A DNA stretch of 64,000 bases from Macrostomum hystrix (Eukaryota > Animalia > Platyhelminthes), in contig CATNEN010000039.1 in NCBI GenBank assembly GCA_950097015.1, positions 14,880,001 through 14,944,000 on the forward strand, given 5' to 3'. This document shows positions 1 to 64,000 of this stretch, piece after piece. The notes beneath the pieces are model-generated. The model saw only the letters and a list, made by a program, of their open reading frames with translations, searched no databases and was not told the DNA's origin. The position numbers were made by a program, and so were the translations under genes. The first letter of the stretch is position 1, and each line of letters starts with the position of its first letter.

Positions 1-29
1 TTGCTCCTGACGGACGTCGAGAACTGCTG

Positions 30-3000
30 GTGAGGGTTCTGCTGGATACCGCAAGCAATCGGTCGTATATTCGAGAAGACGTATGCGACTTGCTCCAGTT
101 TGAACGGTTTGCTGAGGAAAGTTTGAAAGTCTCTGCCTTTTCTGGAATCGCTACGACGGTGAACTCTTCAAGAGTGAAATTCCACATTCGCAAGGTTGAC
201 TCCATGGAGATCATCAGACTGGAAGCTAATGTCGTAAAGCAGATCTGTCAGCCTCAGACTTCAGTTATCGTCAATTCGTTTCAACACCTTCGTGATGTAG
301 ACCTAGCGGATCCATATGACCCACGTGACATCAGTACTCCAATCTCGATCCTCGTAGGCTCAGATCAATACTTCCAAATTGTAGGCGACAACGTGATTCG
401 TGGCACCTCAGGACCAGTCGCCATTTCCTCTAAGCTAGGATTCCTTCTCTGTGGTCCTCTAGCGATCGAGGGGTCAGCCAATGATGAGCCCATCGTTTCC
501 GAAGATTCAGCTGATTGTAGTACGGCTCAGACCTTGTGCTGCGCTACTCCTGATGATGCCTTTGCCACAACTGACTCGTCGAAGTGTGACCTCTCTTCAT
601 TCTGGCGACTTGAAGCACTAGGGATCAGTGAGCAAAAGGATGATTCCACGGAGGGTTCGTTTATCTGTAATCCAAGGCTCGAGAACGGTCGGTACAGCGT
701 CAGTCTACCATGGAAATACCCGGAAGGCTCAGTGCCGTTGGATGATCACTTCGACATGGCGTACAGTAGACTGTCGTCCACAACTCGTGCTCTGAGGAAG
801 GATCCAGAGACTCTGACAAAGTATAGCGGAATCATTTCGGAACAGGAAGCTTCGGGCATAATCGAGAAGGTGCCCGAGAAAGATCTTGGCAAGAACACTT
901 GTCATTATATGCCTCATCACCACGTCATAAAGTCAGACAGTGAGCACACAAAGATACGTATTGTGTTTGATGGATCTGCCAGACTTCGAACAGGCGACTT
1001 CTCAATCAATGATCTTCTTCAAGCTGGTCCGACTGATGTACCTCTGATCCCAGAAATTCTGATGAGATTTCGCAAACATCCGATCGCCATCATAGGAGAC
1101 ATAGAAAAAGCCTTCTTGCAGATTGCCATCGATAGTGAGGACAGAGACTATCTGAGATTTCTGTGGACTAACCCGAGTGAGTCGGACAAGGTTTTTCACT
1201 ATCGCTTCTGTAGATTGCCGTTCGGTCTTACGTGCTCTCCTGGTGTATTGAGAGCTACGGTCCTTCAACACATTGATAGCCAGAAGAATAATTTTCCACT
1301 CGCCGCTGAGATTATTCGCAAAGACTTGTACGTCGACAATTTAGTGACAAGCTGTAAATCTCTAAGTGACGCATTCAATCTCTACAAAGATGCAAAAAAT
1401 ATCTTCAACCTGGCTGGCATGAATATGCGACAGTGGAAATCCAACTCAGATTCGTTCAACAGCTCGCTACCCGATCAGGATGTTGGTCATACAGAAAAAG
1501 TGCTTGGACTCCACTGGGACTCGGTCAGGGACACATTCGTCATGCAGTTTTCTGAACTAGTTACCCACGTCAACGGATCCTCTTCAACCAAGAGGTCGAT
1601 GCTAGGAGTACTTGCGTCTGTGTACGATCCGTTAGGAATCTTGTCACCCTCTTTGACTGTTGTCAAGGTGATGCTACAGAAACTGTGTGTTCGCAAGTCG
1701 GGTTGGGACGACGAACTTCCGCCAGATATCGCCGAGAGTTGGAACCGTTGGTTACAGTCGTTGTCGAGCTCACGCTTCGAAGTTCCTCGCTACCTTTTCG
1801 CCGATCTCGATTCGGAGCCAGTTCGAATGGAATTACATGGATTCTGTGATGCAAGCGAATCTGCTTACGCTGCCTGTGTCTACATTCAGGCCCGGTCGGA
1901 AACAGACAACGTTTCAACGCATTTAATTCAGGCCAAAACGCGCGTGGCACCGCTATCAAATCTTAGCATCGCTAGACTAGAACTGCTGGGAGCCCTAATC
2001 TTAGCTCGTCTAATACGCACGGTGTCTTTGCAATTTCCCAGCATGACGCGTTATCTCTGGACAGACAGCAAGACAACTCTGCAGTGGATCACCAACACCG
2101 ACAAGCTTCGCCAAGTTTTCGTTCAAAACCGCGTTAAGGAGATCCGGACTCTCACGTCAACGTCCGAGTGGCGACATGTTCCCGGGGAACTGAACCCCGC
2201 CGACCTGCCATCTCGAGGCTGTCTTCCAGGGCAGCTACAGAAAAACAAGGTGTGGTTTAGTGGTCCCGAATTTCTTCGATCAGGCATCTACCCAGCTTCG
2301 TCTGAAGATAAGCATTCGAGCGCAGTCGCGGAAGATCATAACTCTGCAGAAGCACTATCAACAGTCGCTGAACAGCCCATGGAATCTAAGAACGTCGATC
2401 GTATCTCTTTAATCATTGACATCGGCAAGTTTTCGAACTATTCGAGAGTTTTACGCGTCCTAGCATGGGTACAAAGATTTGTCCGCAACCTACGGAGTGC
2501 TCGAGCTCAATCGTTAGTCAATAGATCAAGGACGGTGACCGCCGAAGAGTTGACTGATGCAGAAGTCCTATTGGTAAGGTCAATTCAAAGGGAATCGTTT
2601 TCAAAGGAAATCGATCACATTCGGCGTAGCTCTGCTGCAACACATCTGAACAGGAACTTGAATCTGTGGTTAGATGATAAGGGACTTTTGCGTTCACAAG
2701 GTCGTATTTCCGCACTGTCCTTCGAAGTTAATAATCCTATCTTAGTACCTCGCCACAGTCACTTGAAGCAGCTCATTATTCGACAAGCTCATCAGTCCGT
2801 TGCTCACGGGGGAGTTGCCTCAACGCTTAGTAAAGTTCGTGAAAAATATTGGATTCTGAAGGGACGTCAACGAACTAAGCAAGAACTATCGAAGTGTGTG
2901 GTGTGTAGGAAGGTACAAGGACGCTCATACGTTGTACCTCAGATCTCTCAGCTACCTGAGTTTCGCCTTTCCGACATCCGACCCTTTCAATCAGTCGGCG

Positions 3001-3902
3001 TGGACTACTGTGGTCCGATATTCTATCGGACGGGGGAGGATGGTTGTGACTCTCGGAAGGCGTACATTCTACTTCTCACATGCTCATCGACTCGCGCAGT
3101 GCATCTGGAACTGCTTCCTGACATGACCGCATCGCAGTTCTTGAATGGATTACGTCGTTTTGTCAGTCGTCGCGGAATACCTTCCATCATCAGTGACAAT
3201 GCCAAGACGTTCAAGGCTGCCGCGAATATTCTTGGAGCTAGCACCAGCTATGAAGTTCAATCATTCTGTGCCAACAAGAAAATCTCTTGGGAGTTCATTC
3301 CGGAGAAGGCCCCGTGGTGGGGCGGATTTTGGGAAAGACTCGTTGGAATCGTTAAGGATGGATTGAAAAAGAGCATTGGCAAAGCTCTGCTAACATTCGA
3401 TGAGCTATCAACTTCGGTTATCGAAATGGAATCTGTGGTGAACAGTCGACCACTTATGTATGTGTCGGCGGATGAGATCAACGACGTATTGACGCCTGCG
3501 CACTTTCTCTTCGGAACTCGGTTGACTCAGGAGCCAACTCTCTCGTCGAACCGTATCGCCAACGTCCTGCCATTGCCAGCTCGACTCAAACATCTCAGAA
3601 GAGCGTTGAATGTTTTTTGGGATGTATGGAAAACGTCATATGTCACCGCCCTGCGTGAGAAAGCGCTCAAGTCGCATGGAGGAGGACCAGTTGCAAAACC
3701 CGGAGACGTCGTTTTGGTTCAGGGAGAGCCGCATCAGCCAAGACTGCAATGGAAGATGGGTGTGGTAGAGTCTGTCCGTGAGGGTCGAGATGGTGCCGTT
3801 CGTTCCGCAGTTGTACGTCTGGCGAAGGAAAGGGGCTCTCGGGGGGCTGAGCGCATCAGACGGCCTGTCCAAGCTCTCATTCCTCTTGAATTGTGCATCT
3901 AA
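30..3902 (+). CDS. pol: Bel/Pao polyprotein (protease, RT, RNase H, integrase), 5'-partial, uninterrupted
   Basis: Motifs LLDTAS (protease), KIRIVFDGS, DIEKAFLQ, YVDN (RT), LHGFCDAS, NPADLPSRG (Pao RNase H), HHCC zinc finger, SDNAKTF, PWWGGFWERLV (integrase), RPVQALIPLE end. Confidence 0.95.
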   Translation: MRVLLDTASNRSYIREDVCDLLQFERFAEESLKVSAFSGIATTVNSSRVKFHIRKVDSMEIIRLEANVVKQICQPQTSVIVNSFQHLRDVDLADPYDPRDISTPISILVGSDQYFQIVGDNVIRGTSGPVAISSKLGFLLCGPLAIEGSANDEPIVSEDSADCSTAQTLCCATPDDAFATTDSSKCDLSSFWRLEALGISEQKDDSTEGSFICNPRLENGRYSVSLPWKYPEGSVPLDDHFDMAYSRLSSTTRALRKDPETLTKYSGIISEQEASGIIEKVPEKDLGKNTCHYMPHHHVIKSDSEHTKIRIVFDGSARLRTGDFSINDLLQAGPTDVPLIPEILMRFRKHPIAIIGDIEKAFLQIAIDSEDRDYLRFLWTNPSESDKVFHYRFCRLPFGLTCSPGVLRATVLQHIDSQKNNFPLAAEIIRKDLYVDNLVTSCKSLSDAFNLYKDAKNIFNLAGMNMRQWKSNSDSFNSSLPDQDVGHTEKVLGLHWDSVRDTFVMQFSELVTHVNGSSSTKRSMLGVLASVYDPLGILSPSLTVVKVMLQKLCVRKSGWDDELPPDIAESWNRWLQSLSSSRFEVPRYLFADLDSEPVRMELHGFCDASESAYAACVYIQARSETDNVSTHLIQAKTRVAPLSNLSIARLELLGALILARLIRTVSLQFPSMTRYLWTDSKTTLQWITNTDKLRQVFVQNRVKEIRTLTSTSEWRHVPGELNPADLPSRGCLPGQLQKNKVWFSGPEFLRSGIYPASSEDKHSSAVAEDHNSAEALSTVAEQPMESKNVDRISLIIDIGKFSNYSRVLRVLAWVQRFVRNLRSARAQSLVNRSRTVTAEELTDAEVLLVRSIQRESFSKEIDHIRRSSAATHLNRNLNLWLDDKGLLRSQGRISALSFEVNNPILVPRHSHLKQLIIRQAHQSVAHGGVASTLSKVREKYWILKGRQRTKQELSKCVVCRKVQGRSYVVPQISQLPEFRLSDIRPFQSVGVDYCGPIFYRTGEDGCDSRKAYILLLTCSSTRAVHLELLPDMTASQFLNGLRRFVSRRGIPSIISDNAKTFKAAANILGASTSYEVQSFCANKKISWEFIPEKAPWWGGFWERLVGIVKDGLKKSIGKALLTFDELSTSVIEMESVVNSRPLMYVSADEINDVLTPAHFLFGTRLTQEPTLSSNRIANVLPLPARLKHLRRALNVFWDVWKTSYVTALREKALKSHGGGPVAKPGDVVLVQGEPHQPRLQWKMGVVESVREGRDGAVRSAVVRLAKERGSRGAERIRRPVQALIPLELCI

Positions 3903-4440
3903 TCCGTCTCCGTCTCGGATCTCTGTTTCTCTAAATCTTTCTGTTCTGTTCATTGGTGCGAGATCAGCTACCTTGATAATTTTTGCTCATTTTTTGTTCT
4001 CGACTCTTGTTATCGCGTTTCCATCTGTTCTCATTCACTTACCCTTTTTTGCTTCCCTGACCTTCATTTGTACCCGGTAGTTATCATTCAGCCATTTATT
4101 TTTTGCGTCACAACTCGGTTGCAAATTATCATATCATCATTCAATATGTTAATGAGGGACTCGTGACTCGTGAACGTACTTGTAAGGTAAATTTCAATAT
4201 AATTTCTGTCGGCTAGGTCGTTGTCAGTTTTGTTAATTTTTGGCCAACTAATTTATCTACTCGTAAAATCGTAGGTCATTGCTTAATCTTCGTGGAGGAA
4301 ACATTTATTTTTCGTCAATGCTCGTACTTGTGTCCCTTTCAGTCTCTCAAAATTGTCGTTTTTTTGTTGCGTTGCCCTTGTTCAATTGATTCATGCTTAG
4401 TTCGAGCTCGAAATGACAAAGTCTTTGTCATTTGGGGGAG

Positions 4441-4838
4441 TGTAGCGACTTTTGGTTACGCGACTTGTTTGTACTTGCTCTGATTGTGTCTCTCTTTTCT
4501 TTATCGCTGCACCCCCCTCCTTCCCCCTGCCCCTGCTACTCTCCACGATTGTACCCCAACCCCCCTTTCGTCGCTTTCCTTTGTCTGCCTATGTACATCT
4601 GAGGCGGGGTTTAACCCTATCCTTACTATCGATCGCTTCTCTCTAGCCGCTAGTGTTAAGTTCAAATATAATGTCTGGCCCTCTGGGCCTTTGTGAGTCA
4701 TCCCCCATTGCGCTCTCTGTCTCGTTTGAGGTTTGGCCGTATGAACGGGCTCTTGCTGCGAAGATTCAATTAATTGCATGACTTCAACTCGCTTCGCTTC
4801 TTAATTCACTCGAAGTAAAGACACCACCTGACCAGACA
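4441..4838 (+). repeat. Putative 3' LTR of the Bel/Pao element (~398 bp)
   Basis: Starts with TG right after the PPT, has AGTAAA near its end, and ends with CA where the 64-bp satellite begins. The partner LTR is not in the window. Confidence 0.65.
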
Positions 4839-5460
4839 GTTAATGCATCATCCCGACAGTTATTTAAAGGCCTGTCCCGACTGTTAATGCATCGTCCCGA
4901 CCGTTAATCAATCATCCCGACAGTTATTTAAAGGCCTGTCCCGACTGTTAATGCATCGTCCCGACCGTTAATCGATCATCCCGACAGTTAATTGAAGGCC
5001 TGTCCCGACTGTTAGTGCATCGTCCCGACCGTTAATCAATCATCCCGACAGTTAGTTGAAGGCCTGTCCCGACTGTTAATGCATCGTCCCGACCGTTAAT
5101 CAATCATCCCGACAGTTATTTAAAGGCCTGTCCCGACTGTTAATGCATCGTCCCGACCGTTAATCAATCATCCCGACAGTTATTTAAAGGCCTGTCCCGA
5201 CTGTTAATGCATCGTCCCGACCGTTAATCGATCATCCCGACAGTTAATTGAAGGCCTGTCCCGACTGTTATTGCATTGTCGACCCCGACCGTTAATCGAT
5301 CATCCCGACAGTTAATTGAAGGCCTGTCCCGACTGTTAATGCATTGTCCCGACCGTTAATCGATCATCCCTACAGTTAATTGAAGGCCTGTCCCGACTGT
5401 TAATGCATCGTCCCGACCGTTAATCAATCATCCCGACAGTTATTTGAAGACCTGAGCCTA
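4839..5460. repeat. 64-bp tandem satellite (~9.5 copies) built from three related 20-24 bp subunits
   Basis: Unit GTTAATGCATCGTCCCGACC-GTTAATCAATCATCCCGACA-GTTATTTAAAGGCCTGTCCCGACT recurs with period 64 (4861, 4925, 4989). Confidence 0.95.
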
Positions 5461-6229
5461 CAGTTGGTGCATCGTCCCTGGCGTTCATCGATCATCCTGA
5501 ACTGTAGCTGGATGTTTTTATTTTGTTCTGTAATGCATTTATGCCGTAAAGAGGTTCAAATTGCAATTAGAACATTCATCTGCTTGTTCTTTTCAAATGT
5601 AAGTGTTTGTCCCTTTTTATTTTTTTTCTCCAGCGACCAACCAAGTAGTTCACGGTGATTCATTTGTTTTGCTACATTTAGTTTCATATAAAAATATCGA
5701 TCGGAATATCGAGCGGAATATCGAGCGGAATATCTGTCGGTGAATGTTATATACGTGTTGGAGGGCTCTTTCTTATTATTTGCACTTTTCAGTATTTAAC
5801 CAGTATAACACATATAATAAGAGTATTTGTTGTTTCTATGGTAGCACATGAGTGTCCGAGCAGTAAGACACTTTTCTTCACTTTATTAATATGAATAACT
5901 CATATACGTGTATTAGGGACACAAAGTCTTATTTAATTTTCCAGTCCCAATGCAGGGTTACCAGTGGATCGTAGGGTATCAGTTACCCACTCACTATGGA
6001 AACACTCGTTCTCTCCTCACCCTGTACAGTCTTGTTTATTTATTGCAATCCCTTTATAGGTTGTCTTCATCACACCCTTTACAGGCTTATACACACTTAT
6101 TTCGGATCCAACCCTTTTTCTTACTATTCAATACGACTTCTGTTGTCTGAGATTTTAGGGAAATCTTGCAGGAGTTTAGGGAAGAAAAATCCACGCTGAG
6201 CAGGACTCTCAGAGTCAGCGGTTGCCACA

Positions 6230-6671
6230 GGGCCAACGGACAAGACATCACACAGCAGGAGGTTAAGGAAGCGCTGGAGGAAATTAACTGAAACCGGGCG
6301 GCCGGTAGAGACCTGATTCACCCCAGCCTGCTCAAGAATCTCCCGGAGGAAGCCCTGGAAGTCTTCTTCACCATCTTCAACAACTCGCTGGAGCTCGCCC
6401 AAGAGGCCGCAGAACTGGAGAACCGCTCACATCATCCCGATCCTTAAGAGCGACAAGCCGGCCGCGGACGCCGTGGGTCCTACAGGCCTTAGTAAGTGGA
6501 TGGAGAGGATTGTACCCAAGCGGCTTCGGTTATTCCGCGAGAAGTCTGGCGGGCTGAGTGACACTCTGGCTAGTTTCAGGATGGGAAGGTCTATGGAAGA
6601 CCGGCTGCTCCGCCTGACATATAGGCATCGATGCAGAGAAGGCTTGTCACCCTGCTGCTGCTCATTGACTT
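6230..6671 (+). pseudogene. Degenerate non-LTR (LINE) reverse transcriptase fragment
   Basis: Frameshifted translation gives GRDLIHPSLLKNLP..FTIFNNSL..PQNWRTAHIIPILK..SYRP..KWMERIV..FRMGRS..LLIDF, typical LINE RT N-terminal motifs. Cut at 6671 by an LTR. Confidence 0.75.
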
Positions 6672-6986
6672 TGTAACGTTAACTTTTCTTTATACCACTG
6701 TTGTGGCTGCTAGCCAAATAAGCGAGGCGAGGCCAAGTCCAGTTAACCAAGGGTGAGGGTGCTCTCTCGCGTAGCGAGAGCCGTGTATATATATTATTGA
6801 ACCTCACATGTACATTGATTACATAAGTACACTATGAGCAAATGTGCATTCACAACATCATCCCCCCTCCAAAGAGGTGACAGGCAACGGCGGGATAGCA
6901 TAGTTTGAGACATGCATTTAATCAGTTCGTATCGCATGTGATTGCTCTCTCCACAACAGTCACTTGAGTCACATGTCGGTTCACAC

Positions 6987-8940
6987 TCAATCGTGGGTCA
7001 CGACACTGCCGAACCATTGAGGCGGTGCACGATGCCTCTCAGAACGACGCAGCGGTGGCATTGGTGGCGCCGGGCTTGTCGGCGCACCCGCTGGCTGGGG
7101 TGGCAGCTCACCGTCACCGTCATCGTCGCACCAGCCGCCGCGGTTGTCTGGGATGCAGCGGCTGATGTGCCAGCGACTGCCATCGGTTAGCGTCAGTGTG
7201 TTGCCGTTGCGACCGACGACCGTCATCGGCTCGGAGATGCCGCTGCCGAGTTTGCTTTTCTTCGGTCGGCGTACGCGGACACGACTGCCGACGGTCAATG
7301 CGGAGCTCCGCGGTTGCTGATTCTGCTTGGAAGGTTTCCGGCGACTTTCGGCTCGCTGCTGTTGTTCCTGGACGGTGCGCCGCAGCGCCTGGCTGGGCGC
7401 GGACTCAGGCTCGGCCGGTTGAAGCCGGTCAAGATGCAGGCGAAGCTTCCGCCCTAGCATCATCTCGGCCGGGGTCTTCTTGGTCAGCGCGTGTTCAGCC
7501 GATCGATACGCTAGCAGGAGTTCCTGCACAGCTTGCTTCATGGCCACGCCGTCGGCCAACAGGGCTCGTAGAGAAGACTTGATGAAGCCGTTGAACCTTT
7601 CGACTCCGCCGTTCTGCTGCGGACAATAGAATGGAGTCCGGCGATGCTTGATGCCAAGTGAGCTGAGGAAGTCCGTGAACTCGCTCGACACGAATTGTGG
7701 TCCGTTGTCAGTTGTGATCTCGTCTGGCAGGCCCCAGCGGACGAACAGGCTGCGAAGGGCCTCGATGCAGGCAGTAGAGGTTACGGATGAAGACGCGATG
7801 ATCTCGGGCCACTTGGAGTAGAGGTCGTGGACTACGATGAGGAATCTGTGCGAATTTGGCGCTTCGGTTGCCGGGAGCTCTCCGACGATGTCGACTTGGA
7901 GCTGTCTCCACGGGCCGGCTGGTAGTTCCGTGGTTGACCAGGGCACCTTGATCGGCTTGAACGCCTTCTCCGACAGAATGCAGGCACTGCAGTTCCTCAC
8001 GAATGTCTCCACGTCGCTGTCAATGCGCGGCCACCAGACAGTTTCGCGGCATCGCGCCTTGACCTTCGCCACGCCGAGATGCCCTTGATGCGCCTCCGTC
8101 AACACCAGGTCGCGGAGTGAGGCTGGGATGACCGCACGGCTGCCTCTCGCCAGACAGCGCCCGTCGTTCCACAGGCAGAGCTCGTGCTGCACCTGATGGA
8201 AACCCTTCAGGTCGCTAGGAGTCTCGGTGGGCCATCCGTTGAGCACGAACTGAACGACTCGCTGCAGTTGGTCATCGCTAGCTGTGGCCTCGGCGAGCTG
8301 AGCAACTGAAATAGGCTCGGAGCTCCTGGCAAGCACTAGGTTGATGTCTGACTCAGTTTGACGTTGATCAATCGATTCTTGGCCGATCTTTTTACGATCG
8401 TAGCCGTAGCGGGACAGAAAGTCAGGTTGGACGTTTAGCTTACCAGGAACATACTCGATGTCAAAATCGTAGACGAAGAGTCGCTCACACCAGCGTTGAA
8501 GCCGAAGAGGCCGCTGGCCGCTTCCGCGTGCTGATAGCAGGGTGGTCAGAGCCTGGTGGTCGGTCAGCAGCTTGAACTTCCGGCCGTACAGCAGAAGGTG
8601 CCAGTGCTCGCAGCTCCAGACGCAGGCCAGGGCCTCCTTCTCCGTCGCGGAGTAACGGCGCTCGGTGTCGGACAGAGCGCGCGAGGCGAAGGCGACTGGA
8701 CGAAGTTGTCCACGCTCGTCAATTTGGCCCAGAGTAGCGCCCAGGGCGACGTCGCTGCTGTCACACGAGACGACTGTTTCGTGGCTCTGATCGAAGAATT
8801 TTAGACACGGCGCGGATGAGATGAGCCGCTTGACCTCACTGAAGGCTGCCTCGCACTTCTTGTCCCAGTTCCAGGGCACATCCTTACGCAGGAGCGCTGT
8901 CAGCGGCTCGGCGACATGCGACAGGTTCTTGATGTAGAAC
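6987..8940 (-). CDS. pol: Gypsy A RNase H-integrase (continues after the frameshift)
   Basis: CDSSD, EKEALA, TDHQAL (RNase H); HQGH..C..C zinc finger; TDNGPQF, NGGVERFN (integrase). Confidence 0.9.
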
Positions 8941-11029
8941 TGGAGAACTTTGCGAAACCGAGGAAGGAAGCAAGCTCGGACGCGTTCGTCGGTGCCTTGA
9001 GTTGCTCTACTGACTCAGCGTGGGACTGAAGCGGCTGGATGCCGGTGGCGCTGATCCGATGTCCGACGAACTGGATCTCTGGAACCTTGAAAACGCACTT
9101 CTTGAGGTTGATGGTGACTCGGTGATGCAGCAGCTTGTCCAGGACTCGGAAAAGGCGTTTGTCATGCTCGGCTTCCGTTGCCGCGTGCACCGCGATGTCA
9201 TCTTGATAGTGCATGACGCCGTCGATGCCTTCCAGGATCTTGCCGACGACCTTCTGGAAGGCCGCCGGAGCTGAGCTGATTCCGAATGGCATTCGCTTGA
9301 ATCGGTACAGGCCGGATTCTGTGTGGAAACAGGTCAGGTTCTTGGCGTCTTCGTGCAGCGGCAGTTGCAGGTACGACTGGTTGAGATCAATCCGCGAGAA
9401 CCACTTGGAGTTGGAAAACTCGGTAACTAGGTCGGCGAATGTTGGCAGTGACATCGAGTCTGGGACAATCGCCTTGTTGACACTGCGCAGATCGACGCAG
9501 AGGCGAAGCTTCCCGTCAGACTTCCTGGCGCAAGTGACATTCGATTGCCAATCAGGAACGTCGCCTTCGGCGCGCTCGATGATGCCTTCTTCCTTCCAGC
9601 GATGGATCTCCGCAGCACACTCTTGGCGCAGAGCGAGCGGCAGCCGGCGCATCCGCTGGGCTACCGGCGGCACGGTCGGGTCTACCCTGGGGCGGTGGCA
9701 GAAGCCCTTGATCTCGCCGAGACCGGTGCCTAAAGTGTGGTACTTGGCAGGAATCCAATCTGGCATAGGTGGCATACCTGAAGCCTCGTTACCCGAGCTA
9801 ATAGTGAAGATTTGATGGCCGGAAGGTCCGAGGACCTTGCAGTCGAGTTTGTCCATCAGGTCGATGCCCATCAGGTCGTCGCCGTCCATCACAATTGTGA
9901 AGGTGAACAACGGAAGCTGAACGCCGTCGAACTCGACCCTGGCATCGATCTCGCCGGCGACGCTGATACTGGAGCCGTTGTAGGAAAGCAGCTTCTTGTC
10001 GCACGGGCGCAGAGGAATTTTAGATCCGAAGATTTTGCGGCTTGTCTCCATGCTGAGGATGGAGACTTTGGCGGCTGTGTCCACCAGTAACGGGATGCTG
10101 TGACCATTGATTCTTATGCTGGCCCTCTTGTATTGGCCTTTGTGGCTCGACCCGACAGCGAAGATACTCTGCTGTCTGGAGCTGTCTATCTCGACGCCTT
10201 GAATCTTCTTTTGGCCTGAGGTCGGTGCCGTCGTGCTGCTCTTGCACACCTTGGCGAAGTGGTTGAGCCTCCCGCACTTCGTGCACGCCTTGCCTCGTGC
10301 CGCACAGCGCGGATCACTGCCTGTGCGGTGGCCTCGCTGGCCGCAGTGCGAGCAGCAGAACTGGTTCTGCTGACCCGTCTGGCGCTGCTTGGCGTCGTAG
10401 GAAGCTCTCTTAAAGTTGATCTTCTTGATGCTGTCGTCGGCTGCTGTCTTGCCAGTCAGCGAATTCTCACTGTGGACCGCCATTTCCACCTGGGCTGCAA
10501 TTTGGATTGCCCCGCCCAGCGTGAGCTCCTTCTCAAGTAGGAGTCTTTCGCGCACCTTTGAGGACGAGGTGCCAAAGATCAGCTGGTCCAGGATGAGGTC
10601 GTCATGGAGGACTCCAAACTGGCAGTCCTTGGCGGCATGGCGCAGATTTGCCACAAAGGCTTGCACGCCTTCGGCGCTTCGCTGGACGCACTTCCGGAAT
10701 TCGTGCCTCTTGGCATACACGCTCACTGCTGGCTGGAAGTGCTGCTTCAGGAGATCGCATGCCGCTGCTAGTGTTGTCGGAGCCGTTTCCTGGTCAGCCG
10801 AGAGAGTCCGGTAGATTCGTACTCCTTCGCGCCCAAGGCAGTGGGTGAGCAGCGCAATCTTCCTGGCTTCTTGCAGGCTATCGATTCCGGATGCTAGCAG
10901 GTAGGTGTCAAACTCAGCGGCCCAGATTTCCCACGAAACTGCAGGTGTTCCTGGGTTGTCCAGAAATGGTGGAGGTTCTCTGAGGTTCAGGCGTAGTGCT
11001 GGCGCTGTGGCATTCTCAGTGCTACCCAT
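8900..11029 (-). CDS. gag-pol: Gypsy A gag-protease-RT (first ATG at 11029); frameshift near 8935-8945
   Basis: Two zinc knuckles (CSHCGQRGH.., CTKCGRLNHFAKVC), LVDTAA protease, LRLCVDLR, RMPFGI, YQDD. Confidence 0.9.
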   Translation of the reverse strand: MGSTENATAPALRLNLREPPPFLDNPGTPAVSWEIWAAEFDTYLLASGIDSLQEARKIALLTHCLGREGVRIYRTLSADQETAPTTLAAACDLLKQHFQPAVSVYAKRHEFRKCVQRSAEGVQAFVANLRHAAKDCQFGVLHDDLILDQLIFGTSSSKVRERLLLEKELTLGGAIQIAAQVEMAVHSENSLTGKTAADDSIKKINFKRASYDAKQRQTGQQNQFCCSHCGQRGHRTGSDPRCAARGKACTKCGRLNHFAKVCKSSTTAPTSGQKKIQGVEIDSSRQQSIFAVGSSHKGQYKRASIRINGHSIPLLVDTAAKVSILSMETSRKIFGSKIPLRPCDKKLLSYNGSSISVAGEIDARVEFDGVQLPLFTFTIVMDGDDLMGIDLMDKLDCKVLGPSGHQIFTISSGNEASGMPPMPDWIPAKYHTLGTGLGEIKGFCHRPRVDPTVPPVAQRMRRLPLALRQECAAEIHRWKEEGIIERAEGDVPDWQSNVTCARKSDGKLRLCVDLRSVNKAIVPDSMSLPTFADLVTEFSNSKWFSRIDLNQSYLQLPLHEDAKNLTCFHTESGLYRFKRMPFGISSAPAAFQKVVGKILEGIDGVMHYQDDIAVHAATEAEHDKRLFRVLDKLLHHRVTINLKKCVFKVPEIQFVGHRISATGIQPLQSHAESVEQLKAPTNASELASFLGFAKFSSSTSRTCRMSPSR

Positions 11030-13235
11030 TTCCGATTGGCTCAACTGGCTGACTTGCAGTTGTGAGTGCCGTGTGAGTGCGAAAGTCGCTTAGTGGGCCT
11101 GGCTGCCGTGAGTTGATTGGCTGGACTGCGCTGGCTTGGGGGGTTTGCTCTAACCCCTGCTTGCGATGCCAGTGTTGTGGCTGCTAGCCAAATAAGCGAG
11201 GCGAGGCCAAGTCCAGTTAACCAAGGGTGAGGGTGCTCTCTCGCGTAGCGAGAGCCGTGTATATATATTATTGAACCTCACATGTACATTGATTACATAA
11301 GTACACTATGAGCAAATGTGCATTCACAACAACCACCCCGTGGAGTCGTTGCTGTAAATAGATGTGTGTAGTGCTGAGAGGCAGTACGTTTTTAGGGCCT
11401 CCCTGGCTCCACTTGGAACCTGTGAATCGTGTGTCTCGCATTCTTACTGGATTAAAAGAAAGCAACATGGTGGCAGCGGTGCGGGCTCTAACCACCCGTA
11501 CAACTTGCGCTCTAAAGACGGAGCGCCCGGTGAAGACTCTGAAGACAATACTGAAAAAGCCAGCGGAGTGCGGGAGCCGGTTTCACTGGAGGGCGCGAAT
11601 CTAATGGAAACAAATGAAGTTGCTTCTGACGCACCAGAGCCGGCAACTTCAGGAATCGACTCGCGCGCAAGAAAGACAGTCAGCGTTCACATGGATTAAC
11701 TGGCGCGTCAGCAGGCAGAGTTCACGAGGCCATGCCACGGCCTCCAGCGGCGGAACCCAAGCTATTTAAGCTGACGGACTCTGATGACATCGAGGCCTTC
11801 CTGATGACTTTCGAAAGGACTGCCGCATCGTGTGGATGGCAAAAATCGGAGTGGGCGATCTGGCTGGCACCGCTCTTGACAGGCGTCGCGCAGAGTGCAT
11901 TCCACAGTCTGACGACAGCTGCGAGCGCGGATTACGACCTGGCGAAGGCAACTATCCTAGCGAGGTACAACATCGGCGAGGAGACCTACCGACAGTTATT
12001 CCGGTCTCTGCTGAAGTCACCCGAAGAGACCTTCCAGGTGTTCGCGACAAAGCTGGAAGACCTGTTTGACCGGTGGATGATAGCTGGACTGGACGAGGAC
12101 CAAAGAGAGGCGCTGTTAGGAGATGACCCATCGTCAAGCAGAAGGTGCTCCTGGAGCAGTTTACAGAGTCTCTGATAAGGGGACTGTAAGTGTGGATGCG
12201 AGAGAGAAAGCCGAAGAACATCAAAGAGGCGGCGAATCTGGCCGATGACTGCAATGGCAAGGAACAACGACAAGACCAGTGGAACACCAGGACACCCGAA
12301 CCAGGAGACTGCGGAAGGGGCTACTGTACCCCATGCTATCGCCCGACAAAGGACAGTTAAACTAGCGCAAAGTCTCAAGCCTCCGATCAGCTGCTTCAAT
12401 TGTGGAGGCCCCCACAAGAGGTTTCAGTGTCTCAACAAGCCTTTCAATGTCCACCTGGCCTCAGAAGCAAGAGCTATGGATGGGGCCTCGGACAGGTTTA
12501 TCACCGGGCAGGCAGACGGCATGAAATTCCGACGCAGCTGCCTGCCTGAGCACAACAATTGGACAGGACACCACGCACTACTACGCTGCTTTGGTGGCGA
12601 CCTACACCGCCTTCCTATCGCTAAAGTGGAGCTGCACCTAAAGGGCTACACAGGAACTACCGAGGTCTGCGAGATCCGACTCACTCCCTGTTGGCGCTTT
12701 GGCTCGACTGGATGTGATTAGCCAGCTCCAGCCAGGGGTTGGAGGCACCCCTAGCACAGGCGCGCGGGGGTTAAAGGCCTACCCCTCCCAGCCAATGAGA
12801 GAGAGAGGGTGAGTGCGCCACACCACCCAAAACCCCGGTTAGAGGGGGACGAGAGGCTTCACGTGGAAGGCATTGTGGCCAGCGGCCTAAACCAGATCGA
12901 TCCGGAACCGGCTAATAAAGCAAAACCGAGAATGACTAGAGCGCAGGTGCGTAAACACGAGCGAGAGTACAAGGCGAAACAGGAAACAGCAGTGCGCCCC
13001 GTTGCATTAGATTACCAGGCAGCCCTACAAGACGACAGTGAGCTTCAGGCGGCAATACAAACCAGTGAACTTGTAAAAGAAAGCAACGGCAGATTGTATC
13101 GACGTCAAGCAGTCGGCGAGGACCAACTGGTGCTTCCGAGAGCTCTGCTTCCGAGAGCCCGGAGATCAGGTGCTGCTGCTGTTGCCATCGACAGCCAAGA
13201 AGCTCCACGCTGCAGAATGGCGCGGCCCCTATTGC

Positions 13236-13825
13236 AACACACTTAATGTGGGGAACGAACCTCGCGCTGGCAGACCGAGACCGGATTCTGGCTTGTTTGC
13301 CTTCGTCAGTCAGCCAAAGCCACACGCAGTCCTCTCCCACCACTCATAGTGTGCACAGAAGTCTCTTTTAACCTTGCCATTTTCTATGCCGATACTTTTT
13401 TAATGTTATGTGAGAGTTTTGCAGCCAAGTCTTTGCTTTTCTACTGTTGTCAGTAGTCTGAATTGTATCTCTCATATATACACCCTTCTTCAAATGTTGG
13501 CACTCTTGCCAACAAATTTTTCTGCTGGCTCTCTTACCCTCCTTTTTGGGGTGGCCAGATACGCTCACTGCAGGGAACCAATTGTAACACACTAAAAGTG
13601 GGGAACGAACCTCACGCTGGCAGACCGAGACCGGTTTCTGGCTTGTTTGCCTTCGTCAGTCAGCCAAAGCCACACGCAGTCCTCTCCCACCACTTATAGT
13701 GTGCACGGAAATCTCTTTTAACCTTGCCATTTTCTATGGCGCTACATTTTTAATGTTTTGTGAGAGTTTTGCAGCCAAGTCATTGCTTTTCTACTGTTGT
13801 CAGTAGTCTGAATTATATCTCTCAC
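13236..13825. repeat. ~350-bp direct tandem duplication (1.7 copies) replacing the integrase core of the Gmr1-like element
   Basis: AACACACT..GTGGGGAACGAACCTC..GCTGGCAGACCGAGACCGG.. occurs at ~13236 and again at ~13586. Confidence 0.85.
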
Positions 13826-15787
13826 ACCTATGAAGTACTGCAGAAGTGCGGCGACGTGAACTACCGGATCCGTATTGGCACGGCAACCAATACGTTCCAC
13901 ATCAATCTGCTCAAGTAATATACAGTGCGCGAGAGTCGATTTTGATGCACCTGTCAGCGACAACGACAGGCGCTCTTGCGCTGTCCGACCGTCTGAGCCC
14001 GGACGAGAGGGACCGTCTCCAGCAGCTGGTGCAGGACTTCGTGAACGTCTTCAATGAGATCCTGGGTAGGACCGACTTGGTGGAGCACCAAATCCGGACG
14101 ACATCTGACCGTATAGTGCGTATCCGGCCGCGGCGGGAGCCGCAGGCGTATCGACAGGTGCTCAAAGAGGAGATCCAACGCATGCTGGACCTCGGAGTGA
14201 TCGAACCGTGGACTGTGACTACTGCTCCCCGGTCTGTCTAGTGGCCAAGAAGGACGGCTCGGTCCGATTCAAGGCGCTAAATGAGCTGGTGGCATTCGAT
14301 TCCTACCCAATGAAGAACCTCGAGGATCTGCTGGAGCAAGTCACCAGGGCCAAGTTCATATCCAAGCTAGACTGCTGCAAGGGCTACTGGCAGATTCCTC
14401 TGTCCGAGAGCTCGAAGCGGCTGACAGCACTCGCGGCCGGTGGCAAGCTTTACCAATTCACCGTAATGCCCATGGGCTTAAACTGCGGCAGCGCAACGTA
14501 CCAGAGGCTCATGGACAAGATGGTCCAAGGGCTGGGCAAAGCAGACTCATACGTCGACGACAGCGCCGTGTTCAGCGAGACCTTCGAGCAGCACGTTCAC
14601 GACCTGAGGCAGGTGTTAGGCCGCCTCCAGGCTGCCGGTCTGACGGTGCAGCCTCGCAAATGCTACCTGGGCGGCAACTCGGTGGACTACCTCGGCTTCA
14701 AGCTCGGCCGAGGCCATATTGGCACGAGCGAGGATCGAGTGCGGACTGTCACTGCACTGGCTCGACCCAAGACCAAGGCCCAGCTGCGATCAGTGCTCGG
14801 AGTGCTCAACCACTACCGTCGGTTCGTGCCCGGCTACTCCGACAAGGTGGCAGCCCTGACGGACCTCACGAAGAAGTCGGCGCCCGAGGACCTAAGAGCG
14901 GCCTGGGGAGAACAGCAGACTCGAGGCTTCGACTCGAGCCAACAGACTGACTCAAGATTTAGTGACTGACTCAAGATGGCCTTCTTTTCCCGTCGTGCCC
15001 GGTTCCGGCTGCGGCGGGCTTCTTCGACCGTTTGGAGCGGCCGGTCATCGTTTCCTGAGCCCCGCTAGTAGGTGAACCGGAGGGGCCGGCATTGGCGCTG
15101 TCAATGGCGGAGGGGCCGGGTTTGTAGCGGGAGCTTCAGTCCCGGTTTCAACGATGGCATTAGCAGAAGCCATAGCTGAAATCAGGTGCGGGGTTTACTC
15201 ATAAGCGAGGTAAAAAGCCTTTGGCACCTCTCCCTCAGAGCCCAGGCCAGACGTACCTGAATGATCAGGTGGGGTCCTGGATGGGTCGTCAAGCGCCGTT
15301 GGTTATTCTGTCCGTCTTTCTGTCGGATATTCTGTTATATTTCCAGTTCTGATTTAATTTCAGATGTTTAACAACTGAAAAATATCTCATTGTGATAACG
15401 ATTGAGCATTTATTTTTAAGCAGGTGTAACTTTTTTGCTTCAGTAATTATTTTGCACGAATTGTCATTTTTTAAATAAACATGACTACTTTCAAACGACA
15501 AGCCATGTTTAACTGATCATTGTGCTGCTTGTGCGGTGTATTAAAAAACAATTCAACACAGACAGATATATTTAGGAACAAAATATTACAAAGCTGACAT
15601 GCTTGAGATTTGCAACGTAAGTCGGTCCGTTTTTTCTATTGAGAGGAGGCTTTTAGCACCTTGATTTTTTCAGCACATTTTCAGACAGAACTTTGAAAAC
15701 ATTATTCCATACATTCAACTCATCAATTCAATGCTTTCAATACATTCAACACATCAAACACAACATTAAAAACTGTTAGCGCAAAGT

Positions 15788-16806
15788 CTACAGCGCTGGC
15801 AGCAGCATCGCTAGCAGTATCGTGCAGCCCAACAGTACGGATACGAACAGCAAATTCTGGTGCCTAGCACCCGCAGCAGTCGGGGTTGCACCCGCGGCAG
15901 TCGTGGTTGCACCTGCAGCAGTCGGGGTTGCACCCGTAGCAGTCGGGATTGCACCCGCGGCAGTCGTGGTTGCACCCGCGGCAGTCGTGGTTGCACCCGC
16001 GGCAGTCGTGGTTGCACCCGCAGCAGTTGGGGTTGCACCCGCAACAGTCGTGGTTGCACCCGCAGCAGTCGGGGTTGCGCCTGCAGCAGTCGTGGTTTCA
16101 CCCGCGGCAGTCGTGGTTGCAGGAGGAGTGTACATCCGTAATGAGCTACAATCAGACTTTGCTGCGTTTGGAGTGCATTCGTAGCGTTCCATCTTCCGAT
16201 GTCTCGAGTAGTAGTTATACAGCATGTTGACATACATTTCACAGCCGATAATTGTAACATAGCCCCCGTCTTTGGGGGCTATGAAGTCCAATTTAAGGCA
16301 CTTTTCTGATGGAGGGCAAAAAATTTCAGATGGAAATTCTTGCGCCCAATCGACCTTCCATTTTTTGTAGTGAAGGCATGGTGCCAGATCACGTTCTAGA
16401 TCGTTGGTCAAGTTAAATACACTCGCTTTATTGCATTTTTCACCCGTGCAGTCTTTGCAATATTTTGTAGCAAGACAGGAGCCGCAACCATATTTCAGTC
16501 GCTAAAAAAGTTTCCGCATAGGGCAAAATTTATAGGGCGAACTGTTGCTTTATGATTTCGAATTGATATGCTAATTAAATTAGTTTAATTCATTCGGTCG
16601 CTCACCACTTCGCCTTCAGTTGGATCATATTCCACTTTACACTTGGTGACGCTGGCAGGAGTACAATCTGTATCAGTATCGTCATTCTTATATTCATAAA
16701 ATGGTACTTTATGATTCCTCGACCAGATACATTTAATACAATCAGCCAGCTGAATGCCTCCAAGTGCAAGAAACACGCCAACAATAACCAGCTTCATAGT
16801 CGTCAT
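15788..16806 (-). CDS. Surface-protein family copy 1: signal peptide, LU/three-finger-like domain, 6-Cys domain, 12 Thr/Ala/Gly heptads, GPI-type tail (304 aa); exons 16806-16606 and 16501-15788
   Basis: A phase-0 104-nt intron (GTGAGC...TTTTTTAG) joins MTTMKLVIVGVFLALGGIQLADC..EV in frame to RLKYGCGSC..CKDCTGEKCN. The same structure is conserved in four paralogues. Confidence 0.88.
15867..16118 (-). repeat. 21-bp coding minisatellite, 12 units (TTTAAGA/TPTAAGA stalk)
   Basis: Unit GCACCCGCRGCAGTCGKGGTT on the + strand. Confidence 0.95.
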
Positions 16807-17191
16807 GATTGCCAGCTTCGATTCCGAATAGCCCAGTTAGATTTGGTCGATTAGCTGGCAGGTGGCAGTTGAACTGCAGTCAATTCTTGATCCGATTTGC
16901 AACGGCTGAGTAGAATCGGCCAGAATGCTGAGTCGAGTGTTGTCAGTTGTTGGATTTGATTTTTCGTTTCGGGCCGCTGCCCCTTCAACATGCTGCAGAA
17001 AATGCAGGTGCGAGCCGGCTTGGTCTATGGCTGCGCTGGCTGACACAGGGGTGCCCGCCTTTTGTCTATGGCAATTTTCAGCTCTACTTTGCTTTTTTCA
17101 TGCACGACTTTTCTGAGATGAACTTTTGTGTTGTACTATTAGAAATCTTTCTAGCTTATTGGAGTTTCTCTCTAACTAAGAAGTATTGCAC

Positions 17192-19920
17192 CACAGAATA
17201 CACCAGAATGCCCAATCAAGCTCCCTGCGAAAAAAAATTGAGGCAAAAACTATTTGCTAGCTACGCTACTTCTAAGGTGAAGTGATTTGCAAGTAGTGCT
17301 GGCTTTTTTATCAACCCGAGTGTATTGAGATCGTCTTTGAGCTTGTCTTTCCTTCCATCTATCCTATCTATTTGATGCCCAGTGTATAATAACTCTGCTT
17401 AGTTGCCTGCGCTCCTTAGAATAAATCACAGAATACAATATTGCTGCATCGCACTTGACTGACGGCTACTTTATTCTGCCCAGTGATTTACGCCTCTGTT
17501 GTGCCATGCCAACAGTCTCACGTCGGCAGTGCGCATCATACGGCTGTAAATCCTATGCGTATAGAAATCGACCTGGAGTTCGTTTTCATAAGTTTCCAAT
17601 CAAGAGTCCTGAAAGGTACGTGACATCAGAATTATGATATCTTACGAGTAGCTATGTAGCAGACCTCTCAGCTCTCTCTATTTATTGAATTTACGATTGG
17701 TGAGCTGAGTATTTGGGGGGGATGGTAGCGTAATTTATGAGGGTGAGAGTAGGTATTTTCCACGCTGTTCGGGTTATAACCTAAGGTAGCGCTAATGCCC
17801 GAGCGGCAAGACACTAGCTACTAATGGGAGCGGAATTTCCTGCTGCTGGCACGAGGGCTAAGGTCACTGATCTGGGGCACACAGTCCGTGGGGCGTATCA
17901 GGATGGATTGAAGTTGCCTGGTGAATGTCCTTCGCACTCTCAAGCTTACTTTCCTCTATGGGGTCCGGGATTAATACAGTCTCAAGAGGGAAAAAGGCGG
18001 AGTTTTGGGACTTCAGGGGGGGTATTTAGGGAATTTTTAGGTGGACTTCAGATAGACTTCAGGTGGACTTTTTGGACGGGATTTAAGACGGTATATTGGG
18101 ATTTCAAAGGGATCATATAATAGGGTGGGTTTTGGTAAAGAAGGCCGACGAGAGATCTTTGGGAGAGGATTGGGAAGGCAAAGGTATCTTTAACTGTTTT
18201 CCTTTTATCAGGAAAATAACTCAGAAACTCGGTCTATTTAATAGCGAAACTGGAATAGAGGTTGGAAGTGGAATCGCTTATATTTCGTTGTATCGAACGT
18301 AGAGCTAAACGTTGAGAACGCATAGAACGTAAAGTAGGTCAAACAGGTAGCGGACGGTTAAGCGAGGTGAGCAAGGGTGCGCAAGGGTGAGGCAAGGTTG
18401 TGGCAAGGTCAAGATCGCATTTTCTCTCTATATATACACAAAGAAATTGGGGTGGGTGCATGTTTCTACTTTAAGAGTAATATAACGCACAAAGAGCTCG
18501 GCGTGATATAACGACATTTAGCTAGCGCGTGAGGAAAAATGGCGGGAATTTAAAATTATAAAGAAAACCTAATTTTACACTGCCTCAGTTATTTTAGTCG
18601 CTTCTGACAGGCATGCCATAATAACACGGATTGCTTTCTTGCTCAGTTTGAGATCACTAAAGGTTGTGTCTATGCAACTGTTTTCTAATGGAGACTGCAA
18701 ATCTGTGTTGTCCAGAAATCCTACTCAAGATCACGTAGAGAATGGCTTTGCATGCATCCGACGACGAGGCGGCTTTAATGACTGTCCGGAGTATAAAGAA
18801 GCTGCTGCGGCATTCCGCTCACTGGCCGTCAACCAGTTACTTGGCTGCCCATCGTTTGCTAACAACTGCAAACCCGACAGTTCAGTTCCCATGTTAACCA
18901 ATGTCATTCAGCTAATCACCGATGAAATCAAAGCGGATGGTGAGAAGTTCCCTATCAGTTCCGTTAATGAGAATGCGTGCCTGGCATTGACACAAGTTTA
19001 TGAAGATTCAGGAATGTTCGGAGAAAAGTGTGCCTATGTTGGAGGTTGGATGCTTCACTGCTTGTTGCGGTTGCGCACCGCTTGCCAGGACTGCAAAATG
19101 GGTCTCCTAAGTCGCGATGGTTGCAATGAGGGCATGCGTTTCCTAGAAAAAAGGAATATGCAAGACACTGGAAACGGCGGTCTGTACGTACCAAGTGAAG
19201 CGGTCTTGAAAGCAGTGCAGAAGATGGAGATGGTTTTCGACCAAATTTGCAATGTGTAGGACTCGATTAGAGTATGGAAGGGAATCAGTATCAGTGCCAG
19301 AGTCCAGCCTGCAGCACAAGCAGCTGCTGCAACTGAGCTACATCTACACAACAGTGAGCACACAAATGAATGGCTTTCATCTCTCACATTTGTACACACG
19401 CCTGCGGTTACATCACTGGTGCAAAGCTCAACAGGCATTACTTCGAGCTGCCAGGAAGCGCGGAGCTCCGAGTACGAGTACAGCTTCAGCAGAACAACGA
19501 AAGCTGGGGCGCCTGTTATCCGCTAAAGTATAGGATGCCTGTTGTTTGATGCTTAAACTGCTGCTCATGTTGCTGTTTATAAACTGTTCTAGTTTGCAAA
19601 TTTCATGTTCAATTTTTATGTACACCTATATCACGTACCCAATTGCTTTGAACTGCTGCTCATTCTGCTGTTTCTTAACTGTTCTAGTTAGTGTTGAATG
19701 CTCACAAATAATATCTGCATTTTTATGTCGCTACAGCTGCAAATATACAATCGGGCCTCTCTGTCCATAAAAAGCTCCAACCTGAATAGACATACAAAAG
19801 GGTGACTACTTCTCAAATTTTAGTACTACTTAACTCTTCTTCACCTCAGGAGTAGTGTCTATGGCTTTATATTTCGGCTTTAGATTTGGAAGCTGATTGA
19901 GCATTCTAGTGTATTCTGTG
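17192..19920 (+). mobile_element. P-element/THAP9-superfamily DNA transposon, internally deleted
   Basis: ~27-bp imperfect TIRs CACAGAATACACCAGAATGCCCAATCA / TGATTGAGCATTCTAGTGTATTCTGTG. 8-bp TSD TATTGCAC (17184-17191, 19921-19928); empty site at ~32625. THAP start MPTVSRRQCASYGC..FHKFP (17506) and transposase C-terminus QDHVENGFACIRRRGGFNDCP (ORF 18639-19259). Confidence 0.93.
17655..18579 (-). mobile_element. Solo-LTR-like insertion inside the P element
   Basis: TGTA...TACA ends, with a minus-strand TATA-like run (~18430) and AATAAA (~17681). No TSD found. Confidence 0.4.
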
Positions 19921-21373
19921 TATTGCACTTTACAAGCATCGAATGTATGTTTCACATGGGCCCATATTTGACAGACTTTTTAGACAGAACCAGGTTAACG
20001 AAAACTAGGCTAGCAATGAAGTCGGTGACTTATTACGGGATGAGTGAGCCGTGATGCATATCAAAGTATGCAGCAAGTTCTTCAAAGTTCAACCAATACA
20101 ATGTATCCTATATGTATCGAAGGTCTCTGTCTTCTCACTGGCTCATATATAATACTAACCAAACCGAAAGCATCGAACTGAAAATGAAAATGATGCAAAA
20201 CATAATGGCAATAAGTTCATTCAGTTGTCACTGTCAGACTTTATGTTTGTACCCAGAGCTGCATTACAGAAGAGCATAAGCGTATTCTACGGGCACCATG
20301 GCACGATCGCGGGGGCGAGTGGGTCAGCGGCTAACGTCGCTGCCTCGCACTCCAAAGGACGCTAGTTCGATTCACCCTTCAAGTCACGATTAATTTCGGG
20401 ACTTGTTGGGGGGGTTTGGACAGTAGCGACCGGCGGAGGTGCACCATATTTCGTGCAATCAAAGCTTGAAATAATAGCTTCGCTCCTACCTTCTGTGTGC
20501 CTGTTCTGCGTTGTATGAGTTTGTGCGTTGGCGCTGGGGCTAGGGATGCCAACCGGTTTTTAAACCGGTTTAAAAAACGGTTTTTAGCAGGAAAACCGGT
20601 TCTAAAAAACCCGGTTTTTTGTCCGGTTTTTTGGTGGTTTTTAATGGGTTTTTTATTTTAATTATGTCTCACAGAGTCACACTTTTTGCACTTTGGAGAA
20701 AAAATAACTGGTAACAAAATTTGCTTCGTGGTGGCAGCGCTACTAAGTCCTTTCAAATTGAACATTAAACTTAAAATTAAATCTAAGTTGAACTTGAAGT
20801 ATAAATCTAAATTGGGGCCTAATCTAAAACTATCTAAGTCTAAAAATAAAAACATCAAGGGTTCGCCGTTTCTAATCTAACCATCTCAGGGTACCGCCAG
20901 TTTGCCTTGGCCAAAATCATCAAATTAATCAATAATTGCTACCAGTGCATCATTAAGTTTAAAGTTATTATTCAGCAAAATTAAGAGTTCGCGAATTAGT
21001 TACGAACTAATCCGAACTAAATCTCAATTTATATTAAGTTCGCATTGGGTCTTTATTTTATTTCGCATTTAGTTCGCATTGGCTACGGAACGATTCCGAA
21101 GAAAGTCCACGGAAAATTTGAATTGGCGCGATATTCAATTTCCGCGAAACCTAACTGTAAGCAGCTTAGAGTTCGCGGCCCGCAGTGTACACTGCGGGGG
21201 TAGAGCGTACACGCCTGCGTGCGTGCTTGCGTGGCGTGATTGGGGGGTGGGTACGCCCACCCCAGTGTTTCTGGCCAAATATAATAGTGCTAGCGAGCCG
21301 GTATGGCTCTTCGCGTTTTGTGTGCATGCTACCTGACAAACCAGCGTCTTACACTGGTGGCAGCGGTCTCAGC

Positions 21374-22168
21374 ATGACTAAGCAAGAATCTTTACTGCCG
21401 CAAAAGTTCAGCGGCGCCGGCAGTGACTCAAATGTCAGAATGTGGCTAAGCATGTTTGAAGACTTCGCCGATGACAGCGACTGGGACGATAAGAAGAAGG
21501 CGAAGAAGTTGAAGCTGCTGCTGTCTGGAGAGGCACAGATCTTTGTGTGGGAACTTCCAGACGAAAAGAAAGTGAGCTACGAGCAGCTTAAGGTGGAGCT
21601 CATCGGGCACTTCGGCGACAGCCTGAGCAGCTACCGGGCGATGGAGGAGTTTGAGGAACGCAAACGTCGGCCAAATGAGTCTTTGAGAGAGCTGGCGTAC
21701 AACCTCAAGCTGCTGCACCTCCGGGCTCGGCCAGACGACTCTGTGGACGCCAGGGAGAAGGACGTGAAGTTCCGCTTGATGCGCCTCCTCCCAGCAGCTG
21801 TAAGAGATACGCTGCTCAAAGACCAGGACGCGGACTCCTGTCCGTTGACAGTCCTGATTGACCGGGCGGCCCGCATTGAGTTGGTGAGTCGCCAGTCATC
21901 AGCGACGTCAGCAGCCGTGACGGCGGAGGACAGTCGGATCAGCCGTCTGGAGCAGCAGGTTCAGCAGCTGGCTGTAGGTGTGCGAACGGGAGCCGCAGGC
22001 AAGGAAAGCCGTCAAAGGGCCATCAAGTGCTTCAGCTGCGGGGAAGTTGGCCACATCGCGAGGCAGTGCCCGAGAGCGGCAGGAGCCCGCTGCAGCAGGT
22101 GCTCAGGCAAGGGGCACACGGCGGCGGTCTGCCCGACACCAGCTGCACAGCCGCAGGGAAACTGCTGA
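21374..22168 (+). CDS. gag: Gypsy B gag with two CCHC knuckles
   Basis: ATG follows the PBS; PQKFSG..W, CFSCGEVGHIARQC, CSRCSGKGHTAAVC. Confidence 0.9.
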   Translation: MTKQESLLPQKFSGAGSDSNVRMWLSMFEDFADDSDWDDKKKAKKLKLLLSGEAQIFVWELPDEKKVSYEQLKVELIGHFGDSLSSYRAMEEFEERKRRPNESLRELAYNLKLLHLRARPDDSVDAREKDVKFRLMRLLPAAVRDTLLKDQDADSCPLTVLIDRAARIELVSRQSSATSAAVTAEDSRISRLEQQVQQLAVGVRTGAAGKESRQRAIKCFSCGEVGHIARQCPRAAGARCSRCSGKGHTAAVCPTPAAQPQGNC

Positions 22169-22198
22169 GGGTCGGCAGCCTGGGGCCAGCGCCGACCC
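22156..22198 (+). promoter_or_regulatory. -1 programmed ribosomal frameshift signal
   Basis: Slippery heptamer G GGA AAC (22156-22162), 6-nt spacer, stem GGGTCGGC/GCCGACCC (22169-22176/22191-22198). Pol is in the -1 frame relative to gag. Confidence 0.8.
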
Positions 22199-25100
22199 CC
22201 TCTCAAGGGGCCCACAGATCAGCGTCGTCCATCTTTGTGCCAGTGCGTTTCGGCAGGCACAGCTCGCCCGCCCTGCTGGACACGGGCGCGCAGATTTCGC
22301 TGATGGACAAGTCGCTGTACGATAAGCTTGACTGCCGGCTCGACTGCAGCGACATCAGCGTCATGCCGACCTCTGTCGACGGCTCGCGGCTGCGCTGCCT
22401 TGGCCTGACGACGGCGGAGGTTGCGATCGGCAGCGCGATTCGAGCGCGGCACAGTTTTACCGTGGTGGACGGCATCCAGCCTAGACTGATTCTCGGCATG
22501 GACTTCATCGGCCGGGTGTCGCAGACGGTGACCATCGACATGAAGGAAGGCGTCGTCCGGTTCGACAGCGATACGGTGGCTTTCAGCAGCGAGCAGCCGC
22601 GGGCCAGTTGCCGCCTGGTGCCAAGCGTTCTGGTGGCGCGCGTGGCGGTCAACACGGAGCTGCCGGCGCGGAGCGAGAAGGTCGTATGGCTCCGGGTGGA
22701 CTCCAGCCGAGAGCAGGGGGTATTCGAGCCCTGCGAGGACTTCGTAGCAGCCACGGCGGTGCTTTCGGCGCGCGTGCTGACTATCTCGGACGACGGCCGA
22801 ATCCCCGTCAAGATGTGCAACCTGGCCGAGGAGCCCGTGCTGCTGTACGCCAATAAAGCCGTCGGGACGTTCGAGGGTGCAATGGCCGGGGGGAGGAGCG
22901 ACTATCTCCATGAGGACCCCCTCGGCTGGAACATCAACCCGGAGCTGTCCGAGGCGGATGCGGTGAAGCTGCGCTAGCTGCTGGAGCAAAACGAGGACCT
23001 TTTCGCAAGGCACGAGTACGACCTGGGCACGACGGAGCTGCTGCAGCACAGGATAGATCTGGAGCCCGGAACGCGGCCGCACAGGCAGGTTCAGCGACGT
23101 CTGCCTCTGTCCGTGCGGGACCAGGTAGACAAGAAGATCGGCAAGATGCTGGACAGCGGCATCATCGAGCCGTCCATGTCTCCTTGGGCCAGCAACCTCC
23201 TGGTGGTGCGCAAGAAGAACGGCGACATCAGGCTCTGCACCGACTGGCGACAGCTGAACGCCTGCACAGTCAAGGACGCCTACCCGCTGCCGCATCTGCA
23301 GCAAGCCATGGACGCACTGGTCGGCTGTTCCTGGTTCTCCACCATCGATTGCCGGCAGGGTTATCACCAGGTGGAGGTGGCAGAGGAAGACCGGCCAAAG
23401 ACTGCCTTCTACTCCACCCGCGGCCTGATGCAGTTCCGCAAGATGGGCTTCGGGATGTGCAACGCCCCAGCGACATTTCAGCGCCTTATGGAGCTCGTCA
23501 TGTCCGGCTTATCCTGGGAGGTGGTGCTGACCTACATCGACGACATCATCGTCTTCAGCAGAATCTTCAACGAGCATCTGGCGCGGCTAGCACAGGTCCT
23601 TCAGCGGCTTCGAGGGGCCGGGCTCAAGCTGCACAGGGCGAAGAGTGTCTTCGGCCACCGCCAGGTGCTGTACCTGGGGCACCGGGTCAGCGAGCAGGGC
23701 ATCGCGCCAGACCCGAGCAAGGTGGACGCCATCCGCAGCATGTCCAGCCCGACGACAGCAGAGGAGGTGAAGCGGTTCCTCGGCATGCTAGGCTTCTATC
23801 GCCGCTTCATCCAGGACTTCAGCCAGACTGCGAGGGTGCTGCACGACGTCAGCCAGACAGCGAGAGACTTTAGATGGAGCAGCAGTTGCAAGCGGGCGTT
23901 CAACGAGCTGAAGGACAAGTTGACGACTGCCCCGGTGCTGCGGCTGCCCGACTTCAGCAAGCAGTTCGTTTTGAGCTGCGACAGCAGCCAGTTCGCAGTG
24001 GGCGCCGTGCTCAGCCAGTTGCACGGGGACGCTGAGCTGCCTGTGGCTTTCGCATCGCGCACGCTCAACAAAGCGGAGCGAAATTACTCGGCGACAGACC
24101 GGGAGCTGCTGGCGCTGGTGTGGAGCTTGAAGCACTTCAGAACGTACTTGCTCAGTGTTCCCAGCTTCACCGTCTACTCCGACCATCGGCCGCTTCAGGG
24201 ACTGCTGGCGACCAAGGACCCGGAAGGCAGGCTGGCGCGGTGGCTGTCTACGCTGCAGCAGTTCTCGTTCTCGCTGCTGTACCGGCCAGGCCGGGAGAAC
24301 GTTGTGCCAGACGCACTGAGCCGGGTGGCCGGCACGCGCCTGCAGCCCCGCTGGGAGGCCGCGCGCCTGCATGAGGAGCAGCGGCAGGACACGCTACTGA
24401 GCAAGGCGTTCCATGCGCTAGCGACAGGAATCGACAATCTGTCTGACACCTGGGCGGCGCAGGTTCGCGAGCTGCTGGATGGGGCATCAATAAGTACGGC
24501 GGGCGTCCTGCTGTTCCACGGCAAGCCGGTCATTCCCAGCCACCTGCGGCCGAACTTCCTGCAGGAGGCGCATTCCAGCGACCAGAGCGCCCACCTCGGT
24601 GTTGACAGGACGGTGGCGAGGCTGGCGGAGCGCTGCTGGTAGCCGGGCCTGCGGCGGGACGTGGAGAACTGGGTGGCGAGCTGCGCCGCCTGCCTAACCA
24701 AGAAGAGTCCGACCAGGCCGCAGCGGGCACCGCTGCAGACGACAGGCCAGCCGACAGCGCCTTGGCAGCAGGTGCAGATCGATATTAAAGGCCCGCTGCC
24801 GCGCACGACAGACGGCAACGCCTACATCCTCAGCATGTGCGACACCTTCTCCAAGTGGATGGAGACATCGGCGCTGGCGACGATCGACGCCGTGACGGTG
24901 GCGGATGCGCTGCTCAGAGCCGTTGTGCTGCGGCACGGTGCCCCACAAGTGCTGCACAGCGACCAAGAACGGCAGTTTGAGAGCGACGTCTTCGTCCGGC
25001 TCTGCGAGCAGCTGGGCATCGAGAAAACTCGCACATCGCCATTCCACCCAAGCGGCAATGGCGTCGTGGAGCGCGGCAACCGGACACTGGGTGACATGCT

Positions 25101-25848
25101 GGCGACGGTCGTGTCGGAGAGCCAGCAGGACTGGGACCGGAAGCTGCACTACGTTACCTGGGCCTATAACACCTCTGTGCACAGCACCACCGGCCTTAGC
25201 CCGTACCAGGTCCTGCATGGCTGGCCGCCGCGGCTGGCGCTCGACAGCTGGCTGGTGGACGGCGACAAGGCGGCGAGCGGCAGCCCGCACGACTTTCTGC
25301 AGCAGACGCAAGAGAACCTGGAGGGCGCCTTTGACGCGGTGCACGGCCGGCTGCGGGACGCCCAGGCGGCGCGCAACCAGCGAGTCAACCAGGGTGCCAG
25401 ATTCGTGCCGTTTGAAGAGGGCCAGCTGGTAATGCTGCGCAACTCCGTCGTCAAGCGCGGCCAGACGCGGTGCCTCAGCGACAAATGGAAGGGGCCGTAT
25501 CGGATCCTGCGGCGCCTCGGCGAGGTGAACTACCGCATCCAGGACCAGGCAGGCCGCCGGCGCAAGCTGGTGGTGCACCACGACCGGCTCCGACTCTTCA
25601 TTCAGCGGCGGCCGTCGCTGGAGCTGCCTGCTGCCGCCGATGCCGACACGAACGCCAACGGCCTCGCCGTGCGACCGCCCAGTCCAGCGGCTGACCCGGG
25701 TGGCGATGCGTTGGTCGGCTGGCCGGAACCGGACCAAAACGTGCAGCCCGATGATCCGCCGGCGGCCCCGCCCGAGCCGGCCGAGGCTCTCAGACGCTCG
25801 GCGAGAGAACGCCGGCCTCCTGACTTTTACATGGCTGGCTTTGCTTGA
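22162..25848 (+). pseudogene. pol: Gypsy B pol (PR-RT-RH-INT) in one frame, interrupted by two TAG codons (22975-22977, 24640-24642)
   Basis: ORFs at 22027, 23113 and 24661 share a frame; motifs LLDTGA, YIDD, CDSS, HLG, GPY. Confidence 0.9.
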
Positions 25849-27233
25849 CTGAACTGCTTCTAGGGGGAAAGTAGTGTAAGCAGCTTAGAGTTCGCGGCCC
25901 GCAGTGTACACTGCGGGGGGTAGAGCGTACACGCCTGCGTGCGTGCTTGCGTGGCGTGATTGGGGGGTGGGTACGCCCACCCCAGTGTTTCTGGCCAAAT
26001 ATAATAGTGCTAGCGAGCCGGTATGGCTCTTCGCGTTTTGTGTGCATGCTACCTGACAAACCAGCGTCTTACATAACTATAACAAATTTAAAATTAATAA
26101 TTCCAAGAAACTTTATTATTATTAATCGGCACGCACACCTTAAACAATTTCAGGATTGTATATAAGTTCTATCTTCTATGCCTATTTAGTGCTTTTTAAA
26201 AAATTGGCACACAAACCGGTTTTTAAAGACCGGTTTTCTTATAAAAGACGGTTTTCAAACCGGTTAACCGGTTCTCAATAAGGGCCGGTTTTTGGCATCT
26301 CTAGCTGGGGCGTTAGACCTTGCGGGGGGTGGCTGGAGGGCGGGTGTACACCGCCGCGCGCTCTCTGGAATTCCGTCAGCGCGATTGGATAAGTGTACAC
26401 TCATCACCCGGCCCCCCCTGAGGACTGATTTCTTATCAGCCTTCCGCCCCGGCTTGGTCTTGGTCTCTGTGCGTGTGGGGCGGGGGTGGGGGACACTGCT
26501 GCCTATTCTGGGTGCCTCCTGCCCTCCCGGGCTGGTCTGTGCTGCTGTGTGTGGTGCCTGCTCAGGGGAGGCGGCGCGATGGGCGCTAAAGCGCCTAGTT
26601 CGTCGGTCTGGGGGCGTGCCGCTCCGTCGCTTGTGCGACAAGTGTCCCGGGCCCCCCTGCAAATAGATAGAAGAGATAGATGACACGATCGCTTGAATGC
26701 ATCATTCATAATGTAAGACGCTAATTAAAATAGTTATTCTTTGATCAACAAACCGATGCTACATAATAACATCAATTCCGTTCAATAATTAAAGTATAAA
26801 CGTATTAAATGTATTGTCAATATTCTCATCATGCGCATATCTTTTCTATAACCAATGAATGTCACAGCAAGAGGTTTTGAAACATAACAATTCAAAGAAC
26901 GATACACTTTACAATGTAACAAATAATACAAAAGATGTGGAATGAATGCTTTAAGAAATTTGTAAGATTTCCAAAACGTGCGAAATAGAACGAAATGACT
27001 GTACGAGAATTAGTTATTGATCTCTTTCACCCAAAAACAAAAAAAGCCCAATCAAGTTCCATCAACAAAATATCCATCTTATCTATCAATCAACATCAAA
27101 ATGACACTATATCAAACTTCCATCTTAGAAGATTAAGTGGCAGCTTGCTGCCACCTTGGCCATCGCCGCCGCCACCTTGGCAGTCGATGGCACCGCCGCC
27201 GCCATCGCCTCCACCGCCGCCGCATACACTTAC

Positions 27234-27422
27234 CCCACCTATCCCTGCCACCCCACCGTTTTCCATCGCCACTGCCCTTCCGACCACCCCTGCCCTTCCC
27301 ACCGCCCCTGCCCTTCCCAACGCTGCCCTTCCCACCGCCCCTGCCCTTCCCAACGCTGCCCTTCTGACTGCCACTCCCATCCCTGCCCTTCCCGCCGCTT
27401 CCCTTCCCACCCCACCCTTGCT
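27234..27422 (-). other. Candidate orphan exon encoding Gly/Lys/Arg repeats (GKGRGGGKGSV...)
   Basis: CTGAACAG acceptor and G|GTAAGT donor bracket 189 nt (phase 1-1) that read open as EQGWGGKGSGGKGRDG...DRWG. It could instead be a G-rich low-complexity repeat. Confidence 0.3.
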
Positions 27423-28386
27423 CTGTTCAGGGCCGGCGATAAAAGTAATGTTGTAAGTTGCCTGAAAGTGTAGTGTAAGGTAATTAATTACATGAGGGAT
27501 AAAACACGTTGAGTGCAAAATTATAGAGATTGACATTTGGGTCAAAACACTGTCTGTGTACCCAATCCTTCTGTCACATGTGTTAACTCCGAATCAACTG
27601 TGCATAACAACTTTATATTTTATACTTTACTCAATATGAACCATTTTACAAACCTAAAGGCGAGGCTCTACATTTCCTAGCTGCTTAAATTAAAATACGT
27701 GACCAACAATACCTCCTTTCTTACATATATACAAATATACACTACAGCATTTAATGTCGCAAAGGATTCAGAGAAACAAATGATGTACGAAAACAAAAAT
27801 ATTTATATTATAGTCGACACACTCTTTATGTCAGTGCTGCCAAGTCGCCATTAGAAAAAACGATTAACATCATTGTTTCAACTACCAAAGATATGAATAG
27901 AATGAAATTTATCGGAAGTTTGCAATCCAGCCAACAAAAAAATTACGAACGTCAAGTGGACAAAAGTGATGCAAATTAAAAGAGAAACAATTTTCCGATC
28001 ATACGATACAGACGTAGCTTAAAACACATCGCCGTTCCGATTCTGTTCACTGTTCATTGAAAATAGACTATTTTGAAATAATCAATTTTCAAATAACAAT
28101 TTAACGCCCACAGGTACGAGAAGCCATCGGATCCGACTTTGCAGTGAACTTTTGTGCCAATGATTTCGGTTTATGAAAAAAGTACGTAAAACCGAGATCA
28201 ATATAACAAGCCCAAAGTTAGCCACAGCTGCCTCATTGCTTTGTTGCATTACAGAGAACGAAAACAGATTTCTATAAAAAACACAGATATTTACTACTTA
28301 GTCATGCTGCTGTGACCAAAATTTAAAGCGTCGGGAGTCAATTTAATATGCTAAATTTTTTTTAAATAATTTAACTAATGTACGAG

Positions 28387-29628
28387 GTCTCATCTCTCCC
28401 TGTCTCATCTCTCCCCTGTCTCATCTCTCCCGTCTCATCTCTCCCCTGTCTCATCTCTCCCGTCTCATCTCTCCCCTGTCTCATCTCTCCCGTCTCATCT
28501 CTCCCCTGTCTCATCTCTCCCGTCTCATCTCTCCCCTGTCTCATCTCTCCCGTCTCATCTCTCCCCTGTCTCATCTCTCCCCTGTCTCATCTCTCCCGTC
28601 TCATCTCTCCCCTGTCTCATCTCTCCCTTCTCATCTCTCCCGTCTCATCTCTCCCCTGTCTCATCTCTCCCGTCTCATCTCTCCCGTCTCATCTCTCCCC
28701 TGTCTCATCTCTCCCGTCTCATCTCTCCCGTCTCATCTCTCCCGTCTCATCTCTCCCCTGTCTCATCTCTCCCGTCTCATCTCTCCCGTCTCATCTCTCC
28801 CGTCTCATCTCTCCCCTGTCTCATCTCTCCCGTCTCATCTCTCCCGTCTCATCTCTCCCCTGTCTCATCTCTCCCGTCTCATCTCTCCCGTCTCATCTCT
28901 CCCCTGTCTCATCTCTCCCGTCTCATCTCTCCCGTCTCATCTCTCCCCTGTCTCATCTCTCCCCTGTCTCATCTCTCCCCTGTCTCATCTCTCCCCTGTC
29001 TCATCTCTTCCCTGTCTCATCTCTCCCGTCTCATCTCTCCCCTGTCTCATCTCTCCCCTGTCTCATCTCTCCCCTGTCTCATCTCTCCCTGTCTCATCTC
29101 CCCCTGTCTCATCTCCCCCTTTCTCATCTCTCCCCTGTCTCATCTCTCCCCTGTCTCATCTCTCCCCTGTCTCATCTCTCCCCTGTCTCATCTCTTCCCT
29201 GTCTCATCTCTCCCGTCTCATCTCTCCCCTGTCTCATCTCTCCCCTGTCTCATCTCTCCCCTGTCTCATCTCTCCCTGTCTTATCTCCCCCTGTCTCATC
29301 TCCCCCTGTCTCATCTCTCCCCTGTCTCATCTCTCCCCTGTCTCATCTCTCCCCTGTCTCATCTCTCCCCTGTCTCATCTCTCCCCTGTCTCATCTCTCC
29401 CCTGTCTCATCTCTCCTTGTTTCATCTCTCCCCTGTCTCATCTCTCCCCTGTCTAATCTCTCCCCTGTCTCATCTCTCCCCTGTCTCATCTCTCCCCTGT
29501 CTCATCTCTCCCTGTCTCATCTCTCCCCTGTCTCATCTCCCTCTGTCTCATCTCTCCCCTGTCTCATCTCCCCCTGTCTCATCTCTCCCTGTCTCATCTC
29601 CCCCTGTCTCATCTCTCCCTGTCTAATG
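28387..29628. repeat. 14-16-bp pyrimidine-rich satellite (GTCTCATCTCTCCC[CT])n
   Basis: Directly visible. A diverged array recurs at 30350-30610. Confidence 0.97.
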
Positions 29629-30265
29629 TCTGGTAATATATGACAACACTGACCTTGTGTTAATTTAATGGCGAAATGAGAATTTCTCATCCAAAACAGT
29701 TAAACACATCAATAAACACATCTTTTTGACACCTCACACTTTCGAGAAACATTGCAAATTTGTAGAACCTCTTGTGCAGGACTATGCGGACACTTATATC
29801 GTGCTTTAATTATAGCATCGATTTTAGTATATGCGTTTGATAATCGCCTATTGCGCACCTCCTAAGGCAAAAGGGCAACACACCTTTCTGTCTGCCAAAT
29901 GTTGAAAATAGTCTGACCATCAAACAGCACGAAATCCAATCGGTTGGTTTGTGACCTAGACAAATTGCTCAGTCAACGAGTCTGGTAACCAAAAAGGGTA
30001 ACACTGTACGCTAACCGTGAGTGATCAGGTTTCCATCACCCTGTAATTAAACAGTTCTAAACTAAACATATATACCTTTTTCAACAGAAAATTTGTTGAC
30101 GAAAATCATTCAGGAGGCGAGTTATTGAGCTTAGAAATGTACCCTAGCTCATTCTCTGCCAAAACTTTGACAGCGGCTATAGACAATCTTTGCCGTAGAA
30201 AAATGCTACAGCATTCACTCCAAGCATGAGGTCAAAATCCTCCTAGTCGAGTCTAGCGTATAGAC

Positions 30266-30330
30266 CAGGGGTCGGCAAACTCCGGCCCGCGGGCCAGATG
30301 CGGCCCTCGAAGCTCCCAAATCCGGCCCGT
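30266..30330 (+). mobile_element. Truncated hAT (Charlie/SPIN-like) left end
   Basis: CAGGGGTCGGCAAAC.CCGGCCCGCGGGCC..ATGCGGCCC is a typical hAT terminus. No right end found. Confidence 0.65.
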
Positions 30331-30349
30331 TGCCCTTTCTGACATCTAC

Positions 30350-30610
30350 AGTGTCCTGTTTCATCTCTCTCGTGTCTAATCTCTTCCGTGTCTCATCTCT
30401 TCCATGTCTTATCTCTCCCGTGTCTCATCTCTCCCTTGTCTAATCTCTCCCCTGTCTTATCTCTCCCGTGTCTAATCTCTCCTGTGTCTCATCTCTCCCG
30501 TGTCTAATCTCTACCGTGTCTAATCTCTCCCGTCTTATCTCTCCCGTGTCTAGTCTCTCCTGTGTCTAATCTCTCCCGTGTCTAATCTCTTCCGTGTCTC
30601 ATCTCTTCCA
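30350..30610. repeat. Diverged 16-bp satellite (GTGTCTAATCTCTCCC)n
   Basis: Same family as 28387-29628. Confidence 0.9.
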
Positions 30611-31162
30611 TTCTGTTATATTTCCAGTTCTGATTTTATTTCAGATGTTTAACAACTGAAAAAATGTCTCACTGTGATAACGATTGAGCATTTATTTTTA
30701 AGCCGGTGTAACTTTTTTGCTTCAGTAATTATTTTGCACGAATTGTCATTTTTTAAATAAACATGACTACTTTCAAACGACAAGCCATGTTTAACTGATC
30801 ATTGTGCTGCTTGTGCGGTGTATTAAAAAACAATTCAACACAGACAGATATATTTAGGAACAAATTATTACAAAGCTGACACGCTTGAGATTTGCAACGT
30901 AAGTCGGTCCGTTTTTTCTATTGAGAGGAGGCTTTTAGCACCTTGATTTTTTCAGCACATTTTCAGACAGAACTTTGAAAACATTATTCCATACATTCAA
31001 CTCATCAATTCAATGCTTTCAATACATTCAACACATCAATTCAATGCTTTCAATACATTCAACACATCAATTCAATGCTTTCAATACATTCAACTCATCA
31101 ATTCAATGCTTTCAATACATTCAACACATCAAACACAACATTAAAAACTGTTAGCGCAAAGT

Positions 31163-32247
31163 CTACAGCGCTGGCAGCAGCATCGCTAGCAGTATCGTGC
31201 AGCCCAACAGTACGGATACGAACAGCAAATTCTGGTGCCTAGCACCCGCAGCAGTCGGGATTGCACCCGCGGCAGTCGTGGTTGCACCCGCGGCAGTCGT
31301 GGTTGCACCCGCGGCAGTCGTGGTTGCACCCGCAGCAGTCGTGGTTGCACCCGCGGCAGTCGTGGTTGCACCCGCAGCAGTCGGGGTTGCACCTGCGGCA
31401 GTCGTGGCTGCACCCGCGGCAGTCGTGGCTGCACCCGCGGCAGTCGGGATTGCACCCGCGGCAGTCGTGGTTGCACCCGCAGCAGTCGGGGTTGCACCCG
31501 CGGCAGTCGTGGCTGCACCCGCGGCAGTCGTGGCTGCACCCGCAGCAGTCGTGGTTGCAGACGGAATGTACATTCGTAATATGATACAATCAGTTGCATT
31601 TGCATTTGGTCTACATTCGTAGCGTTTCATGGTTTCATGGTCATAACGATGGTTGATCCAGTTTTCACAGCCGATAATGTCTGCGTTTGCTTGAATTTCC
31701 TCAGATTGAGGCTTTTTAGAAACAATTTTAAGACACTTTTCAGATGGACTGCAAAAAGCTTCAGTAAGTTGTTTATATTCTTTATACCATATTTTGTACT
31801 TAAGGCATGGTACCAGATCACGTTCTAGATCATTGATAACTACACTCGCTTTATTGCAGTTATCACCCGTGCAGTCTTTGCAATATTTTGTACGGGGACA
31901 GGCGCCGCAACCATATGTCAATCGCTAAAAAAAGTTTCCAGGCAAAAGGCAAAATATATAGGTCAAACTGTTGCTTTATGATTTCGAATTGATTTGCTAA
32001 TTAAATTAGTTTAATTCATTCCGTCACTCACCACTTCATTTTCATGTCTGCTTCTAGGATCATATTCTACGTAACACTTGTTCATGTTTGGATCACAATG
32101 TACCTGAGCATCATTCATTGAATCTTGCTTATATAGAAAGAATGATGATGTCATACCAAGCGACCAGATACATTTAATACAATCAGCCAGCTGAATGCCT
32201 CCAAGTGCAAGAAACACGCAAACAATAACCAGCTTCATAGTCGTCAT
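31163..32247 (-). CDS. Surface-protein family copy 2 (325 aa, 15 stalk heptads, GPI-type tail); exons 32247-32032 and 31924-31163
   Basis: 107-nt GTGAGT..TTTAG intron in phase 0; all 14 ectodomain cysteines conserved. Confidence 0.88.
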
Positions 32248-34255
32248 GATTGCCAGCTTCGATTCCGAATAGCCCAGTTAGATTTGGTCGATTAGCTGGC
32301 AGGTGGCAGTTGAACTGCAGTCAATTCTTGATCCGATTTGCAACGGCTGAGTAGAATCGGCCAGAATGCTGAGTCGAGTGTTGTCAGTTGTTGGATTTGA
32401 TTCTTCGTTTCGGGCCGCTGCCCCTTCAATATGCTGCAGAAAGTACAGGTGCGAGCCGGCTCGGTCTATGGCAGCGCTGGCTGACACAGGGGTGCCCGCC
32501 TTTTGTCTATGGCAAATTTCAGCTCTACTTTGCTTTTTTCATGCACGACTTTTCTGAGATGAACTTTTGTGTTGTACTATTAGAAATCTCTCTAGCTTAT
32601 TGGAGTTTCTCTCTAACAAAGAAGTATTGCACTTTACAAGCATCGAATGAATATTTCCCATGGGCCCATATTTGACAGGCTTTTTAGACAGAGCCAGGTT
32701 AACGAAAACTATTCCTCCGATTCCTCCGCACCTCAGATCCCGCATCCTATGCCACAGATCCCATATCCCAGAAAATACATCCAATATGGGATACGCTGAT
32801 CCTACATCCGAGATCCTATATCTCATTCGACAGATCTCAGATCCCAAATCGCAGATCCTGAATCGCACATTCCGAATCGTGATCGAAAAAGCACTTTCAA
32901 GTTCCAATGAACCCGAATAATAATAGAGAGCGGAGGGACAGGATTTTGAAGTGTCTGGGTGGGGTTTTACAATGAGTTATGCTCACGGGATTGTCTATAC
33001 ACTGTTCTTACCACCACTTTGCAAAACGATGCTGCGGAAGCAACGACTGACAAGACTGAAGAGGCACAAATAAAAAGATTAGACATTGAGGCCTTGGCAA
33101 CATTTTCTATGGCGATATTTTTTTAATGTTTTGTGAGAGTCTTGCAGCCAAGTCTTTGCTTTTCTACTGTTGTCAGTAGTCTGAATTATATCTCTCAGAC
33201 CTATGAAGTACTGCAGAAGTGCGGCCACGTGAACTACCGGATCCGTATTGGCACGGCAACCAATACGTTCCACATCAATCTGCTCAAGTAATATACAGTG
33301 CGCGAGAGTCGATTTTGATGCACCTGTCAGCGACAACGACAGGTGCTCTTGCGCTGTCTGACCGTCTGAGCCCGGACGAGAGGGACCGTCTCCAGCAGCT
33401 GGTGCAGGACTTCGCGAACGTCTTCAATGAGATCCTGGGTAGGACCGACTTGGTGGAGCACCAAATCTGGACGACATCTGACCGTATAGTGCGCATCCGG
33501 CCGCGGCGGGAGCCGCAGGCGTATCGACAGGTGCTCAAAGAGGAGATCCAACGCATGCTGGACCTCGGAGTGATCGAACCGTGGACTGTGACTTCTGCTC
33601 CCCGGTCTGTCTAGTGGCCAAGAAGGACGGCTCGGTCCGATTCAAGGCGCTAAATGAGCTGGTGGCATTCGATTCCTACCCAATGAAGAACCTCGAGGAT
33701 CTGCTGGAGCAAGTCACCAGGGCCAAGTTCATATCCAAGCTAGACTGCTGCAAGGGCTACTGGCAGATTCCTCTGTCCGAGAGCTCGAAGCGGCTGACAG
33801 CACTCGCGGCCGGTGGCAAGCTTTACCAATTCATCGTAATGCCCATGGGCTTAAACTGCGGCAGCGCAACGTACCAGAGGCTCATGGACAAGATGGTCCA
33901 AGGGCTGGGCAAAGCAGACTCATACGTCGACGACAGCGCCGTGTTCAGCGAGACCTTCGAGCAGCACGTTCACGACCTGAGGCAGGTGTTAGGCCGCCTC
34001 CAGGCTGCCGGTCTGACGGTGCAGCCTCGCAAATGCTACCTGGGCGGCAACTCGGTGGACTACCTCGGCTTCAAGCTCGGCGGAGGCCAGATCAGCACGA
34101 GCGAGGATCGAGTGCGGACTGTCACTGCACTGGCTCGACCCAAGACCAAAGACAAGGTGGCAGCCCTGACGGACCTCACGAAGAAGTCGGCGCCCGAGGA
34201 CCTAAGAGCGGCCTGGGGAGAACAGCAGACTCGAGGCTTCGACTCGAGCCAACAG

Positions 34256-34534
34256 ACTGACTCAAGATTTAGTGACTGACTCAAGATTTAGTGACTGACT
34301 CAAGATTTAGTGACTAACTCAAGATTTAGTGACTGACTCAAGATTTAGTGGCTGACTCAAGATTTAGTGACTGACTCAAGATTTAGTGACTGACTCAAGA
34401 TTTAGTGACTGACTCAAGATTTAGTGACTGACTCAAGATTTAGTGACTGACTCAAGATTTAGTGACTGACTCAAGATTTAGTGACTGACTCAAGATTTAG
34501 TGACTGACTCAAGATTTAGTGACTGACTCAAGAT
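34256..34534. repeat. 19-bp VNTR ACTGACTCAAGATTTAGTG, ~14.7 copies (1.7 copies at the paralogous site 14946-14977)
   Basis: Directly visible. Confidence 0.97.
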
Positions 34535-35265
34535 GGCCTTCTTTTCCCGTCGTGCCCGGTTCCGGCTGCGGCGGGCTTCTTCGACCGTTTGGAGCGGCCG
34601 GTCATCGTTTCCTGAGCCCCGCTAGTAGGTGAACCGGAGGGGCCGGAATGGGCGCTGTCAATGGCGGAGGGGCCGGGTTTGTAGCGGGAGCTTCAGTCCC
34701 GGTTTCAAGGATGGCATTAGCAGAAGCCATAGCTGAAAGCAGGTGCAGGGTTTACTCATAAGCGAGGTAAAAAGCCTTTGGCACCTCTCCCTCAGAGCCC
34801 AGGCCAGACGTACCTAATGATCAGGAGGGGTCCTGGATGGGTCGTCAAGCGCCGTTGCTTATTCTGTCCGGCTTTCTGTCGGACATTCTGTTATATTTCC
34901 AGTTCTGATTTTATTTCAGATGTTTAACAACTGAAAAAATATCTCATTGTGATAACAATTTAGCATTTATTTTTAAGCAGGTGTAACTTTTTTGCTTCAG
35001 TAATTATTTTGCACGAATTGTCATTTTTTAAATAAACATGACTACTTTCAAACGACAAGCCATGTTTAACTGATCATTGTGCTGCTTGTGCGGTGTATTA
35101 AAAAACAATTCAACACAGACAGATATATTTAGGAACAAATTATTACAAAGCTGACATGCTTGAGATTTGCAACGTAAGTCGGTCCGTTTTTTCTATTGAG
35201 AGGAGGCTTTTAGCACCTTGATTCTTTCAGCACATTTTCAGACAGAACTTTGAAAACATTATTCC

Positions 35266-35531
35266 ATACATTCAACTCATCAATTCAATGCTTTCAATAC
35301 ATTCAACTCATCAATTCAATGCTTTCAATACATTCAACACATCAATTCAATGCTTTCAATACATTCAACTCATCAATTCAATGCTTTCAATACATTCAAC
35401 TCATCAATTCAATGCTTTCAATACATTCAACACATCAATTCAATGCTTTCAATACATTCAACACATCAATTCAATGCTTTCAATACATTCAACACATCAA
35501 TTCAATGCTTTCAATACATTCAACACATCAA
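35266..35531. repeat. 31-bp VNTR just downstream of the copy 3 stop codon (~8.5 units; ~4.5 at 30991-31131; ~1.5 at 15709-15756)
   Basis: Unit ATACATTCAAC[AT]CATCAATTCAATGCTTTCA. Confidence 0.95.
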
Positions 35532-35561
35532 ACACAACATTAAAAACTGTTAGCGCAAAGT

Positions 35562-36943
35562 CTACAGCGCTGGCAGCAGCATCGCTAGCAGTATCGTGCA
35601 GCCCAACAGTACGGATACGAACAGCGAATTCTGGTGCCTAGCACCCGCGGCAGTCGGGGTTGCACCCGCGGCAGTCGGGATTGCACCCGCGGCAGTCGTG
35701 GTTGCACCCGCAGCAGTCGGGATTGCGCCCGCAGCAGTCGGGATTGCACCCGCAGCAGTCGGGATTGCACCCGCAGCAGTCGGGATTGCACCCGCGGCAG
35801 TCGTGGTTGCACCCGCAGCAGTCGGGATTGCACCCGCGGCAGTCGTGGTTGCACCCGCGGCAGTCGGGGTTGCACCCGCAGCAGTCGGTATTGCACCCGC
35901 GGCAGTCGTGGTTGCACCCGCGGCAGTCGTGGTTGCACCCGCAGCAGTCGGGATTGCACCCGCAGCAGTCGTGGTTGCACCCGCGGCAGTCGTGGATGCA
36001 CCCGCAGCAGTCGGGATTGCACCCGCGGCAGTCGTGGTTGCACCCGCGGCAGTCGTGGATGCACCCGCAGCAGTCGGGATTGCACCCGCAGCAGTCGGGA
36101 TTGCACCCGCGGCAGTCGTGGATGCACCCGCAGCAGTCGGGGTTGCACCCACGGCAGTCGTGGTTGCACCCGCAGCAGTCGGGGTTGCGCCTGCAGCAGT
36201 CGGGGTTTCACCCGCGGCAGTCGTGGTTGCAGGAGGAGTGTACATCCGTAATGAGCTACAATCAGACTTTGCTGCGTTTGGAGTGCATTCGTAGCGTTCC
36301 ATCTTCCGAGGATTCTTATCTCTCGAGTAGTAGTTATACATCAGGTTGATATACATTTCACAGCCGATAATTGTAACATAGCCCCTGTCTTTGGGGGCTA
36401 TGAAGTCCAATTTAAGGCACTTTTCTGATGGAGGGCAAAATATTTCAGATGGAAATTCTGGCGCCCAATTGACCTTCCATTTTTTGTAGTGAAGGCATGG
36501 TACCTGATCGCGTTCTAGATCGTTGGTCAAGTTAAATACACTCGCTTTATTGCATTTGTCACCCGTGCAGTCTTTGCAATATTTTGTAGCAGGACAGGCG
36601 CCACAACCATATTTCAGTCGCTAAAAAAGTTTCCGCATAGGGCAAAATTTATAGGGCGAACTGTTGCTTTATGATTTTGAATTGATATGCTAATTAAATT
36701 AGTTTAATTCATTCGGTCGCTCACCACTTCGGTACGAGAAAAAACAGTTGAAGCTTCAGGATGATATTCCACTTTACACTTGGTGTCTTTGGCAGGAGTA
36801 CAATCTGTATCAGTATCGTCATTCTTATATTCATAAAATGGTACTTTATGATTCCTCGACCAGATACATTTAATACAATCAGCCAGCTGAATGCCTCCAA
36901 GTGCAAGAAACACGCCAACAATAACCAGCTTCATAGTCGTCAT
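35562..36943 (-). CDS. Surface-protein family copy 3 (425 aa, 28 stalk heptads, GPI-type tail); exons 36943-36725 and 36620-35562
   Basis: 104-nt intron differs by 1 nt from copy 1; ectodomain is closest to copy 1. Confidence 0.88.
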
Positions 36944-37188
36944 GATTGCCAGCTTCGATTCCGAATAACCCAGTTAGATTTGGTCGATTAGCTGGCAGGT
37001 GGCAGTTGAACTGCAGTCAATTCTTGATCCGATTTGCAACGGCTGAGTAGAATCGGCCAGAATGCTCAGTCGAGTGTTGTCAGTTGTTGGATTTGATTCT
37101 TCGTTTCGGGCCGCTGCCCCTTCAATATGCTGCAGAAAATGCAGGTGCGAGCCGGCTCGGTCTATGGCAGCGCTGGCTGATACAGGGG

Positions 37189-38096
37189 ATCGTCCTGGAT
37201 CGTCTCTCCCGGTTTCCGCCGCATGTCGCTCCAGAACCGGAAGCGCTCCCGCACAATGAAGCGCTTGGCGTCATACTGTTCATCCATGAATTTCCCAATC
37301 TGGTCCATTGTGAGCTTGTTGATCTCCTTCGGCGGCGTCTGCTGTCCTGCTAAGTTCGAGAGAAGCTTGTAGGTGGACGGAGACTGGTTCGTCAGGAACA
37401 CCTGGGCCTTCTTGTCATCGGGTATGGAGTTCGCACCCGTGAAAGTGTTGAATCTGGCCAAGTAGTCGGGCCAAAGCTCGGACGTGAAGTCGAATGGCGA
37501 AAAACTCGGAGTTGACGTCGTAAAGTGTGTCGCCAAAACCGCAGCCTGGGACTGGCTGCCTGTAGGCTGTAGAGACCGGATGAGGTCTAGCAATAACTGC
37601 CGGTCAGCTTCACGCTGGCGACGATCTTCCTCCATCTGCTGCTGTAGAAGTGTGATTACTTCTTCGCTATCGGGCATGATGGTTGCAGCTTGATCCTTCG
37701 TTCAGTAGTGACTGTCGTTGCAAATCAGACGTCCTCGAAGTTGATCAAGATCCTGCTTGCGACGCCTGAAAATCCCTGTTGTATCTTTAATAACTGACGC
37801 AACGGAGATTCCGATTTGTAGAGTAATAAGGAAAACACGCCAATAGGCGGCACTCGGCAGGCAGACGAATAGGAGTGTGTATTTGATATATTATAGCAGT
37901 CGGCGTACGAAAAATATACATGAGTGCAGGGGTCGGGGGCTTTTATTGATAGGCCCAAAGGCATGGGGAAGAGCTTTCTAGGAAGTTACTAAAAATAGAC
38001 TACGCGGGAAGTTTCTGAAACAAAAGTGTATGGACTTACGCCTTACGACAAAGAATAGAAATTTCTGGAAAGTTCCTGGGAATTACAACAACAACA
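37189..38096 (-). mobile_element. gag: 3'-truncated Gypsy element C: LTR (~37777-38096), PBS-like site and gag N-terminus (37677-37189)
   Basis: TGTTG...CAACA ends; GGCGTCGCAAGCAGG resembles the PBS of element A; gag FSPFDFTSELWPDYLARF..FIVRERFRFW. Confidence 0.82.
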
Positions 38097-38475
38097 GTCT
38101 CAACACTTACCCTCCTTTTCTTTCTTATCTTTGTCCCTTCCTCTTCGTTTCGCTGCTGCTTTCGCGAAGTTTGTGCCTCTCTCGTGCTTCTTTGTTCGTG
38201 CTTTGGGGGCACAAAATGACTACTTTCAAACATCAAGCCAGGTTTAACTGATCATTGTGCAGCTTGCATGGAGTGTTAAAAAAATTCGGAGCAGATATAT
38301 ATATTTATTTGGTCACAAAATATGATAATCCAGGCATGCTTGGGATTTGCTACGGAAATCGGTCAGTGTTTGCTATTGAGAGGAGGCTTTTAGAGTCTTG
38401 ATATTTTCAGCACATTTTCATACAACTTTCAATACAAGTTGTCAGAACTTTCAATACATTCAATACGCTCGTACA

Positions 38476-39278
38476 TCAAAAAATGAAAGAATAAAGCTTA
38501 AATCGCCAAATAAGCAGCGCAATCAGAATCGCTATCAGCATCGCGCAGCCCAGCAGTACGGCTACGAACAGCCAATTCACCCCAGAAGTCGTGGTTGTAG
38601 GCGGAGTGTACATTCCTAATTTGATACAACCAGTTTTTTCTGCGTTTGGTCTGCATTCGTAGCGTTTAAATGCTTTTGCAGCGCGAAAATTACTGTTGAT
38701 CCAATTTTCACAGCCGATATATTCAAATCGCACATGCCGAAGAATCTGAACAGCTTGAAAGCACTTTTCTGATGGAGGGCAAAAGGATTCAGCAGCTCGT
38801 GGTCTAGACGATGTAAGCATCTGGTTGTTAAGGCATGGTACCAGATCACGTTCAAGATCATTGATTAAGTTTAATACACTCGCTCCATTGCAGTTACTAC
38901 CCTCGCAGTCTTTGCAATATTTTGTACTGTGACAGGCGCCGCAACCATATTTCAGTCTCTGAAAAAGTTTCCGCATAGGGCAAAATTTATAGGGCAAACT
39001 GTTGCTTTATGATTTCGAGTTGATATGCTAATTAAATTAGTTTAATTCATTCGGTCGCTCACCACTTCTTCTTCTTCTTCAATTCTAGGATCATATTCCA
39101 CTTTACACTTGGTGATGCCTGGAAGACAATTTGTTTCAACAGAATCCATTGAACTATCCTTATACATAGAAAATTTTGATAACCTATTGTGCGACCAGAT
39201 ACATGTAATACAATCAGCCAGCTGAATGCCTCCAATTGCAAGAAACACGCAAACAATAACCAGCTTCATAGTCGTCAT
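38476..39278 (-). CDS. Surface-protein family copy 4 (232 aa, no stalk, TM helix and short tail); exons 39278-39063 and 38958-38476
   Basis: 104-nt GTGAGC..TTTCAG intron and the same Cys scaffold. Ends PPTTTTSGVNWLFVAVLLGCAMLIAILIALLIWRFKLYSFIF. Confidence 0.86.
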
Positions 39279-42200
39279 GATTGCCAGCTTCGATTCCGAA
39301 TAGCCCAGTTAGATTTGGTCGATTAGCTGGCAGGTGGCAGTTGAACTGCAGTCAATTCTTGATCCGATTTGCAACGGCTGAGTAGAATCGGCCAGAATGC
39401 TTAGTCGAGTGTTGTCAGTTGTTGGATTTGATTTTTCGTTTCGGGCCGCTGCCCCTTCAATATGCTGCAGAAAATACAGGTCCGAGCCGGCTCGGTCTAT
39501 GGCAGCGCTGGCTGACACAGGGGTGCCCGCCTTTTGTCTATGGCAAATTTCAGCTCTACTTTGCTTTTTCATGCATGACTTTTCTGAGATGAACTTTTGT
39601 GTTGTACTATTAGAAATCTTTCTAGCTTATTGGAGTTTCTCTCTAACAAAGAAGCATTGCACTTTACTACTGAAATGGGTGGGTCTTTTTGCAATCCGAT
39701 GTTCTGTCCTCGCGGAAGATAGGAGTGTGTGGACGGCGATAGAGTCAAAGTCATAGCGCAACGCCTCGCGAGTTGTCGCGGAAAGAGGGATGAAGGGAGA
39801 GATGAAGGGAGAGACAGTGGATGCAGGGAGTGGTCCTATTGGCCTCAGGCTGGCCAGTCCCACTCGTCCCATAGGCCACAGGCATGACTGCCGTGCCTAC
39901 CCCAAGCAATGCTCGAACCCGGCTGAAAGTCTAAGGAGGTGTCGGACTACCCGAAAGCAGATAGGACAGGGCTAGAGAGTCTACTGTCGTCAGTAGCATG
40001 TAAATAACTGACTCCTAACCTTGGTAGCAGTGGTCGACTCGGCCTAGGCTCTTGTCATAGAAATGCGGAAAGGCTATCGGCAAAGCGGAAAAGATGATCT
40101 AGGGTAGCGCCACCACCCAATGCGCCTACGTCGCCACCGCAGACATTTGGGGACTTGGGTCCCCGGAGTACACAGCTCCCAGTTTATCACACAAATCTAG
40201 ACAAGCCGAAAAATGGGCATTCTGCAACTTCCGTTTTAGACTGGGGCGAGAGCCCCAGAATGGATCGAGACACGCCTCAACAGGGGATTCCTGAATTCGC
40301 GCTACAGGGGTCTAGAAAGGTGGTACTAAGAACTTGAATGAGAATCCGTAGCCAGAATCCTACTCATGAGACATTAGACACATTCTGTACATTAGACTGC
40401 AGCCTACGCATTAAGTAACTAGCAAATCCGAGTCTGTGTGAGTTGAGGAAATCAGAGACTGGAGAGATTAAGCAGAACACTGGCTGAGTGATTATGCAAG
40501 CGAAAGATTAATTGATCATCACCCTCGCTTCCGTGTGGCGGCAGTTGCGAAAGGCGGGGAACAGAGGGGAAACTCGATTGGCAGGGGAGTTTGACACGTA
40601 CTCCTTGATCCGCCAGGAAGAGAGGAAAAACCCGCCAAGGAATTCCCCACCCCTAGCAGAGAAACACATGCTACACTCCGCATTTTACTCGCGAAACCCT
40701 AGCTCCTTATTACTCGCATGCGCGCTTACAGTTGCCTTCCTGCCGCAGCTTTCAGCTCGGCATCGCCAGAGCCCACCCCCTAATGAGTTAGCCACTCATG
40801 ATCGAGGGCTGTCTAAAGATAAAATAAAAATAAGAGAACGGCATAGTGAAGGGATTTATTGTTATTAAAATTGGCCTAGTAATTAAGTGATCGGCAAGTA
40901 GATTGTCTGTGTATTAAGTCACCAATCCTAAGTTTTCCCTCCCACTAATTGGCCGCCTAACTAAAAGTACTAGTCCCTTAGGAGTAATAATCACAAGCCG
41001 CTGCGCGGGTTACTTATCTGAAGTCGCTTGGCCGCGTGCTGCAGTCCCGTCGTTCTCGGGGGAAGGTAGGGCAAAACAAAAAAGGCAGAGAAGGGGAAAC
41101 TATTGCGAATTGGCAGGGGCCAACACGCTAGGAGCTCAGAGGCTCAATTTAGTGCTCACCTAACGAGGTGGCTTACGCTTAGGGGATTGGGAGCAGGCAA
41201 TGGGCCTGTGATAGCTGAGCAGAGCTCGGGGCTCAAGGATCTAAGCCCTACGTGGGTCCGGGATATGAGTCCGAGATCCGGGGGGGAGTCCGGCTCCGAA
41301 GGGTGGGAGGTCAAGGGTTCCAAGAGGGAGCAGCGCAGCGCGCTTGCTTAAATAGTCCTGCAGCACGCCAACCCCGACATCCATCAAAACAACCCACATT
41401 CGCGCCAGCCTGTCAACGGGGAATCGAAGCGGCGATGGGCCGCCCCGATTACCCAATGAACCGACGGCGAGAAACGACAGATGCTCCTCGAGAGCAGCTG
41501 CCGGCAGACGGCCAATGATTGTTACACCGCCGGGACAATGGGAAGCGCAGGCGCCGACCTGCCTACAGTGACATTTACATGTATCTAAGAGGAGGAAGGT
41601 CATAAAGTCGAGCTGGGCTCGAATACTGTAAAGAAGTGGGGACATGAAGAATTAATGATCACTCATAACGCCCGAGTGATTCCCAATAACTGATAGGGGT
41701 TTGGAGGGGAATTATGACCTAAACTACTCATACAATAGAAGTTATGGCCGCGTTCAGTCATTCCTACAGGGGTCTAGACAGATCCAGGGAAAAGGGATTC
41801 GACGGCTACTTAATTCACCGCCGCCCCAAACCCGGCCCTAAGATTAATGATCTTGTTTGCGGCCAGCTGCTATGTGGATCGCAATTATTAGATACTTAAA
41901 AATTTGAAAAATTATGCTGGCTCACATTCCCACTCGATTCCCGCAGCACACTCCACATCACTACACCTTTTCCCGTTCAATTTCAACGAATCTGCGCTGC
42001 AATTTAGACAACTTGTCATTCATTTTCGACACAATTTTATTTTTATACCTTCAGTTGGAAGTTTAAATTAGACAAAGCTGACTTCAATATAAAATACGAT
42101 AGCTTATTTAATCGTTAAAAAATTGTACTATTCTGTGCCGGGAATGTGTTGTCTATGGTAATTTTTGGTGAAATTATTTTTCGCTACGCTCGCCTCGAGA

Positions 42201-44199
42201 CCATTAAACGCAGCCTCACATTCTAACCACAGAATGTGAATTAAACGGCGTTTATTATTTACTGAAACAGCAGATATTCGATTTAGACAATTCCTCATTG
42301 AGAGCGATTTGTCTATGGTAAAATTTCTAGTAACTAGGTCTAAGTGCAGTCCGGAAAAATTTCCAACGAGGGGCGAAGCAAGCGAAGCGAGTACCTCATC
42401 GTTGGCAGTTTTTTTTCGGATAAACAAGACCGAGATAAGATTGCCCGGAGACTCACCCAACGTAACATCAACGTTTTTAGAAACTAAAATTGATGCAGAA
42501 TTAAAACCACTTGAGATAAAACCATGGGTGACCCCTCTATAGACGTAAAACATTTAGGGCTACAAGATAAGCGACCTGAAATTTCCATAGCAACGCGTCT
42601 TGGTTGCCATGGCAACGAAAAAGTGACTTTTTTGAGACCCGTCGAAATCTTGAATCTCAAAAAATAAGGATTTACAATATAGAGTAAAAAATTGATTGAA
42701 CCTAACTTTTTGCGAATTTTCGGACCTACAAGACACTGATTGGTTATTTTCCGCTAAATGCTTACCTTGACAGCTGTTATTCTGTAAAAGTGTGGTTTTC
42801 AAATGTCGAAAAATGTGCATTTTTCCAACTTTCAACTTTCATCATACTAACGATGGCACCTGGGACTGTTACATGACGCACGACTTTAAACAAGATACTC
42901 GCTTTAACTGTACATTCGCACCTGTTAATAACATTCGAATATTCGACGGGTAGGTATTCGTATAGCGCTTCAAGTTTTATGTCTCTTCTTCACTTGTAGT
43001 TTTCCTATAGTTTGTCTAGCGGTTTATTGCAGTCTAAAAGTCTTGACGGCTATAACTCCTACGACTATCGATACTCAGTATACCGGTTGGTCGTAGTGAT
43101 CTCTCTAGATCGTTATCGCTGATTCTACTTAAGAAAGAACGCAAAAACTGATTTTCTAGTAAGTTTATCTAAACGGAGCTCAAAGTGAGTCTCTAACTAA
43201 CTCGCGCGGCGAATCTTTTTCCGCGCTCCGCACCGATATATATAGTGTCTTTGAAACCCCTCGATCCGAGGGGGAGATAATACCATAGCAACAGTACGCA
43301 TGAGAATTGGGGGTGAGTGAGGTCGCAGCCTCGAGTCTAGTACAGTTATTATCATTAAACTAGTTGGTTGGCAGGCACGCCAACCCCTTTTCTTTCATCG
43401 ATCCCGCTTTCTTGTGCGGTCTCGGCCTCCTCCCGATCTCGTTCCCGATCGGGTCCGGGCGGCTCCAGTTTCGGCTGGGTTGGGTCGATGCAGGCAGCTG
43501 CAGGTCGGGACAGGCCGGGTTGATTCCGGGAGCTCCACGTCAGCACAGCTGCGTTCCGGTCTCGGGCCATTCCACGTCAGCACAGCTGCGGATCCGGTCT
43601 CCAGCAGCTCCACGTCGGCACAGCTGCTGTCCTGCCGAACCGGGCCTGCGCTGAAATGAATAGTTGATCTCTGGGGGCGGATTTTGTCTAATCATTCTCC
43701 TTTCGGTTGCTCGTACTTTCTGCTGTTGCTATTTTTGGCTTTTGCTTCCTACTAACGCCCACTTAAATTCCATTCAGATTTCTAAGTCTTATAATTCGAA
43801 CCAAATAGAGGAAATTGAAACTTGTTGCGAGACTCCAAAAAGTACATGAATGCGGTAATTTAGGTAAGATCTACATGTTTATAATATACACTTTGAGCCG
43901 TATTCGTGTGCGTGCGTGCGTGCGTGTAATTGATTTTTTCGAGAATGCCTGGACACAATTTTTTTAATTCCTGCTTTGTTTAATCAGAATTTTTCGGGAT
44001 CGCTGCACATATTTTAATTTGCTTCACTTGCAGGGGACGTTAGTCTATTAAGCCAAAAAACTTCTTTTTTAGTGCTTCAGATAGGCCAGGACATTGTGGG
44101 TCATTTGCTTGACTGCCGATTTTGTTCCATTGTATGAGAGCGTCGTTAGGATCAGAGCCAGTTTTGTCAACGTGCATACCACTTCCAATTTTAATGATT

Positions 44200-45330
44200 T
44201 TATTATAATTATTATTATTATTATTAAAACGCGCACGCCATCTATGGGTGCTGATTTTTTTTATATATATTTTTTAACAACAAATTTAAATGAACAACGA
44301 AAAGCAACATAAAAAGCGAAGTTTAGTAGGAATCAAATATCGAGCTGGGAAGGGAAAGCAAAGGTATTAAAAATAAGAGCAGTAAAAACACAAGGGACGC
44401 CAGGGATAAAACAAAATATGAAATATCTATTGTTGAATGCTAGTAAGATCTCGTAGTCTCAGGGCAGCTGTTCCCTTATTTTAGATATTTCTATGATGTA
44501 TTTTGCTAAAGCTTCAGCGGTTTCCCTATCGTCTTGAGCCATTATGTAGTTAGATTTCTCTTCTGCTGGTAAGGATATGAAATTGGGGGTTTTCCCAGAA
44601 ATTTCCGTCTCAAATTTCGAACGTGCTCCGCAAACTTATTCCAAGTGCACTTAAAAAGGAAGTGGACCTCGTTTTCAACTTCTGTTTTGCACTTACTACA
44701 TAATCTATTCTCATACGGAATTTTCGGTCTCGCAGTTCGCAATGTTTCGCAAGCTAGCTTATGGTTTCCTAGTCTAAACGAGGCTATGGTACGTCTCAAC
44801 TCCGGGTTGTATATTTGTTGTAAATATTTTTCGGCTGAATAATATTGCTTGAAGGAGTAATAGAAGTGACTTAGCTTGCTTGATTTCTGTGTCCTTTGTC
44901 TCCAATGGGTATCGAACTGAGAAACGAAATTTTTCCTGTGGTTTCCAATTGCTTTTGCGGAACTAATGCCTCTGCAGTTCAGCATAACGTCATTGTTGGT
45001 CTTTGCTTTGATTCCAACATCACTGTATGTTGGGTCCGCCAATAAGTTGGAAATTATGGAGTCCGGCCGGCTTGTTATGGAGGCCCAGTACGAAATGCTT
45101 CTTTTCTGGATGTTGTATAATAAAGGCAATCTGCCTAACTCCGAGCGGGCCCTGTTGCCATCCGTATTTTGGCTGACTTGTAGTATGGCTTTACAGCACC
45201 TGATGTTTACTCTTTCAAAAAGACAGCGGTCCCAAGGACCCAGGTTCCACGAGACAAAAGCCCCCCAGGCCTCAGAGGCGTACAGAGCTATGCTTTCTAT
45301 CATTGCTGTGCAGTACAGCATGAGCTGATT
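44200..45330 (-). mobile_element. 5'-truncated LINE (RTE-X-like ORF2 C-terminus and 3' UTR with (AAT)n tail)
   Basis: LYASEAWG, SELGRLPL, RLGNHKL, RLCSKC..ENEVHFLFKC. Clade assignment is from motif memory only. Confidence 0.8.
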
Positions 45331-45589
45331 GTATCTGCATCTGCATCAATGATTGCATCAGGGCCAGTTTTGCTAAAAGTGAGTACACGGATAAAAATTT
45401 CAATGTGTCAAATGTACATAGCTGTGTCAACCCCACTACTGGCAAGACAGTCAGTGCGAATTCATAAATAGATTACATCACAGCTTCACAGAAGCATAGC
45501 AGACTTCAACTCAACGATATATTGCTCACATCTAGCGATATATTACTACAACATAACTAAATCATCAAACCTTGTCTCGATTTTAATAA

Positions 45590-45880
45590 AGAAAAGTGTC
45601 CAATAGTGTTTTAAATGTGTCTAACAGTTTTCTAAAAGTTTTTAACAGTATTCTAAATGTGTTTAAAAGGTTTCTAAAAGTGTTTAATAGTATTCTAAAT
45701 GGTTTTAACCGTTTTCTAAAAGTGTTTAACGGTTTTCTAAATGTGTTTACCAGTTTTTTAAACGTGTTCACCAGTATTCTAAATGTGTTTAACAGTTTTC
45801 TAAAAGTGATTAACAGTTTTCTAAAAGTGTTTAACATTTTTTCATATGTGTCCAAAAGTTTTCTAAAAGTGTCAAATAAT
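45590..45880. repeat. 21-bp minisatellite A (AAATGTGTTTAACAGTTTTCT); recurs at ~53170-53250
   Basis: Directly visible. Confidence 0.9.
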
Positions 45881-45944
45881 TACCACTTTTTTAATGCGTT
45901 TTTTAGTTTTTAAATATGTTGAACGGTTAATAATTGTTATTTGC

Positions 45945-46968
45945 TGCTGAGGGGACATTAGTTCTCTGCTGCTGGGGGGGAATTAGTTCTCTGCTGCTGG
46001 GGGGGGGAATGAGTTCTCTGCTGCTGGGGGGGAATTAGTTCTTTGCTGCTGGGGGGAATTAGTTCTTTGCTGCTGGGGGGGAATTAGTTCTCTGCTGCTG
46101 GGGGGAATTAGTTCTCTGCTGCTGGGGGGAATTAGTTCTCTGCTGCTGGGGGGAATTAGTTCTCTGCTGCTGGGGGGAATTAGTTCTTTGCTGCTGGGGG
46201 GGAATTACTTCTTTGCTGCTGGGGGGGAATTAGTTCTCTGCTGCTGGGGGGAATTAGTTCTCTGCTGCTGGGGGGAATTAGTTCTCTGCTGCTGGGGGGG
46301 AATTAGTTCTCTGCTGCTGGGGGGGGATGAGTTCTCTGCTGCTGGGGGGGAATTAGTTCTCTGCTGCTGGGGGGGGAATTAGTTCTCTGCTGCTGGGGGG
46401 AATTAGTTCTCTGCTGCTGGGGGGGATGAGTTCTCTGCTGCTGGGGGGAATTAGTTCTCTGCTGCTGGGGGGAATTAGTTCTCTGCTGCTGGGGGGAATG
46501 AGTTCTCTGCTGCTGGGGGGAATTAGTTCTCTGCTGCTGGGGGGAATTAGTTCTCTGCTGCTGGGGGGGAATGAGTTCTCTGCTGCTGGGGGGAATGAGT
46601 TCTTTGCTGCTGGGGGGAATGAGTTCTTTGCTGCTGGGGGGGGGAATGAATTCTCTGCTGCTGGGGGGAATGAGTTCTTTGCTGCTGGGGGGGAATTAGT
46701 TCTCTGCTGCTGGGGGGAATGAGTTCTCTGCTGCTGGGGGGAATTAGTTCTCTGCTGCTGGGGTGGGGATTAGTTCTCTGCTACTGGGGAGACACTAGTT
46801 TTTTACTGCTGAGGGGGAATTAGTTCTTTGCTGCTGGGGGGGAATTAGTTCTCTGCTGCTGGGGGGGGGAATGAGTTCTCTGCTGCTGGGGGGAATGAGT
46901 TCTTTGCTGCTGGGGGGAATTAGTTCTCTGCAGCTGGGGAGACACTGGTTTTTTACTGCTGAGGGGAT
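45945..46968. repeat. ~24-bp minisatellite B (GGGGGAATTAGTTCTCTGCTGCTG); recurs at 54025-54260
   Basis: Directly visible; G-run length varies. Confidence 0.95.
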
Positions 46969-47346
46969 AGTATTCACATGTACCTCAGTAGCATTAAGAT
47001 GAGTTGTATCAAACGTAAGCTACTCGTGTAATTTTGCCCCAATGGGGCTCTTGGTGTACAGACCGGATGTCTCAGAATGTATTCAACCTCAGACTGACTA
47101 TTTTTGTATTTTTTGTTTGCTTTCAGATGTGTTTTGTCCTTCTGCATTACACATTATTTTTGTCTGACCAGTAGCCGATGTGTAGGCACTAGGAATAGGT
47201 TGGGCTAGGCTAGGCGAAGTGTCCCTGGTTCGACTCTGCACTGTGTCAAATCATTTAAACTAATTGTCAGTCAGTAGTGATGGATGCAAAGCGATAATTT
47301 TTTATTCGATTTTGAAAATAAAAGGAAAACATAAAATCCACTTTTG

Positions 47347-47886
47347 CATGGCAAAACCAGAGTCTCAATCATGGCAAACGAGAGTTTGATTCATGGCTAA
47401 ACCAGAGTTTCAATCATGGCTAAACCAGAGTATCAATCATGGCTAAACCAGAGTATCAATCATGGCTAAACCAGAGTATCAATCATGGCTAAACCAGAGT
47501 ATCAATCATGGCTAAACCAGAGTTTCAATCATGGCTAAACCAGAGTATCAATCATGGCTAAACCAGAGTTTCAATCATGGCTAAACCAGAGTATCAATCA
47601 TGGCTAAACCAGATTTTCAATCATGGCTAAACCAGAGTATCAATCATGGCTAAACCAGAGTTTCAATCATGGCTAAACCAGAGTATCAATCATGGCTAAA
47701 CCAGAGTTTCAATCATGGCTAAACCAGAGTATCAATCATGGCTAAACCAGAGTTTCAATCATGGCTAAACCAGAGTTTCAATCATGGCTAAACCAGAGTT
47801 TCAATCATGGCTAAACCAGAGTTTCAATCATGGCTAAACCAGAGTTTCAATCATGGCTAAACCAGAGTTTGAATCATGGCTAAACC
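47347..47886. repeat. 21-bp minisatellite C (ATCATGGCTAAACCAGAGT[AT]TCA-type); recurs at 54264-54360 and 55545-55725
   Basis: Directly visible. Confidence 0.95.
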
Positions 47887-47901
47887 ATCTGAATCAGCTG
47901 A

Positions 47902-48560
47902 TAAACTGGGGGATCATTGTAAACTGGGGGATCATTGTCAACTGGGGGATCATTGTCAACTGTGTGATTATCATCAACTAGGGGACCATCATCAACTGGG
48001 GGATCATTGTTAATTGGGGATCATCATCAAGTGGGGGATCATTGTCAACTAGGGGAACATTGTCAACTGGGGATAATTGTCAACTTGGGATAATTGTCAA
48101 CTTGGGATAATTGTGAACTGGAGGATTATTGTCAACTGAGGGAACATTGTCAACCGGGGATCATTGTAAACTGGGGGATCAATGTCAACTGGGGGATCAT
48201 TGTAAACTGGGGGATCAATGTCAACTGGGGGATCATTTTCAACTGGGGGATCGTTGTCAAGTGGGGGTTCATTGTTAACTGGGGGTTCATTGTCAACTGG
48301 GGGATCATTGTCAACTGGGGGATCATTGTCAACTGGGGGATCATTGTCAACTGTGTGATCATCATCAACTGGGGGATCATTGTCAACTAGGGGAATATTG
48401 TCAACTGGGGATCATCATCAATGGGGAGTCATCATTATCTGGGGGATCATTGTCAACTGGGGGATCATTGTCAACTGGGTGATCATCATCAATTGGGGAA
48501 TCATTGTCGACTGGGGGATCATCATCAACTGGGGCATCATTGTCAACTGGGTGATCATTG
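47902..48560. repeat. 18-bp minisatellite D (GGGGGATCATTGTCAACT); recurs at 54525-55236 and 55770-55890
   Basis: Directly visible. Confidence 0.95.
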
Positions 48561-49952
48561 TAGCTTAAAAAAGCTGAAAATACAGCTGCTAAAAAGTATA
48601 TATAAGATGAATTAAAAATATTTCTGCTCCCCGAAGGGGGGCAAAACATGCTAGTACATTGCTAAAGTCGAAAAACGTGATTTAGGCTATTTTTATGCAT
48701 TTTTCATGATACCAATGTACAAAAATTAAGAAACGAGCTGACATGCTAGGAAAATCTGAATTTTTAGGCAAGGTGCACAACTAAATTGCGCACAATATGT
48801 ATATCTTGAAATTTTGTCTTAGTTTATTGAAGTCGTTGTCGGTACAGAAATGTACTTTAACGACAGTATGGGGGGCTTGCATATCAAACATACTTTTTAG
48901 CCTGTAACTTTTGAGCGGATTACCGGAGCGCGGCGTGCTTGGTGTCATTGAACTACATTTTGATTTACTTTTATTTGAGTGTATGTTCGCTGTCATTGCA
49001 CGATGTTTTGTACACCTCAGGCCAGGTCACCTGACTTGCTGGAAATGAAATAATGACTTTGTACCTATACTTAGGATAGGGGAAGCATAAGAATAAGCCA
49101 AAATTTGTACTTATTAGAAACAACTATAGATGACTACTCTCAGAAAAAGTGACATTCACGTCTGTCAGTTGCAAAATTTTGTTATAATCGACTGTAAAAA
49201 TCAAAAAACGTGATTTTGTGCAAAAAGCAACCGTAAATGAGCACACATAGGGCGGAAAATCTATTAATTTTCGCTGTGAGGTTCTTAGCTTCCAAGAGCA
49301 TTATTGTGCCCAGTAAACACGTACAGAAGACTGCCATCTTCGTTAGTGTGCGAAAATTCGTATTTTGACTCTATTAACATTTACCAAATTACGAGGTTCC
49401 AGTACTATGCGTTTATTTGATATTTCATGCTGCCATTTATTAACGCTGCTACGCCTGGCTTTCCGTGTGGTGTCAATAAATAGCATTTAGCAAGTGCTTT
49501 AAGATGACATCATGCGCATTGCGTTGCGTAAAAGTGTGGGTCCACAGTTTCGTAATAAGTTAAAGAGACCTGATTTCGCAAAAATCTTTAAAAGAAAAAA
49601 TACCAAATAGGTAACTAAAACGCCTTCTGAGACAAAATAAAAAATGCACTAGAAAGTGTCTATTTTGTAATGCAAAAAGTCTTGCGTCCTGCAAAAATCT
49701 GCTATGGCGACTTTTTGGAGCCACTAGCCTACTGACCCTTTTCTGCCTCACTCCTCTACTTTACCACTTGGCATGCTCTGCTGGCCATAGACGTTTGCCC
49801 ACCCCCACTGTTCTGTCTGTCACACTTCCTAGTCTTACCACTTGGCATGCTCTGCTGGCCATAGATTATATGCGCTGATAGGCGACCAAACCGCCAAAAA
49901 TTCGATAGAGTCATCGCAAAATTAAACACGAAGCTTATCCAAACCGACGGAG

Positions 49953-51695
49953 ATGGCTACCAACATGAATGCTCCAAGGAGAGAGAGACGACAGGCTGCA
50001 AAGCAGGCACTTCGCCGTTTGGGCTTGGACAGCAGCGATTCAAGCGAAAGCGACTCCTACTACACGGCTGAGAGTGATGAAAGGACGGATGAAGAGGACA
50101 ATCCAGTTCAGGCTGAAGAAATGCCGGAGGCGTTCGACGAATGGAGAGAAGTCACCGTTGAGGATGATCAACGGGCTTATGTCGTCCCGGAATTTCTTGG
50201 TGTTCAAGGAGTCAACCCACTGTTTCCTGTGCCCGAGGATATCGAAAACGGTTGGGACACGATTCTCAGTCAATTTCTACATGACCACCTGCTGCACCAG
50301 CTTTGCGAATGGACTAACAAGAGAGTTGAGCAAGAGGTTGACAAGTTTCATGAGGAACACGATGGAGAGGAATTGCCGTACGGTTTGAAGGCCTGTACCA
50401 TCTTTGAGATGAAGAAGGTCATTGGGATGCTGCTCTGCACTGGAGTCATCCAGAAACCAGAGGTGTCGTCCTACTGGTCCACCGATCCGTTGTACTTTCA
50501 TCCCTTCATTCATGACAAGGCGTGTCTTCCTCGAGCTCGCTTCCAGCAGATCATATCGTGGCTGCGTTGCTATGACTGCCTGCACTTTGACGCCGCTGAT
50601 CCCCTGTGCAAGATCCGGCCATTTCTCGAGGCTGTACAGAGGATCTGCAAGAACTGCTACTTACCGACACGGGACGTTGCGATCGATGAGGCGTTGCTAC
50701 TGTACAAGGGACGCTTGCACTTCAAGCAATACATGCCGAATAAACGGGCCAAGTTTGGCATCAAGCTGTACTGCTTGGCGGAGTCAACCACAGGATACAT
50801 GTGGAACTTCCTCGTCCATTCAACGGCGGGTGCGAACAACCAGTTTGGAAATGACGTGCCGCAACTGTCACTGAGTGAGCGAATTGTTATCGAGCTCAGT
50901 CGTGACATCCTCGATCTCGGCTACAGGATCTTTTGTGACAGTTGGTTTTCATCAGTCCGACTGTCTGAGCATCTGCTGACCAGGAGCACAGCGCTAACAG
51001 GTACAATTCGCAAGGATCGAGGGATCCCGCAGATTCTGCGCGACCTGCCGCTACAGCCGCTCAGTCACTCGTTTGCCAGGAGCGGGGATGTGCTCGTCAT
51101 GAAGATTGTCGACAGGAGGAGCTCTGGAATAAAGACTGTTTACCTGGTTGATTCGGCCTCTACTGCAGGCTGCACACAGGTCAGGAGAGTACTGCGAGGT
51201 GGAGAGGAACAGCAGGTATTGAAGCCGAACTCTGTGCTGGAGTACAACCAACGCATGGGTGGTGTCGATCGCATGGATGCTGCTGCTCAGACCTACAGTG
51301 CTTGTCGCAAGACTCACAAATGGTTTGTAAAGTTGAGCGTGTTTTTGCTGCAACAGCTGGTGAGAAACTCATGGCTCATTTACAAACACCTGGGAGGCTC
51401 GCAAACGTTTCTGGCTTACACAGAGCGCTGCATCAAGCACCTGATATTGAGCAGTGGAGATGGAAGAGTGAGAGTACATCGTCGTGCACTGTGCCACCAA
51501 GTAGGTGATGCCGACATCCACCATCGTCCCCAAAGGCTGCCACCGACTGAAGCTCAGCAGCGTCCAGCCAAACGCTGCCGAGTCTGTTACCAACGTGGAC
51601 AGCAAAAGCGAACAGTTTTCTTTTGTGGCGGTTGCGATGGTCAGCCGGGTCTTTGCGTGGACCAGTGCTTTGCTGATCGGCATTCTGCCAACTGA
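49953..51695 (+). CDS. Intact piggyBac (PGBD4-like) transposase, 580 aa
   Basis: Acidic N-terminus, DDD triad (VAIDE, FCDSWF, MGGVDRMD), KQYMPNKRAKFGIK, and C-terminal Cys-rich domain CRVC..CGGC..LCVDQCFADRH. Confidence 0.95.
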   Translation: MATNMNAPRRERRQAAKQALRRLGLDSSDSSESDSYYTAESDERTDEEDNPVQAEEMPEAFDEWREVTVEDDQRAYVVPEFLGVQGVNPLFPVPEDIENGWDTILSQFLHDHLLHQLCEWTNKRVEQEVDKFHEEHDGEELPYGLKACTIFEMKKVIGMLLCTGVIQKPEVSSYWSTDPLYFHPFIHDKACLPRARFQQIISWLRCYDCLHFDAADPLCKIRPFLEAVQRICKNCYLPTRDVAIDEALLLYKGRLHFKQYMPNKRAKFGIKLYCLAESTTGYMWNFLVHSTAGANNQFGNDVPQLSLSERIVIELSRDILDLGYRIFCDSWFSSVRLSEHLLTRSTALTGTIRKDRGIPQILRDLPLQPLSHSFARSGDVLVMKIVDRRSSGIKTVYLVDSASTAGCTQVRRVLRGGEEQQVLKPNSVLEYNQRMGGVDRMDAAAQTYSACRKTHKWFVKLSVFLLQQLVRNSWLIYKHLGGSQTFLAYTERCIKHLILSSGDGRVRVHRRALCHQVGDADIHHRPQRLPPTEAQQRPAKRCRVCYQRGQQKRTVFFCGGCDGQPGLCVDQCFADRHSAN

Positions 51696-53277
51696 CGCTA
51701 TTGACATTGGCCGTGCAGTACCGCAAATTAGCATTCACAGCTAACACGTATGATCTTATTCTGTGCTGAGCATAATCGTGCATTGCGTACCTGTTCCGTT
51801 AACTCGTTTCACATTGTTCCAAATATATATTTCTTTCGGATAAGTTACTATGATTCTTCTGGTTGGGCTGCGAGACCGTCTGAGACCGAGACCGAGACCG
51901 AGTGACTGAGACCGTCTTTTGGCAAAACCATAGACTAAAATTTGCAGTGGAAGTGTCGTGGAATGAGCCATGGCATGCATAGCATGCCACGGGAAATCAT
52001 AGGGTGGGAAAACGTGCGCATTTTTAAAGCCTTTGTTCCTTACTTTTCGAGTGTAAATTTTGAAAAAAGCCATTTATAAATTGTATAACAAAATATAATT
52101 AAAGAAAGAAATAATTTGCTTTAGAAAGTAAATTACAGTTATTTTTGTGGAATTACTGTGGAATTTCGATACACAGGCTAAATGCCTCAACCAAATTTGA
52201 TCGCGTTTTTTGCTAAACATGCCAAATTTTACTGGCATGAGACCTTGAAAATTTCGTTAGTCTGCTTTAATGCTAACAATATTAAATATTCGAAAAACGA
52301 GTTTTCCTATTGCTTTCAATAGGAGGCCAAACAAGGTTAAATTAGAATTGGGCCGGACACTGTCAGCTTTATTAGATTGCATCGGTGCTTTTTCACGCCC
52401 GCGCGTGCATTGGTATAGCACAGAACAGGGCCCGATACTCTCAATTGAATAGGATTGCGTCACTGCTTTTCGACCCGTACGTACGTTTATAAATTTGTCT
52501 CTTGGCTGATCGAGTGATTTGATTTGAATACGCAAAACGTACATAGCAGATTTCATGATTGGGCTTTTATGATGCTCAATGCTAGCGAGATCTCTCCTAC
52601 TCCTTTCTATCCATAAAACTGCAGCCTTTCTATTGTTAAACCTTGTCTCGACTTCGATCATTGTGCCGCTTTCTTTTCATCTAGCTGCGAAGTAAAGTAC
52701 TTTAATGCTATTGTAGAATGCAGGTAGAATTTCAGCATCGGTTTTGTTACTGCTTCTTTTTCTTCTAATCTTCTAAACATCAGCAGTTAAAAACGTGAGT
52801 TCCTATTTATTAGTATTTTTTGGGCATTTTTGGTTCGAGTATAAATAATAAGCGCTTTTGGTTAGCTACTGTCGAAGCAGATATTTGTAAGCTTTATTAT
52901 TCCTGTACTCGCTTTCAGAAAATAGTATTCGTTTTTCGAGTAAAGCAGCAAGTTTTATTCGATACTAAAACTTGGGAAATATTTTTTGTTCATAGCTGCA
53001 GGCGCTATCACAATTGAGAACTGCAAGAAAAAAATATTGAGCGCAGCTAAGAGCGTAAATTATTTCAAATTTTTCTATTTTTTGAGCATTGTTTTAAGCG
53101 TTATTCGATAAAAAAAATAGCTTATTTAATAATAATAATTATAAAACTTTATTCGACGAAAACTGATCGAAACCGTTTTCTAAAGTGCTCAACGATTTTC
53201 TAAATGTGTCCAACGATTTTCTAAATGTGTTTAACAGTTTTCTAAATGTATCTACCGTGCCACATGTAACAGGAGAT

Positions 53278-53842
53278 GTAACAGGATTTTTGGTTCTGCG
53301 TTTTGGTTATGGTTCTCCACCTTCTGCGTACCATCTTTGACTCTACTGCCTCCGACGTCCTGAAGATCGGCCTCTTCCGCTCAGCTGTCGATTCCGTCCT
53401 TGCATATGGCCTCGAAGCAGTGCCGATGACGCCTACCCGTGAGGCTGCCCTGGAGGCGTCTCACCGACACCTGCTGAGGTCGGCGCTTGGCATCCGCTAC
53501 CCTGAGACTGCGAGCAACGCCGAGCTGACCGCGAGAGCCCGTGTGCCCTCCTTCGCTCGTTCCCTGCAAAGGCGTCGGCAAATGCTGGCCGGCCACTGCC
53601 TGCGGGCTCATGCGAGGGGTGCGGGCCCGCCGCTCGCGACCCTTCTGCTCAACCCGCCCAGTGAAGGCCTTCGGCGTGGACAGGGCCGTCGCGTGACTCT
53701 ACTTGATTGCCTTTTAACTGACTTGCAGAGTCTTGGCTTCTCCCCTCAGGCTGCTGCCAGGGCTGACTCCCGCGTTTTTCGGCAGCGTGTGTTCGCTGCA
53801 GTTTTCTAACCTCCGCAGCGTCCGTTATTATTATTATTATTG
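53278..53842 (+). mobile_element. 5'-truncated RTE-clade LINE with (TTA)n tail
   Basis: KIGLFRSAVDSVLAYGLE..LLRSALGI..LAGHCLR; 13-bp TSD TGTAACAGGAGAT (53265-53277, 53843-53855). Confidence 0.88.
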
Positions 53843-56800
53843 TGTAACAGGAGATATTTGTTGCCTTCTGGGCTGCGTAAAACGATGGACACATCGTTTC
53901 TATGCTATTCGGGGGCAATGGTTTCCTGTCAAAGAAAAAGGGCAAACATTTCTTGCTGCGAGTTTGGTAGCCTGCAAGTAGCCTCCATTCTGGTATTATG
54001 GAGGTTCTCTTCTGTTTGGAGAACATTAGTTCTCTGCTGCTGGGGGAATTAGTTCTCTGCTGCTGGGGGAATTAGTTCTCTGCTGCTGGGGAAATTAGTT
54101 CTCTGCTGCTGGGGGAATTAGTTCTCTGCTGCTGGGGGAATTAGTTCTCTGCTGCTGGGGGAATTAGATCTCTGCTGCTGGGGGAATTAGATCTCTGCTG
54201 CTGGGGGAATTAGTTCTCTGCTGCTGGGGGAATTAGTTCTCTGCTGCTGGGGGAATTAGCTCTCATGGCAAAACCAGCGTTTGAATCATTCTAAGCCAGA
54301 GTTTGAATCATGGCTAAACCAGAGTTTGAATCATGGCTAAACTAGAGTTTGAATCATAGCAAAATTTTTATTCTGTCATTGAATCGAATTCTCTCCCTTT
54401 TGATTTTGTTCTCTCCCTTATAACATCAAAATGATATTCACTGTATTCATTCAATTGTTCTTGTTCTTGTTGTTCTTCCCAATTTTCTACAAAAGCAGCT
54501 AATTTACATATTCAGCTGGCGAAAATTGTCAATTGAGAATCATTATCAATAGGGAGTAATCATCAAATGAGGGATCATTGTCAACTGGGGGATCATTGTC
54601 AACTGGGGGATAGTTGTCAGGTGGTTGATCATCATCAACTGGCGGATGATTGTAACTGGGGGAACATTGTCAATTAAGGATCTTCATCAATGGGGATAAT
54701 TATCAAATTGGGGATCATGGTCGACTGGGAATCATTTTCAAATGGGTGATCATCATCAACTGGTGGATTATTGTCAACTGGGGATCATGGTCAACTGGGG
54801 ATTATCATCAACTGGGGGATCATGGTCAACTGGGGGATCATTGTCAACTGGGGGATAATTGTCAACTGGGGGATCATTGTCAACTGGGGAATCATCATCA
54901 ACTCGGGGATCATTGTCAACTGGGCGATCATTGTCATCTAGGGGATCATTTTCAACTGGGGGATCATTGTCAACTGGGGATCATGGTCAACTGGGGATTA
55001 TCATCAACTGGGGGATCATGGTCAACTGGGGGATCATTGTCAACTGGGGGATAATTGTCAACTGGGGGATCATTGTCAACTGGGGGATCATTGTCAACTG
55101 GGGAATCATCATCAACTCGGGGATCATTGTCAACTGGGCGATCATTGTCATCTAGGGGATCATTTTCAACTGGGGGATCATTGTCAACTGGCGGATCATT
55201 GTCAACTGGGGGATCATTGTCATCTGGGGGATCAATGTAGCTTTAAAAAGCTGTAAATTTAGCTGCTTAAAAGTATATACTAGACGAATTATAATTATTT
55301 CTGCTCCCCGAAGTACAAAGCCAGAACTTTGAGAATTCATTTTATAAGGCTGATTTTTACACCCACTAACCAACAGTCGGAATAGCCAATGTGTAGGCAC
55401 TAGGAATAGGGTTCGGCTAGGCTAGGGTTCGATTCTGCACTGCGTCAAATCATCATCATTTAGACTAATTTTCAGCCAGTAGTGATTGAAAATTATTTTA
55501 ATCTATTTTTTTCATTTCGTAAATAAAATATCATAAATCAGAGCAAATCAGAGTTTAAACCATTGCAAAAATAGAGTTTGAATCATGGTTAAACCAGAGT
55601 CTGAATCATGGCAAAACCAGAGTTTGTATCAAATTGTTAAACCAGGATTTGAATCATGGCTACACAAGAGTGTGAATCATGGCTAACCCAAAGTTTGAAT
55701 CATGGCCAAACCAGGGTGTGAATCACGGTAACATTTTTCTTTTGTCATTGAAAGAAACGGGGGTCAAATGAGGGATCATTGTCAACTGGGTGATCATCAT
55801 CAACTGGGGGATCATTGTCAACTGGGGGAACATTGTCAACTGGGGATCATCATCAACTGGGGGATCATTGTCAACTGGGGGGATCATTCTAAATCATTGT
55901 AGCTTAAAAAATACAGCTGCTAAAAAGTATACACTGAACGAATTGAAATCATTTCTGCTCGTATTTTTATTGAGCTTAATTCCATTGCCAAGGGGATTAA
56001 ATATTCGAAAAACATGATTTTTTAAAGGTCAAACCATCTTGGCCTATTGAGAATTTTACTCACTGCCACTGAATTAGAATTGCATCGTCAAATTGCGCAA
56101 CAACCCCTAGCTGATTGAATTTGAAGCCTGCACTCTGGAGACAAATTGGAAATAAATGTACATGGCTTGAAGGGGGGGCAAAACTTGCTAGTCACTATCT
56201 AAATCTGAAATATTTTCAAGCTTCAATCTGTAGCTATAATATTCGGTTTTGTTACGTTATTTATTTGTATCCTACTACCTTATATATATAATTATTGTAC
56301 AATATATATTGTATTCTACAAGTATAAGTTTTTGTAATATATTCAATTGTTACCAATTTTACACTGTAAGTGTAAGCTTATAATTTTTTTAAATACTAAC
56401 TGGTGTATATTATTTGAATAACATTTTGTTATTCAAACTGTCTTTACTTTTTGAAGGCGCGAATGGTTAAGCAGATGTGTTTAAGTATTGAATGAGATTA
56501 TTAGCAGTTTAATGCAATAATGCAGTTTTGTGATCGATAGTTGCTGAATTTTTACCAAAGCAAAGCTCTTGAAATGCACCATTTGCTTTTTTGTCGATTA
56601 ATTGCTTTTTGTTGGTGATTAATAGTGCAATTCGCAGCCATGGCTGCTGAATTAGGCTATGGTGGAGTTCCGTTCGTTATAGTATTTTGCAATTTGAAAT
56701 GACTGCGGACAGGTTAAACAAGTTTTACGACCAACGCAGCAACATTTAAACAACACGAGGACACTCAGAAAAGTTCATCAGAGGTTCATCACTTCCTTAT

Positions 56801-57470
56801 CTGTTCATCAAGTTGGATAATAGTGGGACACCCAATACATGAAGTTGCCGAATGCATTGACTGGGTATAGACGGCGCCACATGTACTCCAGTGTGTCCAC
56901 AGTCATGGCGTGCATGTCCCGCAGTGTCCAATCGATGTTGCATAGTTCCACAGCAGCCATAATCTCTCCTGGGAGAATAATCGTCGATGGTGCAGCAGAT
57001 GGCGACCCGCCATCTCCAGTAGCAGCTTGGGTTGATTTGTACTTTTGATTTGTGCTGAGGCAACTTGAGCAACTTGAGCAACTTGAGCAACTTAAGCAAC
57101 TTGAGCCGATAAGGTCTTGACTTGAGCCAACAGTCAATTTTAGACCATAGACATACATATGCCACGTCATGCCAAATCGTCCGTTGCATTACCGGGCTTT
57201 TGGCACCATTTTGAAATTGTAAAATAATATAACGAATGGAACTCCACTCGCGTTTCACTAGCGACTCGCTATAAACCCACTTTTTTAAAACTCGTTCGCC
57301 ACAAATGGTAAACAACTTTTCTACTAGATCTTGGTGTAACTCCTATTCGCCACTAATTGTTTCAAGCAGCTTTGTTACTTATAACTTGGTCTGGTCGTTC
57401 AAAAAACCAACTTCGGCTTATGACGGGTTTATGAGCGGTTTATAAGGTTTATAAGGTTTATAAGCGGTTT

Positions 57471-57680
57471 ATGCGGCCAGTCCGCAGCGTTCGTGCACCT
57501 GTGCGTGATCAGGTACCTCTGGCTACGGCTCTGAGGGAAAGGTGTCACCCTTTGACCTTAACAGGGTATGCGGCCAGTCCGCAGCTTTCGTGCACCTGTG
57601 CGTGATCAGGTACCTCTGGCTACGGCTCTGAGGGACAGGTGTCACCCTTCGACCTCAACAGGGTACGCAGCCAGTCTGCG
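57471..57680 (+). repeat. 97-bp tandem repeat (~2.2 copies) forming the probable 5' UTR of the adjacent LINE
   Basis: ATGCGGCCAGTCCGCAGC.. at 57471 and 57568, partial at 57665. Confidence 0.85.
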
Positions 57681-57813
57681 GGCCTGGCACTGCTCTAGGT
57701 GTCCTCTTATGCCTAAGGTCTCACCGCGCTGAGGGGCTGAAAGGTCCGGGGAGTCTATCCGGCCATTAGCGGTTTTTATTTTTACTTTTCTTTCTTTTTC
57801 TTTCCAGCGACCT

Positions 57814-59493
57814 ATGGAGTCCCACTATAGCTCCAGCACGTCCCAGGACCCTGCTGAAACGCTGACCCCGGCCGGCGACGCAGATCCTCAGGACCAGCGC
57901 CAGGGCGACACCGGTTCCACCGGCGCCCAAAATCCATCCTGCTCCTCCGCCACTCAGGAAAACACCAGAGCGGCTGGATCAAAGAGCAAACGCTCCCCTG
58001 CCTGCAAAAGCTCCTACTCCAAGCCTGGTATTCTGTGGAAAAGGAACGCCCGGAATACTGACTGGACGGCCTTTGCGGAATCCGTGAAGCGCCAGACCAA
58101 CCAGTTAGAATCCGTTGTTCCTGCCACCTGTCAAGAAGTGGACGATCTGGCTGATCTACTCAGCATGACCATCTTGACAGCTCATGAAACCTCTTGCCCC
58201 CTTAAAGCCTACAAAGGCAAAAAATCCGCTCCCTGGTGGAACCCAGCGCTTGGAACCCTCCGGCGCAAGGCCAAATCCCGCCAGCGGATTGCGCGGAAAA
58301 GCAAGGACCCAGCTGACCTGACCGCCTACCAGAATGCGATTCGTGACTTTAAGCGTGACACCAGGAAAGCGAAGTCCGAAAAGTGGCGCCAATACTGCTG
58401 CGAGCTGGAGGGCGCCCGCCCAACTTCTCGCGTTGTAAAAGCGCTCACTCTCGACAAAATGTCGAAGCTCTCAGTGATCAAAAGACCGGACGGCCGGCTT
58501 GCTGAGAATCCTGGCGAATCGCTGGACATCATGCTCGCCAGCGCTTTCCCCCGGACTGCGCCGCTTCAGGACCCGCCGGACCACACTCCGGGTGGACACA
58601 TCCTTGCGACCACCATTATCACTAGAGAACGGAGAGCTCGCGCTGCTAATTCCTTCTTACCTTTTAAGTCGCCTGGACCTGACAACATTTACCCCGCCTT
58701 CCTACATGAAGCGGTGAAAAATGACAGGTTCCTCGGCCTCCTTTGCAACCTGTTCAAGGCCTGTATCACCCTCGGGTACGTACCCAGGTCTTGGCAGGAA
58801 GCCACTATCGTCTTCATCCCCAAACCTGGGAAGGGAGACTACCACTCCGCCAAAGCCTTCCGCCCCATCAGCTTAACATCTTCCTTTCTTAAGCTGCTTG
58901 AAAGGCTTGTTATTTGGCGCCTCCTTCTCGTTGAGCTGAGGAACTCCCCGCTCTCCGCCAACCAGCACGCTTTTCGATCCGGACGTTCCATCCAAAGTGC
59001 TCTGCATACCATTGTCGACAAGCTCGAGCGCGCCGTGCTTGGCACCGGTTTCGCTCTCTCGCTTTTCCTCGACATTGATGGTGCCTTCGACAATGTGCTT
59101 TTCGGAGCCTTCAGGCGAGCCCTGGAACGCCGGGCTACGCACGAGCACCTCACCCGCTGGATCATGTATATGATCTCTCACCGAACTGCCACCTCGCACC
59201 TGCTTGGCCACTCCCGTTCTGTGAATGTCCAGAAGGGAGGCCCGCAGGGTGGCGTTCTCAGTCCGATCCTTTGGAACCTTGTCATGGACGAGCTGCTCTG
59301 CAGCCCTGACCCGGACCCGGTCCAAAAAATCGGCTATGCTGACGACGTCACCGCCACCGTGGCCGGACCGTCTCCCCCGGTCCTTAGAGACCTTCTGCAA
59401 GCTTTCATCCACCGTGCCGAGCGCTGGGCCCATAGCTGCGGTCTCAAACTCTCTGAGTCCAAGACCGTCGCCATTATGTTCACCAGCAAACGA
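57814..59493 (+). mobile_element. LINE (LOA/Lian/R1-like) RT; endonuclease missing, 3'-truncated
   Basis: KSPGPDNI, FRPISLTS, QHAFRSGRS, FLDIDGAFD, GGPQGGVLSP, YADD, KTVAIMF. Confidence 0.9.
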
Positions 59494-61994
59494 AACGTTG
59501 AACTCGGCCGGACGCCAACGTTGGAAGCGGCCGTTCCTGCCTAGGGAGGCCTAACAGCGGCCGATGGTCCGTCAGCAGGTTGAACTCTCGGCCAAACAGA
59601 TACTGGTGGAATTTTCTGACGCCAAAGACCAGCGCGAGTGCCTCCTTCTCCAGCTGACAGTAGTTCTTCTCAGCGGCACTGAGACTGCGCGAAGCGTACG
59701 CGATCGGTTTGTCCATGCCGTTCTGACTATGGAAGATGACAGCGCCCAGGCCGTACTGCGAGGCGTCGCACTCCAGGTAGAGGTCCTCTGCCGCATTGTA
59801 GTGCACCAGGACACTTGGATGCGTAAGTAGCTGCTTTGCTGCGGCGAACGCTTTGGCCTCACCGCGGTCCCACCGCCACTTCGAGTTTTTCTCCAGCAGC
59901 CGGTGTAGCGGTGCCAGCACGCTGGAGAGATTCGGCAGGAACTTCCCGTAATAGTTGATGAGGCCCAAGAAGCTCCTGAGCTGAGTCGTGTTCGTCGGTG
60001 CTGGTGCATCTAGCACGGCTTGGACTTTGTCGTCGAGTGGGTGCAGTCCCTCTGCGTCAATGCGGTGACCCAGGTACGTGACCTCGTCCTGGAAGAATCT
60101 GCACTTCTCGAGCTTGCAGGTCAGGCCGGATTCCTTGAAGACCCTCAGGACCTCTCTGAGATTGTGCAGATGGCTCGCGTCGTCCTCTCCTGTGATGATG
60201 ACATCATCGATGAAGGATGCTGTGTGCGGAATTCCACGCAGCAGGTTGTCCATCACTCGTTGGAAGACGCTTGGAGCAATCGACACCCCAAAAGGCAGCC
60301 GGGTGTAGCGCAGGAGTCCGACGGAAGTGTTGATTGTACAGACCTCTTGGGCTTCCTCGTCTAGCGGAAGCTGCATAAATGCGTTGGTCAGGTCCAGCTT
60401 AGAGAACTTTTGCCCGCCAGTCAGCCGGGCGAACAGTTCGTCGATGTTTGGCAGGGGGTACGCCTCCGACCTAATCGCTGTGTTGACTTCCTGCTTGAAA
60501 TCTGCACAGACGCGGACGCTGCCGTCCGATTTCATCACTGGCACGATCGGTGACGCCCAGTCGGAGTTCTTGACCGGCATCAGCACTCCTTGGTCGATTT
60601 CCTTCTGCAGCTGCTCTTCGACTTTTTCACGCAGCGCAAAAGGAACAGGTCGCGCCTTGAAGAACTTCGGTCTGGTGGTCTCCTTGATAGACACTGGCTA
60701 GCCGTTGAACTCTCCCAGGCCTTGGAAGACATCTGAGAACTCCTTGATGAGCTTCTCAGCAGAGTCACCGATACGCTTGACCGACTGGCAGTCCAGGCGC
60801 AGCTGAGCCAGCCAATCCCGATCGAGGAGGCTCGGACCGTCGCCGGCGCAAGCTGGTGGTGCGACCGCCCAGCCCAGCGGCTGACCCGGGTGGCGATGCG
60901 GTGGTCCGCTGGCCGGAACCGGACCAGCACGTGCAGCCGGCCCAGGCTCTCCGACGCTCTGCGAGAGAACGCCGGCCTCCTGACTTTTACATGGCCGGCT
61001 TTGCTTGACTGAACTGCTTCTAGGGGGAAAGTAGTGTAAGCAGCTTAGAGTTCGCGGCCCGCAGTGTACACGCTGTGTGTGTTTGCGTGGCGTGATTGGG
61101 AGGTGGGTACGCCCACCCCAGTGTTGCTGCCGACGACTTTCGGCTCCCAGCTGTCTGCTGTCTTCCTCTGGTCGCTGCCGCTCCATGCCGCACAGCGTCG
61201 CTTTCCGTCGATGGCGTCGGTGCTGCCGAGTTCGCTGATCCCAGCGACCGGCAGTTGATGGCTGCCGATTTGCCCGCCCGAGCGATCTCCTTTGCTGTGT
61301 CGAGGTTGAGGGTCGGCTCCATCAGCAGCCGGCGTTGGATTTTCTGATCCGCGATGCCGCACACCAGTCCGACAAGCTGCTGCCAAAGTTGCAGAACTCG
61401 GCCAGCTTCCGCAGCTCTGCCAGAAACTCTGCCACAGTCTCTCCAGCACGCTGGGCTCGGTTGTTAAAGTGGAACCTTTGGACGATCTCACTTGGTCTCG
61501 GGTTGAAATGACCGCTCAGCAGCGAACAGATGTCGTCGTACGATTTACCAGCAACTTTGGCTGGAGAGCCCAGGCTTCTAGCCAATTGAAACGTCTTCCT
61601 TCCACAGACACTCAGCAGGGTTGCTCTCTTCTTGCCCTCGTCAGTGATGTCCTGGGCGAGAAAATGCTGCTCCAGGCGCTCCTGGTATTCATCCCAGGTT
61701 TCGACGGAGTCTTCAAATTCTCCGATTCCGTGGGCCGGCATGGCTGGGCCCAAGTCTCGTCGCCACTGAAATAACTCTAGAATGGTGGTATTTATAAACG
61801 AAACGAAACAGTCAGAGCTCCACGCTCCTGCGTACGGCGATATATATTTTATTCAACGGCACGTTGGGTGTAAGGATTAGGGGGTGATAAAATAGAGCGA
61901 ACAATGATTTGAAAGTCAGCCAGTTAACCAAACAGCTGCCATGCAGCGCGGTGTACTCAGCGTACACGCGCTGGCTGCAAGTCACTACATAACA
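59494..61994 (-). mobile_element. Degenerate Gypsy element D: 5' LTR (~61767-61994), PBS TGGCGACGAG, gag (61753-61130), RT/RNase H (60694-59494); integrase and 3' LTR lost
   Basis: Gag WDEYQERLEQHF..IVQRFHFNNR; RT WASPIVPV, RLPFGV, FIDD; RNase H ECDASQYG, TDHRPL. Frameshifts present. Confidence 0.9.
60840..61124 (+). mobile_element. Antisense, multiply deleted fragment of the Gypsy B family 3' end (INT tail, PPT, 5' part of LTR) inside Gypsy D
   Basis: Matches 25555-25989 with three internal deletions. Confidence 0.9.
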
Positions 61995-62243
61995 ACTACC
62001 AGATCCACTACCACATCCACTGCCACATCCACTACCAGATCCACTACCAGATCCACTACCACATCCACTGCCACATCCACTACCAGATCCACTACCAGAT
62101 CCACTACCAGATCCACTACCAGATCCACTGCAACATCCACTACCAGATCCACTACCAGATCCACTGCCACATCCACTACCAGATCCACTGCCACATCAAC
62201 TACCAGATCCACTGCCACATCAACTACCAGATCCACTGCCATA
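61995..62243. repeat. 12-bp minisatellite ACTACCAGATCC/ACTGCCACATCC
   Basis: Directly visible, ~20 units. Confidence 0.95.
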
Positions 62244-64000
62244 TCTAGCATTTAGCTACTATCAATCATGTTCATGATTGGGCAATAATAATAATAATAT
62301 TAAACTAGGTAATTTAAATTTAGCCAGTAGCTTAGTCAAGTAAAAGTAGAAACTCTAATAGTGAAGTCAATTAACTTAGAGCAGTGAGAAAGGAAAAAAT
62401 GCGAGCTTTTTAAAGTTTTTTTAATTTTTAGTCTCGCTAAATTTCCACTAGAGTATTTTTATGAAGTGAACTAAAAGTGAAAATTATAATAAAAAATTAT
62501 CGCTTTTCAAAGTTCAAAGTTTTCATAAACAAATCGCACTAGAACGGTTACAACACTTATATTTTTACACACTTGAATGCGCCAAAAGAACACAACATAA
62601 TTTTTGACGTCTAAAAATTTTAAAATTTAATTAATACTTATTAGATAGAAAAGCATGCAGGAGAGGTATGCAAGGTTAAAACTAGAAGCATGTGGGTTTG
62701 TTGCGTAAGGTGTACTGGCCCAAACCTTTTAATTAAACAAGTAGAATCGGCAAAGCTTTTGCAAAATCATAATTGAATCACGAGCGAATTATGCGTATTT
62801 ATTGCCTTTTTAGCATTTCCTAATAGAACCACTTTGTCCAGCACTTTAATGAGAAGTATTTAGACAAAAAATGCAAATCAAGGACAGCTAAAAAGTTGAC
62901 TTTCCTAGGCCCTAGCTTATATAGATTCTAGACCTAAATTGTCCCAGAGTTTATGTCTGAAGTATCACAGTACTACTGCATTTTAAGCTTTATTTCATGA
63001 GTATAAGTAATAGGAAGCTAGCCTTAGCTTTTTATTTTATTTCTTTATTGTATACATGTAGCAAAGTTGTTTATGTAATTGGATTTGAGACAACATTTCT
63101 TAATGACTTAATCTTTGGAAATCAGGGTAAGTAGGGGCCTAATTAACTAGGGCCTAACATATATATTATATTAGTGTTTGCTAGCTATAAAAAATCACAC
63201 TAAAATGGTGTAATTTGGCCTAGCTCTTCTGATTTTAAAGTTCAATAACTTAGAAATAACTAGGCCTTGTTTTTAGACTCTGCAATAGCCAGTTCATTGT
63301 AACCATTATCTATGTTTAAGCTAGCTAGTACTTGTATAATCTAGCTAGCTTGGCAACATAATTTTGAAGGTGGAATCAGACTAGGCTCTAGCCTATGCCT
63401 TGGTTTAGCTAGCTTTTGTTGACTAGGTTCTGGTCTCTTTGTCTCATACATCATACGTCTCCGTGGATACGCGAATTCAAATCCATTTGAAAAATAATAT
63501 CGCGAACGAAACCTCAACATTGCCTAGATTTCTAGTATATTAATAGATTATCAGCAGATTTTTTAGTTCTTTGAATAATTCAAATGGATTTGTACTTTTT
63601 GATTTGTGTGAAAGGAAAGTTAAACTCACTGTTCAAATATAGCACACTAGTTATGAGAATAACAGACTGATATCTTACATGTACTTTTATTATACATGCA
63701 CAACCTCCCAAATCTTAGCCGGCCGTGCGACTTAGTTTTTGCTCTATTTACAACTTAGTTCGTTTCATTGCTCTTTTTATGACTTAGTTTGCTCTTATTT
63801 GCTCACTTTTTTTCTTCCTTTTTTCCTCTTCATCACACCTTCTTTTTTTGTCCCTTGGTCCCCCCTTTGACTTTTTTCCACTTGGTTGATTGGTTTTTGC
63901 GACTTACTTTGCTTGGCCCTCGTTTGACCTGGCTGGGTGTTGCACATGTATATACTTTTATGCTTTTATGATGGGCCTAGCATACTTTTTGTAGAGAAAA

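Follow-up and report, generated by a model that had tools for sequence, protein, structure and literature searches.

Hypervariable loops, near-identical introns and probably exchanged 3′ ends in a cluster of predicted two-domain surface protein genes from Macrostomum hystrix

Results

A cluster of four two-exon genes

The window, a stretch of 64,000 nucleotides from Macrostomum hystrix (GCA_950097015.1, CATNEN010000039.1:14880001-14944000), carries on its minus strand four neighbouring intact two-exon genes, here termed copies 1-4. Their introns measure 104, 107, 104 and 104 nt, respectively, and all are phase 0 with GT-AG borders. The features are listed in window coordinates.

ATG 16806, minus: copy 1, intact ORF of 304 aa
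16807..17191, minus: copy 1 shared 5′ flank, promoter and 5′ UTR
16606..16806, minus: copy 1 exon 1, signal peptide (~22 aa) and first half of domain 1
16645-16719 and 16612-16620, minus: copy 1 loops L1 and L2, in exon 1
16502..16605, minus: copy 1 intron, 104 nt, phase 0, GT-AG
15788..16501, minus: copy 1 exon 2, remainder of domain 1, domain 2, stalk and GPI-like hydrophobic end
16322-16372, 16250-16294 and 16187-16234, minus: copy 1 loops L3, L4 and L5, in exon 2 (domain 2)
15867-16121, minus: copy 1 stalk, 12 repeats
13728..15787, minus: copy 1 3′ flank, containing a LINE reverse transcriptase fragment
17192..19920, no strand assigned: DNA transposon 386 nt upstream of copy 1, bounding the shared flank
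ATG 32247, minus: copy 2, intact ORF of 325 aa
32248..32711, minus: copy 2 shared 5′ flank, with the empty site of the transposon found upstream of copy 1
32032..32247, minus: copy 2 exon 1
31925..32031, minus: copy 2 intron, 107 nt
31163..31924, minus: copy 2 exon 2, divergent ectodomain
31242-31559, minus: copy 2 stalk, 15 repeats
30610..31162, minus: copy 2 3′ flank, 98% identity with copies 1 and 3, ending at a 16-nt minisatellite
ATG 36943, minus: copy 3, intact ORF of 425 aa
36944..37188, minus: copy 3 shared 5′ flank, truncated by retrotransposon-like sequence at about -245
36725..36943, minus: copy 3 exon 1
36621..36724, minus: copy 3 intron, 104 nt
35562..36620, minus: copy 3 exon 2, GPI-like end
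35641-36231, minus: copy 3 stalk, 28 repeats
33101..35561, minus: copy 3 3′ flank, duplicated with copy 1
ATG 39278, minus: copy 4, intact ORF of 232 aa
39279..39667, minus: copy 4 shared 5′ flank
39063..39278, minus: copy 4 exon 1
38959..39062, minus: copy 4 intron, 104 nt
38476..38958, minus: copy 4 exon 2, divergent ectodomain without stalk repeats; transmembrane-like end, then 10 residues
38213..38475, minus: copy 4 3′ flank, 23% diverged from copies 1-3

About 430 nt of the copy 1 3′ flank are common to copy 2, and about 2 kb to copy 3 (98%). The inverted ends of the DNA transposon match at 19 of 20 positions, with an 8-nt target duplication. The window also carries a piggyBac element and a LINE, for which a Macrostomum lignano protein shows the highest identity among the 23 matches listed (62% over 150 aa).

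Predicted protein and fold

The product is predicted to consist of two three-finger-like domains, a Thr/Ala/Pro repeat stalk (12, 15, 28 and 0 units in copies 1-4) and a GPI-like or membrane tail. Fifteen cysteines are invariant, nine in domain 1 and six in domain 2. Domain 1 ends in C-x2-C-x4-CN and has enough cysteines for four bonds and one spare, while domain 2 could form three at most, as counted from cysteine number only. The latter is below the 4-5 disulfides per domain by which LU domains are defined (PMC7053344). From hydropathy only, the N-terminus is hydrophobic (19-residue mean 2.2-2.4), and the C-terminal hydrophobic stretch is followed by 1-2 residues in copies 1-3 and by 10 in copy 4. 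By this measure the products are predicted to carry the signal peptide and GPI/transmembrane anchor that are a trait of the LU superfamily.

The exon-2 model had a pLDDT of 59.8, with domain 2 at about 70-80 and folded into four strands and a helix. The exon-1 model was uninformative (pLDDT 46); domain 1 spans the intron. Foldseek gave no matches to the exon-2 model at E 0.001. LU/three-finger chains occupied 15 of the 50 VIA-align rows listed (Z 2.9-4.2), none of those listed reaching 5, and the top three among them were photosystem I subunits (Z 4.5-4.7). Look-alikes in the ESM Atlas were LU-clan clusters with scores of 0.75-0.85, under the 0.9 threshold for a lead. The models point weakly to a three-finger fold, and we file the family as LU-like rather than as an LU member.

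Homology searches and transcripts

Pfam returned no matches at E values up to 10 for the four exon-1 and four exon-2 products, domain 1 being scanned in halves because the intron splits it. No homologue of copy-4 exon 2 was found among 5.8 billion proteins (lengths 88-280), and an exon-2 profile found no credible homologue among 1.84 billion protein representatives; its sole match, a 2801-aa hypothetical protein (E 9.7e-4), was judged a chance cysteine match. The PDB sequences gave no matches. The copy 1 intron and flanks gave no Rfam match, the sole weak one falling on the GC-rich stalk repeat, and the idea of an RNA gene hidden in the intron was discarded. No such family is described in the Macrostomum and flatworm literature searched, which covered a minority of subscription papers.

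Public sequencing runs labelled “DNA?” or unknown were treated as RNA-like because intron depth is zero and the splice joints are exact. The intron of copy 4 (38959..39062) is skipped exactly in runs X1, X6 and X11, three of the four runs examined. A 493-nt spliced contig equals copy 4 with no differences, and a 113-nt contig matches loop 5 of copy 1 exactly. Near 17000, in the copy 1 5′ flank, contig depth goes from 132,875 to 505, depth here being no ranking of expression. The contigs contain at least six additional types of loop 2, each of them in frame, and one contig fuses the signal peptide in frame straight onto the stalk (frames read by hand). Clustered changes are also seen, and a low-depth contig from another organism differs at only 3 of about 170 promoter letters. 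The family appears to be large and transcribed.

Loops diverge while introns and 5′ ends do not

A first-pass annotation of this DNA had proposed that introns and flanks are nearly identical whilst the inter-cysteine loops differ greatly. The three loop-1 sequences that it quoted are present, and the five hypervariable loops (L1-L5) differ at 41-83% of nucleotides between lineages 1/3, 2 and 4, versus 1-9% between copies for the intron and front end. Copies 1 and 3 are separated by 18 replacement and 4 synonymous codons and by in-frame indels of 6 and 3 codons, in agreement with the more than 10 replacements and two in-frame indels claimed for this pair. Their loop 1 is identical (0/54 nt) and their loop 2 wholly different. 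The claim that every indel preserves frame holds for at least 11 length changes between invariant anchors, for which the probability by chance is about 1/3^11 (hand calculation). A single tree fits the ectodomain, with 45 of 49 informative sites placing copies 1 and 3 against copies 2 and 4; 30 of 34 informative sites in the loops alone agree with it.

Our alignment reproduced the intron differences described, 1 nt between copies 1 and 3 and 3 nt between copies 1 and 4, and added 4 nt between copies 3 and 4. The copy 2 intron differs from the others by 8-9 substitutions and 3 gap columns, and its divergence in the 3′ part was likewise recovered: in the alignment with copy 1, the last 40 nt hold 5 of the 8 substitutions and both indels. 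The near-identity of the signal peptide and shared 5′ flank was also borne out. The signal peptide (66 nt) shows 0-2 differences between copies, none of them synonymous. The 240 nt of 5′ flank common to all four copies show 4-7 differences per pair, with 0-1 in the last 120 nt, and copies 1, 2 and 4 share a further 145 nt (3-4 differences). For the 3′ flank the claim does not extend to the whole cluster, since identity is 98-99% among copies 1-3 but copy 4 is 23% diverged (51/226 nt).

Probable exchange between copies

Synonymous divergence in the ectodomain is 0.2-0.3, compared with 0.03-0.08 in the intron and 0.025 in the 5′ flank. In the framework it is higher than in the 5′ flank for all three pairs tested (p ≤ 0.002) and higher than in the intron for two of three (p 0.019, 0.045 and 0.12). 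Short framework islands, loop synonymous sites and the copy 4 3′ flank all give about 0.27-0.33. Given a synonymous age of 0.2-0.3, the intron and 5′ end are thus 3-10 times too alike. The first 29 codons contain no synonymous changes, against 6.3-8.8 expected.

Relative to copy 1, copy 2 differs at 0 of 81 C-terminal nt and 6 of 339 3′ nt; the corresponding figures for copy 4 are 20/78 and 51/226. The intron contrast runs in the opposite direction, with 8/104 for copy 2 and 3/104 for copy 4. For the comparison as a whole the Fisher p is 1.6e-7, and unlinked branch lengths fit better than proportional ones (2dL 60.1, p 4e-10). Copy 2 consists of an old ectodomain and a 3′ end that is 98-100% identical to those of copies 1 and 3, the switch point being the coding 21-nt minisatellite. 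Ectodomains and 3′ ends follow different genealogies. Taken together with the excess of ectodomain dS over the intron and 5′ flank, this indicates that the intron cannot serve as a neutral clock and that exchange is needed in addition to selection.

Positive selection on the loops might act alongside purifying selection on the promoter, UTR, signal peptide and intron, without any conversion. Salamander PMF UTRs offer a precedent (PMC6487043), and the fit of one tree within the ectodomain (45/49 informative sites) and the 3 of about 170 promoter differences in another organism’s contig agree with such constraint. However, it leaves unexplained why the C-terminus and 3′ flank of copy 2 match those of copies 1 and 3 when copy 4 is 23-26% diverged in these parts, and it demands constraint on signal-peptide synonymous sites and on an entire 104-nt intron in which Rfam is blank. 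We regard it as unlikely.

Probable diversifying selection on the loops

Codon models were run in purpose-written code, not PAML, on four sequences representing three deep lineages, with loops partly defined from the alignment that was tested. These gave omega of about 4-5.6 at about 40% of sites. M1a versus M2a yielded 2dL 40.8, with omega 5.2 at 41% of 186 codons, and was stable in four of four alternative alignment settings (2dL 39.8-40.9). M7/M8, the check proposed with the first-pass annotation, likewise found a class with omega above 1 in this code, and M8a/M8 agreed. Posterior probabilities exceeded 0.95 at 25 sites, 24 of which lie in loops. When double and triple substitutions were allowed, 2dL was 13.9 (p 0.001), and 7.5 (p 0.024) when the test was confined to 117 codons not adjoining gaps. 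With neutral loops that are older or faster as the null, 2dL was 8.84, a value reached in 1 of 77 simulations; adding multi-hit terms weakened this to p 0.017-0.034, and a fixed loop partition with such terms gave p 0.056. The signal under stricter nulls is therefore p 0.001-0.03, with one test at 0.056.

Because the loops are saturated, Nei-Gojobori counting did not serve as the main test; plain counting over the whole ectodomain gives dN/dS of 0.84-1.37. Between copies 1 and 3 the replacement rate is 5.4% (4.1% without loop 2), versus 40/2120 non-coding sites, or 1.9% (p 1e-4 with loop 2, 0.009 without); the synonymous rate (4 codons) is not clearly lower than the replacement rate. At unchanged codons, loops (7/26 sites) and short framework islands (13/56) show similar levels of synonymous difference (p 0.78), indicating that loops are not simply hypermutated. 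Without multi-hit terms the synonymous rate of the fast class is also raised, 2.5-fold (p 0.03); once multi-hit changes are modelled it is not raised in loops (p 0.6-0.85), with a fitted double-substitution rate of 0.09-0.2. These results support diversifying selection on the loops, the support being moderate when multi-nucleotide changes are admitted and the synonymous rate is left free. With four genes, six further loop-2 types and omega above 1, the family has the marks of a large polymorphic family with selected extracellular loops, a trait of diversified immune or allorecognition receptors in invertebrates.

Conversion could also act without selection, the loops drifting neutrally in very old lineages while gene conversion homogenised everything else. 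Exchange is shown independently, whole-ectodomain dN/dS is near 1, the fixed-partition multi-hit test is not significant (p 0.056), and a two-class model in which loop synonymous and replacement rates are both 6.8-fold higher lies only 2.5 log-likelihood units below M2a. Yet conversion alone is rejected in six of six mixture tests (p 0.001-0.034; 1/77 simulations), requires a loop age of about 1 substitution per site where the yardsticks give about 0.27-0.33, and does not predict the replacement excess between copies 1 and 3. We consider it quite unlikely.

Very unlikely, in our view, is targeted block replacement of loops, by donor tracts or loop-specific mutation (cf. ASSET), with selection secondary. 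It would account for the sharp switches at framework borders, the shared loop 1 and wholly different loop 2 of copies 1 and 3, the fitted double-substitution rate (0.09-0.2) and the clustered changes in contigs. No loop, however, is common to two lineages against the ectodomain tree (30/34 loop sites agree with it), the loop synonymous rate is not raised with the multi-hit model (p 0.6-0.85), and self-comparison of the window shows no donor segments. An assembly artefact, in which polishing or collapse made blocks identical or alleles 1 and 3 were placed in tandem, is scarcely credible even in a repeat-rich region with about 2 kb common to copies 1 and 3 at 98% identity, given private differences in every copy’s 5′ flank and most introns, contigs matching copy 4 (493 nt, 0 differences) and copy 1 loop 5 (113 nt), and flanking insertions that differ between copies, and allelism of copies 1 and 3 would recast their contrast as balancing selection, not abolish it.

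Discussion

We think it likely that positive selection drives the loops apart while exchange homogenises the conserved blocks and swaps 3′ modules at the 21-nt minisatellite. Conversion tracts would form in the long stretches of identity, namely promoter-UTR-signal peptide and the intron with neighbouring framework, and tracts that overwrite loops would be purged, leaving peaks of divergence. Unequal crossover within the coding minisatellite may alter stalk length (12, 15, 28 and 0 units) and may have given copy 2 its combination of an old ectodomain with a young anchor and 3′ UTR. The first-pass annotation had offered diversifying selection or conversion of the framework only; both likely act, not one or the other, and the support for selection is moderate. 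The comparison of dN, dS and intron distance that it proposed supports selection on the loops, but the intron is too young to serve as a clock. When exons evolve faster than introns, the usual interpretation is positive selection alone, timed by the intron. Three independent neutral yardsticks in this one cluster make the intron clock 3-10 times too young, so that selection and exchange can be told apart within a single small and tractable family.

The proteins are built like variable surface recognition proteins and have no match among 1.84 billion protein representatives. Tentatively, they could make up a variable coat on the cell surface that would bind foreign molecules from microbes or parasites or act as a decoy for them; the chief alternative is a part in recognising gametes or mates. 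A broader and rather doubtful reading is that membrane-tethered recognition proteins with two finger domains form a large and undescribed repertoire, possibly of a free-living flatworm, that would be diversified combinatorially through selected antibody-like loops, minisatellite-shuffled ectodomain, stalk and anchor modules, a conversion-uniform promoter-leader and loop alleles shared across species. If true, a three-finger-like scaffold would here underlie a system of innate immunity or of self/mate recognition. Knowledge of the tissue and the ligand could bring to light a new invertebrate system of immunity, reproduction or self-recognition.

Comparison with known systems

The general pattern is already known from snake toxins, salamander PMF and opsins, while the gene family and its modular shuffling appear to be undescribed. 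To our knowledge, C4.4A is not a hypervariable tandem family. C4.4A (LYPD3) and Haldisin (LYPD5) have two LU domains, a mucin-type Ser/Thr/Pro region and a GPI anchor (PMC7053344), the same architecture as predicted for copies 1-3. They differ in that no sequence similarity was found and that here domain 1 has nine and domain 2 six cysteines.

In snake three-finger toxin genes (ASSET), introns are highly similar and exon segments sharply different on a conserved scaffold (PMC2474615). The parallel with snake toxins and conotoxins drawn in the first-pass annotation holds for this evolutionary pattern but not for a venom role, which the stalk and membrane anchor signal make unlikely. The toxins are secreted single-domain proteins from three exons, whereas two exons here encode two domains, a stalk and an anchor, with 3′ module swaps. 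Two cysteine domains, stalk, anchor signal and two exons together argue against a venom three-finger toxin.

Salamander plethodontid modulating factor (PMF) is a three-finger multigene family with positively selected coding regions, in which UTR identity of ~98%, against protein identity of ~30%, is ascribed to purifying selection (PMC6487043). The present family resembles it in probably selected coding parts and near-identical UTRs and, tentatively, in fold type. PMF is secreted; the present family has two kinds of 3′ end, which are probably swapped between ectodomains. Sea urchin Sp185/333 (SpTransformer) genes are small, have two exons and are tightly clustered. Their 5′ and 3′ flanks resemble one another and are bordered by simple repeats, and the cluster shows segmental duplications, with conversion proposed (PMC3091723). 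Gene size, exon number, clustering and similar flanks are shared with our family. The protein is unrelated and its diversity is a mosaic of elements (PMC9623053), whereas here loops vary on a cysteine scaffold. In human red/green opsins, conversion keeps the introns alike and selection keeps an exon divergent (PMC3924837). This divergence-peak model fits here too, with the difference that the opsins are an old pair with two fixed functional sites, whereas the present family has five saturated loops, omega above 1 and ten or more types.

Four copies of a predicted surface-protein gene

When the window was compared with itself, four related minus-strand units emerged. All have two exons, an intact reading frame and one GT-AG intron in phase 0.

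Copy 1: ATG at 16806, minus strand, 304 aa
Copy 2: ATG at 32247, minus strand, 325 aa
Copy 3: ATG at 36943, minus strand, 425 aa
Copy 4: ATG at 39278, minus strand, 232 aa

The products start with a hydrophobic leader, have two cysteine blocks of 9 and 6 invariant residues (15 in all), continue into a stalk and finish in a hydrophobic end. The stalk is coded by a 21-nt minisatellite, which has 12 units in copy 1, 15 in copy 2, 28 in copy 3 and none in copy 4. On hydropathy only, the C-terminal end is GPI-signal-like in copies 1-3 and transmembrane-like, followed by 10 residues, in copy 4. The invariant cysteines of domain 1, of which the second is codon 26 in all copies, are odd in number; thus, one may be free, or engaged in a dimer or inter-domain bond. 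The 3' UTRs of copies 1-3 carry a 31-nt repeat of under 2 to about 9 units (15705-15757, 30987-31132 and 35262-35531), likely a second site of unequal exchange.

Probable selection on the ectodomain loops

The first-pass annotation described nearly identical introns and signal peptides beside hypervariable inter-cysteine loops. Counting bore this out: the intron differs by 1 nt between copies 1 and 3, 3 between copies 1 and 4 and 4 between copies 3 and 4, with copy 2 the most diverged (8-9 differences and 3 gap columns); pairs of copies have 0-2 changes across the 66-nt signal peptide, none being synonymous; and 41-83% of nucleotides in the five loops differ between lineages 1/3, 2 and 4. Between copies 1 and 3, said to differ by more than 10 replacements, 18 codons carry a replacement and 4 a synonymous change, and there are two in-frame indels. 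All of the length changes, at least 11, keep frame, as had been claimed, which shows that the genes are maintained and is by itself no sign of diversification.

Plain counting over the mature ectodomain gave dN/dS of 0.84-1.37, which averages conserved framework with saturated loops. The main test used codon site models, in our own implementation, for 186 codons in four sequences. M2a was preferred over M1a (2dL 40.8; 39.8-40.9 under four other alignment settings), assigning an omega of 5.2 to 41% of sites; M7/M8, the check proposed earlier, gave the same result, as did M8a/M8. Computed loop omega thus exceeds 1, and 24 of the 25 sites with posterior > 0.95 lie in loops. Since 45/49 informative ectodomain sites back one tree, false positives caused by recombination are limited. 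Allowing double and triple substitutions lowered 2dL to 13.9 (p 0.001), to 12.8 with gap columns removed, and to 7.5 (p 0.024) on the 117 codons at least 4 from any gap.

A fair rival has neutral loops of greater age or faster change, with synonymous and replacement rates both raised. The fit of this null comes close to that of M2a, yet freeing omega improved it in all six mixture tests (p 0.001-0.034), and the observed 8.84 was reached by 1 of 77 simulations under the null. With a fixed loop/framework partition, the same comparison gave p 0.028, and 0.056 with multi-hit terms; the codon-model evidence for selection against this null is therefore of moderate strength and falls short of overwhelming. 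Loop selection is also in line with two independent checks. In the unsaturated comparison, copies 1 versus 3, replacement divergence is 5.4% (p 1e-4), or 4.1% excluding loop 2 (p 0.009), against 1.9% at non-coding sites (40/2120, including a duplicated LINE fragment). At unchanged codons, synonymous differences are similar in loops (7/26 sites) and short domain-2 framework islands (13/56; p 0.78), indicating that the loops do not act as mutation hot spots in general.

Probable exchange between copies

The fitted between-lineage synonymous distance is 0.20-0.30, with yardsticks of 0.28 for framework islands, 0.33 for loop synonymous sites and 0.27 for the copy-4 3' flank. Distances are 0.03 (copies 1-4) and 0.08 (copies 1-2) for the intron and 0.024-0.027 for the 5' flank; at synonymous framework sites, divergence is above that of the 5' flank in 3/3 pairs and above that of the intron in 2/3. 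The first 29 codons contain zero synonymous changes versus 6.3-8.8 expected. By these values the intron and front end have a lower age than the ectodomains, owing to either conversion or constraint, which the data separate only in part.

The annotated near-identity of the flanks holds on the 5' side (4-7 differences per pair over 240 nt) and, among copies 1-3, on the 3' side, but not for the 3' flank of copy 4. Relative to copy 1, copy 2 differs at 0/81 C-terminal and 6/339 flank nt, and copy 4 at 20/78 and 51/226 (p 1.6e-7 for the contrast). Because the ectodomains of copies 2 and 4 are equally far from copy 1, the 3' genealogy requires recombination. Unlinking the branch lengths of 5', intron and 3' improved the fit (2dL 60.1, p 4e-10), and the genealogy is mosaic: copy 2 switches at the stalk minisatellite, whose unit variants are common to copies 1-3. 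Contigs also contain joints of copy-2-like and copy-4-like 3' parts, short joints that speak for local adjacency only.

Transcripts and family size

Part of copy 1 is present in thirteen public sequencing runs from four studies, none recorded as RNA; we examined six. Two of these, X1 and X5, behave as RNA, since depth is zero within the copy-1 intron and drops near 17000, contig depth not being a measure of expression. Splicing of copy 4, an exact 104-nt skip, was seen in X1, X6 and X11, three of the four runs examined for it, and a 493-nt X6 contig is identical to spliced copy 4. X1 also contains 113 nt identical to copy-1 loop 5, and a piece of copy 2 with 1 difference. Junction rows listed for X1, X5 and X6 include at least six additional loop-2 types, all in frame by hand arithmetic. 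These data point to transcription of the copies and to more family members than the four.

An X5 contig (window 16119-16745) fuses leader codon 21 in frame to the Thr-rich stalk repeat, skipping 625 nt; it is a family member or isoform without cysteine domains. In X11, listed under another organism, spliced copy 4 is present over 487 nt, of which 8 differ (window 38386-39176). Variants at 38386, 38436, 38814, 39175 and 39176 are common to X11 and X1, and X6 agrees with the window; the three that fall in the ectodomain alter codons 35 and 121, which are both among the sites flagged for selection. A mixed sample, or an allele common to more than one species, could account for this.

Surrounding sequence

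Outside the four copies the window consists of transposons and satellites, and Pfam named no host gene among 24 products scanned.

1-3900: long retrotransposon-like frame
6692-11339 and 21156-26073: two Ty3/gypsy-type elements, with 97% and 99.5% identity between terminal repeats
17192-19920: DNA transposon, 386 nt upstream of copy 1, inverted ends 19/20, 8-nt target duplication
45592-48636 and 53171-55960: 21-, 23/24-, 23- and 18-nt minisatellites, same order twice
49926-51695: open piggyBac-type transposase frame, 589 codons
57733-59544: LINE reverse transcriptase frame; best identity among the matches listed 62%, to a Macrostomum lignano protein
About 59480-61850: Ty3/gypsy-type relative

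The DNA transposon has a weak TNP-like RNase H match, and its empty site is seen in copy 2 and in a contig of run X13. The piggyBac-type frame matches one protein at 98% identity and others at 55% or less. The repeated minisatellite set suggests a duplicated satellite-bearing element.

Protein identity

Word search found no homologue, profile search of 1.84 billion representatives a single marginal match, and PDB sequences and Pfam none. In the exon-2 structure model the second domain is moderately confident, with four strands and a helix; Foldseek returned no significant match. VIA-align ranked photosystem subunits first, and 15 of its 50 rows were Ly6/uPAR (LU) or three-finger chains (Z 2.9-4.2). 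ESM Atlas look-alikes are LU-clan clusters with scores below the lead threshold. Domain 2 has six cysteines only, and domain 1 was modelled in part. From cysteine spacing, the model and these look-alikes, the best reading is a putative three-finger-like fold, short of proven LU membership.

Mechanism, role and known systems

We propose that conversion would overwrite long identity blocks, that tracts wiping out loop differences would be selected against, and that unequal crossover within the minisatellite would resize stalks and swap anchors. A variable surface coat binding or decoying foreign molecules would be our first choice of role, with gamete or mate recognition next; the stalk and anchor make a role in venom unlikely.

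The observed pattern is real, and we found no description of this family in the literature covered. A 2026 survey of LU proteins in invertebrates reports 61 from 5 flatworm genomes, and the text consulted mentions neither Macrostomum nor expansions (PMC13719153). The pattern itself is known: exons diverging faster than introns were reported for snake three-finger toxins (PMC2474615), and the pattern likewise for salamander PMF (PMC6487043). As presented for opsins, the divergence-peak model is the same as that proposed here (PMC3924837), and the sea urchin Sp185/333 cluster, as outlined in PMC3091723, is similarly built. C4.4A, described with two LU domains, a mucin region and a GPI anchor (PMC7053344), parallels the predicted layout.

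Follow-up and report, generated by a model that had tools for sequence, protein, structure and literature searches.

Among the described systems closest to the present locus, the SmLy6 proteins of schistosomes combine a signal peptide with a three-finger domain on a cysteine frame and, at the C-terminus, a hydrophobic or GPI signal, and they are clustered in the genome and quickly diverging; Sm29/SmLy6D carries two tandem uPAR/Ly6 domains (PMC4492491). In a 2026 survey of invertebrate genomes, 61 LU proteins were counted in five flatworm genomes, about 12 in each (PMC13719153). In the genes of the snake three-finger toxins (3FTx), the domain is divided between an N- and a C-terminal half, and a conserved signal is found together with accelerated exons (PMC12390062). 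Tandem two-finger domains are widespread in protostomes according to a 2025 preprint (PMC12236594). The mammalian proteins uPAR, C4.4A, CD177, TEX101 and CD59 belong to the comparison by their tandem LU domains and GPI anchor. As an example of a variable gene cluster, the sea urchin 185/333 system consists of clustered two-exon genes whose 5' ends are near-identical and whose mature regions and repeat lengths vary, and its immune function has been demonstrated.

The window analysed here is a stretch of 64,000 nt from Macrostomum hystrix (contig CATNEN010000039.1, positions 14,880,001 to 14,944,000). The initial annotation had joined pairs of minus-strand open reading frames across a phase-0 intron to obtain four intact genes, and checking the sequence confirmed all four two-exon models, referred to as genes A, B, C and D, with products of 304, 325, 425 and 232 aa. 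The introns of 104, 107, 104 and 104 nt, respectively, are all in phase 0 with GT-AG borders, starting with GTGAG and ending with (T)nAG or CAG. The parts proposed to be common to the genes were likewise present, namely the signal peptide, the motif YGCGxC..KYCKDCxGxxCN, the NDLERD linker, the 6-Cys domain and the hydrophobic end. The features are listed below in window coordinates.

16606..16806, minus strand: gene A, exon 1 coding, 67 aa (signal peptide and N-half of domain 1)
16502..16605, minus strand: gene A, intron, 104 nt, GT..AG, phase 0
15788..16501, minus strand: gene A, exon 2, 237 aa and stop (in order: C-half of domain 1, linker, 6-Cys domain 2, Thr/Ala/Gly stalk, GPI-like hydrophobic end)
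15867..16121, minus strand: gene A, stalk repeat, 12.1 copies of 21-nt tandem units (7 aa, TTTAAGA-type)
32032..32247, minus strand: gene B, exon 1 coding, 72 aa
31925..32031, minus strand: gene B, intron, 107 nt, GT..AG, phase 0
31163..31924, minus strand: gene B, exon 2, 253 aa and stop, GPI-like end
31242-31559, minus strand: gene B, stalk repeat, 15.1 copies of the 21-nt unit
36725..36943, minus strand: gene C, exon 1 coding, 73 aa
36621..36724, minus strand: gene C, intron, 104 nt, GT..AG, phase 0
35562..36620, minus strand: gene C, exon 2, 352 aa and stop, GPI-like end
35641-36231, minus strand: gene C, stalk repeat, 28.1 copies of the 21-nt unit
About 300 nt, minus strand: gene D, conserved upstream flank common to the family
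39279..39650, minus strand: gene D, 5' UTR and conserved flank (UTR to 39345, where the RNA contigs end)
39063..39278, minus strand: gene D, exon 1 coding, 72 aa
39210-39278, minus strand: gene D, signal peptide
39063-39209, minus strand: gene D, N-half of domain 1
38959..39062, minus strand: gene D, intron, 104 nt, absent from RNA in runs X5, X6, X1 and X3
38476..38958, minus strand: gene D, exon 2, 160 aa and stop
38887-38958, minus strand: gene D, C-half of domain 1
38836-38886, minus strand: gene D, linker
38626-38835, minus strand: gene D, domain 2
38479-38625, minus strand: gene D, short Thr stalk and transmembrane-like tail
38221..38475, minus strand: gene D, 3' UTR, end approximate (RNA contigs X5 38221-38578, X6 38249-38567)

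An additional open reading frame situated just upstream of each gene (e.g., 39309-39572) was regarded as a chance frame within the conserved flank.

These are genuine genes that are expressed and spliced, with direct exon joints seen for gene D and for paralogues. Four RNA runs from two studies connected position 38958 of gene D to 39063, skipping 104 nt bordered by CT..AC on the plus strand, i.e., GT..AG on the strand of the gene. This joint was flanked by sides of 159-169 nt and showed no mismatches in runs X5 and X6, and RNA contigs covered positions 38635-38958, again with no mismatches. The 1.1 kb of intergenic DNA between genes C and D had zero RNA coverage in the four runs, and a genome search revealed no intronless copy or retrocopy of any family gene. 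For the paralogues L025/L012, L004 and L013, the exon 1 ends were fused to exon 2 in RNA contigs, while the genomic exon 1 ends continue into GTGAGC. The junction reads proposed as a check were obtained exactly for gene D and for at least three paralogues, whereas the junctions of genes A, B and C were not directly seen; the conserved parts of exon 1 of gene C were matched by RNA contigs from paralogues.

The initial view of a family of four genes proved too narrow, as the genome search gave a cluster of 40-50 genes, four of which lie in the window. The family comprises at least 40-50 loci, nearly all within 10-17.5 Mb of one chromosome-scale contig, with 50 exon 2 matches (stop codons are present in 11 of them) and at least 40 near-identical 5' ends; a giant mucin relative with multiple modules exists in addition to these loci. 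In 29 of the 30 fetched loci, the two-exon layout is kept and the phase-0 intron falls at the tip of the second domain 1 loop, and a stretch of 146 nt covering UTR and signal peptide is 93-100% identical across at least 40 loci. Retrotransposons and a DNA transposon are found around the genes.

By its pattern, the signal peptide is composed of the n-region MTTMK, a 12-residue h-region (KD 2.7-3.0) and the c-region IQLADC. It is followed by domain 1, which is split by the intron into N- and C-halves and shows the pattern (D)C-I-K-C ... C-x7-C ... GCGxC-x5-C-x2-C-x5-CN, with every framework cysteine invariant across 28 sequences. Its core is counted as eight cysteines, because the internal modules of the multi-module relative lack the first one ("ADC"). 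This first cysteine lies at the border between the c-region of the signal peptide and domain 1 and may be assigned to either. Canonical LU domains have 8 or 10 cysteines, one of them near mature position 3, with CxxC at the N-terminus and CC-x4-5-CN at the end. Of the sequence signs of an LU domain claimed for the 8-Cys domain, the N-terminal motif and the final CN are present, whereas CxxC stands in place of CC and loop 3 is reduced to just five residues. Domain 1 carries a three-finger-toxin-like cysteine signature with the third finger as a stub, and because of this five-residue loop it may in effect have only two fingers, like the domains of Argos/2FTX (PMC12236594). Folding a natural exon of the multi-module relative, which has a C-half at its start and an N-half at its end, gave an unusable model with a mean pLDDT of 43. 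Because a profile-profile comparison of the N-half of domain 1 with domain 2 showed no similarity, an internal duplication is without sequence support.

Domain 2 contains six cysteines without a terminal CN, and an invariant Asn is located three residues past the fifth cysteine. The model of this domain, which was built on 28 paralogues, reached a pLDDT of 70-87. Its best Foldseek matches were short-chain three-finger toxins with TM values of 0.57-0.64 (normalised to the toxin), and the first 18 rows of a VIA search against 48,161 representatives were all three-finger/LU proteins with Z of 4.4-3.2. Re-alignment yielded a Z of 5.0 and an rmsd of 2.6-2.8 Å over 58-59 of 60-61 toxin residues, although the scores are modest in absolute terms (Z at most 5, Foldseek E 0.4-1). 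The best 50 rows among solved structures all represented three-finger proteins (snake toxins, uPAR, CD59 and TGF-beta receptor ectodomains), and the leads from ESM features fell into the same clan. With moderate confidence, domain 2 is therefore predicted to adopt the three-finger fold, and it is by predicted fold and structure searches of this domain that the original assignment to LU proteins holds.

The C-termini of genes A-C show a small-residue site, an RHQN spacer and a 21-residue hydrophobic end, which in gene A has a mean KD of 2.57 with two residues beyond it. Judged from this pattern, these ends are GPI-like, as had been implied for all four genes, whereas that of gene D, a 19-residue hydrophobic segment followed by the 10-residue tail WRFKLYSFIF, looks more like a transmembrane anchor than a GPI signal; a few paralogues are tail-less, without an anchor. 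The repeat stalks of genes A-C consist of 12.1, 15.1 and 28.1 copies of the 21-nt repeat and contain 29-35% Thr+Ser (gene A: 35% Thr+Ser and 47% Ala+Gly), and the stalk of gene D has only about 20 residues. In the products of genes A-C, a long tandem-repeat stalk of the Thr/Ser/Pro-rich type separates the head from a putative anchor, which is the layout of membrane-tethered mucins, and the stalk is presumably O-glycosylated.

The proposed hypervariability was borne out by loops that vary on a fixed cysteine frame. Over 300 pairs, the N-half of domain 1 gave a dN/dS of 1.58, with dN exceeding dS in 88% of the pairs, and indels in the loop alignments can inflate dN and dS alike; the signal peptide, linker, intron and upstream region diverged by only 3-8% in the same set. 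In nine independent sister pairs, omega was 1.94 for the N-half of domain 1 (Fisher p=0.017), and silent divergence was 3.6 times higher in the variable than in the conserved coding parts (p=7e-5). Replacement divergence of domain 1 in sister pairs (0.104) exceeded both silent (0.056) and intron divergence (0.031), while the omega of about 1 for domain 2 cannot by itself tell relaxed constraint from mixed selection. Fast-changing exposed loops suggest a variable surface recognition or coat system.

At the sequence level the family matched no named one, in line with the initial annotation. Scanning the eight exon translations singly against Pfam, with domain 1 thereby presented in two parts, gave no match to UPAR_LY6, Toxin_TOLIP or a related model even at E up to 10, and only noise was recorded (the stalk resembled a grass antifreeze repeat, the tail a permease). 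A word-seeded search with exon 2 of gene D against 5.8 billion proteins returned no relative, and a HMMER profile of 28 family members had no matches at E up to 0.001 among 1.84 billion representatives; neither approach detected homology to SmLy6. A sequence profile search of the PDB yielded chance rows only, and searches of the literature on Ly6, three-finger or cysteine-rich families of Macrostomum or planarians turned up nothing on the present family.

The locus resembles SmLy6 in coding for flatworm surface-type proteins with a leader, a cysteine frame and a hydrophobic or GPI-like end, in its genomic clustering and fast divergence and, for Sm29, also in the double domain. However, there are 11 SmLy6 genes in S. 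mansoni versus 40-50 genes in Macrostomum, no sequence similarity is detectable, and the Macrostomum proteins have long stalks of 7-aa repeats, CxxC in place of the CC that precedes the final CN, a domain 2 lacking one disulfide, and ends varying between GPI-like, transmembrane and tail-less. The 3FTx provide the best structural matches to domain 2 and share with domain 1 the cysteine at mature position 3, C-x7-C, GCGxC and the final CN; a comparison of positions shows that an intron halves the domain in both, and a conserved signal peptide is likewise combined with fast-evolving mature-coding parts (PMC12390062). Yet the toxins are secreted, single-domain proteins with an extra intron inside the signal peptide, whereas the Macrostomum proteins combine two domains with a stalk and a putative tether, and finger 3 of domain 1 is a five-residue stub. 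An interpretation as venom-like secreted toxins was rejected, as most members have predicted membrane tethers. The fold of domain 2 was also matched by the mammalian LU proteins uPAR (domain 3), CD177, TEX101 and CD59, but they show neither a mucin stalk nor a hypervariable tandem array, and UPAR_LY6 of Pfam is not matched here. The likeness to sea urchin 185/333 concerns gene layout and variability and is an analogy only, the protein folds being unrelated.

We regard the family as a variant of the Ly6/uPAR kind that is specific to its lineage and diversifying; at the sequence level, no link to any LU/Ly6 family was detected. Genes A-D probably belong to a lineage-specific family in which about 40-50 genes encode two-domain, stalked surface glycoproteins with a variable recognition or coat role. 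Each protein would enter the secretory pathway via a cleaved signal peptide, and the tip of the mature protein would consist of two small, disulfide-knotted beta domains, carried on a Thr/Ala/Gly/Pro stalk whose length varies greatly. The products of genes A, B and C would be tethered by a GPI-type signal and that of gene D by a single membrane span ending in a very short tail, and a few paralogues would have no tether. The finger loops may represent the binding surface, diversified by duplication, segment exchange and positive selection, while gene conversion most probably keeps the 5' flank, signal peptide, intron, C-half of domain 1 and linker near-identical. Because the 5' flank, leader, intron and linker are near-identical, all copies would share regulation and secretory routing. 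The likely role is a variable recognition or coat layer at the exposed surface of the worm, directed at diverse or fast-evolving ligands, e.g., microbes. That these 40-50 co-regulated genes with selected loops form a dedicated variable-receptor system of a free-living flatworm, discriminating non-self, microbes or mates and possibly with restricted expression per cell, is a tentative extension which we regard as doubtful. On this view, the genes would share near-identical promoters, leaders and introns, segment exchange would add to the diversification of the loops, and the products would be carried on stalks of differing lengths.

A different origin would apply if the domains were Argos-like two-finger (2FTX) domains rather than Ly6/uPAR domains, and the proteins would then act as sinks, either tethered or secreted, for growth-factor ligands of the EGF-like or another type. 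The two long loops and five-residue third loop of domain 1 agree with this, one finger being missing in those proteins and perhaps in domain 1 as well, and so does the layout of tandem small finger domains in which, as in cone snails, D1 is split over two exons and its C-part shares the second with all of D2 (PMC12236594). However, cysteine counts differ, the known proteins are secreted without stalk or anchor, and Argos is absent among the best 50 rows of either structure search with domain 2 and from the fold matches listed; moreover, domain 2 aligns with three-finger toxins over the full length of the toxins, including a third loop, and 40-50 hypervariable copies would be ill-suited to a conserved growth-factor regulator, which makes this origin unlikely. 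We consider it equally improbable that the described architecture serves reproduction, in the form of sperm, egg or seminal surface proteins under sexual conflict like Bouncer, SPACA4 or TEX101. Sexual conflict is strong in Macrostomum, three-finger proteins are used in vertebrate gamete recognition, TEX101 occurs among the fold matches of domain 2, and dN/dS values above 1 are typical of reproductive proteins, but the long mucin stalks, the 40-50 copies and the giant multi-module mucin relative better suit a body-surface or mucus layer.

The variability might also reflect relaxed constraint instead of function, if the genes were decaying or neutrally drifting duplicates in a transposon-rich region. 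While the omega of domain 2, the stops in 11 of 50 exon 2 matches and the retrotransposons and DNA transposon around the genes are in line with decay, the invariance of all framework cysteines across the 28 sequences, the intactness of most copies, the transcription and correct splicing of several of them and the excess of replacement over intron and silent divergence in domain 1 render it very improbable. Compared with all of these, the reading as a variable recognition or coat family remains the one we prefer.

The combination of two finger domains, length-varying mucin stalks, interchangeable ends and a conserved/hypervariable mosaic was not found described together; in this sharp mosaic, near-identical non-coding and leader DNA stands beside hypervariable loops. 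The Macrostomum cluster is invisible to the HMMs employed by LU surveys and would alone raise the surveyed flatworm LU count several-fold (PMC13719153). A single probe, or a single knock-down target, in the conserved 5' end would cover all members of the family. If the loops bind outside ligands, the family would be a tractable candidate for studying the diversity of invertebrate recognition in a genus for which RNAi and in situ hybridisation exist.

Each of the genes A to D consists of two minus-strand ORFs separated by a gap of 104–107 nt, which starts with GTGAG and ends with a T-run plus AG (CAG in D). Because exon 1 ends with a complete codon (..GAA GTG) in all four genes and exon 2 opens with CGA/AGA CTG AAA/ACA TAT GGT TGC, the exons are joined in phase 0. 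The product sizes proposed in the initial annotation (304, 325, 425 and 232 aa) were reproduced from the sequence, and its junction numbers correspond to the first and last intron bases of the four genes. Its observation of four two-exon gene models is confirmed and extended.

Contigs assembled from two sequencing runs of study P2 (organism C; X5 and X6) and two of study P1 (organism A; X1 and X3) were aligned to positions 36300–39400 of the window, which take in gene D (coding 39278–38476) and only part of gene C. All four runs contained a contig running from 38958 to 39063 in which exactly the 104-nt intron of gene D was missing, as predicted for the junction 39062/38959. The sides of these contigs extended up to 159–169 nt, with no mismatches in X5 and X6. 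The 1.1 kb between C and D, including a retroelement fragment, showed zero depth in the contigs of the four runs:

37162–37677, minus strand: gag-like ORF fragment of 171 aa between C and D, without RNA coverage in X1, X3, X5 and X6

A pattern search of the 220-Mb assembly revealed no intronless copy (retrocopy) of the gene. The uncovered gap, the intron-skipping contigs and the missing intronless copy together indicate that the contigs are RNA (the run type is deduced and not on record) and that D is spliced as predicted. The gene D transcript extends from 39345 to about 38221. Contigs of X1 and X6 both stop at 39345, right after gene-strand ..TGACTGCAG (site 39345–39350), which could mark where transcription starts, where an upstream exon is spliced on, or where a trans-spliced leader is attached. 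Further contigs contained the conserved part of exon 1 and the conserved start of exon 2 with 18–33 differing letters between them, which correspond exactly to the 3' ends of exon 1 in the paralogous loci L025/L012, L004 and L013. Because these ends are followed by GTGAGC in the genome and are joined to exon 2 in the contigs, at least three more members are transcribed and spliced at the same intron.

Exactly four copies are present inside the window, as implied by the "four-gene family" of the initial annotation, but the family is far larger genome-wide. Exon 2 of D (160 aa) matched 50 places, 11 of them with stops. C39, the contig containing the window, carries about 40 of these places at 10.1–17.5 Mb and four more at 4.40–4.43 Mb; contig C38 has one and contig C11 four. 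A 146-nt stretch across the 5' UTR and signal peptide was found in at least 40 places (49 candidates) with 93–100% identity. In 29 of 30 loci fetched, exon 1 is located about 104 nt upstream of exon 2, and most retain the ATG start codon together with GTGAG as donor and a T-run AG as acceptor. Around D, the duplicated unit spans about 39650 to about 38200.

The surrounding DNA is rich in transposons (window 30–3902, 6987–11044, 21185–25848, 49953–51695 and 57814–60694). These stretches contain a Pao/BEL-type polyprotein and two gag-pol elements of Ty3/gypsy type, together with a DDE transposase of piggyBac type and additional fragments of reverse transcriptase. On both sides of the element at 21185–25848 there are repeats (about 21079–21336 and 25947–26165) with a peptide in common. 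A 31-nt tandem repeat follows just downstream of the stop codons of B and C (30987–31132, 4.7 copies; 35262–35531, 8.7 copies) and is absent downstream of D. Positions 28387–29631 are occupied by a long 16-nt microsatellite (GTCTCATCTCTCCCCT, about 81 copies), whose strand skew is extreme and which results in a spurious 421-aa ORF.

The encoded proteins start with a signal peptide composed of MTTMK, a 12-residue hydrophobic core and IQLADC. Domain 1 has the order (D)C-I-K-C-I-W-S, variable loop, YKND, C-x7-C, VEY, a tip of variable length, the intron, and xLKYGCGxC-x5-C-x2-C-x5-CN. It is followed by the conserved linker ASVFNL(I/T)NDLERDLVP, in some members with an N-x-T sequon, and by domain 2, whose six cysteines are all invariant in the family alignment. 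A multi-module relative carries C-I-K-C in its first exon and RRCISAIGK in its internal repeats; because the latter keep only one of the two cysteines, the core of domain 1 contains eight. The extra cysteine beside the signal peptide would be removed on cleavage (Ala at −3, Cys at −1) or else remain unpaired. [quoted passage not shown] These exons comprise 281 aa, 449 aa and an open frame of about 4,900 aa. A hydrophobic tail is absent from the last exon. The relative looks like a giant secreted mucin in which the same phase-0 intron splits the two-domain heads, of which there are at least four.

Domain 2 is followed by a stalk rich in Thr/Ala/Gly/Pro, encoded by a 21-nt repeat with 12, 15 and 28 copies in A, B and C, and of about 20 residues in D. 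The GPI tail assigned earlier fits A–C, which end in a GPI-like pattern: a 19–21-residue hydrophobic run after small residues and RHQN, with the stop 1–2 residues later. It does not fit D and many paralogues, where 7–20 residues, often basic or CC-ending, follow the hydrophobic run in a transmembrane-like pattern. Tail types switch among members (L026, L028 and L029; L006-L018; L016 and L030). Three paralogues end immediately after domain 2 without a tail and are possibly secreted, many terminate in FIWFCC, which may be a palmitoylation site, and some carry clearly basic cytoplasmic tails (KKKKREKSPRNIKN).

No relative of the family was found in Pfam, among 5.8 billion clustered proteins (word search), among 1.84 billion representatives (profile HMM search) or among PDB sequences, in accordance with the initial annotation, which recognised no named family. 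At the level of sequence it is an orphan. No paper on such a family was found in the literature on Macrostomum or planarians. The fold of residues 1–115 of D exon 2 was modelled with an alignment of 28 family members, taking exons singly. The domain 1 half was disordered, as expected, while domain 2 (residues 38–115) was predicted with pLDDT values of 70–87 to form two beta hairpins, a third loop that includes a helix, and a strand at the C-terminus. Foldseek against the PDB placed short-chain alpha-neurotoxins on top (TM 0.57–0.64 when normalised to the toxin; probability about 0.8, with E values of just 0.4–1). In an independent all-against-representatives search, ranks 1–18 of 48,161 chains were three-finger/LU proteins (Z 4.4–3.2), including toxins, Prod1, SLURP-2, GPIHBP1, CD177, CD59, TEX101, PSCA, Lynx2, Lypd6b, uPAR and mambalgin. 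Re-alignment of the Foldseek list yielded Z 5.0 and an rmsd of 2.6–2.8 Å across 58–59 of 60–61 residues, with a three-finger fold in all 50 best rows. The absolute scores of the modelled domain are modest for one of this size, but the enrichment for three-finger folds is complete. Language-model feature neighbours, to be taken as leads only, were the TGF-beta receptor II ectodomain and Toxin_TOLIP/UPAR_LY6 clusters. The proposed three-finger fold is backed by a predicted model for domain 2. The core of domain 1 has a spacing like that of short-chain toxins of the three-finger type (Cys at mature position 3, C-x7-C, GCGxC, terminal CN) but departs from it in a stretch of only five residues where finger 3 would be expected and in CxxC replacing CC. 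Profile comparison revealed no similarity between the domain 1 N-half and domain 2.

The family was also described as diversifying, which was supported for the N-half of domain 1.

Pairwise divergence of coding parts among 25 intact genes (300 pairs); dN/dS values are limited by indels in the loop alignments and by the shared history of pairs
Signal peptide: median dS 0.03; median dN 0.02; pooled dN/dS 0.77
Domain 1 C-half plus linker: median dS 0.08; median dN 0.07; pooled dN/dS 0.83
Domain 1 N-half: median dS 0.22; median dN 0.35; pooled dN/dS 1.58
Domain 2: median dS 0.59; median dN 0.51; pooled dN/dS 0.86

In the same set, dN exceeded dS in 88% of the pairs for the domain 1 N-half, and divergence was 0.06 in the intron and 0.04 in the upstream flank of 300 nt. 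In nine independent sister pairs, 110 replacements stood against 14 silent changes in the N-half of domain 1, an omega of 1.94 (Fisher p = 0.017); in domain 2 omega was 1.0. Intron and upstream divergences of these pairs were 0.031 and 0.039. The high omega together with the low intron divergence indicates that in the loops of domain 1 replacements accumulate faster than either silent or intron changes. When transcripts of organism A were compared with the assembly, gene D showed five coding differences, all of them replacements in three codons of the finger loops (K35S, T49A and V76T; window 38732–38733, 38814 and 39175–39176), two of the codons carrying adjacent double changes.

In the sister pairs, the variable coding parts showed 3.6 times the silent divergence of the conserved ones (p = 7e-5). 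From these sequence comparisons, the conserved blocks appear best explained by homogenisation through gene conversion, which selection would keep out of the loops. Mosaics were observed between the paralogues L003 and L004, which differ by 6% in domain 2 and by 31% in the N-half of domain 1, and between A and C, whose domain 2 and intron are nearly identical but whose upstream parts differ by 16%. Distances in domains 1 and 2 were only moderately correlated (Mantel r = 0.57).

Snake three-finger toxin genes similarly have a domain-splitting intron and a conserved signal paired with accelerated exons (PMC12390062), and Argos/2FTX proteins are alike in exon layout and possibly in a missing finger (PMC12236594). 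By analogy and not by sequence match, the nearest described relatives in kind would be the schistosome SmLy6 proteins, including Sm29, which combines two uPAR/Ly6 domains with a C-terminus that is hydrophobic (PMC4492491). In a 2026 survey, flatworm genomes had about 12 LU proteins each (PMC13719153).

Most likely, A–D represent a family of membrane-tethered, stalked, two-headed finger-domain glycoproteins, whose finger loops may serve as an evolving binding surface and whose shared flank and leader would provide common regulation. The stalks, anchors, copy number, giant mucin relative and selection pattern suggest a role at an exposed surface, with body-surface or mucus recognition or a coat as the first candidate, followed by reproductive recognition and by growth-factor trapping by Argos-like domains. 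The earlier interpretation as a lineage-specific receptor or ligand cluster for immunity, allorecognition, gamete recognition or a variable surface coat is partly supported. As judged from sequence and predicted structure, the family, an orphan in sequence, is a new form of the three-finger/Ly6 kind, and the way it evolves is notable.
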